In this document: one piece after another, positions 1 through 48,326 of the stretch
How the letters are laid out: each line of letters begins with the position of its first letter
How positions within the stretch are numbered: position 1 is the first letter of the stretch
NCBI GenBank assembly: GCA_037134875.1
Contig: JBAXLH010000006.1
Span: 1-48,326 of the forward strand
Origin: a bacterium
GTDB taxonomy: Bacteria > Patescibacteriota > Minisyncoccia > Phycocordibacterales > DATDWN01
Reading direction: 5' to 3'
DNA: 48,326 bases
Position numbers and translations under genes: made by a program
Notes under the pieces: generated by a model
Seen by the model: only the letters and a program-made list of their open reading frames with translations
What the model was told of the DNA's origin: nothing
Databases searched by the model: none

Positions 1-154
1 TTCCTCGTCAGGATTGCTTTCAAAAAAGGTTCGAATTTTGTACAATGAATACCGCCAAAATTGAAATTTAAACACGGATCATATTTTTGTTAGATAGTTT
101 TCTGTATGCTACAATGACTAGAATATTACATAACTAAACTAATACTCTAAAAAG

Positions 155-517
155 ATGGGAAAAGAAAATATAGATAGTCAAGAATTTTGTCAGGAAGTGC
201 AGGAGCAGGCGTTATGGCATGAAAATGTGTGGGCGAAAAATTGGTTAAAAAAATTTAATGAAAAAAGTCCTCTTTTAGCAAACGTAGCAACAAGATTTAT
301 GAACGCATTTGAATACTGGTCCAGAGAATCTGCTGCTCCCGGACCAAAAGAAGCTTCCATACATAATTATGACTATAGTTTGATGGAACGTACAGAACCA
401 AGGTATGTTATAAGTCATGCTATCGGACCAATTGTTGGGGTATTTGCTGGTATGTACGGTTTTGTTAAAGGTGGAGAAGTTTTTGAAATCTTAAAGGAAA
501 AATATAAACTTAAATAA
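155..517 (+). CDS. Hypothetical protein (120 aa), one possible C-terminal hydrophobic segment
   Basis: ATG-started ORF in AT-rich DNA, 5 nt upstream of the next ORF; no recognisable motif. Confidence 0.6.
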   Translation: MGKENIDSQEFCQEVQEQALWHENVWAKNWLKKFNEKSPLLANVATRFMNAFEYWSRESAAPGPKEASIHNYDYSLMERTEPRYVISHAIGPIVGVFAGMYGFVKGGEVFEILKEKYKLK

Positions 518-522
518 AGTGT

Positions 523-819
523 ATGCTCGATTTGATTAACTTTTTTGACAGCATATTTAAAAAAAATGGTTTTTCTGAAAAGGAAATAAAAAAACTAGTT
601 GGAAATTTTTCTGCTATCTATATGTGTAATTTAATTGCAGATGCTGAACTTTCGGAATTACAACAACTTGAAGTTAACAGGCTCTCAGAAGCTTCAGAAT
701 GGAATGAAATTTTAAATTTAATCAGACTTAAATTCCCAAATGATCAAGTGTGGGCAGAATATTGCGAAAAGATCTTTGTTTCTCTAATGGATGAATATTT
801 TAAAGAAGTGGTACACTAA
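523..819 (+). CDS. Hypothetical small acidic/helical protein (98 aa)
   Basis: ORF tightly coupled to the previous one; no recognisable motif. Confidence 0.6.
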   Translation: MLDLINFFDSIFKKNGFSEKEIKKLVGNFSAIYMCNLIADAELSELQQLEVNRLSEASEWNEILNLIRLKFPNDQVWAEYCEKIFVSLMDEYFKEVVH

Positions 820-1020
820 ACATACTGATGAATAATGGTGTTAGAAGGGATCATCATGTTTCTTATGTGTAGTAGTTTTTTTTATATTATCTTTTTTGGT
901 GTTGATATATAAAACATCCCATCCTCTCTTTCATGCCAAGTTCTAACAGCCTCAACTATGTTCCGCAACAACTTTCTCTTTCTCTGGTATAATAACGTAT
1001 TATCAAACGTCATTATACAT

Positions 1021-1608
1021 ATGAATACACAAACAAAAATATTTTTTAAGTGGTTGCCGATTGCAGTTGTTATTACACTACTATCTTGTATGGTGTACGG
1101 TGTGGCGCAACAGCTCATCCGCCTTTCCGCCAACAATCCGCAAGTAGCTTTGGCACAGGATGTTGCTCTCGGTCTCTCTCACGGCGCATCAAGCCCCGAC
1201 TCTCTCGTTGGTGGATCAAAAGTTGAAATATCGCAGAGTCTTTCGATGTATGTGTTGGTGTATGGAAATGACGGCACACTTATGTTCTCTTCCGCCACTC
1301 TCGACGGAAATACTCCGACACTTCCTCAGGGTGTCATAGAGTCAGCAAAACAAAAAGGCGAGAATCGTATTACGTGGCAACCGAAAAAAGGGGTTCGACA
1401 GGCGCTCGTTGCTCTCTCATACAGCGGACAGAATTCTGGTGTCGTTGTTGTTGGCAGATCACTCTCCGAGTCGGAGCGTCTCATAGGCAAAATAGGTTTT
1501 GATGTCTGTGTTGGGTGGATTGTGACGCTCATTGTGTCATATATTGCTTTCTATGGCGTCGATATATATGTACGGAGATATGTCTATCTAAACGAAAATG
1601 GAAAATAG
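1021..1608 (+). CDS. Two-TM membrane protein with an extracytoplasmic domain resembling a histidine-kinase sensor module, without a kinase domain
   Basis: N-terminal TM (WLPIAVVITLLSCMVYGV), ~130-aa loop ending VVVVGRSL, second TM; start moved to ATG 1021, downstream of TGgTATAAT at 985-993. Confidence 0.7.
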   Translation: MNTQTKIFFKWLPIAVVITLLSCMVYGVAQQLIRLSANNPQVALAQDVALGLSHGASSPDSLVGGSKVEISQSLSMYVLVYGNDGTLMFSSATLDGNTPTLPQGVIESAKQKGENRITWQPKKGVRQALVALSYSGQNSGVVVVGRSLSESERLIGKIGFDVCVGWIVTLIVSYIAFYGVDIYVRRYVYLNENGK

Positions 1609-2131
1609 AAAAAATTACATCTTAATTTTGATTGCCCTTGTTCTTGTTATCGCAATTGGATTGTATATCTATGGAAGCAAACAGAGCATAGCTCCTACCG
1701 GGAATGTAGATGATACGACTGGTACTATCGCAAGCTCGACTCAATATACAAACAGCCAATATAGATTTACTTTGTCTCTACCACAAAGTTGGGAGGGATA
1801 TTCTGTTGTCACAGGAAAATGGGAAGGGTACTCACTTGGAGGGCAAACTCAGACAATAATAGAAACTGGGCCAATGATTTCCATTCGTCATCCTCTCTGG
1901 ACACAGCAGGTTCCACGACAAGATATTCCGATTATGCTTTTCACTCTAGCACAGTGGAATGATTTGCTAGCGGAGAAATTCCACATTGGAGCAGCGCCAA
2001 TCGGACCAAGCGAGCTCGGGCGAAACGCGCAATATGTGTTTGCTCTGCCTGCACGATACAATTTTGCCTATTTACCCGGTTTTGAGGAAGTTGACCAGAT
2101 TATTCAAAGCAAGGCACTCCATACGTTTTAG
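1598..2131 (+). CDS. Membrane-anchored extracellular protein (YTNSQYRFTLSLPQSW motif, PsbP-like start)
   Basis: Single N-terminal TM, Thr-rich linker, Y-x-N-x-x-Y-x-F-x-L-x-x-P-x-x-W motif common in CPR surface proteins. Confidence 0.7.
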   Translation: MENRKNYILILIALVLVIAIGLYIYGSKQSIAPTGNVDDTTGTIASSTQYTNSQYRFTLSLPQSWEGYSVVTGKWEGYSLGGQTQTIIETGPMISIRHPLWTQQVPRQDIPIMLFTLAQWNDLLAEKFHIGAAPIGPSELGRNAQYVFALPARYNFAYLPGFEEVDQIIQSKALHTF

Positions 2132-2784
2132 TGTGCAATTGTGAACGCAAACACATTTCGGACGTCGGTTTCAAATAGTGTTTTGCGTGCCTCGCAGAGA
2201 GTTGTTCCGGTTGTGACGACGTCGTCCACGAGTATTGCATACATTCCGCCGAGTTTATCACTCGCACGGAAACATCCGTCCAGGTTTTTCATTCTTTGTT
2301 CTCTTGATTCGGAGCGACTTTGTTTTGGTGTTTCTTTTACTTTTTCAAACCATTGTGGGGCGTAGAGGAGTACGTGCCCGAGATCATTTTCCAGAATTGC
2401 GCGCGCGATGTACTCGCTCTGGTTATATCCGCGTTCAGATCGTCTCTCTGCAGAAATCGGAATGGGAAGCAATACAAATTTCGCATCACGATCAAACAGC
2501 AACGTATCCGAAATAACAGAGACAATTTCTTCGTACAACATTTTTCCAATATGTTCGAGCGGTAATGTGTTATTTTTATATTTGAGTTCCCAGATAATTG
2601 CACGAACCCGATTGTCTTTGTAGTGAAAGAGGGGAGTTATCCACGAATTTCCTGCAACAGGTGGAGCTGGAGGAAGTTTTGCAATATGTTCTGCTGTAAG
2701 TTTTCGGACTATTTCAAAGTCACTTCTTTTTGGTAGAATTGAATCGAGAATATGTGAGAGCAATTTTTCTAAACTTTTCAACAT
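2128..2784 (-). CDS. comF: ComF/ComFC family phosphoribosyltransferase-like competence protein
   Basis: PIP...ERGYNQS, R..N...F and ILVDDVVTTGTTL PRPP-binding motif; start placed at ATG 2784 (MLKSL). Confidence 0.9.
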   Translation of the reverse strand: MLKSLEKLLSHILDSILPKRSDFEIVRKLTAEHIAKLPPAPPVAGNSWITPLFHYKDNRVRAIIWELKYKNNTLPLEHIGKMLYEEIVSVISDTLLFDRDAKFVLLPIPISAERRSERGYNQSEYIARAILENDLGHVLLYAPQWFEKVKETPKQSRSESREQRMKNLDGCFRASDKLGGMYAILVDDVVTTGTTLCEARKTLFETDVRNVFAFTIAH

Positions 2785-2828
2785 AGATATATTATAACTC
2801 GTTTTTGTGTGATATAATAAAATTTCGT
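2785..2828. promoter_or_regulatory. Divergent back-to-back -10 promoters for comF and pilM
   Basis: TATAAT on the minus strand (2791-2796) 6 nt from the comF ATG; extended TGaTATAAT on the plus strand (2810-2818) 10 nt from the pilM ATG. Confidence 0.6.
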
Positions 2829-3974
2829 ATGGCAAATCCTTTCTCAGACTTTTTTGATAGCTTCTTAAAAAAACAGGGGGATACTGTGCTCGGTATTGAT
2901 ATTGGTTCATCTTCCATCAAAGTAGTTCAGCTTCGCAGGAAAAACGGGCGGGCACTTTTGGAAACGTATGGAGAGTTGGCACTTGGTCCGTATGCCGGAA
3001 AAAGCATTGGCGAGGCCACAAATCTTGCTCCAGAAAAAATAATCGAGGCACTTGGTGATTTGCTCAAGGAAAAAGAAGTCAATATTACCACTCACGTGTG
3101 TGGAATGGCTGTACCATTTTCTGCGTCACTTATGTCCGTTATCGAATTGCCAGCCGTACCAATAAAACAGCTCGCATCAATGGTTCCGATCGAAGCTAGA
3201 AAATATATTCCAGTGCCGATTTCTGAGGTGGCACTCGACTGGTCACTCATTCCAAAGGATAACAATCCAGAAGACGGTGACAATGAGGAAAAACCAAAAA
3301 CTGATGCGAATGGAAATCCAATACCTCCAAAAATTGAAGTGCTCATTGTTGCTTTGCACAATGACACAATTTCCCGCTACAAAGATATTGTTGCAAAAAA
3401 TTCTCTTGACGCCACCTTTTTTGAAATTGAGATATTTAGCACAATGCGATCTATTTTGGATCAGGATACAAATCCTATTATGATTGTTGATATTGGTGCA
3501 ACCACCACCAAGCTTTTTATTGTCGAGCGCGGTATTTTGCGATCGTCACATATGATCAACAGAGGTTCACAAAGTATTACCAACTCTCTGTCAAAATCTC
3601 TCGGTCTTTCGGTGGATGATGCAGAAATAATAAAACGAGAAAAAGGAATGCTCGGAGTAGCCAACGGAATCGGTATCAAAGATATTATTACTATCACACT
3701 CGACTATATTTTTACCGAGGCAAACCATATCGTGCTGGCATATCAGAAGAAATATAACAAAAATATAAAAAAGATTGTGCTCGTCGGTGGGGGAAGTGCA
3801 CTCAAAGGTATTGTGGATGTGGCAAAAAAGAATTTTCAAACAGAAGTCGTCGGTGGAGATCCATTTTCAAAAGTAATTGCACCGGCGTTTTTGGAGAAGG
3901 TGCTCAAGGAGACGGGACCGGAATTTGCAGTGGCTGTGGGTGTTGCCTTGCGTCGCCTCCAAGAACTAGAGTAA
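2829..3974 (+). CDS. pilM: Type IV pilus assembly protein PilM (actin-like)
   Basis: LGIDIGSSSIKVVQL, IVDIGATTT, LVGGGSALKG, FAVAVGVALR motifs; first gene of the pil cluster. Confidence 0.93.
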   Translation: MANPFSDFFDSFLKKQGDTVLGIDIGSSSIKVVQLRRKNGRALLETYGELALGPYAGKSIGEATNLAPEKIIEALGDLLKEKEVNITTHVCGMAVPFSASLMSVIELPAVPIKQLASMVPIEARKYIPVPISEVALDWSLIPKDNNPEDGDNEEKPKTDANGNPIPPKIEVLIVALHNDTISRYKDIVAKNSLDATFFEIEIFSTMRSILDQDTNPIMIVDIGATTTKLFIVERGILRSSHMINRGSQSITNSLSKSLGLSVDDAEIIKREKGMLGVANGIGIKDIITITLDYIFTEANHIVLAYQKKYNKNIKKIVLVGGGSALKGIVDVAKKNFQTEVVGGDPFSKVIAPAFLEKVLKETGPEFAVAVGVALRRLQELE

Positions 3975-3975
3975 A

Positions 3976-4091
3976 TTTTCCAAAATTGACGCATTTCTGC
4001 GTTGCTCAAATTTTTTCCTCCCGCGCAGTATTTCTATACAGCTTGGTCGCAAAAAATTTTCGCGCCTTGAACTGCATTCAATTTTGAAAAA
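3976..4091. repeat. Imperfect nested palindrome (second element type); its 3' end is repeated at 4163-4190
   Basis: Outer arms ttttccaaaattga/tcaattttgaaaaa, inner aaatttttt/aaaaaattt, apical gtat-ttct-atac; 4063-4090 matches 4163-4190 at 25/28. Confidence 0.65.
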
Positions 4092-4217
4092 CTTAAGGTA
4101 CGGCTCCTCTCATTTTCAAATACTCAACATCGGATTTCATCCAAATTGTAAAAGTTTCAGTCCGCCTAGAACTACACTCAATTTTGAAAAATTTTTAAAT
4201 TCTAAATATTGGATCGA

Positions 4218-4332
4218 CTCAACTCACAGGAGTACACATTTTTGGGTCATTGCGAGCGCGACGGCGCGAACACGAGGAATTTTCTAGCAAGAAAATATCC
4301 GTGCCCAAAAATGTGTACTCCTGTGAGTTGAG
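4218..4332 (+). repeat. Hairpin element copy 1 (GACG/AGCA core, perfect 29-bp arms)
   Basis: Arm 4218-4246 is the exact reverse complement of 4304-4332; core cattgcgagcgcgacggcgcgaacacgaggaattttctagcaagaaaatatccgt. Confidence 0.92.
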
Positions 4333-4407
4333 GAGAAGATACTTAAAAAAGTTTTTGCACAGTTGCGATAGTATTTTATTTCACTGTGTATTATAATTGT
4401 ATTGATT

Positions 4408-5013
4408 ATGGAACCTAAATTTCAATCATCATTCATTCCAAAAAAACCTATTGGAAATGGATCAGAAATACGTTCGGCTCCTATCTACACCGGAAACATT
4501 TTTTCTACTGTCGCAACCGCACTATTCATTGTCACCATTCTCGGAGCTGGAGGTATTTTTGCATACGAGCAATATTTAAATAGTCAGATAGATGCAGTAA
4601 ACAAACAAATCCTTGATGCAAAAAACGCATTCAAGCCAGAATCAATCCAGTCACTGCTTGATATTGACTCACGTATTAGCTCCACACAACAGCTTCTCCA
4701 GAAACACGTTGCGGTCTCAGAACTTTTTGGTTTGATTCAAGATTTGACCGTAAAAAAGGTAAAATTCAATAACTTTTCTTTTTCAAACACAAATAATGCT
4801 TTAAATATATCAATGGATGTTGAAGCACAGAGCTACAATGCTCTTGCTGAGCAGTCAGATATCTTTGCAAAAGACACATTTCTCAAAAATCCGCAGTTTT
4901 TTGGATTCGATTTGGCAGAAAATGGTAATATAAAGGCAAAGTTCACAGCAACTGTTGATCCAACACTTATTTCATACCAAAAAAAGATCCAAAAAGACAC
5001 ATCTGCACAATAA
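4408..5013 (+). CDS. pilN: PilN-like pilus alignment protein
   Basis: N-terminal SFIPK (PilM-binding-like) motif, one TM, coiled coil, ferredoxin-like C-terminus; follows pilM. Confidence 0.75.
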   Translation: MEPKFQSSFIPKKPIGNGSEIRSAPIYTGNIFSTVATALFIVTILGAGGIFAYEQYLNSQIDAVNKQILDAKNAFKPESIQSLLDIDSRISSTQQLLQKHVAVSELFGLIQDLTVKKVKFNNFSFSNTNNALNISMDVEAQSYNALAEQSDIFAKDTFLKNPQFFGFDLAENGNIKAKFTATVDPTLISYQKKIQKDTSAQ

Positions 5014-5014
5014 T

Positions 5015-5569
5015 ATGAAATCACTTATTCCATTTTTAGTTATCATAGTTTGTATCGCGGCCTATTTTCTCTATATAGGTCCTGGTATTAGTGATGTAAA
5101 CGTACTCAGAGCAAAATTGTCAGATTATATCAATACGAGCAATCAGTCTACACAAATAAACAAAACTCGAGACTCAATCCAAGCAACACTCAATTCAATT
5201 CCTGGAGAAGACATTGCAAAACTCGACAAAGTTGTACCTGACACAATGGACAGCGTTCTTTTGGTGTCAGATCTCAGCACTATTGCAAGCAGGTATGGAA
5301 TGGTAGTACGAAGTGTGCAGATAGCTGAACCAACAGAAAATACGGGGGATAGGGTTGTTGTTCGTGAGGCACAAGGTCCATTCAAAGTCACAGCAGTTGG
5401 GTTTACGGTAAATGGTGGCTATGATCAATTCATCAAATTTTTGAAAGATCTTGAAACAAGTGCTCGACTGTTGGATGTCAAGACAATTGCCATCAAAGAT
5501 TCTTCCAAGACGGCCAATGGGACATCATACGATTTCACCTTAGCAGTTAATACATATTCACTTAGATAA
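5015..5569 (+). CDS. pilO: PilO-like pilus alignment protein
   Basis: TM, coiled coil, L...VP, G.Y..F..FL..LE...RL pattern typical of PilO. Confidence 0.85.
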   Translation: MKSLIPFLVIIVCIAAYFLYIGPGISDVNVLRAKLSDYINTSNQSTQINKTRDSIQATLNSIPGEDIAKLDKVVPDTMDSVLLVSDLSTIASRYGMVVRSVQIAEPTENTGDRVVVREAQGPFKVTAVGFTVNGGYDQFIKFLKDLETSARLLDVKTIAIKDSSKTANGTSYDFTLAVNTYSLR

Positions 5570-5570
5570 T

Positions 5571-5954
5571 ATGGGATCATCACTTCTCAAAAAACTCATA
5601 ATGTCTCTCATAATAGTCGGTGGACTTGGGTTTATTGCGTACAGCATCTTTTTTATGGCCCCAAGTGCTGATGTTTCGAGTGTTGCGTCGAGTACAGATT
5701 CAACAGGAGATGGAAATGATATTGTCTCACTCGCACAAAAGCTCCAAAATGTAAAAATAGATCAGACACTTTTTTCTTCTAATATTTTCAAATCTCTCAA
5801 GGACTACTCTGCTCCGGTAACTCCAGAGCCACAAGGTAGACCAAACCCATTTGCTTCGATAGGTAACGATGCAAATTTTGTGCCATCTACTCCTGTTACC
5901 AAGCCAGCTACGACTACACAGAAATCAGCTGGTGCAACGTCTGGAGTATTCTAG
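5571..5954 (+). CDS. Small membrane-anchored pilus accessory protein (PilP position, GRPNPF motif)
   Basis: One TM, Ser/Thr linker, PQGRPNPF resembling the PilP RxPF motif; lies after pilO. Confidence 0.6.
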   Translation: MGSSLLKKLIMSLIIVGGLGFIAYSIFFMAPSADVSSVASSTDSTGDGNDIVSLAQKLQNVKIDQTLFSSNIFKSLKDYSAPVTPEPQGRPNPFASIGNDANFVPSTPVTKPATTTQKSAGATSGVF

Positions 5955-5974
5955 GCGCAATTAATTGATTATTT

Positions 5975-7690
5975 ATGGATATTACAGAAGTTCTCGTACA
6001 AAAAGGCCTACTCAAGGCAGAAAATGTTGATGCTATTAAAGACGAAGCAGTCTCAACAGGTCTGACAATTGAGCAGGTTCTCATAAAAAACGGCGTGTCC
6101 GCAAATGACATCCTACAAGCAAAGGGTGAGTTTTTGGATATTCCGACGAAAAAAATCGACAATCAGGAGATACCTGGCAAAATTTTGGAGTATATTCCCG
6201 AGGACTCCGCACGACACTATCGTTTTGTTCCACTTGCTGTGACAGATGGAGTGCTCGAGATTGGAATGGTTGATCCGGATGATATCGAGGCTCACGATGC
6301 GCTCAACTTTATTTCTTCAAAAGTGCAGATGCCTTTCAAAATTTTTCTTATCACAGAAGAAGATTTTGGAAAAGTAATTACATTGTACAAAGGTCTGACA
6401 GGAGAAGTGTCAAAAGCTCTCAATGAACTTGAAACAGAACTCCGAATAGAAACTTCTGCAGAGGAAGAAAAAGAAAACAAAAAAGATTCTTCACAGAGTG
6501 GTCCGATTAGCGAGGATGCACCGGTAACAAAAATCGTAGCAACTATTTTGCGATATGCGACTGATGGAAATGCCTCCGACATTCACATTGAGCCATGGCG
6601 AGAAAACGTAAAAGTACGTTTTCGAGTTGATGGTGTGATGAATACCAGCCTCGTGTTGCCGTTCAAGGTCCACTCGGCTGTGATTGCGCGTATCAAAATT
6701 CTCTCCAATATGCGTCTCGACGAAAAACGCAAACCACAAGACGGACGTTTTACTGCGCGTATCGAAGGTCGCAAAATTGACTTCCGTGTCTCTACATTTC
6801 CGACATATTTCGGTGAAAAGGTGGTTATGAGAATTCTTGATCAGGAAAAGGGTGTCAAAAAACTCGACCAAATCGGTCTCTCAAAAAGAAATCTCGATCT
6901 TATTCGTGAAGCAATCGAAAAACCCTACGGACTCATTCTCATTTCTGGTCCGACCGGATCTGGAAAAACAACAACACTGTATTCGATGTTAAACGAAATT
7001 GACCGCGAACATCAAAACGTGCTTTCTCTCGAGGATCCTATCGAATACAACATTGAGGGAATGTCACAGTCTCAAGTGAAGGCGGAAATTGGTTATACAT
7101 TTGCATCCGGTTTGCGTACAACACTCCGACAAGACCCCGATGTTATCATGGTGGGTGAGATTCGAGACAAAGAGACAGCACAGCTGGCCATCCAAGCTGC
7201 GCTCACTGGTCACCTTGTGCTTTCTACTATTCACACCAACTCAGCTACTGGTGTTATTCCGCGACTCGTAGATATGGGTGTTGATCCATACCTCATTGCA
7301 CCTACACTTATTCTCGCAATCGCTCAACGACTTGTGCTCGGTCTCTGTCCTGATGGTGGAAAGGAGATGGTGCTCGAAGGAGGTTTGAAAGTGATGATAG
7401 ACAAGCAGTTTGAAGATTTACCAAAAAAATTCAGAGACGAACTTCCTCTCAAAGACAAAGTATATGAAGCTGTCAGCACAAATGATTGTCCAAACGGTAC
7501 GCGTGGACGAGTCGCTGTGCTCGAAGTTTTGGAAATGACAAAGGAAATAGAAGCTGTTATTTTGAAAAGTCCTACTGAGCTCGAGATTACAAAGATTGCA
7601 CGATCAATGGGAATGCTCACAATGAAAGAAGATGCGATTATAAAAGCGATGAACAGAGAGATTCCTTTTGAAGAAGTGAACACGCTGTGA
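5975..7690 (+). CDS. pilB: Type IV pilus extension ATPase PilB/GspE
   Basis: ASDIHIEP, PQDGR, Walker A GPTGSGKTT, LRQDPDVIMVGEIRD, TGHLVLSTIHTN. Confidence 0.95.
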   Translation: MDITEVLVQKGLLKAENVDAIKDEAVSTGLTIEQVLIKNGVSANDILQAKGEFLDIPTKKIDNQEIPGKILEYIPEDSARHYRFVPLAVTDGVLEIGMVDPDDIEAHDALNFISSKVQMPFKIFLITEEDFGKVITLYKGLTGEVSKALNELETELRIETSAEEEKENKKDSSQSGPISEDAPVTKIVATILRYATDGNASDIHIEPWRENVKVRFRVDGVMNTSLVLPFKVHSAVIARIKILSNMRLDEKRKPQDGRFTARIEGRKIDFRVSTFPTYFGEKVVMRILDQEKGVKKLDQIGLSKRNLDLIREAIEKPYGLILISGPTGSGKTTTLYSMLNEIDREHQNVLSLEDPIEYNIEGMSQSQVKAEIGYTFASGLRTTLRQDPDVIMVGEIRDKETAQLAIQAALTGHLVLSTIHTNSATGVIPRLVDMGVDPYLIAPTLILAIAQRLVLGLCPDGGKEMVLEGGLKVMIDKQFEDLPKKFRDELPLKDKVYEAVSTNDCPNGTRGRVAVLEVLEMTKEIEAVILKSPTELEITKIARSMGMLTMKEDAIIKAMNREIPFEEVNTL

Positions 7691-7718
7691 TACTATATAT
7701 ACAGTAACAAAATTATTT

Positions 7719-8114
7719 ATGACCGAAGAAAATAAAAACGTAAAGATATTGCTTGTCGATGATGACAGATTTCTGCTCGATATGTATGTGCTCAAATTTA
7801 AATCGAACGGTATACATATAGACACGTGTGCAAGTAGCAAAGCGGCACTCGACAAAATTCATGAAAATGATACATACGATATTATTTTGCTTGATATCAT
7901 AATGCCAGGAATGGATGGAGTAGAGCTACTCAAAACAATCAGAGATGAAAAATTGGCACAAAAATCTACCATAATAATGCTCACAAATCAGGCCGATGAG
8001 ATTGAAAAAGTCAAAAAAATTGGTGTTGATGGTTTTATTATAAAAGCCACATCTATTCCGTCAGAAGTTGTTGCTTCGGTACTCGATATTCATCAAAAGA
8101 AAATTAATAAATAA
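7719..8114 (+). CDS. Single-domain response regulator (CheY-like receiver)
   Basis: ILLVDDD, LLDIIMPGMDG (phosphoacceptor Asp), MLTN, FIIK. Confidence 0.92.
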   Translation: MTEENKNVKILLVDDDRFLLDMYVLKFKSNGIHIDTCASSKAALDKIHENDTYDIILLDIIMPGMDGVELLKTIRDEKLAQKSTIIMLTNQADEIEKVKKIGVDGFIIKATSIPSEVVASVLDIHQKKINK

Positions 8115-8126
8115 TTTACATATACA

Positions 8127-9194
8127 ATGGCATCTGAATATGCAAAAAAATTTGAGGAACTTGTTGAACTAATGCTCAAAGAAGACGCATCAGACCTCCA
8201 TCTTTCTGAAGACCGCCAGCCAATGATACGTGTTGCTGGTTCTCTCATTCCGATGGTCAAATATCCAGCACTCACCAAGTCTGATATGAAAAGTATTTTG
8301 GAGCTTCTTCTTGATGATTCAAAAAAACAGATATTTGAGGATACAAAATCAGTTGACCTTGCATATAGTCACAACGAAAAAACTCGTTTCAGATGTAATG
8401 TATTTATGCGTATTGGCAAAATCAGTCTTGCAATGCGTCTCATACCGAGACAAATAAAAACTATCGAAGAACTCAGACTTCCTTCCATAATTGAGACATT
8501 TACCACAAAACAGCAGGGATTTTTCCTTGTAGTGGGTCCAACTGGTCATGGCAAAAGTACCACTCTTGCTTCTCTTATCGAAATGATTAACGAGAGACGT
8601 TTGGAACACATCATTACAATTGAAGATCCGATTGAATACCTCTTTGAATCAAAAAAGTCCGTGATTGATCAGCGAGAAATTTTACAGGACAGTCCAGACT
8701 TTCACAAAGCACTCAAGGATATGTTCCGAGAAGATGTGGATGTGCTGATGGTGGGAGAAATGCGAGATCCAGAAACAATGTCAACCGCCGTGACCGCTGC
8801 AGAGACCGGACACCTCGTGTTTTCAACACTGCACACCAACACAGCTGCACAGACTGTTTCGCGTATCATTGACTCGTTCTCTACAGAACAACAAGACCAG
8901 ATTCGCGTTCAACTCTCGGCCAGTCTTCTGGGTATTTTCTCCCAGCGTCTCGTACCACGAGTGTCTGGAGGACTCATCCCAGCTTGTGAGCTTCTCATCA
9001 ACAACACAGCTGTAGCAAACCTCATCCGAGAAAACCGCACACATGAACTCGAGTCAGTTATTGAGACCAGCTCGGATCAGGGAATGATAAACCTCAACAA
9101 ATACTTGGCGGAGCTCGTCAGTGCTGGAGAAATAACGATTGAAAACGCGTATTTGTATTCAAGTAATCCAAAAAGTTTGGAAAGGATGTTATAA
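8127..9194 (+). CDS. pilT: Type IV pilus retraction ATPase PilT
   Basis: ASDLHL, GPTGHGKST, TIEDPIE, VGEMRD, AETGHLVFSTLHT, AVANLIRE (PilT AIRNLIRE motif). Confidence 0.94.
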   Translation: MASEYAKKFEELVELMLKEDASDLHLSEDRQPMIRVAGSLIPMVKYPALTKSDMKSILELLLDDSKKQIFEDTKSVDLAYSHNEKTRFRCNVFMRIGKISLAMRLIPRQIKTIEELRLPSIIETFTTKQQGFFLVVGPTGHGKSTTLASLIEMINERRLEHIITIEDPIEYLFESKKSVIDQREILQDSPDFHKALKDMFREDVDVLMVGEMRDPETMSTAVTAAETGHLVFSTLHTNTAAQTVSRIIDSFSTEQQDQIRVQLSASLLGIFSQRLVPRVSGGLIPACELLINNTAVANLIRENRTHELESVIETSSDQGMINLNKYLAELVSAGEITIENAYLYSSNPKSLERML

Positions 9195-9201
9195 TAAATG
9201 T

Positions 9202-9320
9202 AGATTCCAGAGTAAAAAATTTAATTTCAAAAAACGGATAAATTTTTGCTAAAATTTTCCGGCGTGTAGTGCCGTCGCGCTCGCAATGTTTTTGAAATCA
9301 AATTTTTTACTCTGAAATCT
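9202..9320 (-). repeat. Hairpin element copy 2 (32-bp arms, 2 mismatches)
   Basis: Arms 9202-9233/9289-9320; minus-strand core cattgcgagcgcgacggcactacacgccggaaaattttagcaaaaatttatccgt. Confidence 0.9.
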
Positions 9321-9331
9321 GGCTATCTCAT

Positions 9332-10537
9332 ATGATTTTTACATACAAAGCAATTACAGCGACAGGGGAGAAGACAGAGGGCACAATCGATGCTGTGAGT
9401 GTTGATGTTGCAATCAATCAGCTCCAAAAGCGCAGTCTCATTATTTCCGAAATTCATGCACCAGATGAAAACAGATTTAGAATAGACACACTCTCATTTT
9501 TCAATCGTATTTCTGGCAAGGATGTGGTGATTCTCTCGCGTCAAATGGCGACACTTTTCCAGGCGCAGGTTTCGGCGTTGCGTATTTTCCGCCTCATCGG
9601 TGGTCAAGTCGACAGTCCAGCTCTCAAAAAGGTACTTTTGGAAATAGCTGATGATATCCAAGGTGGAAGCTCTATTTCCACAGCTCTTTCCAAACATCCC
9701 GACGCATTTTCTGACTTTTACGTAAATATGGTAAAGGCGGGAGAGGAGTCTGGAAAGCTCGATGAGACATTCAACTATCTCGCGGACTATTTGGACAGAA
9801 CATACGAAGTCACATCAAAAGCAAAAAATGCTCTTATTTATCCAGCATTCGTTATTACGACTTTCATAGGAGTTATGATTCTGATGCTCACTGTTATTAT
9901 TCCAAAAATCAGCCTGATGCTCAAAGACAGTGGTCAGGAAGTGCCGATTTATACCAAGGCCGTACTAGCACTCAGTAGTTTGTTTGTAAACTACGGTGTA
10001 TTTTTGGCGATTGGTATCGTAGTTGCTGGATTTTTGCTCTGGAGATTTTCTAGAACGACTGAAGGTGGGATGACTCTGGACAAGTTGAAACTCGATACTC
10101 CATACATAGGGGATTTGTACCGCAAACTCTACCTCTCGCGTATTGCAGACAATATGAACACTATGATTATCAGCGGTATTCCTATTTTGCGTGCTTTGGA
10201 AATCACATCGTCCGTCGTTGACAACAAAGTCTACAAAATGATTTTGGATAGAACTCTCACAGAGGTCAAAGGTGGTAGCTCTCTCTCGGCATCATTCGGT
10301 ATTTATCCAGAAATTCCAGGTATTATGGTACAAATGATAAAAGTGGGAGAGGAAACCGGAGAAGTGGGTGAAATTCTCAAAACTCTCGCAAAATTCTACC
10401 AACGAGAAGTTTCTGTGGCGGTGGATACTCTGGTGGGTCTTATTGAGCCGGTTATGATTGTCTCTCTCGGTCTTGGAGTGGGTGTTTTGCTGGCTGCGGT
10501 GCTTATGCCGATCTATAACATCGCCGGCGCCGGATAA
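9332..10537 (+). CDS. pilC: Type IV pilus inner-membrane platform protein PilC/GspF
   Basis: F.YKA...G....G, GEESGKLD, ALIYP, GEETG, LIEP motifs; three TMs. Confidence 0.95.
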   Translation: MIFTYKAITATGEKTEGTIDAVSVDVAINQLQKRSLIISEIHAPDENRFRIDTLSFFNRISGKDVVILSRQMATLFQAQVSALRIFRLIGGQVDSPALKKVLLEIADDIQGGSSISTALSKHPDAFSDFYVNMVKAGEESGKLDETFNYLADYLDRTYEVTSKAKNALIYPAFVITTFIGVMILMLTVIIPKISLMLKDSGQEVPIYTKAVLALSSLFVNYGVFLAIGIVVAGFLLWRFSRTTEGGMTLDKLKLDTPYIGDLYRKLYLSRIADNMNTMIISGIPILRALEITSSVVDNKVYKMILDRTLTEVKGGSSLSASFGIYPEIPGIMVQMIKVGEETGEVGEILKTLAKFYQREVSVAVDTLVGLIEPVMIVSLGLGVGVLLAAVLMPIYNIAGAG

Positions 10538-10589
10538 AAAACTTCCAAATTTGGCGAACTCCTTCGTTGAACTTCAAAAAACGTGGTTT

Positions 10590-10709
10590 GACAAAACAAC
10601 ACAACATATGTTTTCTGAAAACAGAATATTCGCCTGCTGGCGAATTTCTTCGTGCTCGACCCGTCGGTCTGCGCAATGTTTCAGAAAACATATGTTGTAT
10701 TGTTTTGTC
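10590..10709 (-). repeat. Hairpin element copy 3 (31-bp arms, 1 mismatch)
   Basis: Arms 10590-10620/10679-10709; minus-strand core cattgcgcagaccgacgggtcgagcacgaagaaattcgccagcaggcgaatattctgt. Confidence 0.9.
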
Positions 10710-10728
10710 TCACAGTTAAAACCTTTTC

Positions 10729-10915
10729 CCTCACCGGACACTACTTTTCGAATCATTCGCAGGATTTTGGCTAAAATGTAAATGTTTTTTCCTAGCCGAA
10801 AGCGTTTACCCCTGTGCAACAAGGGGCGACCAACGGGAGTCCGCGATAGGCAGGAAAAAACATTTTTACATTTTACAAAAGACGAGGACGATTCGAAGAG
10901 TAGTATCCGGTGAGG
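10729..10915. other. ~190-bp nested inverted-repeat structure (candidate structured RNA or MITE-like element)
   Basis: Outer arms cctcaccggacactacttttcgaatc/gattcgaagagtagtatccggtgagg (24/26); inner arms taaaatgtaaatgttttttcct/aggaaaaaacatttttacatttta; GC-rich branched apex. Confidence 0.75.
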
Positions 10916-10920
10916 AGGTT

Positions 10921-10997
10921 ACCCAGTAGTAGATTTTGGCATTGTTCGGATTAAAATCCGAACGTGCAAAGCACAATGCCAAAATTCACTACTGGGT
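10921..10997. other. 77-bp hairpin with 25-bp arms and a two-hairpin apex
   Basis: acccagtagtagattttggcattgt/acaatgccaaaattcactactgggt (23/25); apex ttcggatt-aa-aatccgaa and gtgc-aaa-gcac. Confidence 0.75.
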
Positions 10998-11154
10998 TTA
11001 TCCACATCTCCACTTTTCACAAAAATCTCTATTGCCGTATAATATAGATATTCGTTTTAACAAAAACGGTTTGTGTCGAAAATGGGCGCAAACAGGTCGA
11101 GGTAAAAAATATTTAGTTATTAGTTTTAATAAAGTATTTAACAAAATATAAAAT

Positions 11155-11652
11155 ATGACAAAAAAGTTTAACAAAGGTTTTACACTTATTGAATTGCTCG
11201 TCGTTATTGCAATTATCGGTATTCTTTCATCAGTTGTTTTGGCATCGCTTAACACAGCACGAACAAAAGGTGCAAATGCAGCTATCAAGGGAGACTTGAA
11301 TGGTATTCGAGCTCAGGCAGAGTTGTTCTATGATAATCAGAGTCCTCAATCATATGGAACAGCATACGCTGCAGCAGCTTGTGCATCAGCAGGTGCAGGA
11401 ACAATATTTAACGATGCTAACATAAAGCAGGCTATTGCTCATGCTGTTACTCAAAATGGTGGAACAGATGGAACATGTTATTCAGACGCAACCCACTACG
11501 CTATTGCAGTCCTTCAAAAAGGAGGTGGAGCATGGTGTATAGACAACTCAGGTGTCTCACGAGAGAAAACATCAGGAGGTACAGCTTACTCAGCAGCTAC
11601 TCTTGGTGCTTCTCCAGCAGCAATTACTTCAGGTACGATTGCATGTAACTAA
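11155..11652 (+). CDS. pilA: Type IV major pilin (PilA-like)
   Basis: Class III signal KG|FTLIELLVVIAIIGILSSVVLASL, four Cys, Ala/Gly-rich; own terminator. Confidence 0.9.
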   Translation: MTKKFNKGFTLIELLVVIAIIGILSSVVLASLNTARTKGANAAIKGDLNGIRAQAELFYDNQSPQSYGTAYAAAACASAGAGTIFNDANIKQAIAHAVTQNGGTDGTCYSDATHYAIAVLQKGGGAWCIDNSGVSREKTSGGTAYSAATLGASPAAITSGTIACN

Positions 11653-11667
11653 TCACGAATTAGTTTC

Positions 11668-11705
11668 AAAACAAAAAGCCAGCCGAGAGGTTGGTTTTTT
11701 GTTTT
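11668..11705 (+). terminator. Intrinsic (possibly bidirectional) terminator after the major pilin
   Basis: aaaacaaaaagccagcc-gaga-ggttggttttttgtttt. Confidence 0.8.
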
Positions 11706-11751
11706 ACACAAGTGGGGCGTTTATTTGTTTTTGTTTTCACTGTATAATGTA

Positions 11752-12612
11752 ATGACTATGGATATACTATCTTTTATATACGTTTTCATTTTAGGGACTT
11801 TAATAGGTAGCTTTATAAACGTCGTGGCTTTGCGATACAAGACAGGCCTTTCGGCCACGTCTGGCAGATCGATTTGTTTCAACTGTGGTACACCACTCAA
11901 ATGGTACGAGCTCATTCCGCTCTTCAGCTTTCTTTTCCTGCGTGGCAGATGCCGAACGTGCAAGAGCAAGCTCTCGTGGCAGTATCCGATCATTGAATTT
12001 TTTACCGGTGTGATTTTTGTCGGCATCGTTCTCCGTCAGCTGTACTACTGGCCAGTTTATAGTGCGTTTGATTACGGTATATTCCTTTCAGTAGGTTTTT
12101 GTCTCTACTATGCCTTTGTATTCAGTCTACTTTTGGTCATTGTGCTCTATGATATTCGTCATACGATTATTCCAGACATAATGGCATACACGTTTATTGT
12201 GCTGAGTGTCATAAAGCTCGCCCTATTCTTTTTCCTCAAAGATTTTGTTTTGACTCGAATGGATCTCTTTGATCTCTCGGCGCCATTTGTGCTTTTTATA
12301 CCATTTGCGCTCCTCTGGCTACTGTCGCGGGGCAGGTGGATGGGGTTCGGCGATGCCAAGCTGGTGTTCGGTATTGGAGCACTCCTCGGTTTTGTCTCCG
12401 GTATCTCGGCGGTTATTCTGGCATTCTGGATCGGCGCTCTCTGGAGTATTTTCCTCATCATCCGTAGCAAGTTTTCTGACGAGTCTGGTACAAAAATCGG
12501 CCTACACTCCGAAGTTCCATTCGCACCATTTCTCATTGCCGGCACAATCATCGTCTTTTTCAGCCACATTGATGTAATGGGCCTCGGTACGCTTTTGAAT
12601 TCAATGTTTTAA
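11752..12612 (+). CDS. pilD: Prepilin peptidase PilD/ComC (A24)
   Basis: GSFINV, RSICFNC...CRTC Zn motif, YD and GFGDAKL catalytic Asp residues, VPFAPFL. Confidence 0.94.
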
Positions 12613-12629
12613 AACAAAATTAAGAATGA

Positions 12630-12750
12630 TGATTTACCTCGCACACATATGTTTTTCAAAAACATTGCGAGCTCGACGGAGCGAACACGAGGAATTTTTC
12701 AGCAGAAAAATATCCGTTTTTTGAAAAACATATGTGTGTGAGGTAAGTCA
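12630..12750 (+). repeat. Hairpin element copy 4 (33-bp arms, 2 G-U positions), followed by a 3'-end remnant at 12758-12779
   Basis: Arms 12630-12662/12718-12750; core cattgcgagctcgacggagcgaacacgaggaatttttcagcagaaaaatatccgt. Confidence 0.92.
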
Positions 12751-12812
12751 GATAAGGAAAATTTATCCGTTTTTTGAAAAGTGTGTAATTACAAAATAAG
12801 TCCTGTGATAAA

Positions 12813-13427
12813 ATGATCACTTTCTACAAAAAAAGAAATAAAGGTTTTACACTCATAGAGCTGATGGTTTCTATTAGTGTCGCTGTGGCGATTATGATGG
12901 TGGTTCTTTTCAGCTATTCAAAATTTGATAACGATCTCGCGCTCGTAGGTGCGAGTCAGGAGGTAGCTGTGGCGATTCGCGAAGCGCAGGTGTATGGACT
13001 GAGTGTCAAAGAGCGCACGGCTGGTGGAGGAAACTTCAACATAGGTTACGGAATTTATTTTCATCCGAGTGATCCGACGAACTACTATGTATTTGCTGAC
13101 GAGGATAATGATGGAAAATACGATGGAGATAGTACGTGTAGTACAGCGAGTGAATGCATTGAAAAGGGGACATTGCGAAATGGTATCAAAATCTCGTCTG
13201 TCTGTGGTGTGACTGGAGGAACCACGAGGTGTTATCCATCGTCATGTATCGATGGGATGGCAGTTACATTTCTGAGGCCAAATCCTGATGCAAGTGTAAA
13301 TCTCATAAACGGCGGAGGAAATTTTTGTGGTTCTACGGAGGATACCGGCCAGATCATACTGTCGTCACCCCAAGGAAAAACACTGACAATATCAATTTCA
13401 AAAGCCGGACAGATTTCAGTGCAATAA
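12813..13427 (+). CDS. Minor pilin (FimT/FimU/GspH-like)
   Basis: KG|FTLIELMVSI class III signal; IREAQ..G; C-terminal ISKAGQI. Confidence 0.85.
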   Translation: MITFYKKRNKGFTLIELMVSISVAVAIMMVVLFSYSKFDNDLALVGASQEVAVAIREAQVYGLSVKERTAGGGNFNIGYGIYFHPSDPTNYYVFADEDNDGKYDGDSTCSTASECIEKGTLRNGIKISSVCGVTGGTTRCYPSSCIDGMAVTFLRPNPDASVNLINGGGNFCGSTEDTGQIILSSPQGKTLTISISKAGQISVQ

Positions 13428-13428
13428 A

Positions 13429-13986
13429 ATGGTAAAAACAGATTTTAAAAAAAATAAAGGGTTTACACTTGTCGAGCTGATGGTCTCTATATCGCTTTTT
13501 AGTATTGTGATGCTTATTAGTATGGGCTCCATAATGACAGTCTTGGATTCAAACAGAAAATCTCAGTCCCTCCGTGCTGTGATGGACAACCTCAACTTTA
13601 CACTAGAAAGTATGACGAGAAGTATTCGTTTCGGAGAAAAATATCATTGTGGAACGAGTGGTACACTGACAAATCCAAGTGATTGTCCGTCTGGTGATAC
13701 TAGTCTGACCCTTCTCGCACCACTGCCTAGTGGTACTACTGGTCTTGTCACATACAGGCTTTCAGCCGGAAAAATAGTCAAAACTGTTGGTGGGGTTGAT
13801 ATGGATCTCACGTCACTCGATGTGACGATTGATAGGCTAACATTTTATGTCCTCGGCTCTGCATCCAGTGACACGTATCAGCCAAGGGTGCTTATTGTTG
13901 TAAAGGGCCACTCGGGTACAAAAACATCAACGCAGACATCATTTACTCTGGAGACCACAATATCGCAAAGAAAATTTGATTATTAA
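13429..13986 (+). CDS. Minor pilin (PilW/GspJ-like)
   Basis: KG|FTLVELMVSI; LESMTRSIR. Confidence 0.85.
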   Translation: MVKTDFKKNKGFTLVELMVSISLFSIVMLISMGSIMTVLDSNRKSQSLRAVMDNLNFTLESMTRSIRFGEKYHCGTSGTLTNPSDCPSGDTSLTLLAPLPSGTTGLVTYRLSAGKIVKTVGGVDMDLTSLDVTIDRLTFYVLGSASSDTYQPRVLIVVKGHSGTKTSTQTSFTLETTISQRKFDY

Positions 13987-13987
13987 T

Positions 13988-14557
13988 ATGAAGATTCACT
14001 ATCAAAAAAGAAATACAGGGTTTACACTCATTGAAACACTTGTTGCGATTAGTATTTTGTCTATTTCTATTTTGGGTACATTTACTGCTGTACAGACGAG
14101 TCTCCAGTCGTCAGGATATGCAAAGGATCAGGTCACGGCATTTTATCTCGCTCAAGAGTCTATCGAATATTTGAGAAACAAACGAGACGAAAATGCGCTG
14201 AACAGCCTCAATTCTCTCGCTTCTGGTGGATCTGCTGTCGGTTGGCTTACTGGTATTTCTGCTGTGGCAACAGACCCATGTTATTTTGGAAAAGTATGTA
14301 CAGTGGATTCTCCGGGAGCTACTCTCTCGGCGTGTAGCGGTGCTCTCGGTAGTTGCCCTGTACTCAACCAAGACTCGGCAACAGGACTGTTTGGATACAA
14401 TGTTACGTGGACCCCGACTGATTTCAAGAGGGAAATTCAATTACAAACTGTCGCTGGCAATGCAAACGAAATTGTCGCGATTATTACTGTGAGCTGGCAG
14501 AGTGGTGCATTTTCAAAAACATTCCAAATCAGAGAGTCACTTTTCAATAACAGATAA
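13988..14557 (+). CDS. Minor pilin (PilV/GspI-like)
   Basis: TG|FTLIETLVAI; AFYLAQESIEYLR; ITVSW. Confidence 0.85.
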   Translation: MKIHYQKRNTGFTLIETLVAISILSISILGTFTAVQTSLQSSGYAKDQVTAFYLAQESIEYLRNKRDENALNSLNSLASGGSAVGWLTGISAVATDPCYFGKVCTVDSPGATLSACSGALGSCPVLNQDSATGLFGYNVTWTPTDFKREIQLQTVAGNANEIVAIITVSWQSGAFSKTFQIRESLFNNR

Positions 14558-14558
14558 T

Positions 14559-17058
<2,500 letters not shown>

Positions 17059-17109
17059 TTGACTAATTTTTCCCTTTGTGTTTATATACCCTAGGAATGA
17101 AAGGACTTA

Positions 17110-17691
17110 ATGTTTGCAAAAAGGGCGGTATATAATAAAGGGACAGAGTTCATCGACGGCTACGATTTCGAAAGATTTTGTGCCGGATTCGATGCGTCCT
17201 CTGTCGGTCTCAAATTGTATGGGACCGATGTAAAAAGATTTTCTTTCGAAGAGGCCCTTGTGAATTCCGTCCATTCGGCAGTCAGCCGAGGATGTACTCA
17301 CATAGGCCTGCGAGAAAGTGGGGGATTTTTTTATCGGGTGTATTGCGAAGTCAGGCAACAGCTCCCGAAACCCCTTCGTCGCAAGCTCCGGCTTGTGACC
17401 ACGCTGGGGACAGCCCTCGACTTTTTTTATGGAAGCGATTTTGTCTTCCTACTTAATAAGAGTTTCGTCTTGGTTGACGCGACTCTCCGAACGTTTGATG
17501 AGGGCAAACAGTCGGTGCGGGGCAACTATTCGTACCGCATCTTCACTCCTTATCAGACAGATCAGAAGGCCGTTGTTGCCTTGGCCAGAACAATCGCCCG
17601 CGACTTGCGGGACGGGGAGGAAAGTATACAAGATGAAGTCTTTTCACAAATAAAGGGATTGGTGTACAGCACCAAACCCAACAGTTCTTGA
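17110..17691 (+). CDS. Hypothetical protein (193 aa)
   Basis: Long ORF, upstream aagga SD-like site, GC above flanks, followed by a terminator. Confidence 0.6.
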   Translation: MFAKRAVYNKGTEFIDGYDFERFCAGFDASSVGLKLYGTDVKRFSFEEALVNSVHSAVSRGCTHIGLRESGGFFYRVYCEVRQQLPKPLRRKLRLVTTLGTALDFFYGSDFVFLLNKSFVLVDATLRTFDEGKQSVRGNYSYRIFTPYQTDQKAVVALARTIARDLRDGEESIQDEVFSQIKGLVYSTKPNSS

Positions 17692-17693
17692 TG

Positions 17694-17718
17694 CTCGCAG
17701 ATGTCCTCTGCGAGTTTT
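17694..17718 (+). terminator. Intrinsic terminator
   Basis: ctcgcaga-tgtcc-tctgcgag-tttt immediately after the stop codon. Confidence 0.7.
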
Positions 17719-17844
17719 AATTTTGCAAAAAATATGTTTAGTGGATGACTAGCATATTATTGTACATTTTTGAAAACAGAATATTCATTTAGAGTGCCCC
17801 CTACCTCATATTATTTTGCTTTCTGGAAACGGATAAATGTTTTC

Positions 17845-17966
17845 AATGAACCACACAATAGTATATATTTTTGAAAACAGAATATTCGCCTGCTGGCGAA
17901 TTTCTTCGTGCTCGGCCCGTCAGCCTGCACAATGTTTCAAAAATATATACTATTGTGTGATTCATT
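17845..17966 (-). repeat. Hairpin element copy 5 (32-bp arms, 1 mismatch), with remnants at 17766-17786 and 17826-17838
   Basis: Arms 17845-17876/17935-17966; core nearly identical to copy 3, with ggct-GACG-ggcc. Confidence 0.9.
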
Positions 17967-18061
17967 TCCATATGATTTTTTTCGGCTCTGTTAAAAAACG
18001 GCTTAAAATATGGATAAAATACAGGTGCTGGGTGGGGAAGTGAGTGGAAATGGAAAAGTAC

Positions 18062-18089
18062 TTGACAAATAAAACAAAGGGTGTATAAT
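18062..18089 (+). promoter_or_regulatory. Consensus sigma70 promoter
   Basis: TTGACA-N16-TATAAT. Confidence 0.8.
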
Positions 18090-18159
18090 GTTTATTAGAG
18101 TGGTTGTCATACCACTACTTCAAATAAGACTCCCCGTTGCGGGAGTACAGGAGAAAAAA

Positions 18160-19098
18160 ATGAGTTTCTTGAATCTGCTGAACGTGGGCATCATCAAGGC
18201 CCAGGACGCCCTCAAAGGGGATACCAGCGAGAAGGTCGCGGCGATCCGCAAGGCCAATCAGGAGAAAGCGGCTATCGAGGCTGCCAACATCCTGAAGCAG
18301 GTCACGGCGGGCACCACCCGCCTGGCCGACGTGAAGACGTCGACCGAGACGATTATGCGCGCGTTGTTCGGGCTCGTTGCCGCCAACGTGGCGGCCGTCT
18401 TGGCCTTCGTGGCCAAATTCCCCAACAGGTTGTACGTGGGGAACATCCCGGAGGTCGTGAAGACCACCGGGAAACGCGACGAGCTCGGCGCCATCTACCT
18501 CGGGCGCGTGCTGTCGCCGGAATTCGGACCCACGTGGGTCCGTCCGGACTGGCTCGAGGAAGGGGAAGATGACGCGAACGAGTTTTGGTTCGCGGTCAGC
18601 TCGCTGTTCGCCGCCATGCTCGGCGCAGGAGCCGAGCCACGGCAGTTCCGCTTCGTGGCGGGTGCGCTGGAAACGGCGTACGCCGATCGGCTCGCTTCGG
18701 CGACCGACCAGAGACTCTGGAAGCTCCTGGAGGCGGTGCGGAACACCGGGACGTACCACGTCCCCGGCGACAACCCGCACCAGCAACACGCCCCGGCCGC
18801 CAACGGCAAGGGCCACGGCCACAACAACGGCCAGCAACAGCGCCGTCGGGATGTGCCGAACGTTCCGGAGCGGCATTTCGCTCCGGAATGCTCGCGGCCC
18901 CCGGCCTCCGAGGCCAGCGCCTCCGAAGTGGAGGCCTACCGCGCCGGGCTCAACGCGGCGCACGCGGCCAAGGCTCCGCTCGCCGAGCACCTGGCGACCA
19001 AGGGTGTGACGGTCAACGTGACCGTCGCGCCCCCGCCGAAGAAGGTCCGGAAGCCCCGCTCCAAGAAGGAGACGGCGACCGAAACCGCGGCGCAGTAG
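18160..19098 (+). CDS. GC-rich ORFan (312 aa) with low-complexity, basic C-terminus
   Basis: AGGAG SD at 18149-18153, ATG 18160, G/C-ending codons in this frame, own promoter and terminator. Confidence 0.75.
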   Translation: MSFLNLLNVGIIKAQDALKGDTSEKVAAIRKANQEKAAIEAANILKQVTAGTTRLADVKTSTETIMRALFGLVAANVAAVLAFVAKFPNRLYVGNIPEVVKTTGKRDELGAIYLGRVLSPEFGPTWVRPDWLEEGEDDANEFWFAVSSLFAAMLGAGAEPRQFRFVAGALETAYADRLASATDQRLWKLLEAVRNTGTYHVPGDNPHQQHAPAANGKGHGHNNGQQQRRRDVPNVPERHFAPECSRPPASEASASEVEAYRAGLNAAHAAKAPLAEHLATKGVTVNVTVAPPPKKVRKPRSKKETATETAAQ

Positions 19099-19160
19099 TA
19101 CTTTTAGCGGGTTGAGACCCCCAAAAAAATCTCATCCTCAGGTTACCAACCTCAGGCCCC

Positions 19161-19189
19161 GGCCCCACGCAATGTGGGGCCTTTTCTTT
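19161..19189 (+). terminator. Intrinsic terminator
   Basis: ggccccac-gcaat-gtggggcc-ttttcttt. Confidence 0.85.
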
Positions 19190-19200
19190 ACCTAAAATAT

Positions 19201-19228
19201 TTGACAGGTGTTTTTTTAGGTATATAAT
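19201..19228 (+). promoter_or_regulatory. Consensus sigma70 promoter with no downstream sense gene
   Basis: TTGACA-N16-TATAAT; -35 bracketed by acctaaaa/ttttaggt inverted repeat. Confidence 0.65.
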
Positions 19229-19245
19229 GATGTGTATCACTATGA

Positions 19246-19290
19246 GAAAGACCCTTGTGCAGATTCGTCTGCATTGGGGGCTTTTTCTTT
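19246..19290. terminator. Hairpin with TTCG loop, likely bidirectional terminator at the NYN gene 3' end
   Basis: gaaagacccttgtgcaga-ttcg-tctgcattgggggctttttc. Confidence 0.6.
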
Positions 19291-19772
19291 TATATCCTCT
19301 TTGAAAATTTATGATAATGGTCGTTCAAGAATGTTATTTCAACATTCTTGTTTCTTAAAAGAAAAGAACATCTATTTGTATCAGGAGCTACGATTCGGTT
19401 TAATGATTTATTTTCTTGCAGAAACTCCACAAGACATCCAAAATCTCCATCTCCGGTCACTAATATGCAAGAATCAAAAGCTTTTGTATAAAAATCAGAA
19501 GTAGCTTTTAGTACCAACTCTGCATCACAATTTCCTTTAATTTTTTCCCCGACTGATACTGTTTGTTTGAAAACTAGAATAAATCCTGATTTCTGCAAAT
19601 GTTCATAAAATTTGCCTCTTTCTGGGACAAGACCAATAAAAAGATATACAAATTGAGGATTATATTTTTGTCTGAGCCATCCACGAAATTTTTTATAATC
19701 AATTTCAAATCCCAGTTCTTTGGCTCCCCGATAGAGGTTATTTCCATCAATATAAATATTGATTTTAGACAT
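19290..19772 (-). CDS. NYN domain (LabA/DUF88, PIN-fold) nuclease
   Basis: IYIDGNNL, KGNCDAEL, LVTGDGDF acidic motifs; start at ATG 19772 (MSKINIY). Confidence 0.9.
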   Translation of the reverse strand: MSKINIYIDGNNLYRGAKELGFEIDYKKFRGWLRQKYNPQFVYLFIGLVPERGKFYEHLQKSGFILVFKQTVSVGEKIKGNCDAELVLKATSDFYTKAFDSCILVTGDGDFGCLVEFLQENKSLNRIVAPDTNRCSFLLRNKNVEITFLNDHYHKFSKRI

Positions 19773-19838
19773 ACTAAAGATAATATCATATAATTTGAAA
19801 ATTTTGAAAAAAAAATTTATACTGTATAATACTTTTAT

Positions 19839-20129
19839 ATGATCAAACAACGAAATACATTTTTGCTCGGCATTTTCATTTTGCTCATCTGGGTGTTTTT
19901 CGGTATTCCGACATCGTGGAAAATATTTTTCACTATTCTCTCCGGTCTCTACCTCATATTTATTTCCGTCAAAATTTCTTTCCCTAAAAAAGGAATCGTA
20001 AAGCGTGCACGCAAAAAAGAAAAGACAACTCCAGTTTTTACCGAGAATTCTCCAATAGAAACAGAGACAAAAAGCATTGATGACAGTCAACACAGAGGCG
20101 ACTCAAATGGATTTGGCTCTGTACAATAG
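19839..20129 (+). CDS. Small two-TM membrane protein
   Basis: Two hydrophobic segments with FFGIPTSWK loop and basic tail; TATAAT 8 nt upstream. Confidence 0.75.
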   Translation: MIKQRNTFLLGIFILLIWVFFGIPTSWKIFFTILSGLYLIFISVKISFPKKGIVKRARKKEKTTPVFTENSPIETETKSIDDSQHRGDSNGFGSVQ

Positions 20130-20134
20130 TACAA

Positions 20135-21331
20135 ATGAAAAACACACTTGCTCAGTACAAACATATACTCTTTGTATGTGTTGGAATTATTTCTGCCATT
20201 ATTTTTTTCTTTGTATTGCCAAAAATTTTCACAGGACACTATGTACTCACAGGTAGTGCTGTGGCAACGCTTACTCAAAGTGCAGATGTGAAAAAAGATG
20301 TAACGCCGGTGTTTGTGCCGACGTACATAGCGACTCCTGTTCCAGTCAAAGGAATATATATGACGAGTTGGACTGCCGGTACGCCGTCTTTACGCGGAGC
20401 ACTGGTTAAACTCATTGATGACACAGAGCTCAACACAGTGGTCATTGATATAAAAGATTACTCGGGCAAAATTGTTTTTCCGATTGAAAATACGGACTTG
20501 AAAAAATTTGGCTCAGAGGAAGTACGTGTATCGGATATGCGAGACTTCGTAGAGTCTCTGCACAAAAAAGGCATCTATGTCATCGGACGTATCGCTGTGT
20601 TTCAGGATGCATATTTTGTAAAATATAAACCAGATTTGGCTGTCAAAAATAAAGCAGGGACGGCAGTGTGGAAAGACCGAAAGGGGATTTCGTGGATTGA
20701 TCCCGGCTCGCAGGAGTATTGGGATTATATTGTGCTCCTCGCACAGGAGACACGGAAGGTTGGGTTTGATGAAATAAATTTTGATTATATTCGTTTTCCG
20801 TCTGATGGAAATATGCAGGATATTTCGTATCCGTTTAGTAGTACGACGCCGAAAACAGTGGTAATGAAAAACTTTTTTGCCTATGTTACCGAACATCTGA
20901 AAAAAGGTGTAGCGAGTTCGTCTGCGCCAGAACTCAAGATTTCCGCCGACCTTTTTGGAATGGTGACGACGGCACAGGATGATATGGGTATCGGGCAGTA
21001 TCTAGAGAACGCTCTGCCATATTTTGACTACATAATGCCAATGGTGTATCCGTCACATTATCCGCCAACGTTTATTGGTTACAAAAATCCAGAAGCCTAT
21101 CCATACGAGGTAGTCAAATACGCAATGTCCGAGGCGGTCAAACGGGCAAATCTCGCAAGTACGAGTCCGGCGAAACTCCGTCCATGGCTCCAAGATTTTG
21201 GTTTGAAAATGACGTACGGCTCAGCCGAAGTCCGTGCACAGATCAAGGCAACGAATGACGTCGGACTCGACTCGTGGATTCTCTGGTCCGCTTCCAACAA
21301 ATATACGAAAGGCGCGTTGGATGCGAAATAA
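20135..21331 (+). CDS. Membrane-anchored putative glycoside hydrolase (DUF4015 TIM-barrel type)
   Basis: VKGIYMT, NTVVIDIKD, RIAVFQD, FDEINFDYIRFP, PMVYPSHY, RPWLQDF. Confidence 0.85.
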   Translation: MKNTLAQYKHILFVCVGIISAIIFFFVLPKIFTGHYVLTGSAVATLTQSADVKKDVTPVFVPTYIATPVPVKGIYMTSWTAGTPSLRGALVKLIDDTELNTVVIDIKDYSGKIVFPIENTDLKKFGSEEVRVSDMRDFVESLHKKGIYVIGRIAVFQDAYFVKYKPDLAVKNKAGTAVWKDRKGISWIDPGSQEYWDYIVLLAQETRKVGFDEINFDYIRFPSDGNMQDISYPFSSTTPKTVVMKNFFAYVTEHLKKGVASSSAPELKISADLFGMVTTAQDDMGIGQYLENALPYFDYIMPMVYPSHYPPTFIGYKNPEAYPYEVVKYAMSEAVKRANLASTSPAKLRPWLQDFGLKMTYGSAEVRAQIKATNDVGLDSWILWSASNKYTKGALDAK

Positions 21332-21344
21332 TAAGTTGAGATAG

Positions 21345-21469
21345 TTTCAAAACTCGTTGAAGCAGATTCTTTTTGGAGACTTCGGAGCGCGACGGCGCGA
21401 GATTGAGCGAAAGTCTAGCAAGACTTATCGCGTGCTCCAAAAAGGATGTGCTGAATAAGAGTTTTGAAA
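21345..21469 (+). repeat. Hairpin element copy 6 (divergent core, arms with internal loop)
   Basis: Arms tttcaaaactc..agcagattctttttggag/ctccaaaaaggatgtgct..gagttttgaaa; core gcgc-GACG-gcgc and gcga-aagtct-AGCA-agactt-A-tcgc. Confidence 0.85.
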
Positions 21470-21479
21470 TTAAGAACAA

Positions 21480-21623
21480 TGATTTGAATTCAGAAACTTT
21501 TATTCGACATATGTTTTTTGGAGTACGGATATTTGCCTGCTGGCAAATTCCTCAAGTCTCGGCTACCCGCCTGCGAAGCCTCCAAAAAACATATGTTCTC
21601 AACAAGTTTCTGAATTCAAATTA
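21480..21623 (-). repeat. Hairpin element copy 7 (divergent, adjacent and inverted to copy 6)
   Basis: Arms atttgaattcagaaactt..acatatgttttttggag/ctccaaaaaacatatgt..aagtttctgaattcaaat; minus-strand core gga-atttgcc-AGCA-ggcaaat-A-tccgt. Confidence 0.85.
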
Positions 21624-21663
21624 AATTTTTATTTCCTTTTCATTTATTGTATAATACACACAT

Positions 21664-23589
21664 ATGAGTGACTCCGCTGATGTAACATATTTCGCAGAGA
21701 CTGACGCGAGAAATAAAAAAGTAAAATTTGGCGTGAAGTCAAAGGACAGACTGCGACACGTGTACGTGATCGGAAAGACTGGTGTTGGAAAGTCTACACT
21801 TCTCGAAAATATGGCAATTCAGGATATCCAGAAAGGCGAGGGTATGGCTTTTATTGATCCACATGGAGGTACAGCAGAAAAACTTCTCGAGTATGTGCCA
21901 GAACACCGCATCAAAGATGTGCTCTATTTTGCGCCGTTTGATATGGAGTATCCGGTTTCGTTCAATGTTTTGCAGGACATTGGTCCGGACAAGAGACACC
22001 TCGTGGTTAACGGTCTTATGTCTACGTTCGAAAAGATTTGGGCGGATGCGTGGTCAGCCAGAATGTCATACATTTTGCAATACACAATTATTGCGCTCCT
22101 CGAATATCCCGGTGCGACGCTCCTCAGTATCAACAGAATGCTCTCAGACAAGGATTACCGCAAGAAAATTGTTGATAACATTACTGATCCGTCGTGCAAA
22201 TCTTTTTGGGTGGATGAGTTTGGAAAGTATACCGAGCGATTTGCTGCCGAGGCAACACCGGCAATCCAAAACAAAGTCGGACAATTTACATCAAACCCGC
22301 TCGTGCGAAATCTCATCGGTCAGCCGGACTCGTCTTTTGATATTCGCAAAATGATGGACGAGAAAAAGATAATGATTATCAACTTGTCCAAAGGGCGTGT
22401 GGGTGAGGGGAATGCAAACCTCATTGGTGCAATGCTCATCACAAAAATCTATCTCGCTGCTATGTCACGTGCGGACAAAAGTGATGCCGAGCTCGCAAAA
22501 CTTCCAAATTTTTATTTGTACGTTGACGAGTTTCAGTCATTTGCCAACAAATCATTCGCGGACATCCTCTCCGAAGCACGAAAATACAAACTCTCTCTCA
22601 ATATTGCACACCAATACATCGAACAAATGGAGGAGGAGGTTCGTGATGCAGTGTTTGGTAACGTCGGTACGATGGTGACGTTCCGAGTGGGTGCATTTGA
22701 CGCCGAGGTTTTGGAAAAAGAATTTGCTCCGACGTTTACCGCAGAGGATTTGGTCAATCTCGGATTTGCACAGATTTATCTCAAACTTATGATAGACGGC
22801 GTTTCTTCATCGCCATTTTCCGCCCGCACACTTGCACCGATCGCCAAGCCAGAGATTCGATACAAAGATCAAATCATACAGAGCTCCCGAGAACAATTCT
22901 CCAAACCTCGTGCTGAGGTAGAAGAAAATATTCGCAAATGGCACGAGCAGGGTATTCAAAAAGATGCAAAACCTGCGTCAAACAAAGATATTTCTCATAC
23001 ACACGAAGAACAAACTGAGGTGCGGAATGATAATTTTTCTCGACGAGAACACAAAAGACCAGAAACACAAAATCAAGTTTCTCCTATTCCACAAAACAAT
23101 AGACCAATTGCACAGAATGAACCACCAAAAGTTGACCCAAACAAGATTGCTTTTATGAAAGCAGCGGAAATGCTCCGCGAAAAAGAAGTCAAAGAAATAC
23201 CAAAGGTGCATGAAAAACCACAGACAGCTTCTCTTTCTAATTTGGCACACGAACAAGATAGAAAAAAAGTTCCAACCAAAGAAAATATATCGAGTCTCAA
23301 GGATGCCTTGTCTCAGGTAATTAATAACAAACCAAAAGGGTTTCAGGAAAAGCCAAGAACGGAAATTCCTCCGAGACCGAGACCGCAAGAGACACCAAAG
23401 GTAGAACAAAAATCCGAATATATTAAACAAGAAAATTCTCCAATCACAAAACCTCATCATACTGAGCCGAGAAAGGAAGAAAGAAAACCGGAGCAACATG
23501 AGAAAAAAGAGACAGAAACCAATCCATCAAAAAATGAAGTGCCAGAGGATGTTCTCCGCAAACTGCTCACAATGGAAGATACACAATAA
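21664..23589 (+). CDS. TraD/VirD4 (T4CP)/HerA-like P-loop ATPase with long low-complexity C-terminal tail
   Basis: RHVYVIGKTGVGKS, FIDPHG, LYVDEFQ, SEARKY, AHQYIEQ; last ~210 aa rich in E/K/P/Q. Confidence 0.85.
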   Translation: MSDSADVTYFAETDARNKKVKFGVKSKDRLRHVYVIGKTGVGKSTLLENMAIQDIQKGEGMAFIDPHGGTAEKLLEYVPEHRIKDVLYFAPFDMEYPVSFNVLQDIGPDKRHLVVNGLMSTFEKIWADAWSARMSYILQYTIIALLEYPGATLLSINRMLSDKDYRKKIVDNITDPSCKSFWVDEFGKYTERFAAEATPAIQNKVGQFTSNPLVRNLIGQPDSSFDIRKMMDEKKIMIINLSKGRVGEGNANLIGAMLITKIYLAAMSRADKSDAELAKLPNFYLYVDEFQSFANKSFADILSEARKYKLSLNIAHQYIEQMEEEVRDAVFGNVGTMVTFRVGAFDAEVLEKEFAPTFTAEDLVNLGFAQIYLKLMIDGVSSSPFSARTLAPIAKPEIRYKDQIIQSSREQFSKPRAEVEENIRKWHEQGIQKDAKPASNKDISHTHEEQTEVRNDNFSRREHKRPETQNQVSPIPQNNRPIAQNEPPKVDPNKIAFMKAAEMLREKEVKEIPKVHEKPQTASLSNLAHEQDRKKVPTKENISSLKDALSQVINNKPKGFQEKPRTEIPPRPRPQETPKVEQKSEYIKQENSPITKPHHTEPRKEERKPEQHEKKETETNPSKNEVPEDVLRKLLTMEDTQ

Positions 23590-23593
23590 CTTT

Positions 23594-24757
23594 ATGAACA
23601 AAAAAAATATTCTGATTTTTTCTACGGCGTACTATCCATTTGTTGCAGGAGCCGAAGTTGCAATAAAAGAAATTACTGATCGACTCACTACCGATTATGA
23701 ATTTGATCTTATTACCGCAAAAATGGCCAAAAATCTGGCTGATTTTGAGCGAGTGGGAAATGTAAATGTGTACAGAATAGGAAGTGGCCGACCGATGCTC
23801 GATAAACTCCTCTTGCCTTTTCGAGGTGCGTTGCAAGTGCTGAAATTGCAAAAAGAAAAAAAATACCACTGTTTTTGGGCAGTAATGGTTACATTCGGTA
23901 GTGGTGCTGCCTACATTGCAAACATTTTAAGTGTATTAAATAACAGAGGAAAGGTTCCGATTGTGTTAAATTTGCAAGAAGGCGACTCCGAAGAACATTT
24001 GAAATTCAAGTGGGGAGGGCTCATTGCTTTTTCATGGTGGATTGCTCTTAAAAATACAGATTTTCTGACTGTGCTCAGTTCATTTTTGCTCCAGAGAGCA
24101 AAAAGTTTTTGTTATAATGGAAAAGCGTTGATTGTTCCAAACGGTGTTGATACGGCACATTTCTCTCATCTTTTTTCCGAAGAAGAAAAAAAAGTTGTTG
24201 CAGAGCGACTTCAAAAAAAAGAGCACGATATTTTTTTGGTTACAGCATCACGGCTCGTAAAGAAAAACGCGGTGGATGATATTATATCAGCGCTTGTGTA
24301 CTTGCCAAGAAATATTTTTTTGATTGTGATCGGAAAAGGGGAAGAGGGATGTAGACTTCAGGCACAGGCGGTCAGACTCGGGGTTGATAAAAGAGTGAAA
24401 TTTTTGGGTTTTATTCCTCATGACGAAATGCCGAAATATTTTTCAGTTTGTGATATATTTGTGAGACCGAGTCGATCAGAAGGTTTTGGTAATTCATTTA
24501 TTGAGGCGATGGCTGCGAGACTACCGGTCATTGCTACACCGGTTGGTGGAATTACAGACTTTTTGGACGACAAGGAGACTGGAATTTTTTGTTCACCAAA
24601 TAATCCAAAAAGCTTGGCAGAGACGGTTATGTTTTTGCTCGAGAATGAAAGTTTGGAAGCAAAAATTGTCGGTGGAGCATACGAGAGGGTTATTTCAACA
24701 TACGACTGGTCTCTCATTGCTCAAAAAATGAAAAATGAAGTATTTGAAAAAATATAA
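23594..24757 (+). CDS. Glycosyltransferase family 4 (GT-B)
   Basis: GAE, IVPNGVD, PSRSEGFGNSFIEAMA (E-x7-E). Confidence 0.92.
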   Translation: MNKKNILIFSTAYYPFVAGAEVAIKEITDRLTTDYEFDLITAKMAKNLADFERVGNVNVYRIGSGRPMLDKLLLPFRGALQVLKLQKEKKYHCFWAVMVTFGSGAAYIANILSVLNNRGKVPIVLNLQEGDSEEHLKFKWGGLIAFSWWIALKNTDFLTVLSSFLLQRAKSFCYNGKALIVPNGVDTAHFSHLFSEEEKKVVAERLQKKEHDIFLVTASRLVKKNAVDDIISALVYLPRNIFLIVIGKGEEGCRLQAQAVRLGVDKRVKFLGFIPHDEMPKYFSVCDIFVRPSRSEGFGNSFIEAMAARLPVIATPVGGITDFLDDKETGIFCSPNNPKSLAETVMFLLENESLEAKIVGGAYERVISTYDWSLIAQKMKNEVFEKI

Positions 24758-24765
24758 AATGCAAG

Positions 24766-24880
24766 ACTTCTCTCATAAAAATACAATTTCAAAAACATTG
24801 CGAGCGCGACGGCGCGAACACGAGGAAAATTTTAGCAAAAATTTATCCGTTTTTTGAAATTGTATTTTTATGAGAGAAGT
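24766..24880 (+). repeat. Hairpin element copy 8 (perfect 30-bp arms)
   Basis: Arm 24766-24795 is the exact reverse complement of 24851-24880; core cattgcgagcgcgacggcgcgaacacgaggaaaattttagcaaaaatttatccgt. Confidence 0.92.
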
Positions 24881-24895
24881 TCTCTATATAATTTT

Positions 24896-25906
24896 ATGAA
24901 AATAATCATTGCAACAGGTATTTATCCGCCCGAAATAGGAGGTCCATCAGAATACGCTCGACAGCTTTTTGAGACCCTTATTATTCAAAATCACGATGTA
25001 CAGGTGGTCACATACGGCGAGCTCAAGCAATTTCCTACTGGTCTCAGACACATATTGTATTTTTGTAAACTTACAATGGAAGCAATATCTGCTGACTATA
25101 TTATTGCACTCGATACATTCAGTGTAGCTCTGCCGGCACTTGTCTTTTCAAAACTGTTTGGCAAAAAAATGATTGTGCGAGTTGCGGGAGATTTTCTATG
25201 GGAATCATACGTATCAAGAACACATGAAGATGTGTTACTTTCAAAATTTTATTCAGTTCCACGAGAATACACACTCAAGGAAAAAATCATTTCAATTTTG
25301 ACTCGTCTGGTTTTTGCGTTTTCCTCGGCAATTGTGTTTAGTACAGAATGGCAAAAAAATATTATGATGAAGCCATACAATCTTTTTCGAAAGAAAACAT
25401 ATGTTATTGAAAACTTTTTCCCAGAAAGTGTTGCGCAGAAGGAATTTTCTTATGATAAAAAAATATTTCTCTCTCCATCTCGTGATATTCATATAAAAAA
25501 TAAAGAGCGTCTGATGCAGGCTTTTCAAAAAGCGAAGGAGAGATACGAAGATATCGAACTTGTCACAAATACAGTGTCACGCGAAGTTTTGATGGAAAAA
25601 ATGAAAGATGCGTATGCTGTACTCGTCACTTCGTTTTCAGAAGTTAGCCCAAACTTGGTTATGGATGCCTTGCAATATTCTGTACCAGTTGTTGTGACTG
25701 AGGATACGGGTATAGCGGAGAAACTCAAAGATATGGCGATTTTTGTTAATCCATTTTCAACAGATGAGATTGCTCTAGGAATAGAAAAACTTTTGGACAA
25801 AAGTTTTTATGATGCTTACAGACACCGAATAATGATGAATACCTACAAACACTCATGGAATGAAATTGCACAGGAATTTCTCGATGTATATGAAAAAATA
25901 AAATGA
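24896..25906 (+). CDS. Glycosyltransferase family 4
   Basis: MKIIIATGIYPPEIGGP; SFSEVSPNLVMDAL; start moved to 24896 because the upstream frame runs through the repeat arm. Confidence 0.85.
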   Translation: MKIIIATGIYPPEIGGPSEYARQLFETLIIQNHDVQVVTYGELKQFPTGLRHILYFCKLTMEAISADYIIALDTFSVALPALVFSKLFGKKMIVRVAGDFLWESYVSRTHEDVLLSKFYSVPREYTLKEKIISILTRLVFAFSSAIVFSTEWQKNIMMKPYNLFRKKTYVIENFFPESVAQKEFSYDKKIFLSPSRDIHIKNKERLMQAFQKAKERYEDIELVTNTVSREVLMEKMKDAYAVLVTSFSEVSPNLVMDALQYSVPVVVTEDTGIAEKLKDMAIFVNPFSTDEIALGIEKLLDKSFYDAYRHRIMMNTYKHSWNEIAQEFLDVYEKIK

Positions 25907-27036
25907 AAGTCCTTACTATTGGATCAGACAGAAAATTGTTTGAAGAGGGAAGCGAAGTTTTGAATCGTGTCCTTTTGTATGCCGGGAAAATGAAAGAACT
26001 TCATATTATTGTATTCTCAAACAAAAAAAGTAATTTACAGATAAAAAAGATACACAATCTCTCTCTGTATCCAACAAATTCACGAAGTAAATTGAGTTAT
26101 GTCTCTGATGCATACAGGCTCGGCAAAAAAATAATTAGAGAAAATAATTTTGAGAAAAGTAATGCTGTCATCTCAACTCAGGATCCGTTTGAAGCGGGAC
26201 TTGTTGGGCTACTTCTCAAAAAGATGTTTGATTTGAAGCTACAGGTTCAGTGTCACACAGATTTTTCTAGTCCAGAATTTTATAACTCTTTTCTCAATCG
26301 TATTCGAGGAGTTATTGCTAGGTTTGTCATTCCTCGATGCGATAGTATTCGTGTTGTCAGTGGAAAAGTGGCGCATTCAATTGAAAAAAAATTTCCAAAT
26401 TTAAAATCTCATATTGAAGTATTGCCAATTTTTGTTGATATCGAGAGACTCAGAAATGCGCCAATAACGGACAATCTCAAAGAAAAGTTTCCTCAATTTG
26501 ATTTTATTTTCTTTATGGCATCACGATTGACCCCAGAAAAAAATATATATCTCGCATTGAGTGCGTTTGCAGAAGTTGTAAAGAAATTTCCAAAAACAGG
26601 CCTTGTGATTGCAGGGGAGGGTTCAGAACTTAAAAATTTGAAAAAATGTATTGATGAAAAATCTCTTTCAAATAATATAATTTTTATTGGTTGGCAACAG
26701 ACGCTCGCTTCATTCTACAAGACAGCTGATGCGTTTCTTTTAACCTCCAATTTCGAAGGATACGGGATGACACTTGTCGAAGCGGTCGCATGTGGTTGTC
26801 CAGTTATTACAACTGATGTTGGAATTGCGAGTGAATTATTCAAAGGGAACGAAAATAATTTTATTTGCCCTGTTGGTTCTGTGGATTGCTTTGTTTCAAA
26901 AATGTCTGAAATAATTTCTGACGAAAATAAAAAACAATTATTGAAAAAATTGGTACAGGACAGTATCACAGCTACTTTTTCAAAAGAAGAATATGTGAAT
27001 AGATATGTGGGGTTACTTAATGCTATACTTGAATAA
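25903..27036 (+). CDS. Glycosyltransferase family 4
   Basis: SRLTPEKN, SNFEGYGMTLVEAVACGCPVI. Confidence 0.9.
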   Translation: MKVLTIGSDRKLFEEGSEVLNRVLLYAGKMKELHIIVFSNKKSNLQIKKIHNLSLYPTNSRSKLSYVSDAYRLGKKIIRENNFEKSNAVISTQDPFEAGLVGLLLKKMFDLKLQVQCHTDFSSPEFYNSFLNRIRGVIARFVIPRCDSIRVVSGKVAHSIEKKFPNLKSHIEVLPIFVDIERLRNAPITDNLKEKFPQFDFIFFMASRLTPEKNIYLALSAFAEVVKKFPKTGLVIAGEGSELKNLKKCIDEKSLSNNIIFIGWQQTLASFYKTADAFLLTSNFEGYGMTLVEAVACGCPVITTDVGIASELFKGNENNFICPVGSVDCFVSKMSEIISDENKKQLLKKLVQDSITATFSKEEYVNRYVGLLNAILE

Positions 27037-27051
27037 CACATATTCATTATT

Positions 27052-27474
27052 ATGAAATTTCTTACAAAACATTTGGTTGTTCGATATGTTATATCAGGTG
27101 GAACATCGGCGTCTGTAAATATCGCTATACTGTCTATTTTGTATTACATTTTTCATATGTATTATTTGCTTGCCTCTGTGTTTGCATTTATCGTAGCTTT
27201 TTTTGTTAGTTTGGTTTTACAAAAGTTTTGGACATTTAGAGATCATTCAACAAAAGATATGCATTTGCAGATTGGTAAATATCTAGTATCCTCACTTTTC
27301 GGTCTCGCAATAAACACGGCACTTCTATATATATTTGTTGATCATTTTCATTTCTATGTGTTTCTCGGACAAGTTTTCGCTGGTATAATTACCGCAAGTA
27401 TTACATTTTTCATATCTCGCAATCACGTGTTTACAAACGGCGAACATTTTAGTGGGAACAAAGAAATAATATGA
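27052..27474 (+). CDS. GtrA family membrane protein (lipid-linked sugar flippase-like)
   Basis: RYVISGG, QKFWTF, four TMs. Confidence 0.88.
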   Translation: MKFLTKHLVVRYVISGGTSASVNIAILSILYYIFHMYYLLASVFAFIVAFFVSLVLQKFWTFRDHSTKDMHLQIGKYLVSSLFGLAINTALLYIFVDHFHFYVFLGQVFAGIITASITFFISRNHVFTNGEHFSGNKEII

Positions 27475-28496
27475 AGCTTCTTATTTTTACTCAAGAAATG
27501 GACAAAAATGACGCAATACTCGGATTTTTCTGTGGATGGGTTACGAGACTTTCAAAAGAATATGAATCAATTCATGTTATTTGTCTCGAGGAGGGCGAAC
27601 ATTCCCTTCCTGAAAATGTGACTGTGTATTCTCTTGGTAAAGAGGAGGGTGTGGGTAAAATGGGGTATGTTCTTCATGCGTGTCAGCATTTGTATTCAGT
27701 GAGGGGGGAATATGATCGGGTTTTTGTACATATGAATCAGGAGTATATACTGCTTTTTGGTTGGTATTGGAAAATGAAAATGATTCCAGTCTATATGTGG
27801 CGCAACCATCCATATGGAAATCTGTTGACGCATATTGCAATAGGTCTCTCAAAAAAAGTTTTTTGTACATCTACTCAGTCGTTTACAGCGCGTTTCAAAA
27901 AGACTGTTATAATGCCGGTCGGAGTTGATACCTCTGTATACAAGCCAAATCCTGCAATTGGTCGCAAGAAAAATTCAATCTGTATGATTGGGCGTATTGC
28001 ACCGATAAAAAATATTGATCTCGCTTTGATTGCTGTAAAAATTTTGATTGACTCTGGTTTTCAAACATCTCTGACTATTGTCGGGTCTTGTCTTGAAAGA
28101 GATAGAGAATATTATAATTCTCTCAAAACATTTGTGTCGGACAATAAACTGGCATCATATATTATTTTTATAGACGAAGTTGCTCCATCAAAAATTCCCG
28201 ATATTTATAATGAACATCGAATTTGTCTCAATTTGACTCAGAGTGGTTCGTTTGATAAAACAATTGTTGAGTCGGCTGCGTGCGGTCTTATTCCGATTGT
28301 TTCCAACGATTCACTCAGAGGTCTTTTGCCAGATTCCTGTATCACCACAAGTGATCCAAAGAAAATTGCTAATTCTATACAAGAAGTGTTAAGTACTCCA
28401 ACCTTACTTGAAACACAAAAAGAGTTGGAAAAATTTTCAAAAGAACAAAGTCTCGGAGAACTTATGCGTAAACTGGTTGTGGAAATGAATTCATAA
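27471..28496 (+). CDS. Glycosyltransferase family 4
   Basis: GRIAPIKN, GSFDKTIVESAACG. Confidence 0.85.
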   Translation: MKLLIFTQEMDKNDAILGFFCGWVTRLSKEYESIHVICLEEGEHSLPENVTVYSLGKEEGVGKMGYVLHACQHLYSVRGEYDRVFVHMNQEYILLFGWYWKMKMIPVYMWRNHPYGNLLTHIAIGLSKKVFCTSTQSFTARFKKTVIMPVGVDTSVYKPNPAIGRKKNSICMIGRIAPIKNIDLALIAVKILIDSGFQTSLTIVGSCLERDREYYNSLKTFVSDNKLASYIIFIDEVAPSKIPDIYNEHRICLNLTQSGSFDKTIVESAACGLIPIVSNDSLRGLLPDSCITTSDPKKIANSIQEVLSTPTLLETQKELEKFSKEQSLGELMRKLVVEMNS

Positions 28497-28500
28497 TCCA

Positions 28501-29214
28501 ATGTATAAAGCAAAAAAAGTTAGTGTAGTTATACCAACATACAACGAAGCAGAATCCATCAGATCTGTGGTAGATGGTTTTTTTGGTACTGGAGTTGTAG
28601 ATGAGGTTGTGGTGGTAGACAACAACGCCCTCGGAAATACACGAGAGGAAATAGAAAAAACAAAAGCAAGAAGGGTGGTAGAAACAAAACAAGGATATGG
28701 TAATGCTCTGATGCGAGGACTCAAGGAAGCGACAGGTGATCTTATTATTATGTGTGAGGCAGACGGTACATTTGATCCGGACGATATTCATAAATTTTTG
28801 GAATATAGCAATAATTTTCCTGTTGTGTTTGGAACGCGAACATCACGAGCGTCGATTTGGTCCGGCGCATTTATGCCTTTCTCGGTGCGTTTCGGCAATT
28901 GGGCGGTAGCAAAAGTATTGGAAATTCTTCACAACGGCTCGACGTTTACAGATGTTGGTTGTACATACAAACTTATCTCTCGGCAAGCGCTGAAACAAAT
29001 CATTCCTCTTTTTCCTATGTCAAAAGGGGATGGCACATTTTCTCCAGAATTTATGATTTGGACTATACGAAAAAATTTTGTTCCAATAGAGATACCGGTA
29101 ATGTTTAAACCGCGGGTAGGGAAGTCAATGTATACCGGTAATGTTCGAAAAGCAGCCATTCTTGGATTCAAAATGATCCCTCTTATCATCAAATACAGAT
29201 TCAAAAACTTCTAA
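28501..29214 (+). CDS. Glycosyltransferase family 2 (polyprenol-phosphate glycosyltransferase-like)
   Basis: SVVIPTYNE, VVDNN, GYGNA, EADG, R.G.S. Confidence 0.9.
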   Translation: MYKAKKVSVVIPTYNEAESIRSVVDGFFGTGVVDEVVVVDNNALGNTREEIEKTKARRVVETKQGYGNALMRGLKEATGDLIIMCEADGTFDPDDIHKFLEYSNNFPVVFGTRTSRASIWSGAFMPFSVRFGNWAVAKVLEILHNGSTFTDVGCTYKLISRQALKQIIPLFPMSKGDGTFSPEFMIWTIRKNFVPIEIPVMFKPRVGKSMYTGNVRKAAILGFKMIPLIIKYRFKNF

Positions 29215-29271
29215 ATTCATAGGTTTGTCAAGAATTCTTTTTTCTTATTTTGTGCTAGTATTTGTTTTAAT

Positions 29272-30966
29272 ATGAATACCATAAAGCTTTTTCTGAAAGC
29301 TCATACGTATTGGCTTGTTTTTGGTCTCATTGTATTATTTTTTATTTGTCTTCATATTCCGGGAGTTCGTTTGCCATATCATCAGGATGAATATAAATGG
29401 CCAATGTATGCAAATCCAACTCTAGATTCTGCTGGAGCAATCCCTCATCCACCACTTACAGAATTTCTCTATAGAATTATTGGTGGCAAAATCGGTTTAG
29501 ACAATTTCAGATTTATCCCATTCTTTTTCGGGGTTCTCAATATTTTTCTGGTTTTTTATCTTGCAAAAACTATTTTTAATAAAAAAACTGCACTGTTCGC
29601 AGTTCTTTTGTTTGCCGTTTCTTTTTATTCACTTCTCGCCTCGCTTATGGTGGATGTTGACGGTGCTGTAATGCCGTTTTTCTTCCTGCTTTCTCTTATT
29701 GGCTATTACAAATTAAAAGAAGTTGATTTTGATGTTAGAAAATCCATACAATGGCTTTTTGTATTGGGCTTGGGGGTGTTGGGAGGATTTCTCATCAAAG
29801 TTGTTTTTGTTATTCCTATCGCAGTATTGGCAATAGATTTTGCAATTGAAAAAAGTATGTTTTCAGATAAAAAGAAGGTTATGAAAGTGCTGGCTTCGGG
29901 TGTTGTTGGAGTGTGTATCCTTGTCCTCATTCTTGTGTTGGCAAAATTTGTTTTTCCATTTTTCAAACTAGATTATGCGATCAAATACTGGGAACATTTT
30001 ATAAATTTTGGAAATAGAAATTGGTTTCAAATTCTTATACAGGTTATAAAATCAATTTTGTATCTTTCACCTCTATTACTGTTGCCGGTTTTTTTCATAC
30101 ATAAAGAGTTGTTCAAAAAAACGAGACCTCTGTGTATGTTTCTGGTTTTTGAAATAATTTTCTATCTCGTTTTGTTTGATTTTTCTTCTGGTGCACTAGA
30201 CAGATACTTTCAGTTTATGATTATTCCTCTATGTATAATCAGTGCAGGAATAATTTCAGAAATGTTTGAATTGGAGGAAAGCAGGCGAAACAAAGAATTT
30301 ATTTTGCTCGGTAGTCTGGTTGCTTTTATTCTTTTACTTCTCGTTTTTATTCCGCATTTCGTACCAGCGCTCCATCCAAAGTCAGCGTGGCTTTCACGAA
30401 TAGTCGGCTTCAAATGGAATTTTCTCTATCCATTTTCAGGAGGTTCTGGTCCAATGGGATTTTACGTATCTTTCTTGTTTATGTCTCTTTCGTGGATTAT
30501 TTCAGTTGGGCTCATTATTCTCGGATTTTTCAAACCAACACTGCGGAAAATGTCGCTTCTTATGTTGATTCCGATTGGTATTATATATAATCTTGTTTTT
30601 TCCGAAGAATATTTGTTTGGAAAAATAAATGGTTCAGCCCCGATGCTTCTCACGAGTTCAGTGGAATATATAAAAAACAATCCGAATATAACATCTGTTG
30701 TGGTCTACAACGACAATGGGGGATATGAAATTCAAAAGCTTGGCAAATACAGTAGACGACTTTATGCTGATCCGGCGTTTGAAAATGGATACAAAGATTT
30801 CTTCAAAACATTTTCTGGGCATGTTCTGTATATAAATGTTCCGCGAATTGATCCGAACTCTTTTTACAGTCAGTATTTGAATAGTTGCAAAAATATTTTT
30901 GAGAGAGATGATCAATATGTTTCTGCTATTGTGTACGATTGTCAAAATATAAAAAATAAAAAATAA
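29272..30966 (+). CDS. Multi-pass GT-C fold glycosyltransferase (ArnT/PMT-like)
   Basis: First loop HQDE and HPPL motif, many TMs, DRYF. Confidence 0.75.
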   Translation: MNTIKLFLKAHTYWLVFGLIVLFFICLHIPGVRLPYHQDEYKWPMYANPTLDSAGAIPHPPLTEFLYRIIGGKIGLDNFRFIPFFFGVLNIFLVFYLAKTIFNKKTALFAVLLFAVSFYSLLASLMVDVDGAVMPFFFLLSLIGYYKLKEVDFDVRKSIQWLFVLGLGVLGGFLIKVVFVIPIAVLAIDFAIEKSMFSDKKKVMKVLASGVVGVCILVLILVLAKFVFPFFKLDYAIKYWEHFINFGNRNWFQILIQVIKSILYLSPLLLLPVFFIHKELFKKTRPLCMFLVFEIIFYLVLFDFSSGALDRYFQFMIIPLCIISAGIISEMFELEESRRNKEFILLGSLVAFILLLLVFIPHFVPALHPKSAWLSRIVGFKWNFLYPFSGGSGPMGFYVSFLFMSLSWIISVGLIILGFFKPTLRKMSLLMLIPIGIIYNLVFSEEYLFGKINGSAPMLLTSSVEYIKNNPNITSVVVYNDNGGYEIQKLGKYSRRLYADPAFENGYKDFFKTFSGHVLYINVPRIDPNSFYSQYLNSCKNIFERDDQYVSAIVYDCQNIKNKK

Positions 30967-30967
30967 T

Positions 30968-32017
30968 ATGAAAATTTGTTACTTTGGCATATACAACCCA
31001 GAATTTTCTAGAAATAAAATCTACCAAAAAGGTTTGAGGGAAAATGATGTAGAAATTATTGATTGTAGCGACAGAAGTAGTGGCTTCAAAAAATATTGGA
31101 ATTTGTGGAAAAAACATCGAGAAATTAAAAATGATTACGATGCAATGGTTGTTGGATATCCGGGACATATTATTACTCCATTTGCCAAACTTCTGTCATC
31201 AAAAAAAGTTGTTTTGGATGCTCTGTGCTCGTTGTACGAAGGAGAAATAATTTCCAGAAATTCGGCAGAGTGGTGGTCTCCAAAAAGATTAAAAATTTGG
31301 CTTATCGATTTTTTTGCCTATAAATGTGCGGACTTGGTTTTGCTTGAAACCGATTCGCAAGTTGACTTTATCTCCAGTAAATTTTTTGTAGACAAAAATA
31401 AATGTCTTAGAGTTTTTACTAGCGCTGACGATTCTATTTTTTATAAGGATTCAAACATACAAAAAAGAGCAAATTTCACGGTTCTTTTCAGGGGTCAATT
31501 TCTACCAGAGGCTGGGGTAGATACAATACTTCACTCTGCAAAAATCTTGGAGAAAGAAAATATTGATTTTTTGGTAATGGGAGGTGGCTTTTTGAAGAAG
31601 GAAATGAGGAGTTTGGCAGAAAAGCTCGATCTCAAAAAAGTATCATTTATTGAAGGTTTTTTGCCTTTTGACGAGATTCGCAATCTGATGCTCTCATGCC
31701 ACGTCAGCCTAGGCCAATTTGGGGCAAATCCACGTCTAGAGAGGACTATTCCTCATAAGGCGTTTGAGACCATATCAATGGGTTTACCCTATATTTCAGG
31801 CCGTACAAAGGCAGTTTTGGAGTTGTTTACAGATAGGCAGAATTGTCTTATGGTTAGATTGGCAGATGTGGATGATTTGGCACAAAAAATATTAGAATTG
31901 AGGGATAATCCGGAGCTAGCACAAAAGATTGGTGATGGTGGTATGGAGCTGTTTGAAAGTAAATTACAGCCAAAATTTTTAGCAAAACAAATTTTAGATA
32001 AAATATCACAGATATGA
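30968..32017 (+). CDS. Glycosyltransferase (GT-B, GT4-like)
   Basis: [30 protein letters not shown]; paralog of 34774-35829. Confidence 0.85.
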
Positions 32018-33798
32018 AAAAAGTTTCAATCGTCATTCCGGTCTACAACGAAAAAAATACTATTCACAGTATTTTAGAAGTGGTGGAAAAAAGTTTTGTT
32101 TTTGATTTGGAAAAAGAAATAATTCTAGTTGACGATTGTTCCACTGATGGGGCGCGAGATATTCTTTTGAAATTAAAAAATACAGGCAAATACAAAATTT
32201 ATTTTCAGGAAAAAAATTGTGGCAAAGGTTCTACTCTCCGGCTCGGGTTTGGTCATGCATCAGGGGACTATATTATTATTCAAGATGCCGATTTGGAGTA
32301 TGATCCTGCAGAATACAAAGAATTGCTTACTCCACTTGTGGAAGGCAAAGCGGATGTGGTGTACGGCTCGCGATTTACAGGAGACAAACCTCATCGAGTT
32401 TTATTTTTCTGGCATTACCTTGGCAACAAGTTTTTGACAATGTTTTCAAATATTTTCACAAACCTCAATCTGACAGATATGGAGACGTGTTACAAAGTTT
32501 TTACTCGATCTGCTTTGCAAAAAGTTCTACCAGATCTCACTGCAAACAGATTTGGAATAGAACCAGAGATTACGGCTCTTGTGGCAAAAAATAAGTTGAG
32601 ACTTTTTGAAGTGGGAATATCGTATTCAGGTAGAACATATGATGAAGGTAAAAAAATAAATTGGAAAGACGGTGTCTCTGCTGTCTATACTATTGTTTGG
32701 TCCAAGATCAGATTCACAGATTTTTTCAAAGACAAATATAAAATGTGGCTTTTTGTTCTACTTATTTTTCTATCAATTTTTTCGATTGTAGTTTTGCATC
32801 CAGATATTCGAGGTGACGGTGTGTCGTATGTACAGACTATGGAAGTTATAAAGACAGGAGTAGTTCCGAGTGATTTCGTGCCAAATCGTATTATTACCAC
32901 ATATGGTGGAATGAGGCTTGTGATGCTACTCAATACTATTTTTCATAACATAAAAATATCATGGATATTTATGAATATGTTTATGTATGTTGTGGCTGGG
33001 ATGTTTTTCTATTCTCTTTCAAAAAAAATATTTAAACACAGTGTGGTTTCTTTTTTAATAACTCTGTTTCTTGTTACAAATTACGCAATAATTATTTTTG
33101 GATTGAATTATCTTATGGATATGGGAGGGTGGATGTTTTATATTGTTTCTCTCTATGTTACGTACAAATATCTTGATTCAGAAGAAGAAAAATGGCTGTG
33201 GATTTCTGCTGTGCTTATTGGGATCGGTGGGCTTTTCAAAGAATATTCTTTTATGGGTTACATTCCTTTGTTTGGAAGTATCATATTTCTGTATTGGAAA
33301 GATTATATAAAAATACTAAATAAAGTTTTTTGGACTGGGTTCATTGCTTTTGGTCCTATGGTTATTATGAATGTGTATTCATATGTTGCATACGACTACA
33401 CATATTTGTCGTGGTTTGGTGTGCAAGGAATTACGTATGTGTACAAATCAAGAATCATTGAATATACAAAAGCCCTTGGCTCACTCTATAATTTCGGCTG
33501 GTTTATTTTTCTTGGTGGGCTGTATTATTTTGTGAAAGAATTAAAAAATATCCGTAAAAATAAAAATGTTTTATTTGTTTCTTTTGTTATTCTTTCTGCG
33601 CTACCAGTTGTACTCTGGGGAGCGATTACTCAGCGAGTTTTGTTTATTGGTATTCCGGCGACTGTTCTCATTTCGGGTTTATATATAGAAAAAATAAATA
33701 AAAAATGGTACATAATTGCACCAATTCTTACTCTCTATATTATTTGTACGTATTTTATGGACTCTTACATACTCGGTCACATAAGTCTCGGCCTTTAA
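32014..33798 (+). CDS. GT2 (DPM1-like) fused to a multi-TM GT-C-like domain
   Basis: [39 protein letters not shown]; C-terminal ~360 aa with many TMs. Confidence 0.85.
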
Positions 33799-34697
33799 TC
33801 TTTTTTGCGGAGATATATTTCTATTTCATCAAAAACATTGACTGCCACAGCAAAATCAAAAAATATGAGCCAAGGCAGATTTTGGTTTTTCAAAATTCTG
33901 CCGAGTAAATCTGAGACATACAAATATCTTGTATACCATTTTTCTTTTTCAAGGGTAAATCCAAACGATGAATATACATTTTCTAGAGATTTTTTTGTGA
34001 AATAGTTTATGTGAGAGGGCAGGAGCGCGTGCCATTTTTTACCCATAAGTCGAGCTCCAGGAGAATCAATCATAGGAATTGTCATAATAACTATTCCATT
34101 AGGCTTCAAATGTGAGTGTATTTTGTCAAAAAAGACTTTGAAATTTTCAATGTGTTCCAAAACATCAAAAGCAGTTATTACATCAAATTTCTTATCCTTG
34201 AAAATTTTATCAAAATCAGTGATATCTCCCTGCTCAACATTTTTCAAATTAAATTTATCTCTGGCGTACGCAACTTGTTTGGTAGAAAGTTCAATACCAA
34301 ACGGTTTATATCCGCGTCTATCTGCCTCAGCGAGAAAAAAACCAACTCCACAACCAATATCAAGAATTTCGCCTGTGTTTGTTTTTCTAATTTTCTCAAG
34401 TCTTTCTAGGATTTTTCCGAATGATTTTCGTCTAGGTTTTTCGCCTTTTAGATAATTTGGGTCAAGTGGCTGATTTTTGTAATGATCTAGAAGTACATTT
34501 TCAGTCTCTGTTCTGTTTATATAACGGAAATCACAGTCGAGGCATTTATAAATATTTCCAAATAATCCGGTGCCAGTTTCTGTGACATTGTAGTCTGATT
34601 TTTGAAAAATGTCTTTGATATTAACAGTTTCGTCAAATAGCAACATTGATTTTTTTGAGTTGCAATTTGGACAAATAATGTTCTCTTCATTAGTCAT
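33795..34697 (-). CDS. Class I SAM-dependent methyltransferase with N-terminal Cys pairs
   Basis: CPNC...[30 protein letters not shown]. Confidence 0.9.
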
Positions 34698-34773
34698 AAT
34701 TATTGTATGATATTATATAGGTTATACTATTATAGCCAACAGTGCCAGTGTTGCATAACTAAACAATTAAATT

Positions 34774-35829
34774 ATGAAAATCTGCTTTTTCGGTATATAT
34801 GATCCAACATATTCTCGCAATGATATTTTGATATCCGGTTTAAAATCTGCAGGAGGAGAGGTGATAGAATGCCAAGCAGATTGGAGAGATAAGAATCGCT
34901 ATAAGATTTTGTACAAGAAACTTCAATCAATAAAAAATGAGTGTGATGTTATATACGCGGCATATCCGGCTCCAGTCCCTGCTATTTTTGCAAAAATGTT
35001 TACCAGAAAACCTGTTGTGATGGATGCACTGTATCCAATGTTTGATGCGGTGGTGAATGATAGAAAAGAAATACCATGGTTTTATCCGAGAGCCATAAAG
35101 CTCTGGTTATACGACTGGATATCTGCACTCGTGTCAGATTGCATTATTGTAGATACAAACGAACATGGTAAATATTGGACAAAACTTCCTTTTATAAAGA
35201 AATCAAAAATAAAAACTATCTATCTCGGTTTCCAAGAAAAAATATTTTTTCCCACTTTGCATAAAAGATCCGATACCAATTTTTTGGTGGGATTTTATGG
35301 AGTTTTCAATCCGCTCCAAGGTGTGCCAAAAATAATTGAAACTGCACATCTCTTGAGAAACCATGCTGATATACAATTTAGAATTATTGGTTCTGGTAGA
35401 GTTTCTCCGTTAGTCGATGCTCTTATGGATAAATATAATCTGAAAAATGTTGAAAGGGTGGACAGAGTGCCAATAGAAAAACTAAAAGAGTATTGTGATG
35501 AAGCAGATGTTATCTTGGGAATTTTTGGGGATACAGAAAAAGCGCGTCGTGTTGTGCCAAACAAAGTTTATCAAGGGCTAGCCTTAAAAAAGCCAGTAAT
35601 TACAATGGATTCTCCGGCAGAGAGAGAAATTTTCAGTGATAATGATATTATGCTCGTCCAAAATAATCCGGAAGCGCTGGCCGAAGCAATTTTAAAACTG
35701 AAAAATAATGCAGATTTGCGAGAGAAAATTGCCGAAAATGGTTATAACAAAGTGGTTGAAAAATACTCATCAAAACCTCTCGGCAGAGAACTTTTTAATT
35801 TAATAGAGGTTGTTATTTCACAACAATAA
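34774..35829 (+). CDS. Glycosyltransferase (GT-B, GT4-like)
   Basis: MKICFFGIYDPTYSRN, LGIFG..RVVPNKVYQ. Confidence 0.85.
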   Translation: MKICFFGIYDPTYSRNDILISGLKSAGGEVIECQADWRDKNRYKILYKKLQSIKNECDVIYAAYPAPVPAIFAKMFTRKPVVMDALYPMFDAVVNDRKEIPWFYPRAIKLWLYDWISALVSDCIIVDTNEHGKYWTKLPFIKKSKIKTIYLGFQEKIFFPTLHKRSDTNFLVGFYGVFNPLQGVPKIIETAHLLRNHADIQFRIIGSGRVSPLVDALMDKYNLKNVERVDRVPIEKLKEYCDEADVILGIFGDTEKARRVVPNKVYQGLALKKPVITMDSPAEREIFSDNDIMLVQNNPEALAEAILKLKNNADLREKIAENGYNKVVEKYSSKPLGRELFNLIEVVISQQ

Positions 35830-36313
35830 GCCGAAAACAAATACTATGAGCGATGTTCCAAACATATCTTCGAAGAAAACTTTTAAATGGAACAAATTTC
35901 ATTCTTCTGCTGTGCCAAATATACGATATTTTTTCAACTTTAAAATTACACTTGAATCCGTAGTCAGGCAATTTTCCGCCTTCTGTGTATTCTTTATTAA
36001 AATAATCAAATGTGTTTTCGGTAATAAACACAACATGTGTAGGGTCTTTAAAAGCGCCATTTGATTTGAAATAAGGACATCGTATATCTACCACGGCACC
36101 ATCCTTGCAAACTCTGTATATTTCTTCCATCATATAGGGTAAATTTTTTATATGTTCAAGAAAATGATTTGCAAAAACTTCGTCCACAGAATTTTCCTCT
36201 AATGGAATGCCTTTATTTAAATCGCAAACAATATCTACATTTTCCAGTGGTAATATGTCCAAGTTTGTATATCCTTCCATTCTTCGTTTTCCACTCCCAA
36301 GATTTATTTTCAT
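35813..36313 (-). CDS. SAM-dependent methyltransferase (type 11-like)
   Basis: INLGSG, HFLEH, EIYRVCK, DPTH. Confidence 0.85.
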   Translation of the reverse strand: MKINLGSGKRRMEGYTNLDILPLENVDIVCDLNKGIPLEENSVDEVFANHFLEHIKNLPYMMEEIYRVCKDGAVVDIRCPYFKSNGAFKDPTHVVFITENTFDYFNKEYTEGGKLPDYGFKCNFKVEKISYIWHSRRMKFVPFKSFLRRYVWNIAHSICFRLIVVK

Positions 36314-36342
36314 TGTTTAATTGGTATCAAATAATAATATGT

Positions 36343-37053
36343 TTAGTTTTCTTTTACAAAAAGTGAATCCTCGGAAATTATTTGTCCAGTTTTTCCATTC
36401 ATTTTTTGTTGCAGTCCTCCTTTATAAATAAATTCTTTATGTGTGAGGATTGAGTATATGTCGGCAAAGAGTGGTTGTTTTTCGTACAGCTCTATATAGG
36501 ATGTTTCAATAATGATATATGTCACGTGTTCTAGAAATTTTTCTGCCCCTTTCAAAACTTTATCTTCAAAACCTTGAGTATCAATTTTGAGAAGTATGTG
36601 TTGTTCCAATTTTTCTGTAGTGATTAAATCCAAATCATCAAGTTTTTTTATTGTAATCTGCTCTGGCCGAGACTCTTTTGTGTGCGGAAACAAACTCTTG
36701 TGATTGTGCGCCATATGGAGGATTGATGAGCTGGGGGAGTAGTCACTGTGATGTATTGTTGTAACTTCGTCTTTTTCACCCAAAGCAAAATTAAATGCTT
36801 TAAATGAATTATCATCCTTCATATTTTCTGTCAGTTTATGAAAACAATCTGAGAGAGGTTCAAACGATATGATTTTTGTTTCTGGTAAAAATTCACGTAT
36901 TTCTTTTGCAAACTGACCAACATTTGCCCCAACATCAAGAACTGTTTTTATTTGTTTGTCTTTGAGCCATTCCAGAGGATTTGGTTTTGGTCTAAATTTC
37001 AAAACATCAAAGCCGGTTTTTTGAATGATTTTTCTTAACGGATGTGTGCTCAT
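36343..37053 (-). CDS. FkbM family methyltransferase
   Basis: LDVGANVGQF, SFEP, LKIDTQGFEDKVLKG. Confidence 0.92.
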   Translation of the reverse strand: MSTHPLRKIIQKTGFDVLKFRPKPNPLEWLKDKQIKTVLDVGANVGQFAKEIREFLPETKIISFEPLSDCFHKLTENMKDDNSFKAFNFALGEKDEVTTIHHSDYSPSSSILHMAHNHKSLFPHTKESRPEQITIKKLDDLDLITTEKLEQHILLKIDTQGFEDKVLKGAEKFLEHVTYIIIETSYIELYEKQPLFADIYSILTHKEFIYKGGLQQKMNGKTGQIISEDSLFVKEN

Positions 37054-38000
37054 ATGTTGTTTTTTAAATCTCTAAAATATCTTAAAATTTTCTGTTTTGT
37101 TAGTCTCAGTATATCTGGTTTTTTGACAAAACCATAATTCCAGTCTGGGCGAATTTTTATAATCTGTTCGTAGGCCTCTTGTAGGGCTTTTACATAGATA
37201 TCGTATATTTCAGAATGAAAGACTGTTATTGGGTATGCCCGAACCATTTTTCCATCTACATATATTCGCAAACCATGGGCATGGTAACAGATCAACACAT
37301 CTTCGTCGACAAAAAACAGGCCATCTTTTTTTGTTATTTTGAAATTTTCTATATTCCAAGTACCAGTGTTTACACCTTTGTTTGGAAGCTCAAAAACACC
37401 TTTGTATTTTTTGGGCCATGCATTGAGATACAGCTGGTCGGTGTGTTTACCATTCTCGTATACTAGGGAACACCACTCAATACATTGTTTTCTCCATTCC
37501 TCAATACATTTTCTTGCATTTTCATCATTTCTAAAGAAAATCATACCTGAATTAAAGTATCCGCGAATTGGTGCGAGGTATTCTTTTTCTTTTGAAAACT
37601 TGTGAGCAGTCAAAACTATTGATTCGTTTTGTACTGTTTTTTCAAATAATTTATTGGCATCGGAATAGAACAAAATATCTGCATCAATAAATACAAGTCC
37701 GTCGCCTGGATGTATTTTGTTTGAATCCAACATATATTTGAGGAATGATGCTTTGGAACCCATCGCAAACTCTACACTCGTACGTGAATCTCTTTTGCTC
37801 ATTAACTCCTGATCATTAACTTCTTCTAGGTTTATTATATTTGTATTTTTGAGCTCCAACTTTTTAAGCAGTTCAAATGCTTCATTGTCCAAACACAAAA
37901 ACCAAACAGTTGCTTTTGGTGCGAATCTATAAAGAGAATTTCGCAGAGCCAGAGCTCGCACAAGATAATTTTTATCAAAAATTGTAGCTATGTGTGTCAT
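37050..38000 (-). CDS. Putative GT-A fold glycosyltransferase
   Basis: TIFDKNYL, FIDADILFY, FNSG, DQLYL..WP. Confidence 0.75.
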   Translation of the reverse strand: MTHIATIFDKNYLVRALALRNSLYRFAPKATVWFLCLDNEAFELLKKLELKNTNIINLEEVNDQELMSKRDSRTSVEFAMGSKASFLKYMLDSNKIHPGDGLVFIDADILFYSDANKLFEKTVQNESIVLTAHKFSKEKEYLAPIRGYFNSGMIFFRNDENARKCIEEWRKQCIEWCSLVYENGKHTDQLYLNAWPKKYKGVFELPNKGVNTGTWNIENFKITKKDGLFFVDEDVLICYHAHGLRIYVDGKMVRAYPITVFHSEIYDIYVKALQEAYEQIIKIRPDWNYGFVKKPDILRLTKQKILRYFRDLKNNI

Positions 38001-38908
38001 TTGAATATCTTTTTCAATTTTATTATAACGAGTTCAAAAAATGTTTTTGGTTGAAAAATTTTCTGTATAAAGAGACTATCATAATTTTCATCTGCTTGCA
38101 TTATGGTGGTATGCACGATAGGAAACTCAATGTTTCTCGTTTTTATTTGTGAAAGTTCAATATTACCAGAATGTGTTGCATCAATATTTATTCCAATGTT
38201 TTTAACCAAGTTGTATGTTGGAATGATTGATAAACCACTATTCAGTATTCGTGCGTATTCCCACTGATAATCCCACGTATCTTTTTCTCCTTTTGCGGTT
38301 TTGTTATAGGACCACTCTTTTATTTTCCATTGCCATCTTTTTCCTATATTTTTTCTGATCTGCTTCTTATTTTTTTCATCAAACCATGAATTCATTGTTA
38401 CATCATATAATTTCCAAGCTCTGTTCCATGTTGCCCAGCCCCAAATACTACCGTACTTTGAATAAAAATATGATGAATCCGTTTTCCATATTTCGTGTAT
38501 ATTAAAACCACTAATCATCATTATTTTTTCTTCATTTCTATATTTTGTGAGTAATTCTTCACAAAAAGGGAAGAAGGATTGATTTGGTAGGCAGTCATCT
38601 TCCAAAATTATCCCAGATTCGACATGTTGAAAAAACCAATCTATTGCCGAGCTGACTCCAGTTTTACATCCAAGATTTTTTTCTCTAAATAATGTTTTGA
38701 TTTCACATGGCCAATCAATGTTACCTACAATCTCTCGAGTTATTTTACATTTTTCAATATCGGAGTTGTTGTTTTCACGTGGCCCATCTCCAGCAATAAA
38801 AAGTTGTGCGGGTTTTACTTTGCGTATTTCATCAAACACCCGTTTAGTTGTTTCGGGTCGATTAAATATAATAAATAATATTGGTGTGTTAAATGTTTGG
38901 TTCATCAT
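37997..38908 (-). CDS. Nucleotide-diphospho-sugar transferase (GT2-like, HlpA-like)
   Basis: PILFIIFNRP, DGPR, NLGC, IILEDDC, WGWATW, WDYQW. Confidence 0.85.
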   Translation of the reverse strand: MMNQTFNTPILFIIFNRPETTKRVFDEIRKVKPAQLFIAGDGPRENNNSDIEKCKITREIVGNIDWPCEIKTLFREKNLGCKTGVSSAIDWFFQHVESGIILEDDCLPNQSFFPFCEELLTKYRNEEKIMMISGFNIHEIWKTDSSYFYSKYGSIWGWATWNRAWKLYDVTMNSWFDEKNKKQIRKNIGKRWQWKIKEWSYNKTAKGEKDTWDYQWEYARILNSGLSIIPTYNLVKNIGINIDATHSGNIELSQIKTRNIEFPIVHTTIMQADENYDSLFIQKIFQPKTFFELVIIKLKKIFK

Positions 38909-39743
38909 CTTTTATAATCCAGTTTTGCATGATTATGCCATTAAAAACCCTTTCACTTTGGATCTTGTCTTTCCTCCAGCGTCTTGGTGCGACAATTATT
39001 TTACCATAGTTTTTATTTATAAAGGCTGACCACCATGAGTAAGTACTGTTGGATATTACTAGGTATTTATATTTTGACATAAGGAGCATTTGTTCAAAAT
39101 CAGATATTTCTGCGTCGTTAAAAACTGTTACATCACTTCTCTGTATAGTTCCTGCCAACATTTCTTTACACCATTCTATATCTTCAGAGAATATAACAAT
39201 TTTGGGTGATTTTATTTGTGCTTTTTCTACAATGGTTTGTATTCCATTGAGAAAGTATTTTTCACTGAGTACATACCATGTATCAGTATCACGAAGAAGA
39301 TCGCCTCTTCTGACATGGACAGCAATTGAATTGTTTATATCTATTTCTTGGACATATCGAGAAAATTTATCGGAAGTTTTTTTTGGGGAAAGCTCTTTTT
39401 TTAATATCTCATTAATTTTTTCGTCTTGGAAATATTTTGATTTTTCCCAATAACCATCGACAACAATAATTTTTTTAGCATTTTCGGCTATATCCTTGAC
39501 TGAATTTGTGTCATCAAAGATTTTTGGTTTCAAAATCATTTTAATCGCTCGCATTACAAAACGGTTTGTAATTTTCAGGTTGTATTTTATATTGAGGGTA
39601 TTAAGAGCATATTTTCTATCAGCTCTTGTATACCAACTCAAATCCAAAATAAGTGGGGTTTTGTATTTTAGTGCAAGTGTTCTACCAAAAGAGTATTGAA
39701 ACATTTGATTTCCAATACCACCCTTTAATCTTAAGATTATCAT
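38889..39743 (-). CDS. Glycosyltransferase family 11 (alpha-1,2-fucosyltransferase-like)
   Basis: GGIGNQMFQY, HVRRGD, FSED..W, SNSTYSWWSA. Confidence 0.9.
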   Translation of the reverse strand: MIILRLKGGIGNQMFQYSFGRTLALKYKTPLILDLSWYTRADRKYALNTLNIKYNLKITNRFVMRAIKMILKPKIFDDTNSVKDIAENAKKIIVVDGYWEKSKYFQDEKINEILKKELSPKKTSDKFSRYVQEIDINNSIAVHVRRGDLLRDTDTWYVLSEKYFLNGIQTIVEKAQIKSPKIVIFSEDIEWCKEMLAGTIQRSDVTVFNDAEISDFEQMLLMSKYKYLVISNSTYSWWSAFINKNYGKIIVAPRRWRKDKIQSERVFNGIIMQNWIIKDDEPNI

Positions 39744-40498
39744 TTTCTCTTTATTATTTTATCAAACAAGTATTTAGTTTTTGATTTTAATCTACGCCAT
39801 ATTTCTTCACTCAGTCTCTCCTGGATAAAAATATAATCATGCAATTTTGAATGATGGAACATCGTATCCTGCCATATTCCGTAGTAAACTGTCGCTGGTT
39901 TTCCTAGGGCCGATGCTAGGGTTGCTGTGCCAGATGTGAGACAGTGCAATTCTCTGCAGGAAACTATCATTTCGCAAAAATCAGTAAGACTTGATGATTC
40001 TTGAATATCTTTTATTTCCGGTAGATACATGCTTTTGTTTCTTTTTTTCATTATGCAATTTATTTTCGTATTTCTTTTTTTTAACTCTCGTTCCAAATCC
40101 TTGCCATCAAAAAAACCTACGAATGATACATAGTTTGGGTCGTACAGGGTTTTGCCAAAAGTTTTCGGGTTATCTTTTTTTGGTTTAAAATATATTTCCG
40201 GTTCGTGAAATCTTTTTCCGTCGTCTAGTCCCATTTCGAGCATGACCACATCGAGAATATTTTCACCTTTTTTGGGTATTATATTTTTTGTCCATTTTCC
40301 GTTTTCATCAGAGAAACCATCAACATAAGGGTTTAATTCCCAAATCAGGGTTTTGTATTCGGGACTTCTGAAAGGGGATTTGTTGGAAATATATACTTTG
40401 TCATATAGTCCAGATTCCTTTGCAATTCTGGGTATGTGACTATAAAATAAATGATCTCCCAATCCTCCGAATTTTACTTCGATTGTTAGTGTTTTCAT
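39740..40498 (-). CDS. Hypothetical glycan-locus protein (GT9/GT-B-like motifs)
   Basis: GGLGDHLF and SGTATLASALGKP resemble heptosyltransferase-type motifs. Confidence 0.6.
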   Translation of the reverse strand: MKTLTIEVKFGGLGDHLFYSHIPRIAKESGLYDKVYISNKSPFRSPEYKTLIWELNPYVDGFSDENGKWTKNIIPKKGENILDVVMLEMGLDDGKRFHEPEIYFKPKKDNPKTFGKTLYDPNYVSFVGFFDGKDLERELKKRNTKINCIMKKRNKSMYLPEIKDIQESSSLTDFCEMIVSCRELHCLTSGTATLASALGKPATVYYGIWQDTMFHHSKLHDYIFIQERLSEEIWRRLKSKTKYLFDKIIKRK

Positions 40499-40499
40499 T

Positions 40500-41243
40500 C
40501 TATTGTATTTGTGATTTAAGTAAGTATCTAAATATTTCAGTAAACTTTAGCCAAAATCTAGTCCAGTTTTTTTCAACAACATTTTGGTTCAAAAAAATTG
40601 CATCTCCAGCGTATGTTCCAATGTTTGTAAATCCTAAGAAAATAAAACCACTTTTTTTAAAAAAAGATTTAATATCTCTGAAAAGAGGTTGTTTTTCATA
40701 TATTTCAAAAAACTCAATTTCCAAGTGTACTATTTTCACTTGGCTAATTTTATCATCGAGGCCTTTTAGAGCATTGAGCTCAGATCCTTGGATATCCATC
40801 CAGAGAAGATCGATCGAAGATATATTTTTTTGTCGTAAAAATGTTGCAAGTTTTGTTGTCTCAACTTCTACTTCGTCTTGCTCATATTTTTCCAGAGGGT
40901 ATTTGCCGGAGGCTTTGAGTAGGGAAGATGCTCCAGGGTTGCCATCTTTCCAGACTGTTACAGTTTTATCTTTGTTTATAGGATAAAATGTTACTTTACC
41001 GTCAAAATTGGTCACAGCTTTTTCTATCAAGTTTATATTTTTGGAATTCTTAATATTTTTTCTGCAAAGTCCGAGAGTATTTGGATTGCATTCAAATGCA
41101 TATATTGTGCTTTCTGGTAATAATTCTCTAAACGACAAAGTATCAACACAGTCACGTGCTCCTACCTCAAAAACATTCACAATTTTATTTTTGGGAACAT
41201 ATTTTTTAGCAGTTTGAACAAAAATAGAAAGTGATTGTTGCAT
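40500..41243 (-). CDS. FkbM family methyltransferase
   Basis: FEVGA, AFECNP, LLWMDIQGSELNALKG. Confidence 0.88.
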   Translation of the reverse strand: MQQSLSIFVQTAKKYVPKNKIVNVFEVGARDCVDTLSFRELLPESTIYAFECNPNTLGLCRKNIKNSKNINLIEKAVTNFDGKVTFYPINKDKTVTVWKDGNPGASSLLKASGKYPLEKYEQDEVEVETTKLATFLRQKNISSIDLLWMDIQGSELNALKGLDDKISQVKIVHLEIEFFEIYEKQPLFRDIKSFFKKSGFIFLGFTNIGTYAGDAIFLNQNVVEKNWTRFWLKFTEIFRYLLKSQIQ

Positions 41244-41250
41244 GTGGAAA

Positions 41251-42489
41251 TTAGCTATTTATCTCCCAATCTAGATGAGGTCTTACTACGCCGTGAAATT
41301 CACCAGAGTAGCCATTTCTTTCTTTTGCATCTACAAAATCATCTACTTTAAATGTCATTTCTTGTATGGCATGATCGAATGTTGGGCCGAAAGAGACGAG
41401 GGCAATTTTCACTTTATAATATCTACTATTTAGAAGATGTGCTGGTATCCAAGATGTGACTGAGTGCAAACCTTTTTCGTATTTGGGATTTTGACAAATA
41501 TTATGAAAGACTTCTACTCCATCTGTGGTAGAAATAAGATAGTTTGGTATGATTTTTAAATCTCCTTTTACTTCATACTCAATGTGAATTCCAATTTTCT
41601 CTGCAGTGGTAAAATGCACCGAAGATTCATCTTTTTCATTCACAACTTTGCAATTAATTATTTGAGCGTATTCATCACCACTTTTTAATGTAACAGAATT
41701 ATCACTTATATCTTTTTTGTATAGTTCAATCACTTCCGCAGTCTCTCCAATTTTTTTTATTTTTCCATGTTCAAGTAAGATAGTTTTTTGGCAGAGCTGT
41801 TTTATTGCTCCCATATTATGACTTACAAAGAGGATTGTTCGCCCCTCTGATTTTGTTACTTCTTCCATTTTTCCCAGACACTTTTTCTGAAATTCGGCAT
41901 CACCCACAGCCAAAACTTCGTCCACAATCAAAATCTCTGGCTCCATGTGGGCTGCAACTGAAAAGGCAAGACGAACATACATTCCGCTGGAATAATATTT
42001 TACCGGAGTATCCAAAAATTTTTCTATTCCGGCAAAAGAAACTATTTTCTCAAATTTTTTGACAATCTCTTTTTTTGTCATTCCTAGAATGGCGCCATTA
42101 AGAAAAATATTTTCACGCCCAGTAAGCTCGGGGTGAAAACCTGTACCAACTTCAAGTAGAGAACCAATGCGTCCGCGAATTTTTATTTCACCTTCGGTCG
42201 GCGGGGTAATCTGAGAAAGAATTTTGAGCAGTGTGGATTTGCCAGCACCATTGTGTCCAATAATACCAATAACCTCACCTTTGTTTACGGAAAAACTGAC
42301 ATCCTTGAGTGCCCAAAAATCTTCTTTCTTTTCCATTCCTACTGCAAGGCGAATTTTTGTTCTCAAAAATTTGAATGGTGCCTTTAATACGTTTACAAGT
42401 ACATCTCGCAGAGCAACATATCCGCCACGTTGATGTGTGATGTTATATTTTTTCCCTATATGTTTTACCTCAATTATTGGTTTTTGCAT
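41251..42489 (-). CDS. wzt: Polysaccharide ABC exporter ATPase with C-terminal carbohydrate-binding domain
   Basis: GHNGAGKST, YSSGMYVRLAF, VDEVLAVGD, Wzt-C extension. Confidence 0.93.
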   Translation of the reverse strand: MQKPIIEVKHIGKKYNITHQRGGYVALRDVLVNVLKAPFKFLRTKIRLAVGMEKKEDFWALKDVSFSVNKGEVIGIIGHNGAGKSTLLKILSQITPPTEGEIKIRGRIGSLLEVGTGFHPELTGRENIFLNGAILGMTKKEIVKKFEKIVSFAGIEKFLDTPVKYYSSGMYVRLAFSVAAHMEPEILIVDEVLAVGDAEFQKKCLGKMEEVTKSEGRTILFVSHNMGAIKQLCQKTILLEHGKIKKIGETAEVIELYKKDISDNSVTLKSGDEYAQIINCKVVNEKDESSVHFTTAEKIGIHIEYEVKGDLKIIPNYLISTTDGVEVFHNICQNPKYEKGLHSVTSWIPAHLLNSRYYKVKIALVSFGPTFDHAIQEMTFKVDDFVDAKERNGYSGEFHGVVRPHLDWEINS

Positions 42490-42490
42490 A

Positions 42491-43327
42491 TTATATTATG
42501 TCAGCAAAATATCTTTCTGTTTTTTTGAAAATGTAAACTCCAAAAATCATAAGGAGAAGTGTACCGACAAGTGAGATTTCAATAAGCACCCAGTTAATTG
42601 GAGTCGTGCCGAGTAGTGCTGCTCGCGCGCCCTGAATAACACCCATCATTGGGTTGAGTGCAAGAATAAAAGAATATTTTCCCGCAATAGATGCTGGGTA
42701 AATAACTGGTGTCAAAAATAAAAGTATCTGAATGAAAAATGGTAGTGCATATCTTACATCGCGATATTTTACATTTATAGAAGCCAAGAAAAGTCCAAGA
42801 CCGACAGAAGCCATAAATGTAATGATAAGTAGAACAGGCAAGATCAAAAGTCCGGAGAGGTGTGGCATATAGCCGTAGTACATCATCATTCCAACTAAAA
42901 TAATTGTTGCCACGGCAAAATCAATAAATTTTGTGACAACACTTGAGATAGGAAGAATGAGTCGTGGAAAATAAACTTTTGTGATGATTGCTTGGTTGGA
43001 AATGAGAGCACTGCTTGTATCTGAAAGTGCTGATGAGAAAAATTGCCAAAATAAAAGTCCGACAAAAACAAAAATAGGGTATGGAACTCCATCAGACGGC
43101 ATTTTTGCTAGACCCCCAAAGAAAACAGAAAAAACCACCATTGTAATGAAAGGTTGAAAAACTGCCCATGCAACACCAATAGCTGTCTGTTTGTAGCGCA
43201 CCTTGAGATCTCGCCATACAAAAAAATACATGAGCTCTTTGTATCTCCACAGCTCGCGTATGTCCTCAAAACTGAACATTTTCTTGGGTCGAATGACAGT
43301 TTCCTTTAGACTGGTCGATTGATTCAT
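42491..43327 (-). CDS. wzm: Polysaccharide ABC exporter permease
   Basis: RDLKVRYKQT.IG..W, KVYFPR, YRDV, TPVIY, LNP. Confidence 0.93.
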   Translation of the reverse strand: MNQSTSLKETVIRPKKMFSFEDIRELWRYKELMYFFVWRDLKVRYKQTAIGVAWAVFQPFITMVVFSVFFGGLAKMPSDGVPYPIFVFVGLLFWQFFSSALSDTSSALISNQAIITKVYFPRLILPISSVVTKFIDFAVATIILVGMMMYYGYMPHLSGLLILPVLLIITFMASVGLGLFLASINVKYRDVRYALPFFIQILLFLTPVIYPASIAGKYSFILALNPMMGVIQGARAALLGTTPINWVLIEISLVGTLLLMIFGVYIFKKTERYFADII

Positions 43328-43408
43328 AGTTAAGAGAATCATACCAGATGAGGAGATTTTTTTCTAGTTAAAAATAATCGATATGGTATACTACTCACAA
43401 CTCAATAT

Positions 43409-44512
43409 ATGACAACAAAAAGTAAAAAAGGACTGAAAAAAGTTTTTGTTTCTGGTTGTTATGACATCCTTCACGCCGGACATGTGGAATTTTTTAGACA
43501 AGCAAAGGCGCTCGGAGACTATTTGATCGTTTCATTTGCGAGTGATGAAGTTCTTATGAAGTACAAAGGCAGAAAATCCGCTTTGCCCGAAGAACACAAA
43601 AAATTTCTCCTAGAAAATATTTCTGTTGTAGACGAAGTGGTCAAGGGAGAAAATCTGGACGATCCGATTTTTGATTTTAAGGACTCATTTTTAAAACTGA
43701 GGCCGGATATTCTCGCTTCAACAGAAGATGACAAACATGCGGAGGAAAAAAGAGAATTCTGTCTTGCGCACGGAGCACAATATATTCAACTCCCAAAAAC
43801 TCTCGGATTCGAAAAAATTTCTACGACTGAAATGCGAGAAAGTATTATGGTGCCGGCGGAAGTCCATGTGCGTGTTGATTTTGCCGGAGGATGGCTCGAT
43901 GTTCCAAAATTTTCACGTAAGGGAGCGTATATTGTAAATTGTACGATAGATTCCTCGGTCAGTTTGACAAAGTGGCAATATCAAAAAGGAGCGGGACTTG
44001 GTGGATCGGCAGCACACGCTGTACTCACTGGATTTAATCCAATCAAATCAGAACTCAGTTTAGGCGTCGGTTGGCAAGATCCGGCAGTCATTTTGGAAAC
44101 AGGTCTGTGTGTCTGGAGAAGTGGCAAAAAGCCGGTTTTGGAACTGAAAGCAAATCCTGACTTTTTGAAAGGCACAATGGCGCTCTTTTGGACCGGTGAA
44201 AATCATTACACTCCGGGAACAGTGTTTCGAAAAAGAAATTATGATGCAATAGAGCTTGCAGGTAAAACGGCACATGACGCTGTTGTAAAAAAAGATTTTA
44301 AAAAATTATGCAAAGCTGTCGGTTTGTCGTATAAAGCCCAACTAGAAGAGGGAATGAAAACACTTCCATTGCTCGGTGAAATTTCAAAGAAATATTGTGG
44401 TGGTGGATATGGTGGATATGCATTGTATATGTTTGAGAGCGAAACCGCTCGTAAAAAATTCTTGAAAAACAAAAATACGTTAGCTATTGAGCCATATATT
44501 AGAGAGTATTAG
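43409..44512 (+). CDS. Cytidylyltransferase-like (HxGH) domain fused to a compact GHMP sugar-kinase-like domain
   Basis: SGCYDILHAGH...ISTT; then RVDFAGGWLD, GAGLGGSAA, GWQD, KYCGGGYGG. Confidence 0.8.
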   Translation: MTTKSKKGLKKVFVSGCYDILHAGHVEFFRQAKALGDYLIVSFASDEVLMKYKGRKSALPEEHKKFLLENISVVDEVVKGENLDDPIFDFKDSFLKLRPDILASTEDDKHAEEKREFCLAHGAQYIQLPKTLGFEKISTTEMRESIMVPAEVHVRVDFAGGWLDVPKFSRKGAYIVNCTIDSSVSLTKWQYQKGAGLGGSAAHAVLTGFNPIKSELSLGVGWQDPAVILETGLCVWRSGKKPVLELKANPDFLKGTMALFWTGENHYTPGTVFRKRNYDAIELAGKTAHDAVVKKDFKKLCKAVGLSYKAQLEEGMKTLPLLGEISKKYCGGGYGGYALYMFESETARKKFLKNKNTLAIEPYIREY

Positions 44513-44545
44513 CATCACATTTTAATATTTGATATACTTTTGGGT

Positions 44546-46720
44546 ATGATGAAAAAATTACTTTCGTATTCGGTTATGACTGGGCTTTTTTTGGTTCCAT
44601 TCATACCGTTTATTGTGGCGGGAAATATGTATTTCCCATTTATTACCGGAAAAGGTTTTACGTTTAGAATTTTGGTTGAAATCGTGTTTGGTTTGTACGC
44701 TCTGCTCGCTGTATTGTATCCGGAATATCGGCCAAAAAAGTCATGGATAACATATTCTGTACTTATTTTTACTGGTGCGATTTTGATTGCGGATATTTTC
44801 AGTGTAAATTCATACAAAAGTCTGTGGAGCAACTATGAAAGAATGGAAGGTTTTGTTCTCATTGCTCATTTGCTTCTTCTATATATTTCCGCAACATCAG
44901 TTTTTACAAAAAAGATTTGGGATTATTTTTGGAACACAACAATTTTGGCGAGTGTGATTATGTCATTGTATGGTGTATTACAGCTTTCCGGCGCACTGAC
45001 GATAAACCAGGGTGGTGTTCGTGTTGATGCGACACTTGGCAACTCGGCATACCTCGCTATCTATCTTGTTGTACATATTTTTCTTTGTTTGTATTTCATT
45101 GCAAACAAATTTAAACCAAAATGGCAAAAATGGATGTATGGAATGGCAGCAATACTTGAGACAGTTATTTTGTATTACACAGCAACACGAGGAGCGATAC
45201 TCGGTATTATCGGTGGCCTCATCCTTTCCGCAATCATTATTATTATCAAAGAAAAACAAAGTCCGCAGATCAAAAAAATCTCATACGCGTTTCTCGGTGT
45301 TCTTATTGTTCTTGTGGGAGGCTTTTATCTCATCCGCAACGCGTCATTTGTTCAGAAAAGTCCGGTACTTTCCAGATTTGCAACACTCAGTCCTGCCGAA
45401 ATAAAAACTCAAGGCAGATATTTTGTCTGGCCAATGGCGATCAAGGGCGTGATAGAGAAACCAATCTTTGGTTGGGGACAGGAAAGTTTCAACTTTGTTT
45501 TCAACAAGTATTATGATCCACGAATGTATGGTCAGGAGCAGTGGTTTGATAGAACACACGATGTGTTTCTCGATTGGCTTATTGCCGGAGGTATTGTTGG
45601 TTTCTTGTCGTATGCTGGAATGTATGTAGCTCTCCTTTATTTTATTTGGAAGAAAAAAGAAAATGATGATTTGTCAGTAACCGAAAAAAGTATTTTCACT
45701 GGAATGATTGCTGCATACATTTTTCACAACATATTTGTGTTTGATAATCTCACGAGCTATGTGCTATTTTTCTCACTTCTTGCATATGTAAACTCTGTGA
45801 GGATTCCGGGTCCAAATTTGAAAAGTCCGTTTTATTCAAAAAAATTACTGAGCGAAGTGACGAGTTATATCGTGGCGCCTGTTATCGGAATACTGACAAT
45901 CGGAGTCGTATATTTTGTAAATGTGCCAGCAATGACAGCAAACACCACTCTCATTCAAGCCATGAGTCCACAGGGAGGTATCAGTAAAAACTTGGAGCTC
46001 TTCAAAAAAACATTTGATGAGAATTCATTTGGCTCGAGCGAGGCACTAGAGCAACTCATAATGGTTTCCTCGCAGATACTTTCTGCACAACAAATTTCCG
46101 TAACAGATAAACAGCAGTTCATCGCGTTCACTTCACAGAAAATTGCAGACAAAATAAAACAGACACCCGGTGATACGCGATACCTTGTTTTCGGCGGAAG
46201 CTTTTTCAATCGGATAGGTCAATATGATCAAGCGATTGTGTATCTCGATAAAGCAATTGAAACCTCTCCAAAAAAACAGGAAATTTATTACGAACTCGGC
46301 TCCGCATATATCGGAAAAGGAGACTATCAAAAAGCGTTTGAAGTGTTCAAAAAAGCATATGATCTCGAGCCCGTATCTCCCGAGTCACAACTCATCTATG
46401 CTATTGGAGGAATTTATGTCAAAAATGCAGCGGTCGTAAAAGATATGTTTGCAAAACTTGATCCCGACAAAGTAATGAATGATAACAGAATTATTCAAGC
46501 ATATATTGGAATAGGAGATCATCAAGACGTGATTGCAATTCTAAATTACCGAGTACAAAAAGACCCAACAAACGCACAAAATAAACTCTCTCTCGCCTCG
46601 GAATATATGACGATCGGCCAGAAACAAAAAGCCATTGATATTATTCAACAAATGATTAAAGACGATCCGACATTCAAGACCCAAGGCGAAACGTACATAA
46701 AGCAAATACAGAACAGTTAG
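44546..46720 (+). CDS. O-antigen ligase/oligosaccharyltransferase-like (Wzy_C) membrane protein with C-terminal TPRs
   Basis: ATLGN..YL, TATRGA, R...W, PIFGWG.E.F, DRTHD (AHN-equivalent), TPR motifs. Confidence 0.88.
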   Translation: MMKKLLSYSVMTGLFLVPFIPFIVAGNMYFPFITGKGFTFRILVEIVFGLYALLAVLYPEYRPKKSWITYSVLIFTGAILIADIFSVNSYKSLWSNYERMEGFVLIAHLLLLYISATSVFTKKIWDYFWNTTILASVIMSLYGVLQLSGALTINQGGVRVDATLGNSAYLAIYLVVHIFLCLYFIANKFKPKWQKWMYGMAAILETVILYYTATRGAILGIIGGLILSAIIIIIKEKQSPQIKKISYAFLGVLIVLVGGFYLIRNASFVQKSPVLSRFATLSPAEIKTQGRYFVWPMAIKGVIEKPIFGWGQESFNFVFNKYYDPRMYGQEQWFDRTHDVFLDWLIAGGIVGFLSYAGMYVALLYFIWKKKENDDLSVTEKSIFTGMIAAYIFHNIFVFDNLTSYVLFFSLLAYVNSVRIPGPNLKSPFYSKKLLSEVTSYIVAPVIGILTIGVVYFVNVPAMTANTTLIQAMSPQGGISKNLELFKKTFDENSFGSSEALEQLIMVSSQILSAQQISVTDKQQFIAFTSQKIADKIKQTPGDTRYLVFGGSFFNRIGQYDQAIVYLDKAIETSPKKQEIYYELGSAYIGKGDYQKAFEVFKKAYDLEPVSPESQLIYAIGGIYVKNAAVVKDMFAKLDPDKVMNDNRIIQAYIGIGDHQDVIAILNYRVQKDPTNAQNKLSLASEYMTIGQKQKAIDIIQQMIKDDPTFKTQGETYIKQIQNS

Positions 46721-46738
46721 AATTTTTCGACTATTTTC

Positions 46739-46772
46739 AAAAACTCGACTTCTAAATAGGGGTCGAGTTTTT
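46739..46772 (+). terminator. Intrinsic terminator
   Basis: aaaaactcgacttcta-aa-taggggtcgagttttt. Confidence 0.75.
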
Positions 46773-46816
46773 GTTTACAAAAAGAAAATTGTGAGTAGTA
46801 TGGACAAAAGAAAAAT

Positions 46817-47272
46817 ATGTGGATTCCTGAGGAAGTTTTTAAGACAATCTTAAAGTCTGTTCCAAGGGTAACAGTGGATTTGATCATTGTGAGACCTTCG
46901 GGTAAAGGTTTTGCTTTGGAATTTCTTTTGGCAAAAAGGAAACAACGTCCCTCTGTTGGACAGTGGTTTATCCCCGGAGGAAGTATTCTCAAAGGGGAGA
47001 GGATTCAAAAAGCAGTGCGACGACAACTCAAAAGAGAAATGGGTCTTACTGCCGAGAAAATCCTTTTTGTTGGTGCTATGGATTTTTTTGGTGTCAACGA
47101 CATGAATATAAGATATCATTCAGTTATGCTTCTTCATATGGTTTATGTGGAGGCTGATTCTAAGACCAATCCAAACCGTGAGAATGGTTCGGTAAAATGG
47201 TTTTCGAAAATCAATCCTCATTGGAGAAAAACAGTGCGAGAAGCACTAGCAATGGCCGGATTTACTCAATAG
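46817..47272 (+). CDS. Nudix hydrolase, GDP-mannose mannosyl hydrolase-like
   Basis: VPRVTVDLII, KR...P..G.WFIPGG.I.KGE, degenerate Nudix box RQLKREMG. Confidence 0.8.
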   Translation: MWIPEEVFKTILKSVPRVTVDLIIVRPSGKGFALEFLLAKRKQRPSVGQWFIPGGSILKGERIQKAVRRQLKREMGLTAEKILFVGAMDFFGVNDMNIRYHSVMLLHMVYVEADSKTNPNRENGSVKWFSKINPHWRKTVREALAMAGFTQ

Positions 47273-47338
47273 AAAATAAAATTTAAGTAGGGGTGGGAAC
47301 TATAAACAGTACCACCTTTTTGTTTAATTTTAGGAAGC

Positions 47339-47366
47339 TTGACTTCATTTATAATATGTATATACT
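47339..47366 (+). promoter_or_regulatory. Probable rRNA operon promoter, with a boxA-like motif downstream (~47399-47412)
   Basis: TTGACT-N16-TATACT; agttcattgacaat. Confidence 0.6.
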
Positions 47367-47639
47367 GTACAGGTGCCTTAAGTAGGCGCATTTTTGAAAG
47401 TTCATTGACAATCAAATTGAATTTGCCCAGTCCTTTCAGGGGCTGGGTGAGAACATATTTAGTGCAAGTTTTACGTAAGTAAATTTCTTTAAATAAGTTT
47501 CGGATTGAAAAGTAAAGCAATGCTTTTCAACATCAATATACATAAAAGATACACACAAAAGTCACAACAGCCAGAAAATAAAAAAATTATATTTTTCTTT
47601 ATTTTGTTCCGTTCTCCATGAAGTTTTTGATTAAACTTT

Positions 47640-48326
<687 letters not shown>

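Follow-up and report, generated by a model that had tools for sequence, protein, structure and literature searches.

A lineage-restricted family of palindromic hairpin repeats, with in-frame copies in genes, in the Patescibacteria

A 48,326-nucleotide contig of a patescibacterial genome (JBAXLH010000006.1, assembly GCA_037134875.1; the whole stretch is referred to here as the window) contains eight copies of a structured repeat that recurs throughout the genome and in most of its relatives. We favor, with moderate confidence, the interpretation that these copies are non-autonomous palindromic insertion elements of a family restricted to one lineage, akin to Rickettsia palindromic elements (RPEs) and hairpin-type MITEs, of which a folded single strand is the relevant form and next to which a short stretch of flank has become palindromic. 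The unit would be the entire 115-145-nt hairpin with its arms, which would insert either way round into intergenic spacers and, if tolerated, in frame into genes, and the form that counts would be one folded single strand, the "sense" strand. Its stem would run from an outer helix through an asymmetric, purine-rich internal loop and a middle helix that varies to a U-run/A-run helix, above which two small conserved hairpins would meet in a three-way junction.

Copies in the window and their distribution

The coordinates and strands of all eight copies in the initial annotation were confirmed (8/8). Copy 1 (4218..4332, + strand; 131.9 bits) has a type A core, which starts with CATTG, and perfect 29-nt arms (100% complementary). 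Type A cores are also found in copy 2 (9202..9320, - strand; 112.2 bits), which occupies the PilT-PilC spacer antisense to both genes; copy 4 (12630..12750, + strand; 134.9 bits), located 3' of the prepilin peptidase gene; and copy 8 (24766..24880, + strand; 125.8 bits), which has a glycosyltransferase gene on one side and the next ORF on the other. Copy 3 (10590..10709, - strand; 111.5 bits), located 3' of PilC and antisense to it, and copy 5 (17845..17966, - strand; 111.0 bits) are of type A2. The type C core of copy 6 (21345..21469, + strand; 100.4 bits) starts with CTTCGG, and the type B core of copy 7 (21480..21623, - strand; 101.9 bits) starts with CTTCGC and has the P2 loop GGGUA. These two copies are arranged head to head, and the arms of both are interrupted by an asymmetric internal loop, with YGTYGA on the 5' side and GA..AAG on the 3' side, which is encountered again across the genome and in other genera. 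Two weak candidate remnants lie directly after copies 4 and 5: the first (12757..12781, + strand) would comprise the P3 3' strand and the start of the 3' arm (seen by eye and as an nhmmer match with an E value of 8.8 at profile positions 56-77), and the second (17818..17840, - strand) appears by eye to be of the same kind. P3 followed by the U-run looks terminator-like in some A-type copies but not in the B or C types.

All eight copies could be aligned over a core of two small hairpins, one with the loop GACG or GGGUA and the other with the loop AGCA, and a bulged A. An inverted-repeat scan recovered the reported arms of about 30 bp in seven copies (29-45 nt, 84-100% complementary, spaced 55-58 nt), while copy 6 yielded only an 18-nt seed arm. 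The arms had also been described as largely unrelated between copies, which is true of the outer 10-20 nt only; the inner part is common to the copies and consists of a T-run followed by 3-5 nt up to the core, mirrored by an A-run after the core.

A profile of the core alone gave 44 matches at E<1e-3 in the 771-kb genome, including 41 full-length copies, which are spread singly over 15 of the 18 contigs. The genome also carries 65 further long hairpins, and other hairpin families in it have perfect private arms of 30-35 nt as well. The copies occur in either orientation with no preference: 15 point the same way as co-directional neighbor genes and 13 the opposite way (crude ORF calls). The covariance model matched all 24 genomes of the same family and 9 of 16 further families in the order; the element is present in 34 of the 41 genomes of the family and order, and only 1 of 150 other genomes sampled across the phylum had matches. 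Between two species of one genus (G003 and G015), only 2 element sites are orthologous, among 12 and 9 loci, respectively, and at these two sites both the core subtypes and the arms differ. Viral contigs gave no match to an exact 32-nt core stretch or to a degenerate core pattern, and a metagenome scan returned two contigs, one near-identical to the G015 copy in MnmA and the other identical to a copy in the present genome (G000). Contigs of four DNA sequencing runs mapped on positions 4150-24149 break at the element cores, and these runs gave no clean joint skipping any element over that interval; sequence variants inside the copies look like cross-mapping of paralogs.

Fold, covariation, and strand-specific wobble

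When folded, the sense strand forms a long stem with two small hairpins on top. RNAalifold applied to the eight copies gave 48 pairs, of which 40 had changed on both sides, far beyond chance. Pairing was found in 89.9% of cells, compared with 59.7% in shuffles and 37-52% with the partners slid, and 46 of the 48 pairs of the consensus fold showed both-side changes. All three helices covary strongly, and the junction and loop nucleotides are conserved. The helices differ between copies and stay complementary within each copy, even where the cores are identical; copies with 100% identical cores carry quite different middle helices.

The constraint is strand specific. In the 41 copies of this genome, which were located with the core alone, the isolated transition mismatches of the arms comprised 26 G.U and 1 A.C (p=4e-7), and the corresponding counts in 33 copies from other genomes were 16 and 1; this 42-to-2 bias indicates that one folded strand is under constraint. 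The 13 copies antisense to host genes gave 12 G.U and 1 A.C (with host orientation taken from crude ORF calls). The counts for sister families F2, F3, and F4 (2:1, 0:3 with an arbitrary choice of strand, and 3:1) are too few to use. Readings of the arm loop as a hammerhead, hairpin ribozyme, K-turn, or sarcin-ricin motif were rejected, since none fits all copies by eye and in Rfam.

If the copies are palindromic insertion elements, their helices would drift via compensatory changes through G.U intermediates and would look "private" because only pairing is required, and the cores would have stayed the same because they are constrained, spread recently, or undergo gene conversion between copies. 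A point against this interpretation is the combination of identical cores with different middle helices, for which simple copy-and-drift is insufficient; it requires gene conversion, more than one master lineage, or arms that are re-templated. We infer that the folded strand serves as a mobility intermediate (ssDNA or RNA) and not as an RNA serving the host.

An alternative that we consider rather unlikely is that the copies are working structured RNAs (a multicopy small RNA or a cis-acting module), transcribed in their own sense and each selected by the host, with the spread and the in-gene copies as a side effect. In every context class, the wobble bias goes with the strand of the element itself, and a per-copy bias arises more easily if each resident copy is selected; unless turnover is fast, this is more in keeping with a working RNA than with selfish copies in decay. 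The strong covariation of all three helices and the conservation of the junction and loops are also as expected of such RNAs, streamlined genomes have kept dozens of copies, and arm-less versions of the core adjoin tRNA genes (twice in G000 and once in G003), as a small RNA gene might. The scarcity of common sites between G003 and G015 nevertheless argues against host-selected positions, as do the in-frame copies within genes in both orientations. A scan for promoters and terminators likewise found no site consistently placed relative to the copies; given that the flanks are not conserved, a promoter would need to lie inside the element, where none is evident.

Insertion of whole hairpins and the origin of the arms

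Four copies lie in frame within genes, i.e., those for MnmA, UvrD, an RNase R-like (RNB-type) protein, and an AlkD-like protein, where they add approximately 42-46 amino acids to the host proteins and leave the Pfam domains intact. In the MnmA loop, inserts of 3 to 43 extra residues were found in 17 of the 27 relatives parsed, in addition to this genome (the comparison of insert length with hairpin length is ambiguous by about 7 amino acids). Four of these relatives have full-size in-frame inserts, three of which match the covariance model, in both orientations, and 13 more have shorter hairpins at the same loop. Such recurrence could reflect vertical descent with in-place inversion instead of repeated insertion.

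The evidence favors the whole hairpin, arms included, as the inserted unit. Four copies at unrelated loci have a common unit of 116-118 nt that includes the arms, copies at different loci in G003 and G015 have arm sequence in common, and the UvrD insert of about 46 amino acids equals the length of the whole hairpin. A scaffold consisting of the T-run/A-run, the internal loop, and an AAATCT-type outer helix is conserved in the arms across copies and genera. The initial annotation had proposed that the arms, about 30 bp each, were made from target DNA on insertion and that aligned pil loci and empty sites would reveal this; in that form the proposal is not supported. The PilT-PilC spacer is at most 22 nt long in 12 of the 17 relatives parsed, compared with 137 nt here, and an empty orthologous site in G003 contains no arm-like sequence.

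Local generation of paired sequence was retained on a smaller scale. Just outside the 116-118-nt unit, the flanks of the four copies form perfect inverted repeats of 10, 11, 5, and 11 nt, while mismatched pairings of the same flanks gave only 0-3 nt (n=12). In addition, copy C2:20294 and the MnmA insert of G003 each have a loop region that is perfectly complementary to the other arm. The division between shared and private arm length was judged by inspection and by this four-copy flank test, a dynamic-programming measure being too lenient in AT-rich sequence. For palindromic insertion elements, these observations suggest that insertion, or a later event, may convert 5-11 bp of flanking DNA into an inverted repeat, most likely through copying by fold-back or template switching where the hairpin has its foot; the template-switch step in particular is a conjecture from the flank repeats.

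The fuller version of local arm generation, in which only the core of about 55 nt moves and arms of about 30 bp are made on the spot by inverted target duplication or hairpin-templated copying, we consider very improbable. It would account for identical cores paired with different helices, for the perfect 5-11-nt repeats, for the two loops converted into helix, and for the private arms of the other hairpin families in the genome. It is contradicted by the scaffold conserved across copies and genera, by the four copies that are alike in their arms, by the empty or short orthologous sites, and by the length of the UvrD insert, and simple copying cannot yield a conserved non-complementary loop.

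Candidate mobilizers and relation to known elements

The family seems to be undescribed so far. At the gathering level, the only Rfam 15 match in the window was the 16S rRNA, and at E values up to 5 only 17-31-bit matches to plant and animal miRNA hairpin models appeared (gathering scores of 80-245). This search, which had been suggested in the initial annotation, took in hammerhead, twister, hairpin, pistol, hatchet, Y RNA, retron, and HEARO-type RNAs; Rfam likewise had no match for the loci that are arm-less or related, and a literature search found no description of the family. The characterization as an unnamed, non-autonomous, structured element thus stands, and so does the statement that the window encodes no transposase or reverse transcriptase (RT): its contig has no match of the Y1, RT, or TnpB type. 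The TnpB-type domain PF07282 gave nothing above the cut-off in five genomes. G000 has a single RT match (C10:19432-20040), which is not adjacent to any copy, and a retron non-coding RNA was rejected as an identity because this match does not lie beside copies that span 15 of the 18 contigs.

Further points against palindromic insertion elements as the explanation concern mobility. Among the Y1, RT, and TnpB families, we identified no mobilizing enzyme and saw no insertion sequence with ends matching the element. A direct target-site duplication was not seen by eye at any of the eight window copies, and the four near-identical copies have inverted flanks instead.

REPs are 20-40 bp long, with 8-9-bp stems. 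The present elements resemble REP/BIME sequences, including CGTC-tagged REPs with RAYT, in being palindromic and in forming strand-specific ssDNA or RNA hairpins, some inside genes, and the possibility that they are outsize palindromes, REP/BIME-like or derived from IS200/IS605, which a RAYT-like Y1 (HUH) transposase moves as ssDNA, might draw on the strand-specific constraint, on the single Y1_Tnp gene in G000, and on the start of the arm loop 5' side (YGTY), reminiscent of the CGTC/TGTC tags in one REP superfamily (PMC3733652). We judge this very improbable: the co-occurrence with HUH/Y1 transposases suggested by the initial annotation proved negative (21 of 34 element-bearing genomes and 3 of 7 genomes without the element), 13 bearers have no Y1 match (including G003, with 13 element matches and 99% completeness, G015, and G002), the G000 gene is flanked by its own unrelated small palindrome with only three occurrences, orientation in the window is split 4+/4- while GC skew keeps its sign, and the size of 115-145 nt and the branched three-way-junction core are unlike those of REPs.

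A close parallel in build and habit is with the RPEs, which the review PMC10969869 describes as palindromic repeats of approximately 100-150 bp in a reduced genome, located in intergenic regions and repeatedly in frame in unrelated housekeeping genes whose ORF is left open, with no transposase known. In-frame palindromic insertion was likewise encountered here, in four genes and in MnmA of four relatives, but the elements belong to Patescibacteria, combine a conserved three-way-junction core with variable helices, and show a measured strand-specific wobble bias; given the different phylum, sequence homology to RPE families 1-10 is unlikely. Correia/NEMIS and ERIC elements are, according to the same review, short, non-autonomous, found in both orientations, and co-transcribed as long hairpins; in Correia elements, RNase III cuts the hairpins and in-place inversion is possible (PMC10969869). 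The present family is similarly short, non-autonomous, and inserted in both orientations.

Its ends set it apart from two groups. Whereas hairpin-forming MITEs have conserved terminal inverted repeats, target-site duplications, and a relationship to IS ends, the ends of the present elements are their least conserved portion, no direct duplication was seen, and the flanks are short inverted repeats. Integron attC sites are also single-strand hairpins with unpaired stem bases, in which the stems keep their pairing and vary in sequence from copy to copy, but they have conserved ends (R boxes, R''/R') around a variable middle, cassette arrays, and a neighboring integrase, unlike the variable ends and the singly dispersed, array-free copies described here.

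Two other systems are alike in possible mode of action, not in membership. Palindromic or double-hairpin selfish elements of organelles are small mobile hairpins in spacers and sometimes genes, with an unknown mechanism, and parvovirus ends are stems of about 125 nt with two small hairpins on top that undergo fold-back copying and exist in flip and flop forms. A speculative and unlikely extension of the insertion-element interpretation is that this family and at least four sister families of like build in this genome spread as a folded T-shaped single strand, the stem being re-templated on itself by fold-back or rolling-hairpin-like copying. If true, it would explain identical cores on different, perfectly paired helices, the 5-11-bp flank palindromes, the loops "corrected" into helices, and the equal orientations (flip and flop), and it would dispense with transposases of known families. 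To our knowledge, no bacterial element has been reported to spread in this way.

Patescibacterial genomes rank among the smallest and most streamlined in bacteria, and this one nevertheless carries 41 copies of the element along with the 65 further long hairpins. From a practical standpoint, the repeats break assemblies at their cores and inflate ORF calls, and modeling them is advisable in genome annotation. The family looks like palindromic selfish repeats of a variant form not described before. It provides a clean natural experiment for studying the spread and persistence of palindromic repeats that have no known transposase, and its members remodel conserved enzymes in frame. With the wobble bias pointing to one constrained folded strand, the old question of what moves RPE-like elements, and in which molecular form, becomes testable in an abundant environmental lineage.

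Copies and distribution of the hairpin elements

All eight copies proposed for the window by the initial annotation were recovered at the positions and on the strands first given. An inverted-repeat scan delimited seven of them, with arms of 29 to 45 nt (84 to 100% complementarity) and a center of 55 to 58 nt; copy 6 (21345-21469, +) yielded a shorter seed only. The core is common to all eight in a MAFFT alignment, and a covariance model built from these copies recovers every one. The genome containing the window (G000; 771 kb in 18 contigs, of which the window is contig C6) has 44 matches to a core-only profile at E<1e-3, including 41 of full length, a density of one copy per 19 kb. Among DNA contigs, assemblies break at element cores.

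Covariance-model matches were found in 34 of the 41 genomes of the family and order, including all 24 others of the same family (13 genera) and 9 of 16 other families of the order. In a wider phylum sample, in which just 22 candidates were scored per genome and weak or rare copies may be missed, 1 of 150 other genomes matched, and it belongs to the same class. The view that the elements belong to no described family was upheld in Rfam 15, where no family matched at gathering scores, nor when E was relaxed to 5, and the matches obtained were to low-scoring miRNA-hairpin models only. Searches of the full text of main articles turned up no description of repeats like these in the bacteria concerned, and a search of viral contigs gave zero matches.

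Strand constraint and turnover of sites

The structure predicted by RNAalifold for the eight window copies has a long outer stem (P1), two small hairpins (P2 and P3), and 48 pairs, 40 of which have changes on both sides. When 45 copies from G000 and 14 other genomes were aligned to the model, standard pairs occupied 89.9% of cells, compared with 59.7% in shuffles and 37 to 52% with partners slid, and both-sided changes occurred at 46 of the 48 pairs, in an alignment that is itself biased toward the model structure. The letters of the junction and loops are conserved across copies.

To count wobble pairs, we aligned each 5' arm to the reverse complement of its 3' arm, a procedure that scores both kinds of transition alike, and retained isolated mismatches bordered on both sides by three matches. 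The 41 G000 copies, picked by core sequence alone, contained 26 G.U, 1 A.C, and 11 transversion mismatches (p=4e-7); 33 copies from other genomes, counted after removal of the G000 rows and five antisense rows, contained 16 G.U, 1 A.C, and 2 transversions. The G.U:A.C ratio was 7:0 for copies oriented the same way as co-directional neighbors, 9:1 for those oriented the opposite way, 1:0 and 3:0 for sense and antisense copies in ORFs, and 6:0 in other contexts. These counts place one strand, the one that the core defines, under a pairing constraint tolerant of wobble pairs. Host transcription does not set the constrained strand. Nor, within the window, does replication direction: GC skew is positive throughout 1 to 35 kb, yet the copies split 4+/4-. 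Between co-directional ORFs, 15 G000 copies lie along the ORF direction and 13 against it (crude ORF calls). A working RNA kept at each site, the main rival to the mobile element that we favor, would explain the per-copy wobble bias more simply and retains an appreciable, if minor, probability; it is hard to square with how fast element positions turn over and with the presence of copies inside genes in either orientation.

The PilT-PilC spacer of G000 is 137 nt, consisting of copy 2 (9202-9320, -; 119 nt) and 18 nt. The same spacer, parsed in 17 relatives, is at most 22 nt in 12, 35 nt in one, and 59 to 117 nt in four; three of these four were inspected, and each contains an unrelated hairpin. 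None of the PilC loci of 27 relatives gave a strong match to the model. G003 (12 loci) and G015 (9 loci), two species of one genus, have only two orthologous element sites, at both of which the core subtype and the arms differ.

Four G000 copies lie in frame and stop-free within genes, encoding an MnmA-type tRNA-modifying enzyme (tRNA_Me_trans domains), a UvrD helicase, an RNB-family ribonuclease, and an AlkD-type protein of the DNA alkylation repair family; two are sense and two antisense to the host gene, and about 40 added residues are the only departure from intact Pfam domains. Elements have a mean of 1.95 stop-free frames out of six, versus 0.53 in mononucleotide shuffles, a crude null. 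The UvrD variable segment typically has 38 residues across 16 relatives (range 31 to 56) but 84 in G000; the insert is therefore of about the length of the whole hairpin. The MnmA segment between two conserved motifs, parsed in 27 relatives, is 23 to 24 residues in 10 and 26 to 45 in 13, the latter with shorter hairpins whose centers are different or missing; it reaches 62 to 66 residues, a full-size insert, in four relatives and G000. Three of these four relatives match the model, with both orientations represented. Overall, 17 of the 27 carry in-frame hairpin-forming inserts of varied length and sequence in this surface loop (e.g., L057, L060, L061, L072, L076, and L079). Either palindromic insertions have a hot spot here, or an old insert is evolving in place.

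Other hairpins and structured features

G000 has 86 hairpins with arms of at least 20 nt, 65 of them outside the studied family. A second family of five copies (window 10729-10915, +, directly beside copy 3 at 10590-10709, -; C1:44711-44892, C11:5502-5687, C2:2714-2913, and C3:65672-65845) combines private outer arms with a nested inner hairpin and a ~135-nt core starting ATTCGCAGG. A third, smaller family (window 10921-10997; C9:7471-7553 and C9:17537-17620) has conserved 25-nt arms and a 27- to 31-nt center with a small hairpin of its own. Another family, of about ten copies (C1:19110-19282, C1:21256-21424, C1:67416-67594, C1:18923-19076, C2:63070-63240, C3:8013-8172, C3:76322-76491, C5:51846-52015, C15:4266-4436, and C11:9679-9850), is built like the studied elements, with perfect private 30- to 35-nt arms ending in a T-run/A-run and a GC-rich core of ~105 nt starting ..CGCAGGCC; in G020, the sequence downstream of PilC (L024 2913-3083) includes a relative that shares the arm loop motif. 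Hairpins of ~70 nt (C1:171283-171351, C1:174040-174110, C15:2525-2595, C18:131-199, and C5:27750-27821) are conserved at their ends (CGTATAAAAT ... ATTTTAGACG), vary in their arms, and have a small hairpin at the center; conservation of the ends is the reverse of the studied family's pattern.

Arm-less cores, with P2, P3, and the same loops, occur at G000 C5:58300-58440 and C1:50140-50260, each fused to a copy of a tRNA's first ~24 nt just upstream of the intact tRNA gene, and within a tRNA cluster in G003 (C2:118540-118640). They matched nothing in Rfam or ARAGORN and may represent a source gene of the element core or a separate small RNA. At C1:50334-50687, ARAGORN predicts a tRNA-Asn with a 279-nt intron, and the same stretch has a weak, truncated match to a group I intron in Rfam. 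Upstream of the first gene after PilC (window ~11000-11155), a TTATCCACA box conserved across genera is followed by a TATAAT-like hexamer and next by a conserved leader opening with a small hairpin; the arrangement recurs at the same place in L015, L016, L022, L024, and L027 and may constitute a candidate promoter and structured 5' leader. A 16S rRNA gene is cut off by the window end, leaving its 5' part at 47640-48326.

Arm build and proposed mobility

Side-by-side comparison of the 41 G000 copies with copies from other genera revealed a common build; the arms are private only in part. Next to the core, a T-run and 3 to 5 nt on the 5' side are mirrored by an A-run 3' of the core; a middle helix of 6 to 15 bp varies freely in sequence with pairing kept; an asymmetric internal loop (5' YGTYGA / 3' GA..AAG) is present in most B- and C-type copies and most copies of relatives; and the outer helix is rich in A/T. 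Most copies in the window are of A type. Copies of this type usually have continuous, perfect arms, and in one of them (C2:20294) the loop region perfectly complements the opposite arm. Five B copies have cores 100% identical across a 74-nt aligned region. Three of them, and a fourth copy differing only in the P2 hairpin, have in common a 116- to 118-nt unit that includes the arms; the helices of the remaining two are quite different. Directly outside this unit, the flanks of the four copies are perfectly complementary over 10, 11, 5, and 11 nt, versus 0 to 3 nt in 12 mismatched flank pairings. There is therefore a real local effect, either an inverted duplication of short extent or a preference for palindromic targets.

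This local effect spans about 5 to 11 bp and not ~30 bp. The proposal that the ~30-bp arms are made locally at each site is weakened by the unit common to four copies and by the arm-build, flank, and insertion tests, including a G015 element site that is empty in G003 and lacks arm-like sequence there, in a spacer that itself aligns poorly; we consider it very unlikely. A REP/RAYT relationship is highly improbable, since Y1 transposase presence does not track the element (21 of 34 element-bearing versus 3 of 7 element-lacking genomes), and G003, G015, and G002 have 11 to 23 matches each and no Y1. G000 encodes a single Y1 transposase (IS200-like, RAYT-like; 217 aa) flanked by its own ~21-nt palindrome. 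The genome's sole three copies of this palindrome lie within C7:7828-9100, one immediately ahead of the gene, one within its 3' end, and one beyond the neighboring gene. It also has a single RT gene, on a contig other than the window's, and a search for TnpB-type proteins returned no match.

We lean, with modest confidence, toward a mobile element that is competent as a folded sense strand. At the foot of the hairpin, short fold-back or template-switch copying would generate the local flank palindromes and would sometimes "correct" loops. The present elements work like RPEs and hairpin MITEs as described in a review, but their branched core is conserved, their helices drift, and a constraint on the single strand can be measured. 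The family is best filed as a new form within the known class of palindromic selfish repeats.

Follow-up and report, generated by a model that had tools for sequence, protein, structure and literature searches.

The window, by which we mean the whole stretch of 48,326 nt that was analyzed, carries pilus genes (a pilM-like gene, pilT, pilC and a prepilin peptidase gene) and two glycosyltransferase genes, interspersed with eight copies of a short structured core. The first-pass annotation had described two hairpins in these cores, and on re-reading the sequence we found hairpin 2 of all eight copies, as well as hairpin 1 of copies 1, 3, 4, 5, 6 and 8, exactly as it had given them. Hairpin 1 of copies 2 and 7, absent from its list, has a C.A mismatch (copy 2) or a loop other than GACG (copy 7). 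The range it had assigned, 10621-21435, contains copies 3-6 and leaves copies 1, 2, 7 and 8 outside. It had also missed that the cores are the heads of hairpins of 113-190 nt, which behave as a mobile repeat family. The copies and fragments are as follows, with scores against our covariance model:

4214..4336, plus strand: copy 1, subfamily A, AGCA at 4286; between the pilM-like and the next pilus genes; 91.5 bits; hairpin 1 gcgc-GACG-gcgc; hairpin 2 gga-attttct-AGCA-agaaaat-A-tcc
9190..9332, minus strand: copy 2, variant of subfamily A, AGCA at 9250; occupies the entire pilT-pilC spacer; 77.3 bits; hairpin 1 with C.A mismatch (GCGC/GCAC), junction altered; hairpin 2 gga-aaatttt-AGCA-aaaattt-A-tcc
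10590..10709, minus strand: copy 3, subfamily B, AGCA at 10638; directly after pilC; 79.6 bits; hairpin 1 gacc-GACG-ggtc; hairpin 2 agaa-attcgcc-AGCA-ggcgaat-A-ttct
12630..12750, plus strand: copy 4, subfamily A, AGCA at 12701; after the prepilin peptidase gene; 96.3 bits, the best model match; hairpin 1 gctc-GACG-gagc; hairpin 2 gga-atttttc-AGCA-gaaaaat-A-tcc
12758..12779, plus strand: 3′-half fragment just downstream of copy 4 and co-oriented with it (hairpin 2 3′ strand, bulged A, TCC, GT, inner 3′ arm)
17753..17839, minus strand: two 3′-half fragments downstream of copy 5 and co-oriented with it, one B-like (~17753-17786), one A-like (~17807-17839, read by eye)
17845..17966, minus strand: copy 5, subfamily B, AGCA at 17894; 78.4 bits; hairpin 1 ggct-GACG-ggcc, one pair being G-U; hairpin 2 as in copy 3
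21342..21472, plus strand: copy 6, subfamily C, AGCA at 21417; 87.4 bits; outer stem, conserved internal loop (GTTGA / GAATAA), inner stem; hairpin 1 as in copy 1; hairpin 2 gcga-aagtct-AGCA-agactt-A-tcgc
21482..21621, minus strand: copy 7, subfamily C′, AGCA at 21541; 79.0 bits; hairpin 1 GGC-GGGTA-GCC, without the GACG loop; hairpin 2 gga-atttgcc-AGCA-ggcaaat-A-tcc
24765..24881, plus strand: copy 8, subfamily A, AGCA at 24834; between the two glycosyltransferase genes; 92.1 bits; hairpin 1 as in copy 1; hairpin 2 as in copy 2

Neighboring copies alternate in orientation along the stretch, and copies 6 and 7 lie on opposite strands, 10 nt apart. From the outside inward, the elements fold into an outer stem, often a conserved internal loop (in many copies 5′ GTYGA and 3′ GAGAAA-like), an inner stem terminating in a T-run paired to an A-run, and a three-way junction. 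Arm 1 of the junction consists of a 3-bp helix, tandem G.A pairs, a 4-bp GC helix and a cap that is mostly GACG, and arm 2 of a helix of 3-4 bp, a bulged A, a 7-bp helix and the AGCA cap. In copy 1, the 57-nt head sits inside a perfect outer stem of 29-30 bp, and the sense fold reaches −70.8 kcal/mol (z −13.0).

We analyzed pairing in the three helices using a plain MAFFT alignment of the 44 canonical copies in the source genome. The results show that 92.1% of cells are paired compared with 67.0% in shuffled alignments, a value that none of the 500 shuffles reached, while sliding the partner by 1-3 columns left at most 60.5% of cells paired; both-sided change was found at 21 of the 22 pairs. 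For 92 copies from 29 other genomes, in an alignment made to the model and therefore leaning towards structure, the corresponding values are 95.6% paired, 72.2% shuffled and at most 63.6% slid. Altogether, 136 copies display 44 distinct 10-bp hairpin-2 stems and 37 distinct hairpin-1 stems, and a third short helix joining the two junction strands covaries as well. The compensatory covariation proposed in the first-pass annotation is thus borne out both in the source genome and in the larger set, with pairing far above shuffles, and so is its folded three-way junction: stems drift freely with compensation, the unpaired letters of loops, bulge and junction are held, and selection clearly maintains the fold.

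The AGCA loop and the bulged A, previously called invariant, are better described as nearly fixed. Because the script that selected the 44 copies of the source genome demanded AGCA, its presence in 44 of 44 follows from the selection. In the set assembled with the model from other genomes, the four loop letters are kept at 100% (A), 98% (G), 89% (C) and 100% (A), AGUA and AACA variants being found, and the bulged A is kept in 88% of copies. The GACG loop is looser in this set (G 98%, A 69%, C 75%, G 92%). Including the junction letters A-C-U, N-G-A and G-U-G, about 20 unpaired or contact letters of the head are held, in nearly all copies rather than in a few “master” copies.

The two strands of the element are not under the same constraint. 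In the outer stems of the 44 source-genome copies, interior G-U pairs number 56 in the sense and 11 in the antisense strand, 1×1 A.C mismatches number 6 and 38, respectively, and the sense fold is the more stable one in 40 copies. The same direction of bias is seen in 89 copies from the 29 other genomes (G-U 92 versus 52, A.C 15 versus 56), of which 76 form the more stable fold on the sense strand. Relative to the flanking genes, 16 copies have the same and 14 the opposite orientation, with G-U counts of 28 versus 6 in the co-oriented and 16 versus 2 in the opposed copies. Given that the asymmetry is equally strong in opposed copies, read-through host transcripts cannot be the selected form. 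Together with the covarying junction and the held unpaired letters, this one-strand constraint points to a folded single strand as the form that is recognized. The earlier proposal of recognition, catalysis or regulation is therefore retained in its first part, as suggested recognition of the folded single strand, whereas we found nothing pointing to catalysis or to regulation of neighboring genes; against the latter stand both the mixed orientation and the absence of copies from the corresponding sites in relatives.

The whole hairpin, including its arms, is an insertion. The pilT-pilC spacer, 137 nt here and wholly made of the element, has a length of 1-22 nt in most relatives (21 of 27), and among 30 loci compared, strong model copies beside pilC occur in the source genome only. 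The copy in UvrD adds ~45-49 residues that are absent from 12 of 12 aligned orthologues, and the orthologous UvrD matches listed all skip query residues ~78-131. More generally, copies are not kept at corresponding sites in other genera (UvrD, pilC, pilT-pilC). The repeat interrupts even essential genes in frame: four copies lie within open frames of 271-703 residues, in RNase R-like, UvrD, MnmA-like and DNA-alkylation-repair-like genes (named from their translations, except UvrD), two being in antisense orientation to the gene. In a related genome (G020), a copy is located between a stop codon and the terminator of the gene, and the related G024 has that terminator without the copy. An intrinsic (Rho-independent) terminator was rejected as the identity of the element on this ground, as well as because its T-run lies in the 5′ arm, paired with the A-run, and its orientation is mixed. 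By eye, no target-site duplication or target motif was seen in the flanks of the 44 copies, whose ends are set by the fold, are fuzzy and lack an exact empty site; no insertion polymorphism was found in four lake metagenome runs, where contigs break at the repeats. The element encodes no protein, and no promoter or terminator of its own was seen. Identical heads carry unrelated outer arms in different copies, up to 33 bp long and often perfect, with the outermost arms differing, so that simple copy-and-paste would be insufficient and a fast concerted change of the arms would be needed.

The 771-kb source genome holds 44 canonical copies and six weaker model matches. Patescibacteria genomes are among the smallest and most streamlined in bacteria, and despite this a single hairpin repeat takes up ~6 kb of the 771 kb. 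The same genome also contains further families of hairpin repeats, whose heads differ. Overall, 48 of 61 genomes, the source genome included, are element-positive, with 1 to 46 model matches each; all 36 of the other genomes in the family have related copies, as do 12 of 24 further families in the order, compared with 2 of 150 genomes in a phylum-wide sample.

The elements resemble several known groups of palindromic repeats. Rickettsia palindromic elements (RPEs) are palindromic repeats of 100-150 bp that occur in small genomes, between genes and in frame within them. Our elements are likewise palindromic, intergenic and, in four copies including that in UvrD, in frame inside conserved protein genes, although the host phylum differs and the likeness is one of form and placement; a covarying three-way-junction head, a strand-specific G-U bias and a conserved internal loop are not, to our knowledge, described features of RPEs. 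ERIC/IRU and the Correia elements (NEMIS) of Neisseria are imperfect palindromes of ~100-150 bp that lie in transcription units and form long RNA hairpins in either orientation; the G020 copy between stop codon and terminator shares this placement. However, ERIC and Correia elements are conserved along their full length, the latter with defined inverted ends and a TA duplication, whereas here conservation is confined to the head and some segments of the stem, and a duplication was not seen by eye. REPs, found in enterobacteria and pseudomonads and associated with RAYT transposases, are simple hairpins of 20-40 nt with a GTAG-type 5′ tetranucleotide. Like REP, BIME and REPIN sequences, the present elements are short, non-coding, multi-copy palindromes, mostly intergenic and in both orientations, in a genome with one RAYT-like gene flanked by a palindrome of its own. 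They differ in carrying a 57-nt three-way junction on a stem of 25-45 bp, and the RAYT-like gene does not co-occur with them. In the subterminal hairpins of IS200/IS605 and in PATEs, a strand-specific single-stranded DNA (ssDNA) hairpin with an extrahelical base is the signal and one strand is active, which recalls the constraint seen here. In contrast to IS200/IS605, the genome has no TnpB-type gene, Y1 genes do not track the element, and the alternating copies, judged from their orientation alone, show no sign of the replication-direction bias of that family.

Based on these results, our preferred explanation, which we hold with moderate confidence, is that the elements are palindromic repeats of the same kind as REP, ERIC or RPE, mobile but non-autonomous, and that a factor not encoded by them binds the head in its single-stranded form. 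According to this model, elements would be gained and lost between and inside genes within one order of Patescibacteria, spreading via, or acting as, a single-stranded form of fixed polarity (ssDNA or RNA). The head would be bound sequence-specifically by a protein encoded elsewhere, and copies retaining both the fold and the contact letters would be those that persist or multiply. Across the 61 genomes, however, no mobilizing enzyme tracking the element was found among RAYT-like, reverse transcriptase and IS110-like genes. Reverse transcriptase (RVT_1) is present in 22 of 48 element-positive and 3 of 13 element-free genomes and hence not wherever the repeat is, which led us to reject a retroelement-borne repeat; 5 of the 61 genomes have an IS110-like gene. 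We also rejected a non-autonomous DDE transposon (MITE), since the outermost arms differ between copies and the source genome has no rve or DDE_Tnp_1 match.

Among the alternatives, a host-useful structured RNA module, acting in transcripts as a binding or processing site or a stabilizing 3′ structure and copied secondarily, appears rather unlikely. In its favor, functional RNAs often show features seen here, namely G-U tolerance on one strand, tandem G.A pairs and a loop-E-like internal loop; almost all copies retain the unpaired letters; and the G020 copy, located ahead of the terminator of its gene, is inside a transcription unit. In addition, variant heads adjoining tRNA genes sit just downstream of them and are tRNA-co-oriented in 5 of 5 cases (one nearest-tRNA assignment re-read by eye), which fits an RNA role and counts against our preferred explanation. 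Such a module is nevertheless at odds with the mixed orientation and equal asymmetry of opposed copies, with sites not shared by other genera, with the lack of a visible promoter or terminator, and with four copies in coding sequence, two of them antisense. Neutral palindromes, in which hairpin-templated repair or template switching would keep the arms complementary with no selection on the fold, would more easily account for long, often perfect arms that are unrelated between same-head copies than would pair-by-pair compensation, and for the coexistence of hairpin families with different heads. We consider this reading very doubtful: the features that such correction would remove, namely the bulged A, the loops, the asymmetric junction and the internal loop, hold the best conserved letters; no strand asymmetry is expected from it, yet G-U exceeds A.C several-fold on one strand; and the two junction strands covary though they lie outside any palindrome.

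It is even less probable that the elements are REPIN-like and mobilized by the genome's single RAYT-like Y1 (HUH) transposase binding ssDNA hairpins. The one Y1_Tnp gene (G000 C7, locus L001, 1294-1947) has the REP-associated tyrosine transposase as its best NCBIfam match, at 68.9 bits and below the cut-off of 80. It is flanked, as RAYTs are, by palindromes, here three copies of 19 nt with GACGG at the center. Moreover, a hairpin with a bulged base, such as that of the element, is the type of ssDNA signal read by Y1 transposases, as in IS608 and RAYT structures. But the 19-nt palindrome is unlike the element and occurs nowhere else in the genome, and gene and element are unrelated in their presence (both in 27 genomes, element only in 21, gene only in 7, neither in 6); G003, G015, G034 and G055, all near-complete, have 14-29 model matches and no Y1 match. 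Of 11 Y1 genes checked in relatives, six have no strong palindrome within ~1.5 kb and five have unrelated ones, none resembling that of the source genome. We therefore rejected membership of the REP/REPIN-RAYT system, as the repeats do not flank or co-occur with a RAYT gene and are branched structures of 113-190 nt rather than hairpins of 20-40 nt. Least probable of all is a self-cleaving or catalytic head, that is, a new small ribozyme or DNA catalyst processing the element's own single strand. A three-way junction with conserved junction letters, in which ~20 unpaired positions are held and tandem G.A pairs extend one arm, does recall the build of the hammerhead core, and several ribozyme families are similarly multi-copy, orientation-free and linked to mobile repeats. 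Yet the junction reads ACU..GA / GA..NGA / GUG instead of the hammerhead consensus CUGANGA / GAAA / UH. Over the whole window, 16S rRNA was the only match to Rfam 15 (hammerhead, twister, pistol and hatchet included) at gathering score, with no self-cleaving ribozyme family among the matches; for copy 1, searched at E up to 10, two microRNA-precursor families (0.15 and 2.3) scored well below their gathering scores, with no ribozyme.

A bolder variant, which we regard as distinctly unlikely, is that the head is the working part of a new single-strand mobility or processing system, either a self-processing nucleic acid or a docking site for a core host enzyme. This would explain the spread in genomes of 0.5-0.9 Mb without a matching transposase, and the tRNA-linked variant heads would then be an ancestral or host-side use of the motif. 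How small palindromic repeats spread is an unanswered question for RPE, ERIC and Correia elements, for which we know of no identified mobilizing enzyme or transposase. The present element offers sharper handles on it, namely a well-defined fold, a defined active strand and ~20 fixed contact letters. As the elements also break assemblies and create false ORFs, their covariance model should improve the annotation of these genomes.

The first-pass annotation described two hairpins whose stems change while an AGCA loop and a bulged A persist, and on reading the window we found all the stems, loops and bulges that it listed, for both hairpins, at eight sites. The range it gave, 10621-21435, takes in copies 3-6 only. 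The AGCA loops of hairpin 2 start as follows:

4286, + strand: AGCA loop of copy 1
9250, - strand: AGCA loop of copy 2
10638, - strand: AGCA loop of copy 3
12701, + strand: AGCA loop of copy 4
17894, - strand: AGCA loop of copy 5
21417, + strand: AGCA loop of copy 6
21541, - strand: AGCA loop of copy 7
24834, + strand: AGCA loop of copy 8

Two features of hairpin 1 were absent from that annotation: copy 2 has a C.A mismatch, and copy 7 is capped by GGGTA instead of GACG. The loose GACG-gap-AGCA pattern is not rare per se (27 matches vs 20.4 expected); the longer hairpin-1 motif is rare, with 30 matches vs 13.4 expected and as many in none of 100 shuffles. The hairpin-1/junction region of copy 2, the one copy with a mismatch, shows small insertions, deletions and substitutions at window 9261-9268 when contigs from different lake metagenome runs are compared. 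The window also holds three lone 3' halves of the element (12758-12779, 17753-17786 and about 17807-17839), each running from hairpin 2's 3' strand through to the inner 3' arm. They lie just downstream of the full copies 4 and 5, whose orientation they share, and may reflect nested insertion or partial deletion.

The genome to which the window belongs (G000; 771 kb in 18 contigs, completeness rating 100%, the window being contig C6) was searched with a script requiring a 6-bp stem around AGCA and a junction word. This returned 49 places, from which we removed one false match and four variant forms (C3 47131, C2 111677, C1 72469 and C1 68108), keeping 44 copies. R1, the covariance model built from these copies, recovers all 44 together with six weaker matches in the same genome. 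Subfamilies A, B, C, C' and D are distinguished by their junction words and stems.

Every core sits at the tip of a long hairpin, whose folding energy in copy 1 is -70.8 kcal/mol (z -13.0). Whole elements are mostly 113-190 nt long, one copy being delimited at 88 nt only. The compensatory covariation proposed from the window copies stands in the own-genome alignment and in a larger set of relatives' copies, against both shuffle and slide controls. In A1, a MAFFT alignment of the 44 own copies that was not fitted to structure, three helices were written down and then scored: 92.1% of their cells are paired vs 67.0% in shuffles, none of 500 reaching the observed value, and at most 60.5% are paired when the partner is slid by 1-3 columns. 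Both sides change in 21 of the 22 pairs, and in hairpin 2 the six pairs nearest the loop form in 44/44 copies, with two to four pair types each. A3, comprising 92 copies from 29 other genomes, was fitted to the model and is thus biased towards structure; there 95.6% of cells are paired, vs 72.2% when shuffled and at most 63.6% when slid. Taken together, the 136 copies carry 44 distinct hairpin-2 stems and 37 distinct hairpin-1 stems; the misaligned GGGTA variant and the 6-bp stems account for many of the unpaired cells in this count.

Beyond the two hairpins already annotated, a third helix joins the two junction strands: the trinucleotide preceding G(N)A on the 5' side of hairpin 1 pairs with the trinucleotide that follows GA on its 3' side (UGC/GCA, AGC/GCU, CUC/GAG, CGC/GCG and UUC/GAA). 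All three pairs are formed in 25 of 53 distinct junction combinations, a number attained in none of 1000 shuffles (mean 12.0, maximum 19), while the commonest junction types form only two of the three. Hairpin 1 therefore consists of a 3-bp helix, tandem G.A pairs, a 4-bp helix and the loop. A kink-turn beside hairpin 1 was rejected, as the gap between the helices on the 5' strand is just 2-4 letters. The most constant letters of the head are the unpaired ones, as seen in these columns of A3:

Column 17: C, 100%
Column 49: A, 100%
Columns 62-65, hairpin 2 loop: A, G, C, A, at 100, 98, 89 and 100%
Column 77, bulge: A, 88%
Column 81: G, 99%
Column 82: T, 97%

Many copies share a second conserved feature, an internal loop about 18-20 bp outward of the junction, with GTYGA on the 5' side and a GAGAAA-like sequence on the 3' side. 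Strict patterns find both halves in 27/88 relatives' copies, mostly at a constant distance from the head.

The two strands of the element are not equally constrained. Across the 44 own copies, the outer stems contain 56 interior G-U pairs when read in the sense of the core vs 11 in antisense, and six 1x1 A.C mismatches vs 38; in 40/44 copies the sense strand gives the more stable fold. Relative to co-directional flanking genes, 16 copies have the same orientation and 14 the opposite one, and the G-U excess appears in both groups (28 vs 6 in gene-cooriented copies, 16 vs 2 in opposed ones), such that the strand bias is independent of host-gene direction. Transcription-linked mutation bias cannot explain the G-U asymmetry, because the copies face both ways relative to genes, and a replication-linked bias is disfavored by the alternating orientation of neighboring copies within a few kb. 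The 89 copies compared in 29 other genomes show a weaker bias of unchanged sign (G-U 92 vs 52, A.C 15 vs 56), the sense strand being the more stable in 76/89. The asymmetry thus indicates that the form under selection is single-stranded, with the polarity of the element itself, an observation that does not tell ssDNA from RNA.

A lead towards an RNA role comes from the weaker R1 matches and from a scan for bulged-A hairpins, which revealed variant module arrangements just downstream of tRNA genes: a GA-flanked GC mini-hairpin together with a bulged-A stem capped by AGCA or GACG. By our reading, 5/5 of these variant heads are co-oriented with the upstream tRNA, as expected if the motif acted in RNA; for one of the five, which the script scored as opposite to its nearest tRNA, re-reading by eye placed a second tRNA about 200 nt upstream. 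However, such heads are few, and integrating elements too are drawn to tRNA genes, so that we keep the RNA role as a rival reading only. At two sites, the variant head comes after a duplicated 5' segment of a tRNA gene. One lies upstream of an apparent tRNA gene bearing a group I intron (70.2 bits; C1:50363-50639, positions 464-740 of locus L205; also locus L204), whose own duplicated 5' part is joined to the variant head; the same joint recurs beside a different tRNA where contig C5 ends.

The element is an insertion, arms included. Copy 2 wholly occupies the pilT-pilC spacer, which measures 137 nt in the own genome, vs 1-22 nt in 21 and 35-223 nt in six of 27 relatives, some of the six longer spacers containing other palindromes. 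Over 30 pilC loci, R1 matches strongly in the own genome only, and weakly in two others (32.8 and 24 bits). Four copies lie inside open frames, encoding UvrD and proteins that we take, from reading their translations, to be RNase R-like, MnmA-like and DNA alkylation repair-like; two of these copies run antisense to their host gene. In UvrD, the loop between two helicase motifs that carries the copy has 57 residues vs about 8-19 in 12 aligned orthologues, and all the orthologue matches listed leave out the part of the query encoded by the copy. In G020, a genome of another genus, a copy stands between the stop codon and an intrinsic terminator, whereas G024, with a 79% identical gene, has the terminator and lacks the copy; the G020 copy is therefore within the transcription unit and not itself a terminator.

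Identical heads can carry unrelated outer arms, and outer arms match those of closely related copies only and nothing else in the genome. Subfamily B arms show recognizable kinship near the head and diverge outwards, and the differences between the UvrD and MnmA copies, read by eye, are paired double changes. We infer that the arms change fast, their complementarity being restored by selection or by hairpin-templated correction. Spacer-like or phage-derived arms were dropped, two arms having no exact match in viral contigs; a degenerate subfamily A head pattern likewise had none there. For empty sites in populations, contigs of four lake-water DNA runs were compared with window 4100-24099; they end at elements, and no join precisely skips one, a pattern that weighs neither for nor against such sites.

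R1 matches were found in 48/61 genomes, the own genome included, at 1 to 46 per genome: in 36/36 other genomes of the family and in 12 of 24 further families of the order. An even sample of the phylum gave an R1-type head in 2/150 genomes under stricter filters, which recover just 29 of about 50 own copies; heads of differing sequence may exist elsewhere in the phylum. The own genome holds several families of elements built as a long stem plus a head, and two with different heads directly follow copy 3, at window 10715-10925 (-95.3 kcal/mol; five further related copies in the genome) and 10915-11005 (two further copies).

No candidate enzyme tracks the element among Y1/RAYT, reverse transcriptase and IS110-like proteins in the 61 genomes, or TnpB, rve and DDE_Tnp_1 in the own genome. 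The single Y1 gene of the own genome is RAYT-like (217 residues; C7:7860-8513, positions 1294-1947 of locus L001) and nearest to REP-associated tyrosine transposases, at 68.9 bits, under the NCBIfam cut-off of 80. Around the gene lie three copies of a 19-nt palindrome absent from the rest of the genome, and the 11 Y1 genes inspected in relatives have no common flanking hairpin. Y1 and element are unrelated in their distribution over the 61 genomes (both 27, element only 21, Y1 only 7, neither 6). Reverse transcriptase occurs in 22/48 genomes with the element and 3/13 without; the own gene lies at C10:19432-20040 (RVT_1 86.5 bits, 331-residue open frame). Several near-complete genomes, e.g. G016, G026, G028 and G029, have 7-13 R1 matches and no Y1 or reverse transcriptase match. 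At C1:36226-37764 (locus L230), 630 nt from an element copy, lies the gene for a divergent 513-residue IS110-like protein, which matches Transposase_20 at 26.1 bits, has a weak DEDD domain and is present in just 5/61 genomes. The TnpB zinc ribbon, rve and DDE_Tnp_1 had no match in the own genome, nor did Y2_Tnp, for which the control likewise matched nowhere, so that this last negative carries no weight; two tyrosine recombinases are present. Integron attC sites were ruled out by sequence alone, with copies on both strands and no R'/R'' cores.

Rfam holds no matching family, and the literature on repeats of Patescibacteria/Candidate Phyla Radiation, screened at search-result level, yielded no such elements. 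The nearest known systems are REP/REPIN, ERIC, Correia and above all RPE elements, which the element resembles in size, palindromic build and orientation-free spread and, for RPE in particular, in-frame insertion. Unlike them, it has a covarying three-way-junction head with fixed contact letters, a strand-specific constraint and a conserved internal loop. As to its setting, four copies lie in the spacers of a type IV pilus operon at window 2805-14557, which comprises pilM, a T2SS-M-like gene, pilB, pilT, pilC, pilin, prepilin peptidase and three minor pilins, and a 16S rRNA gene at 47640-48326 covers the 5' 731 model positions before running off the window end.
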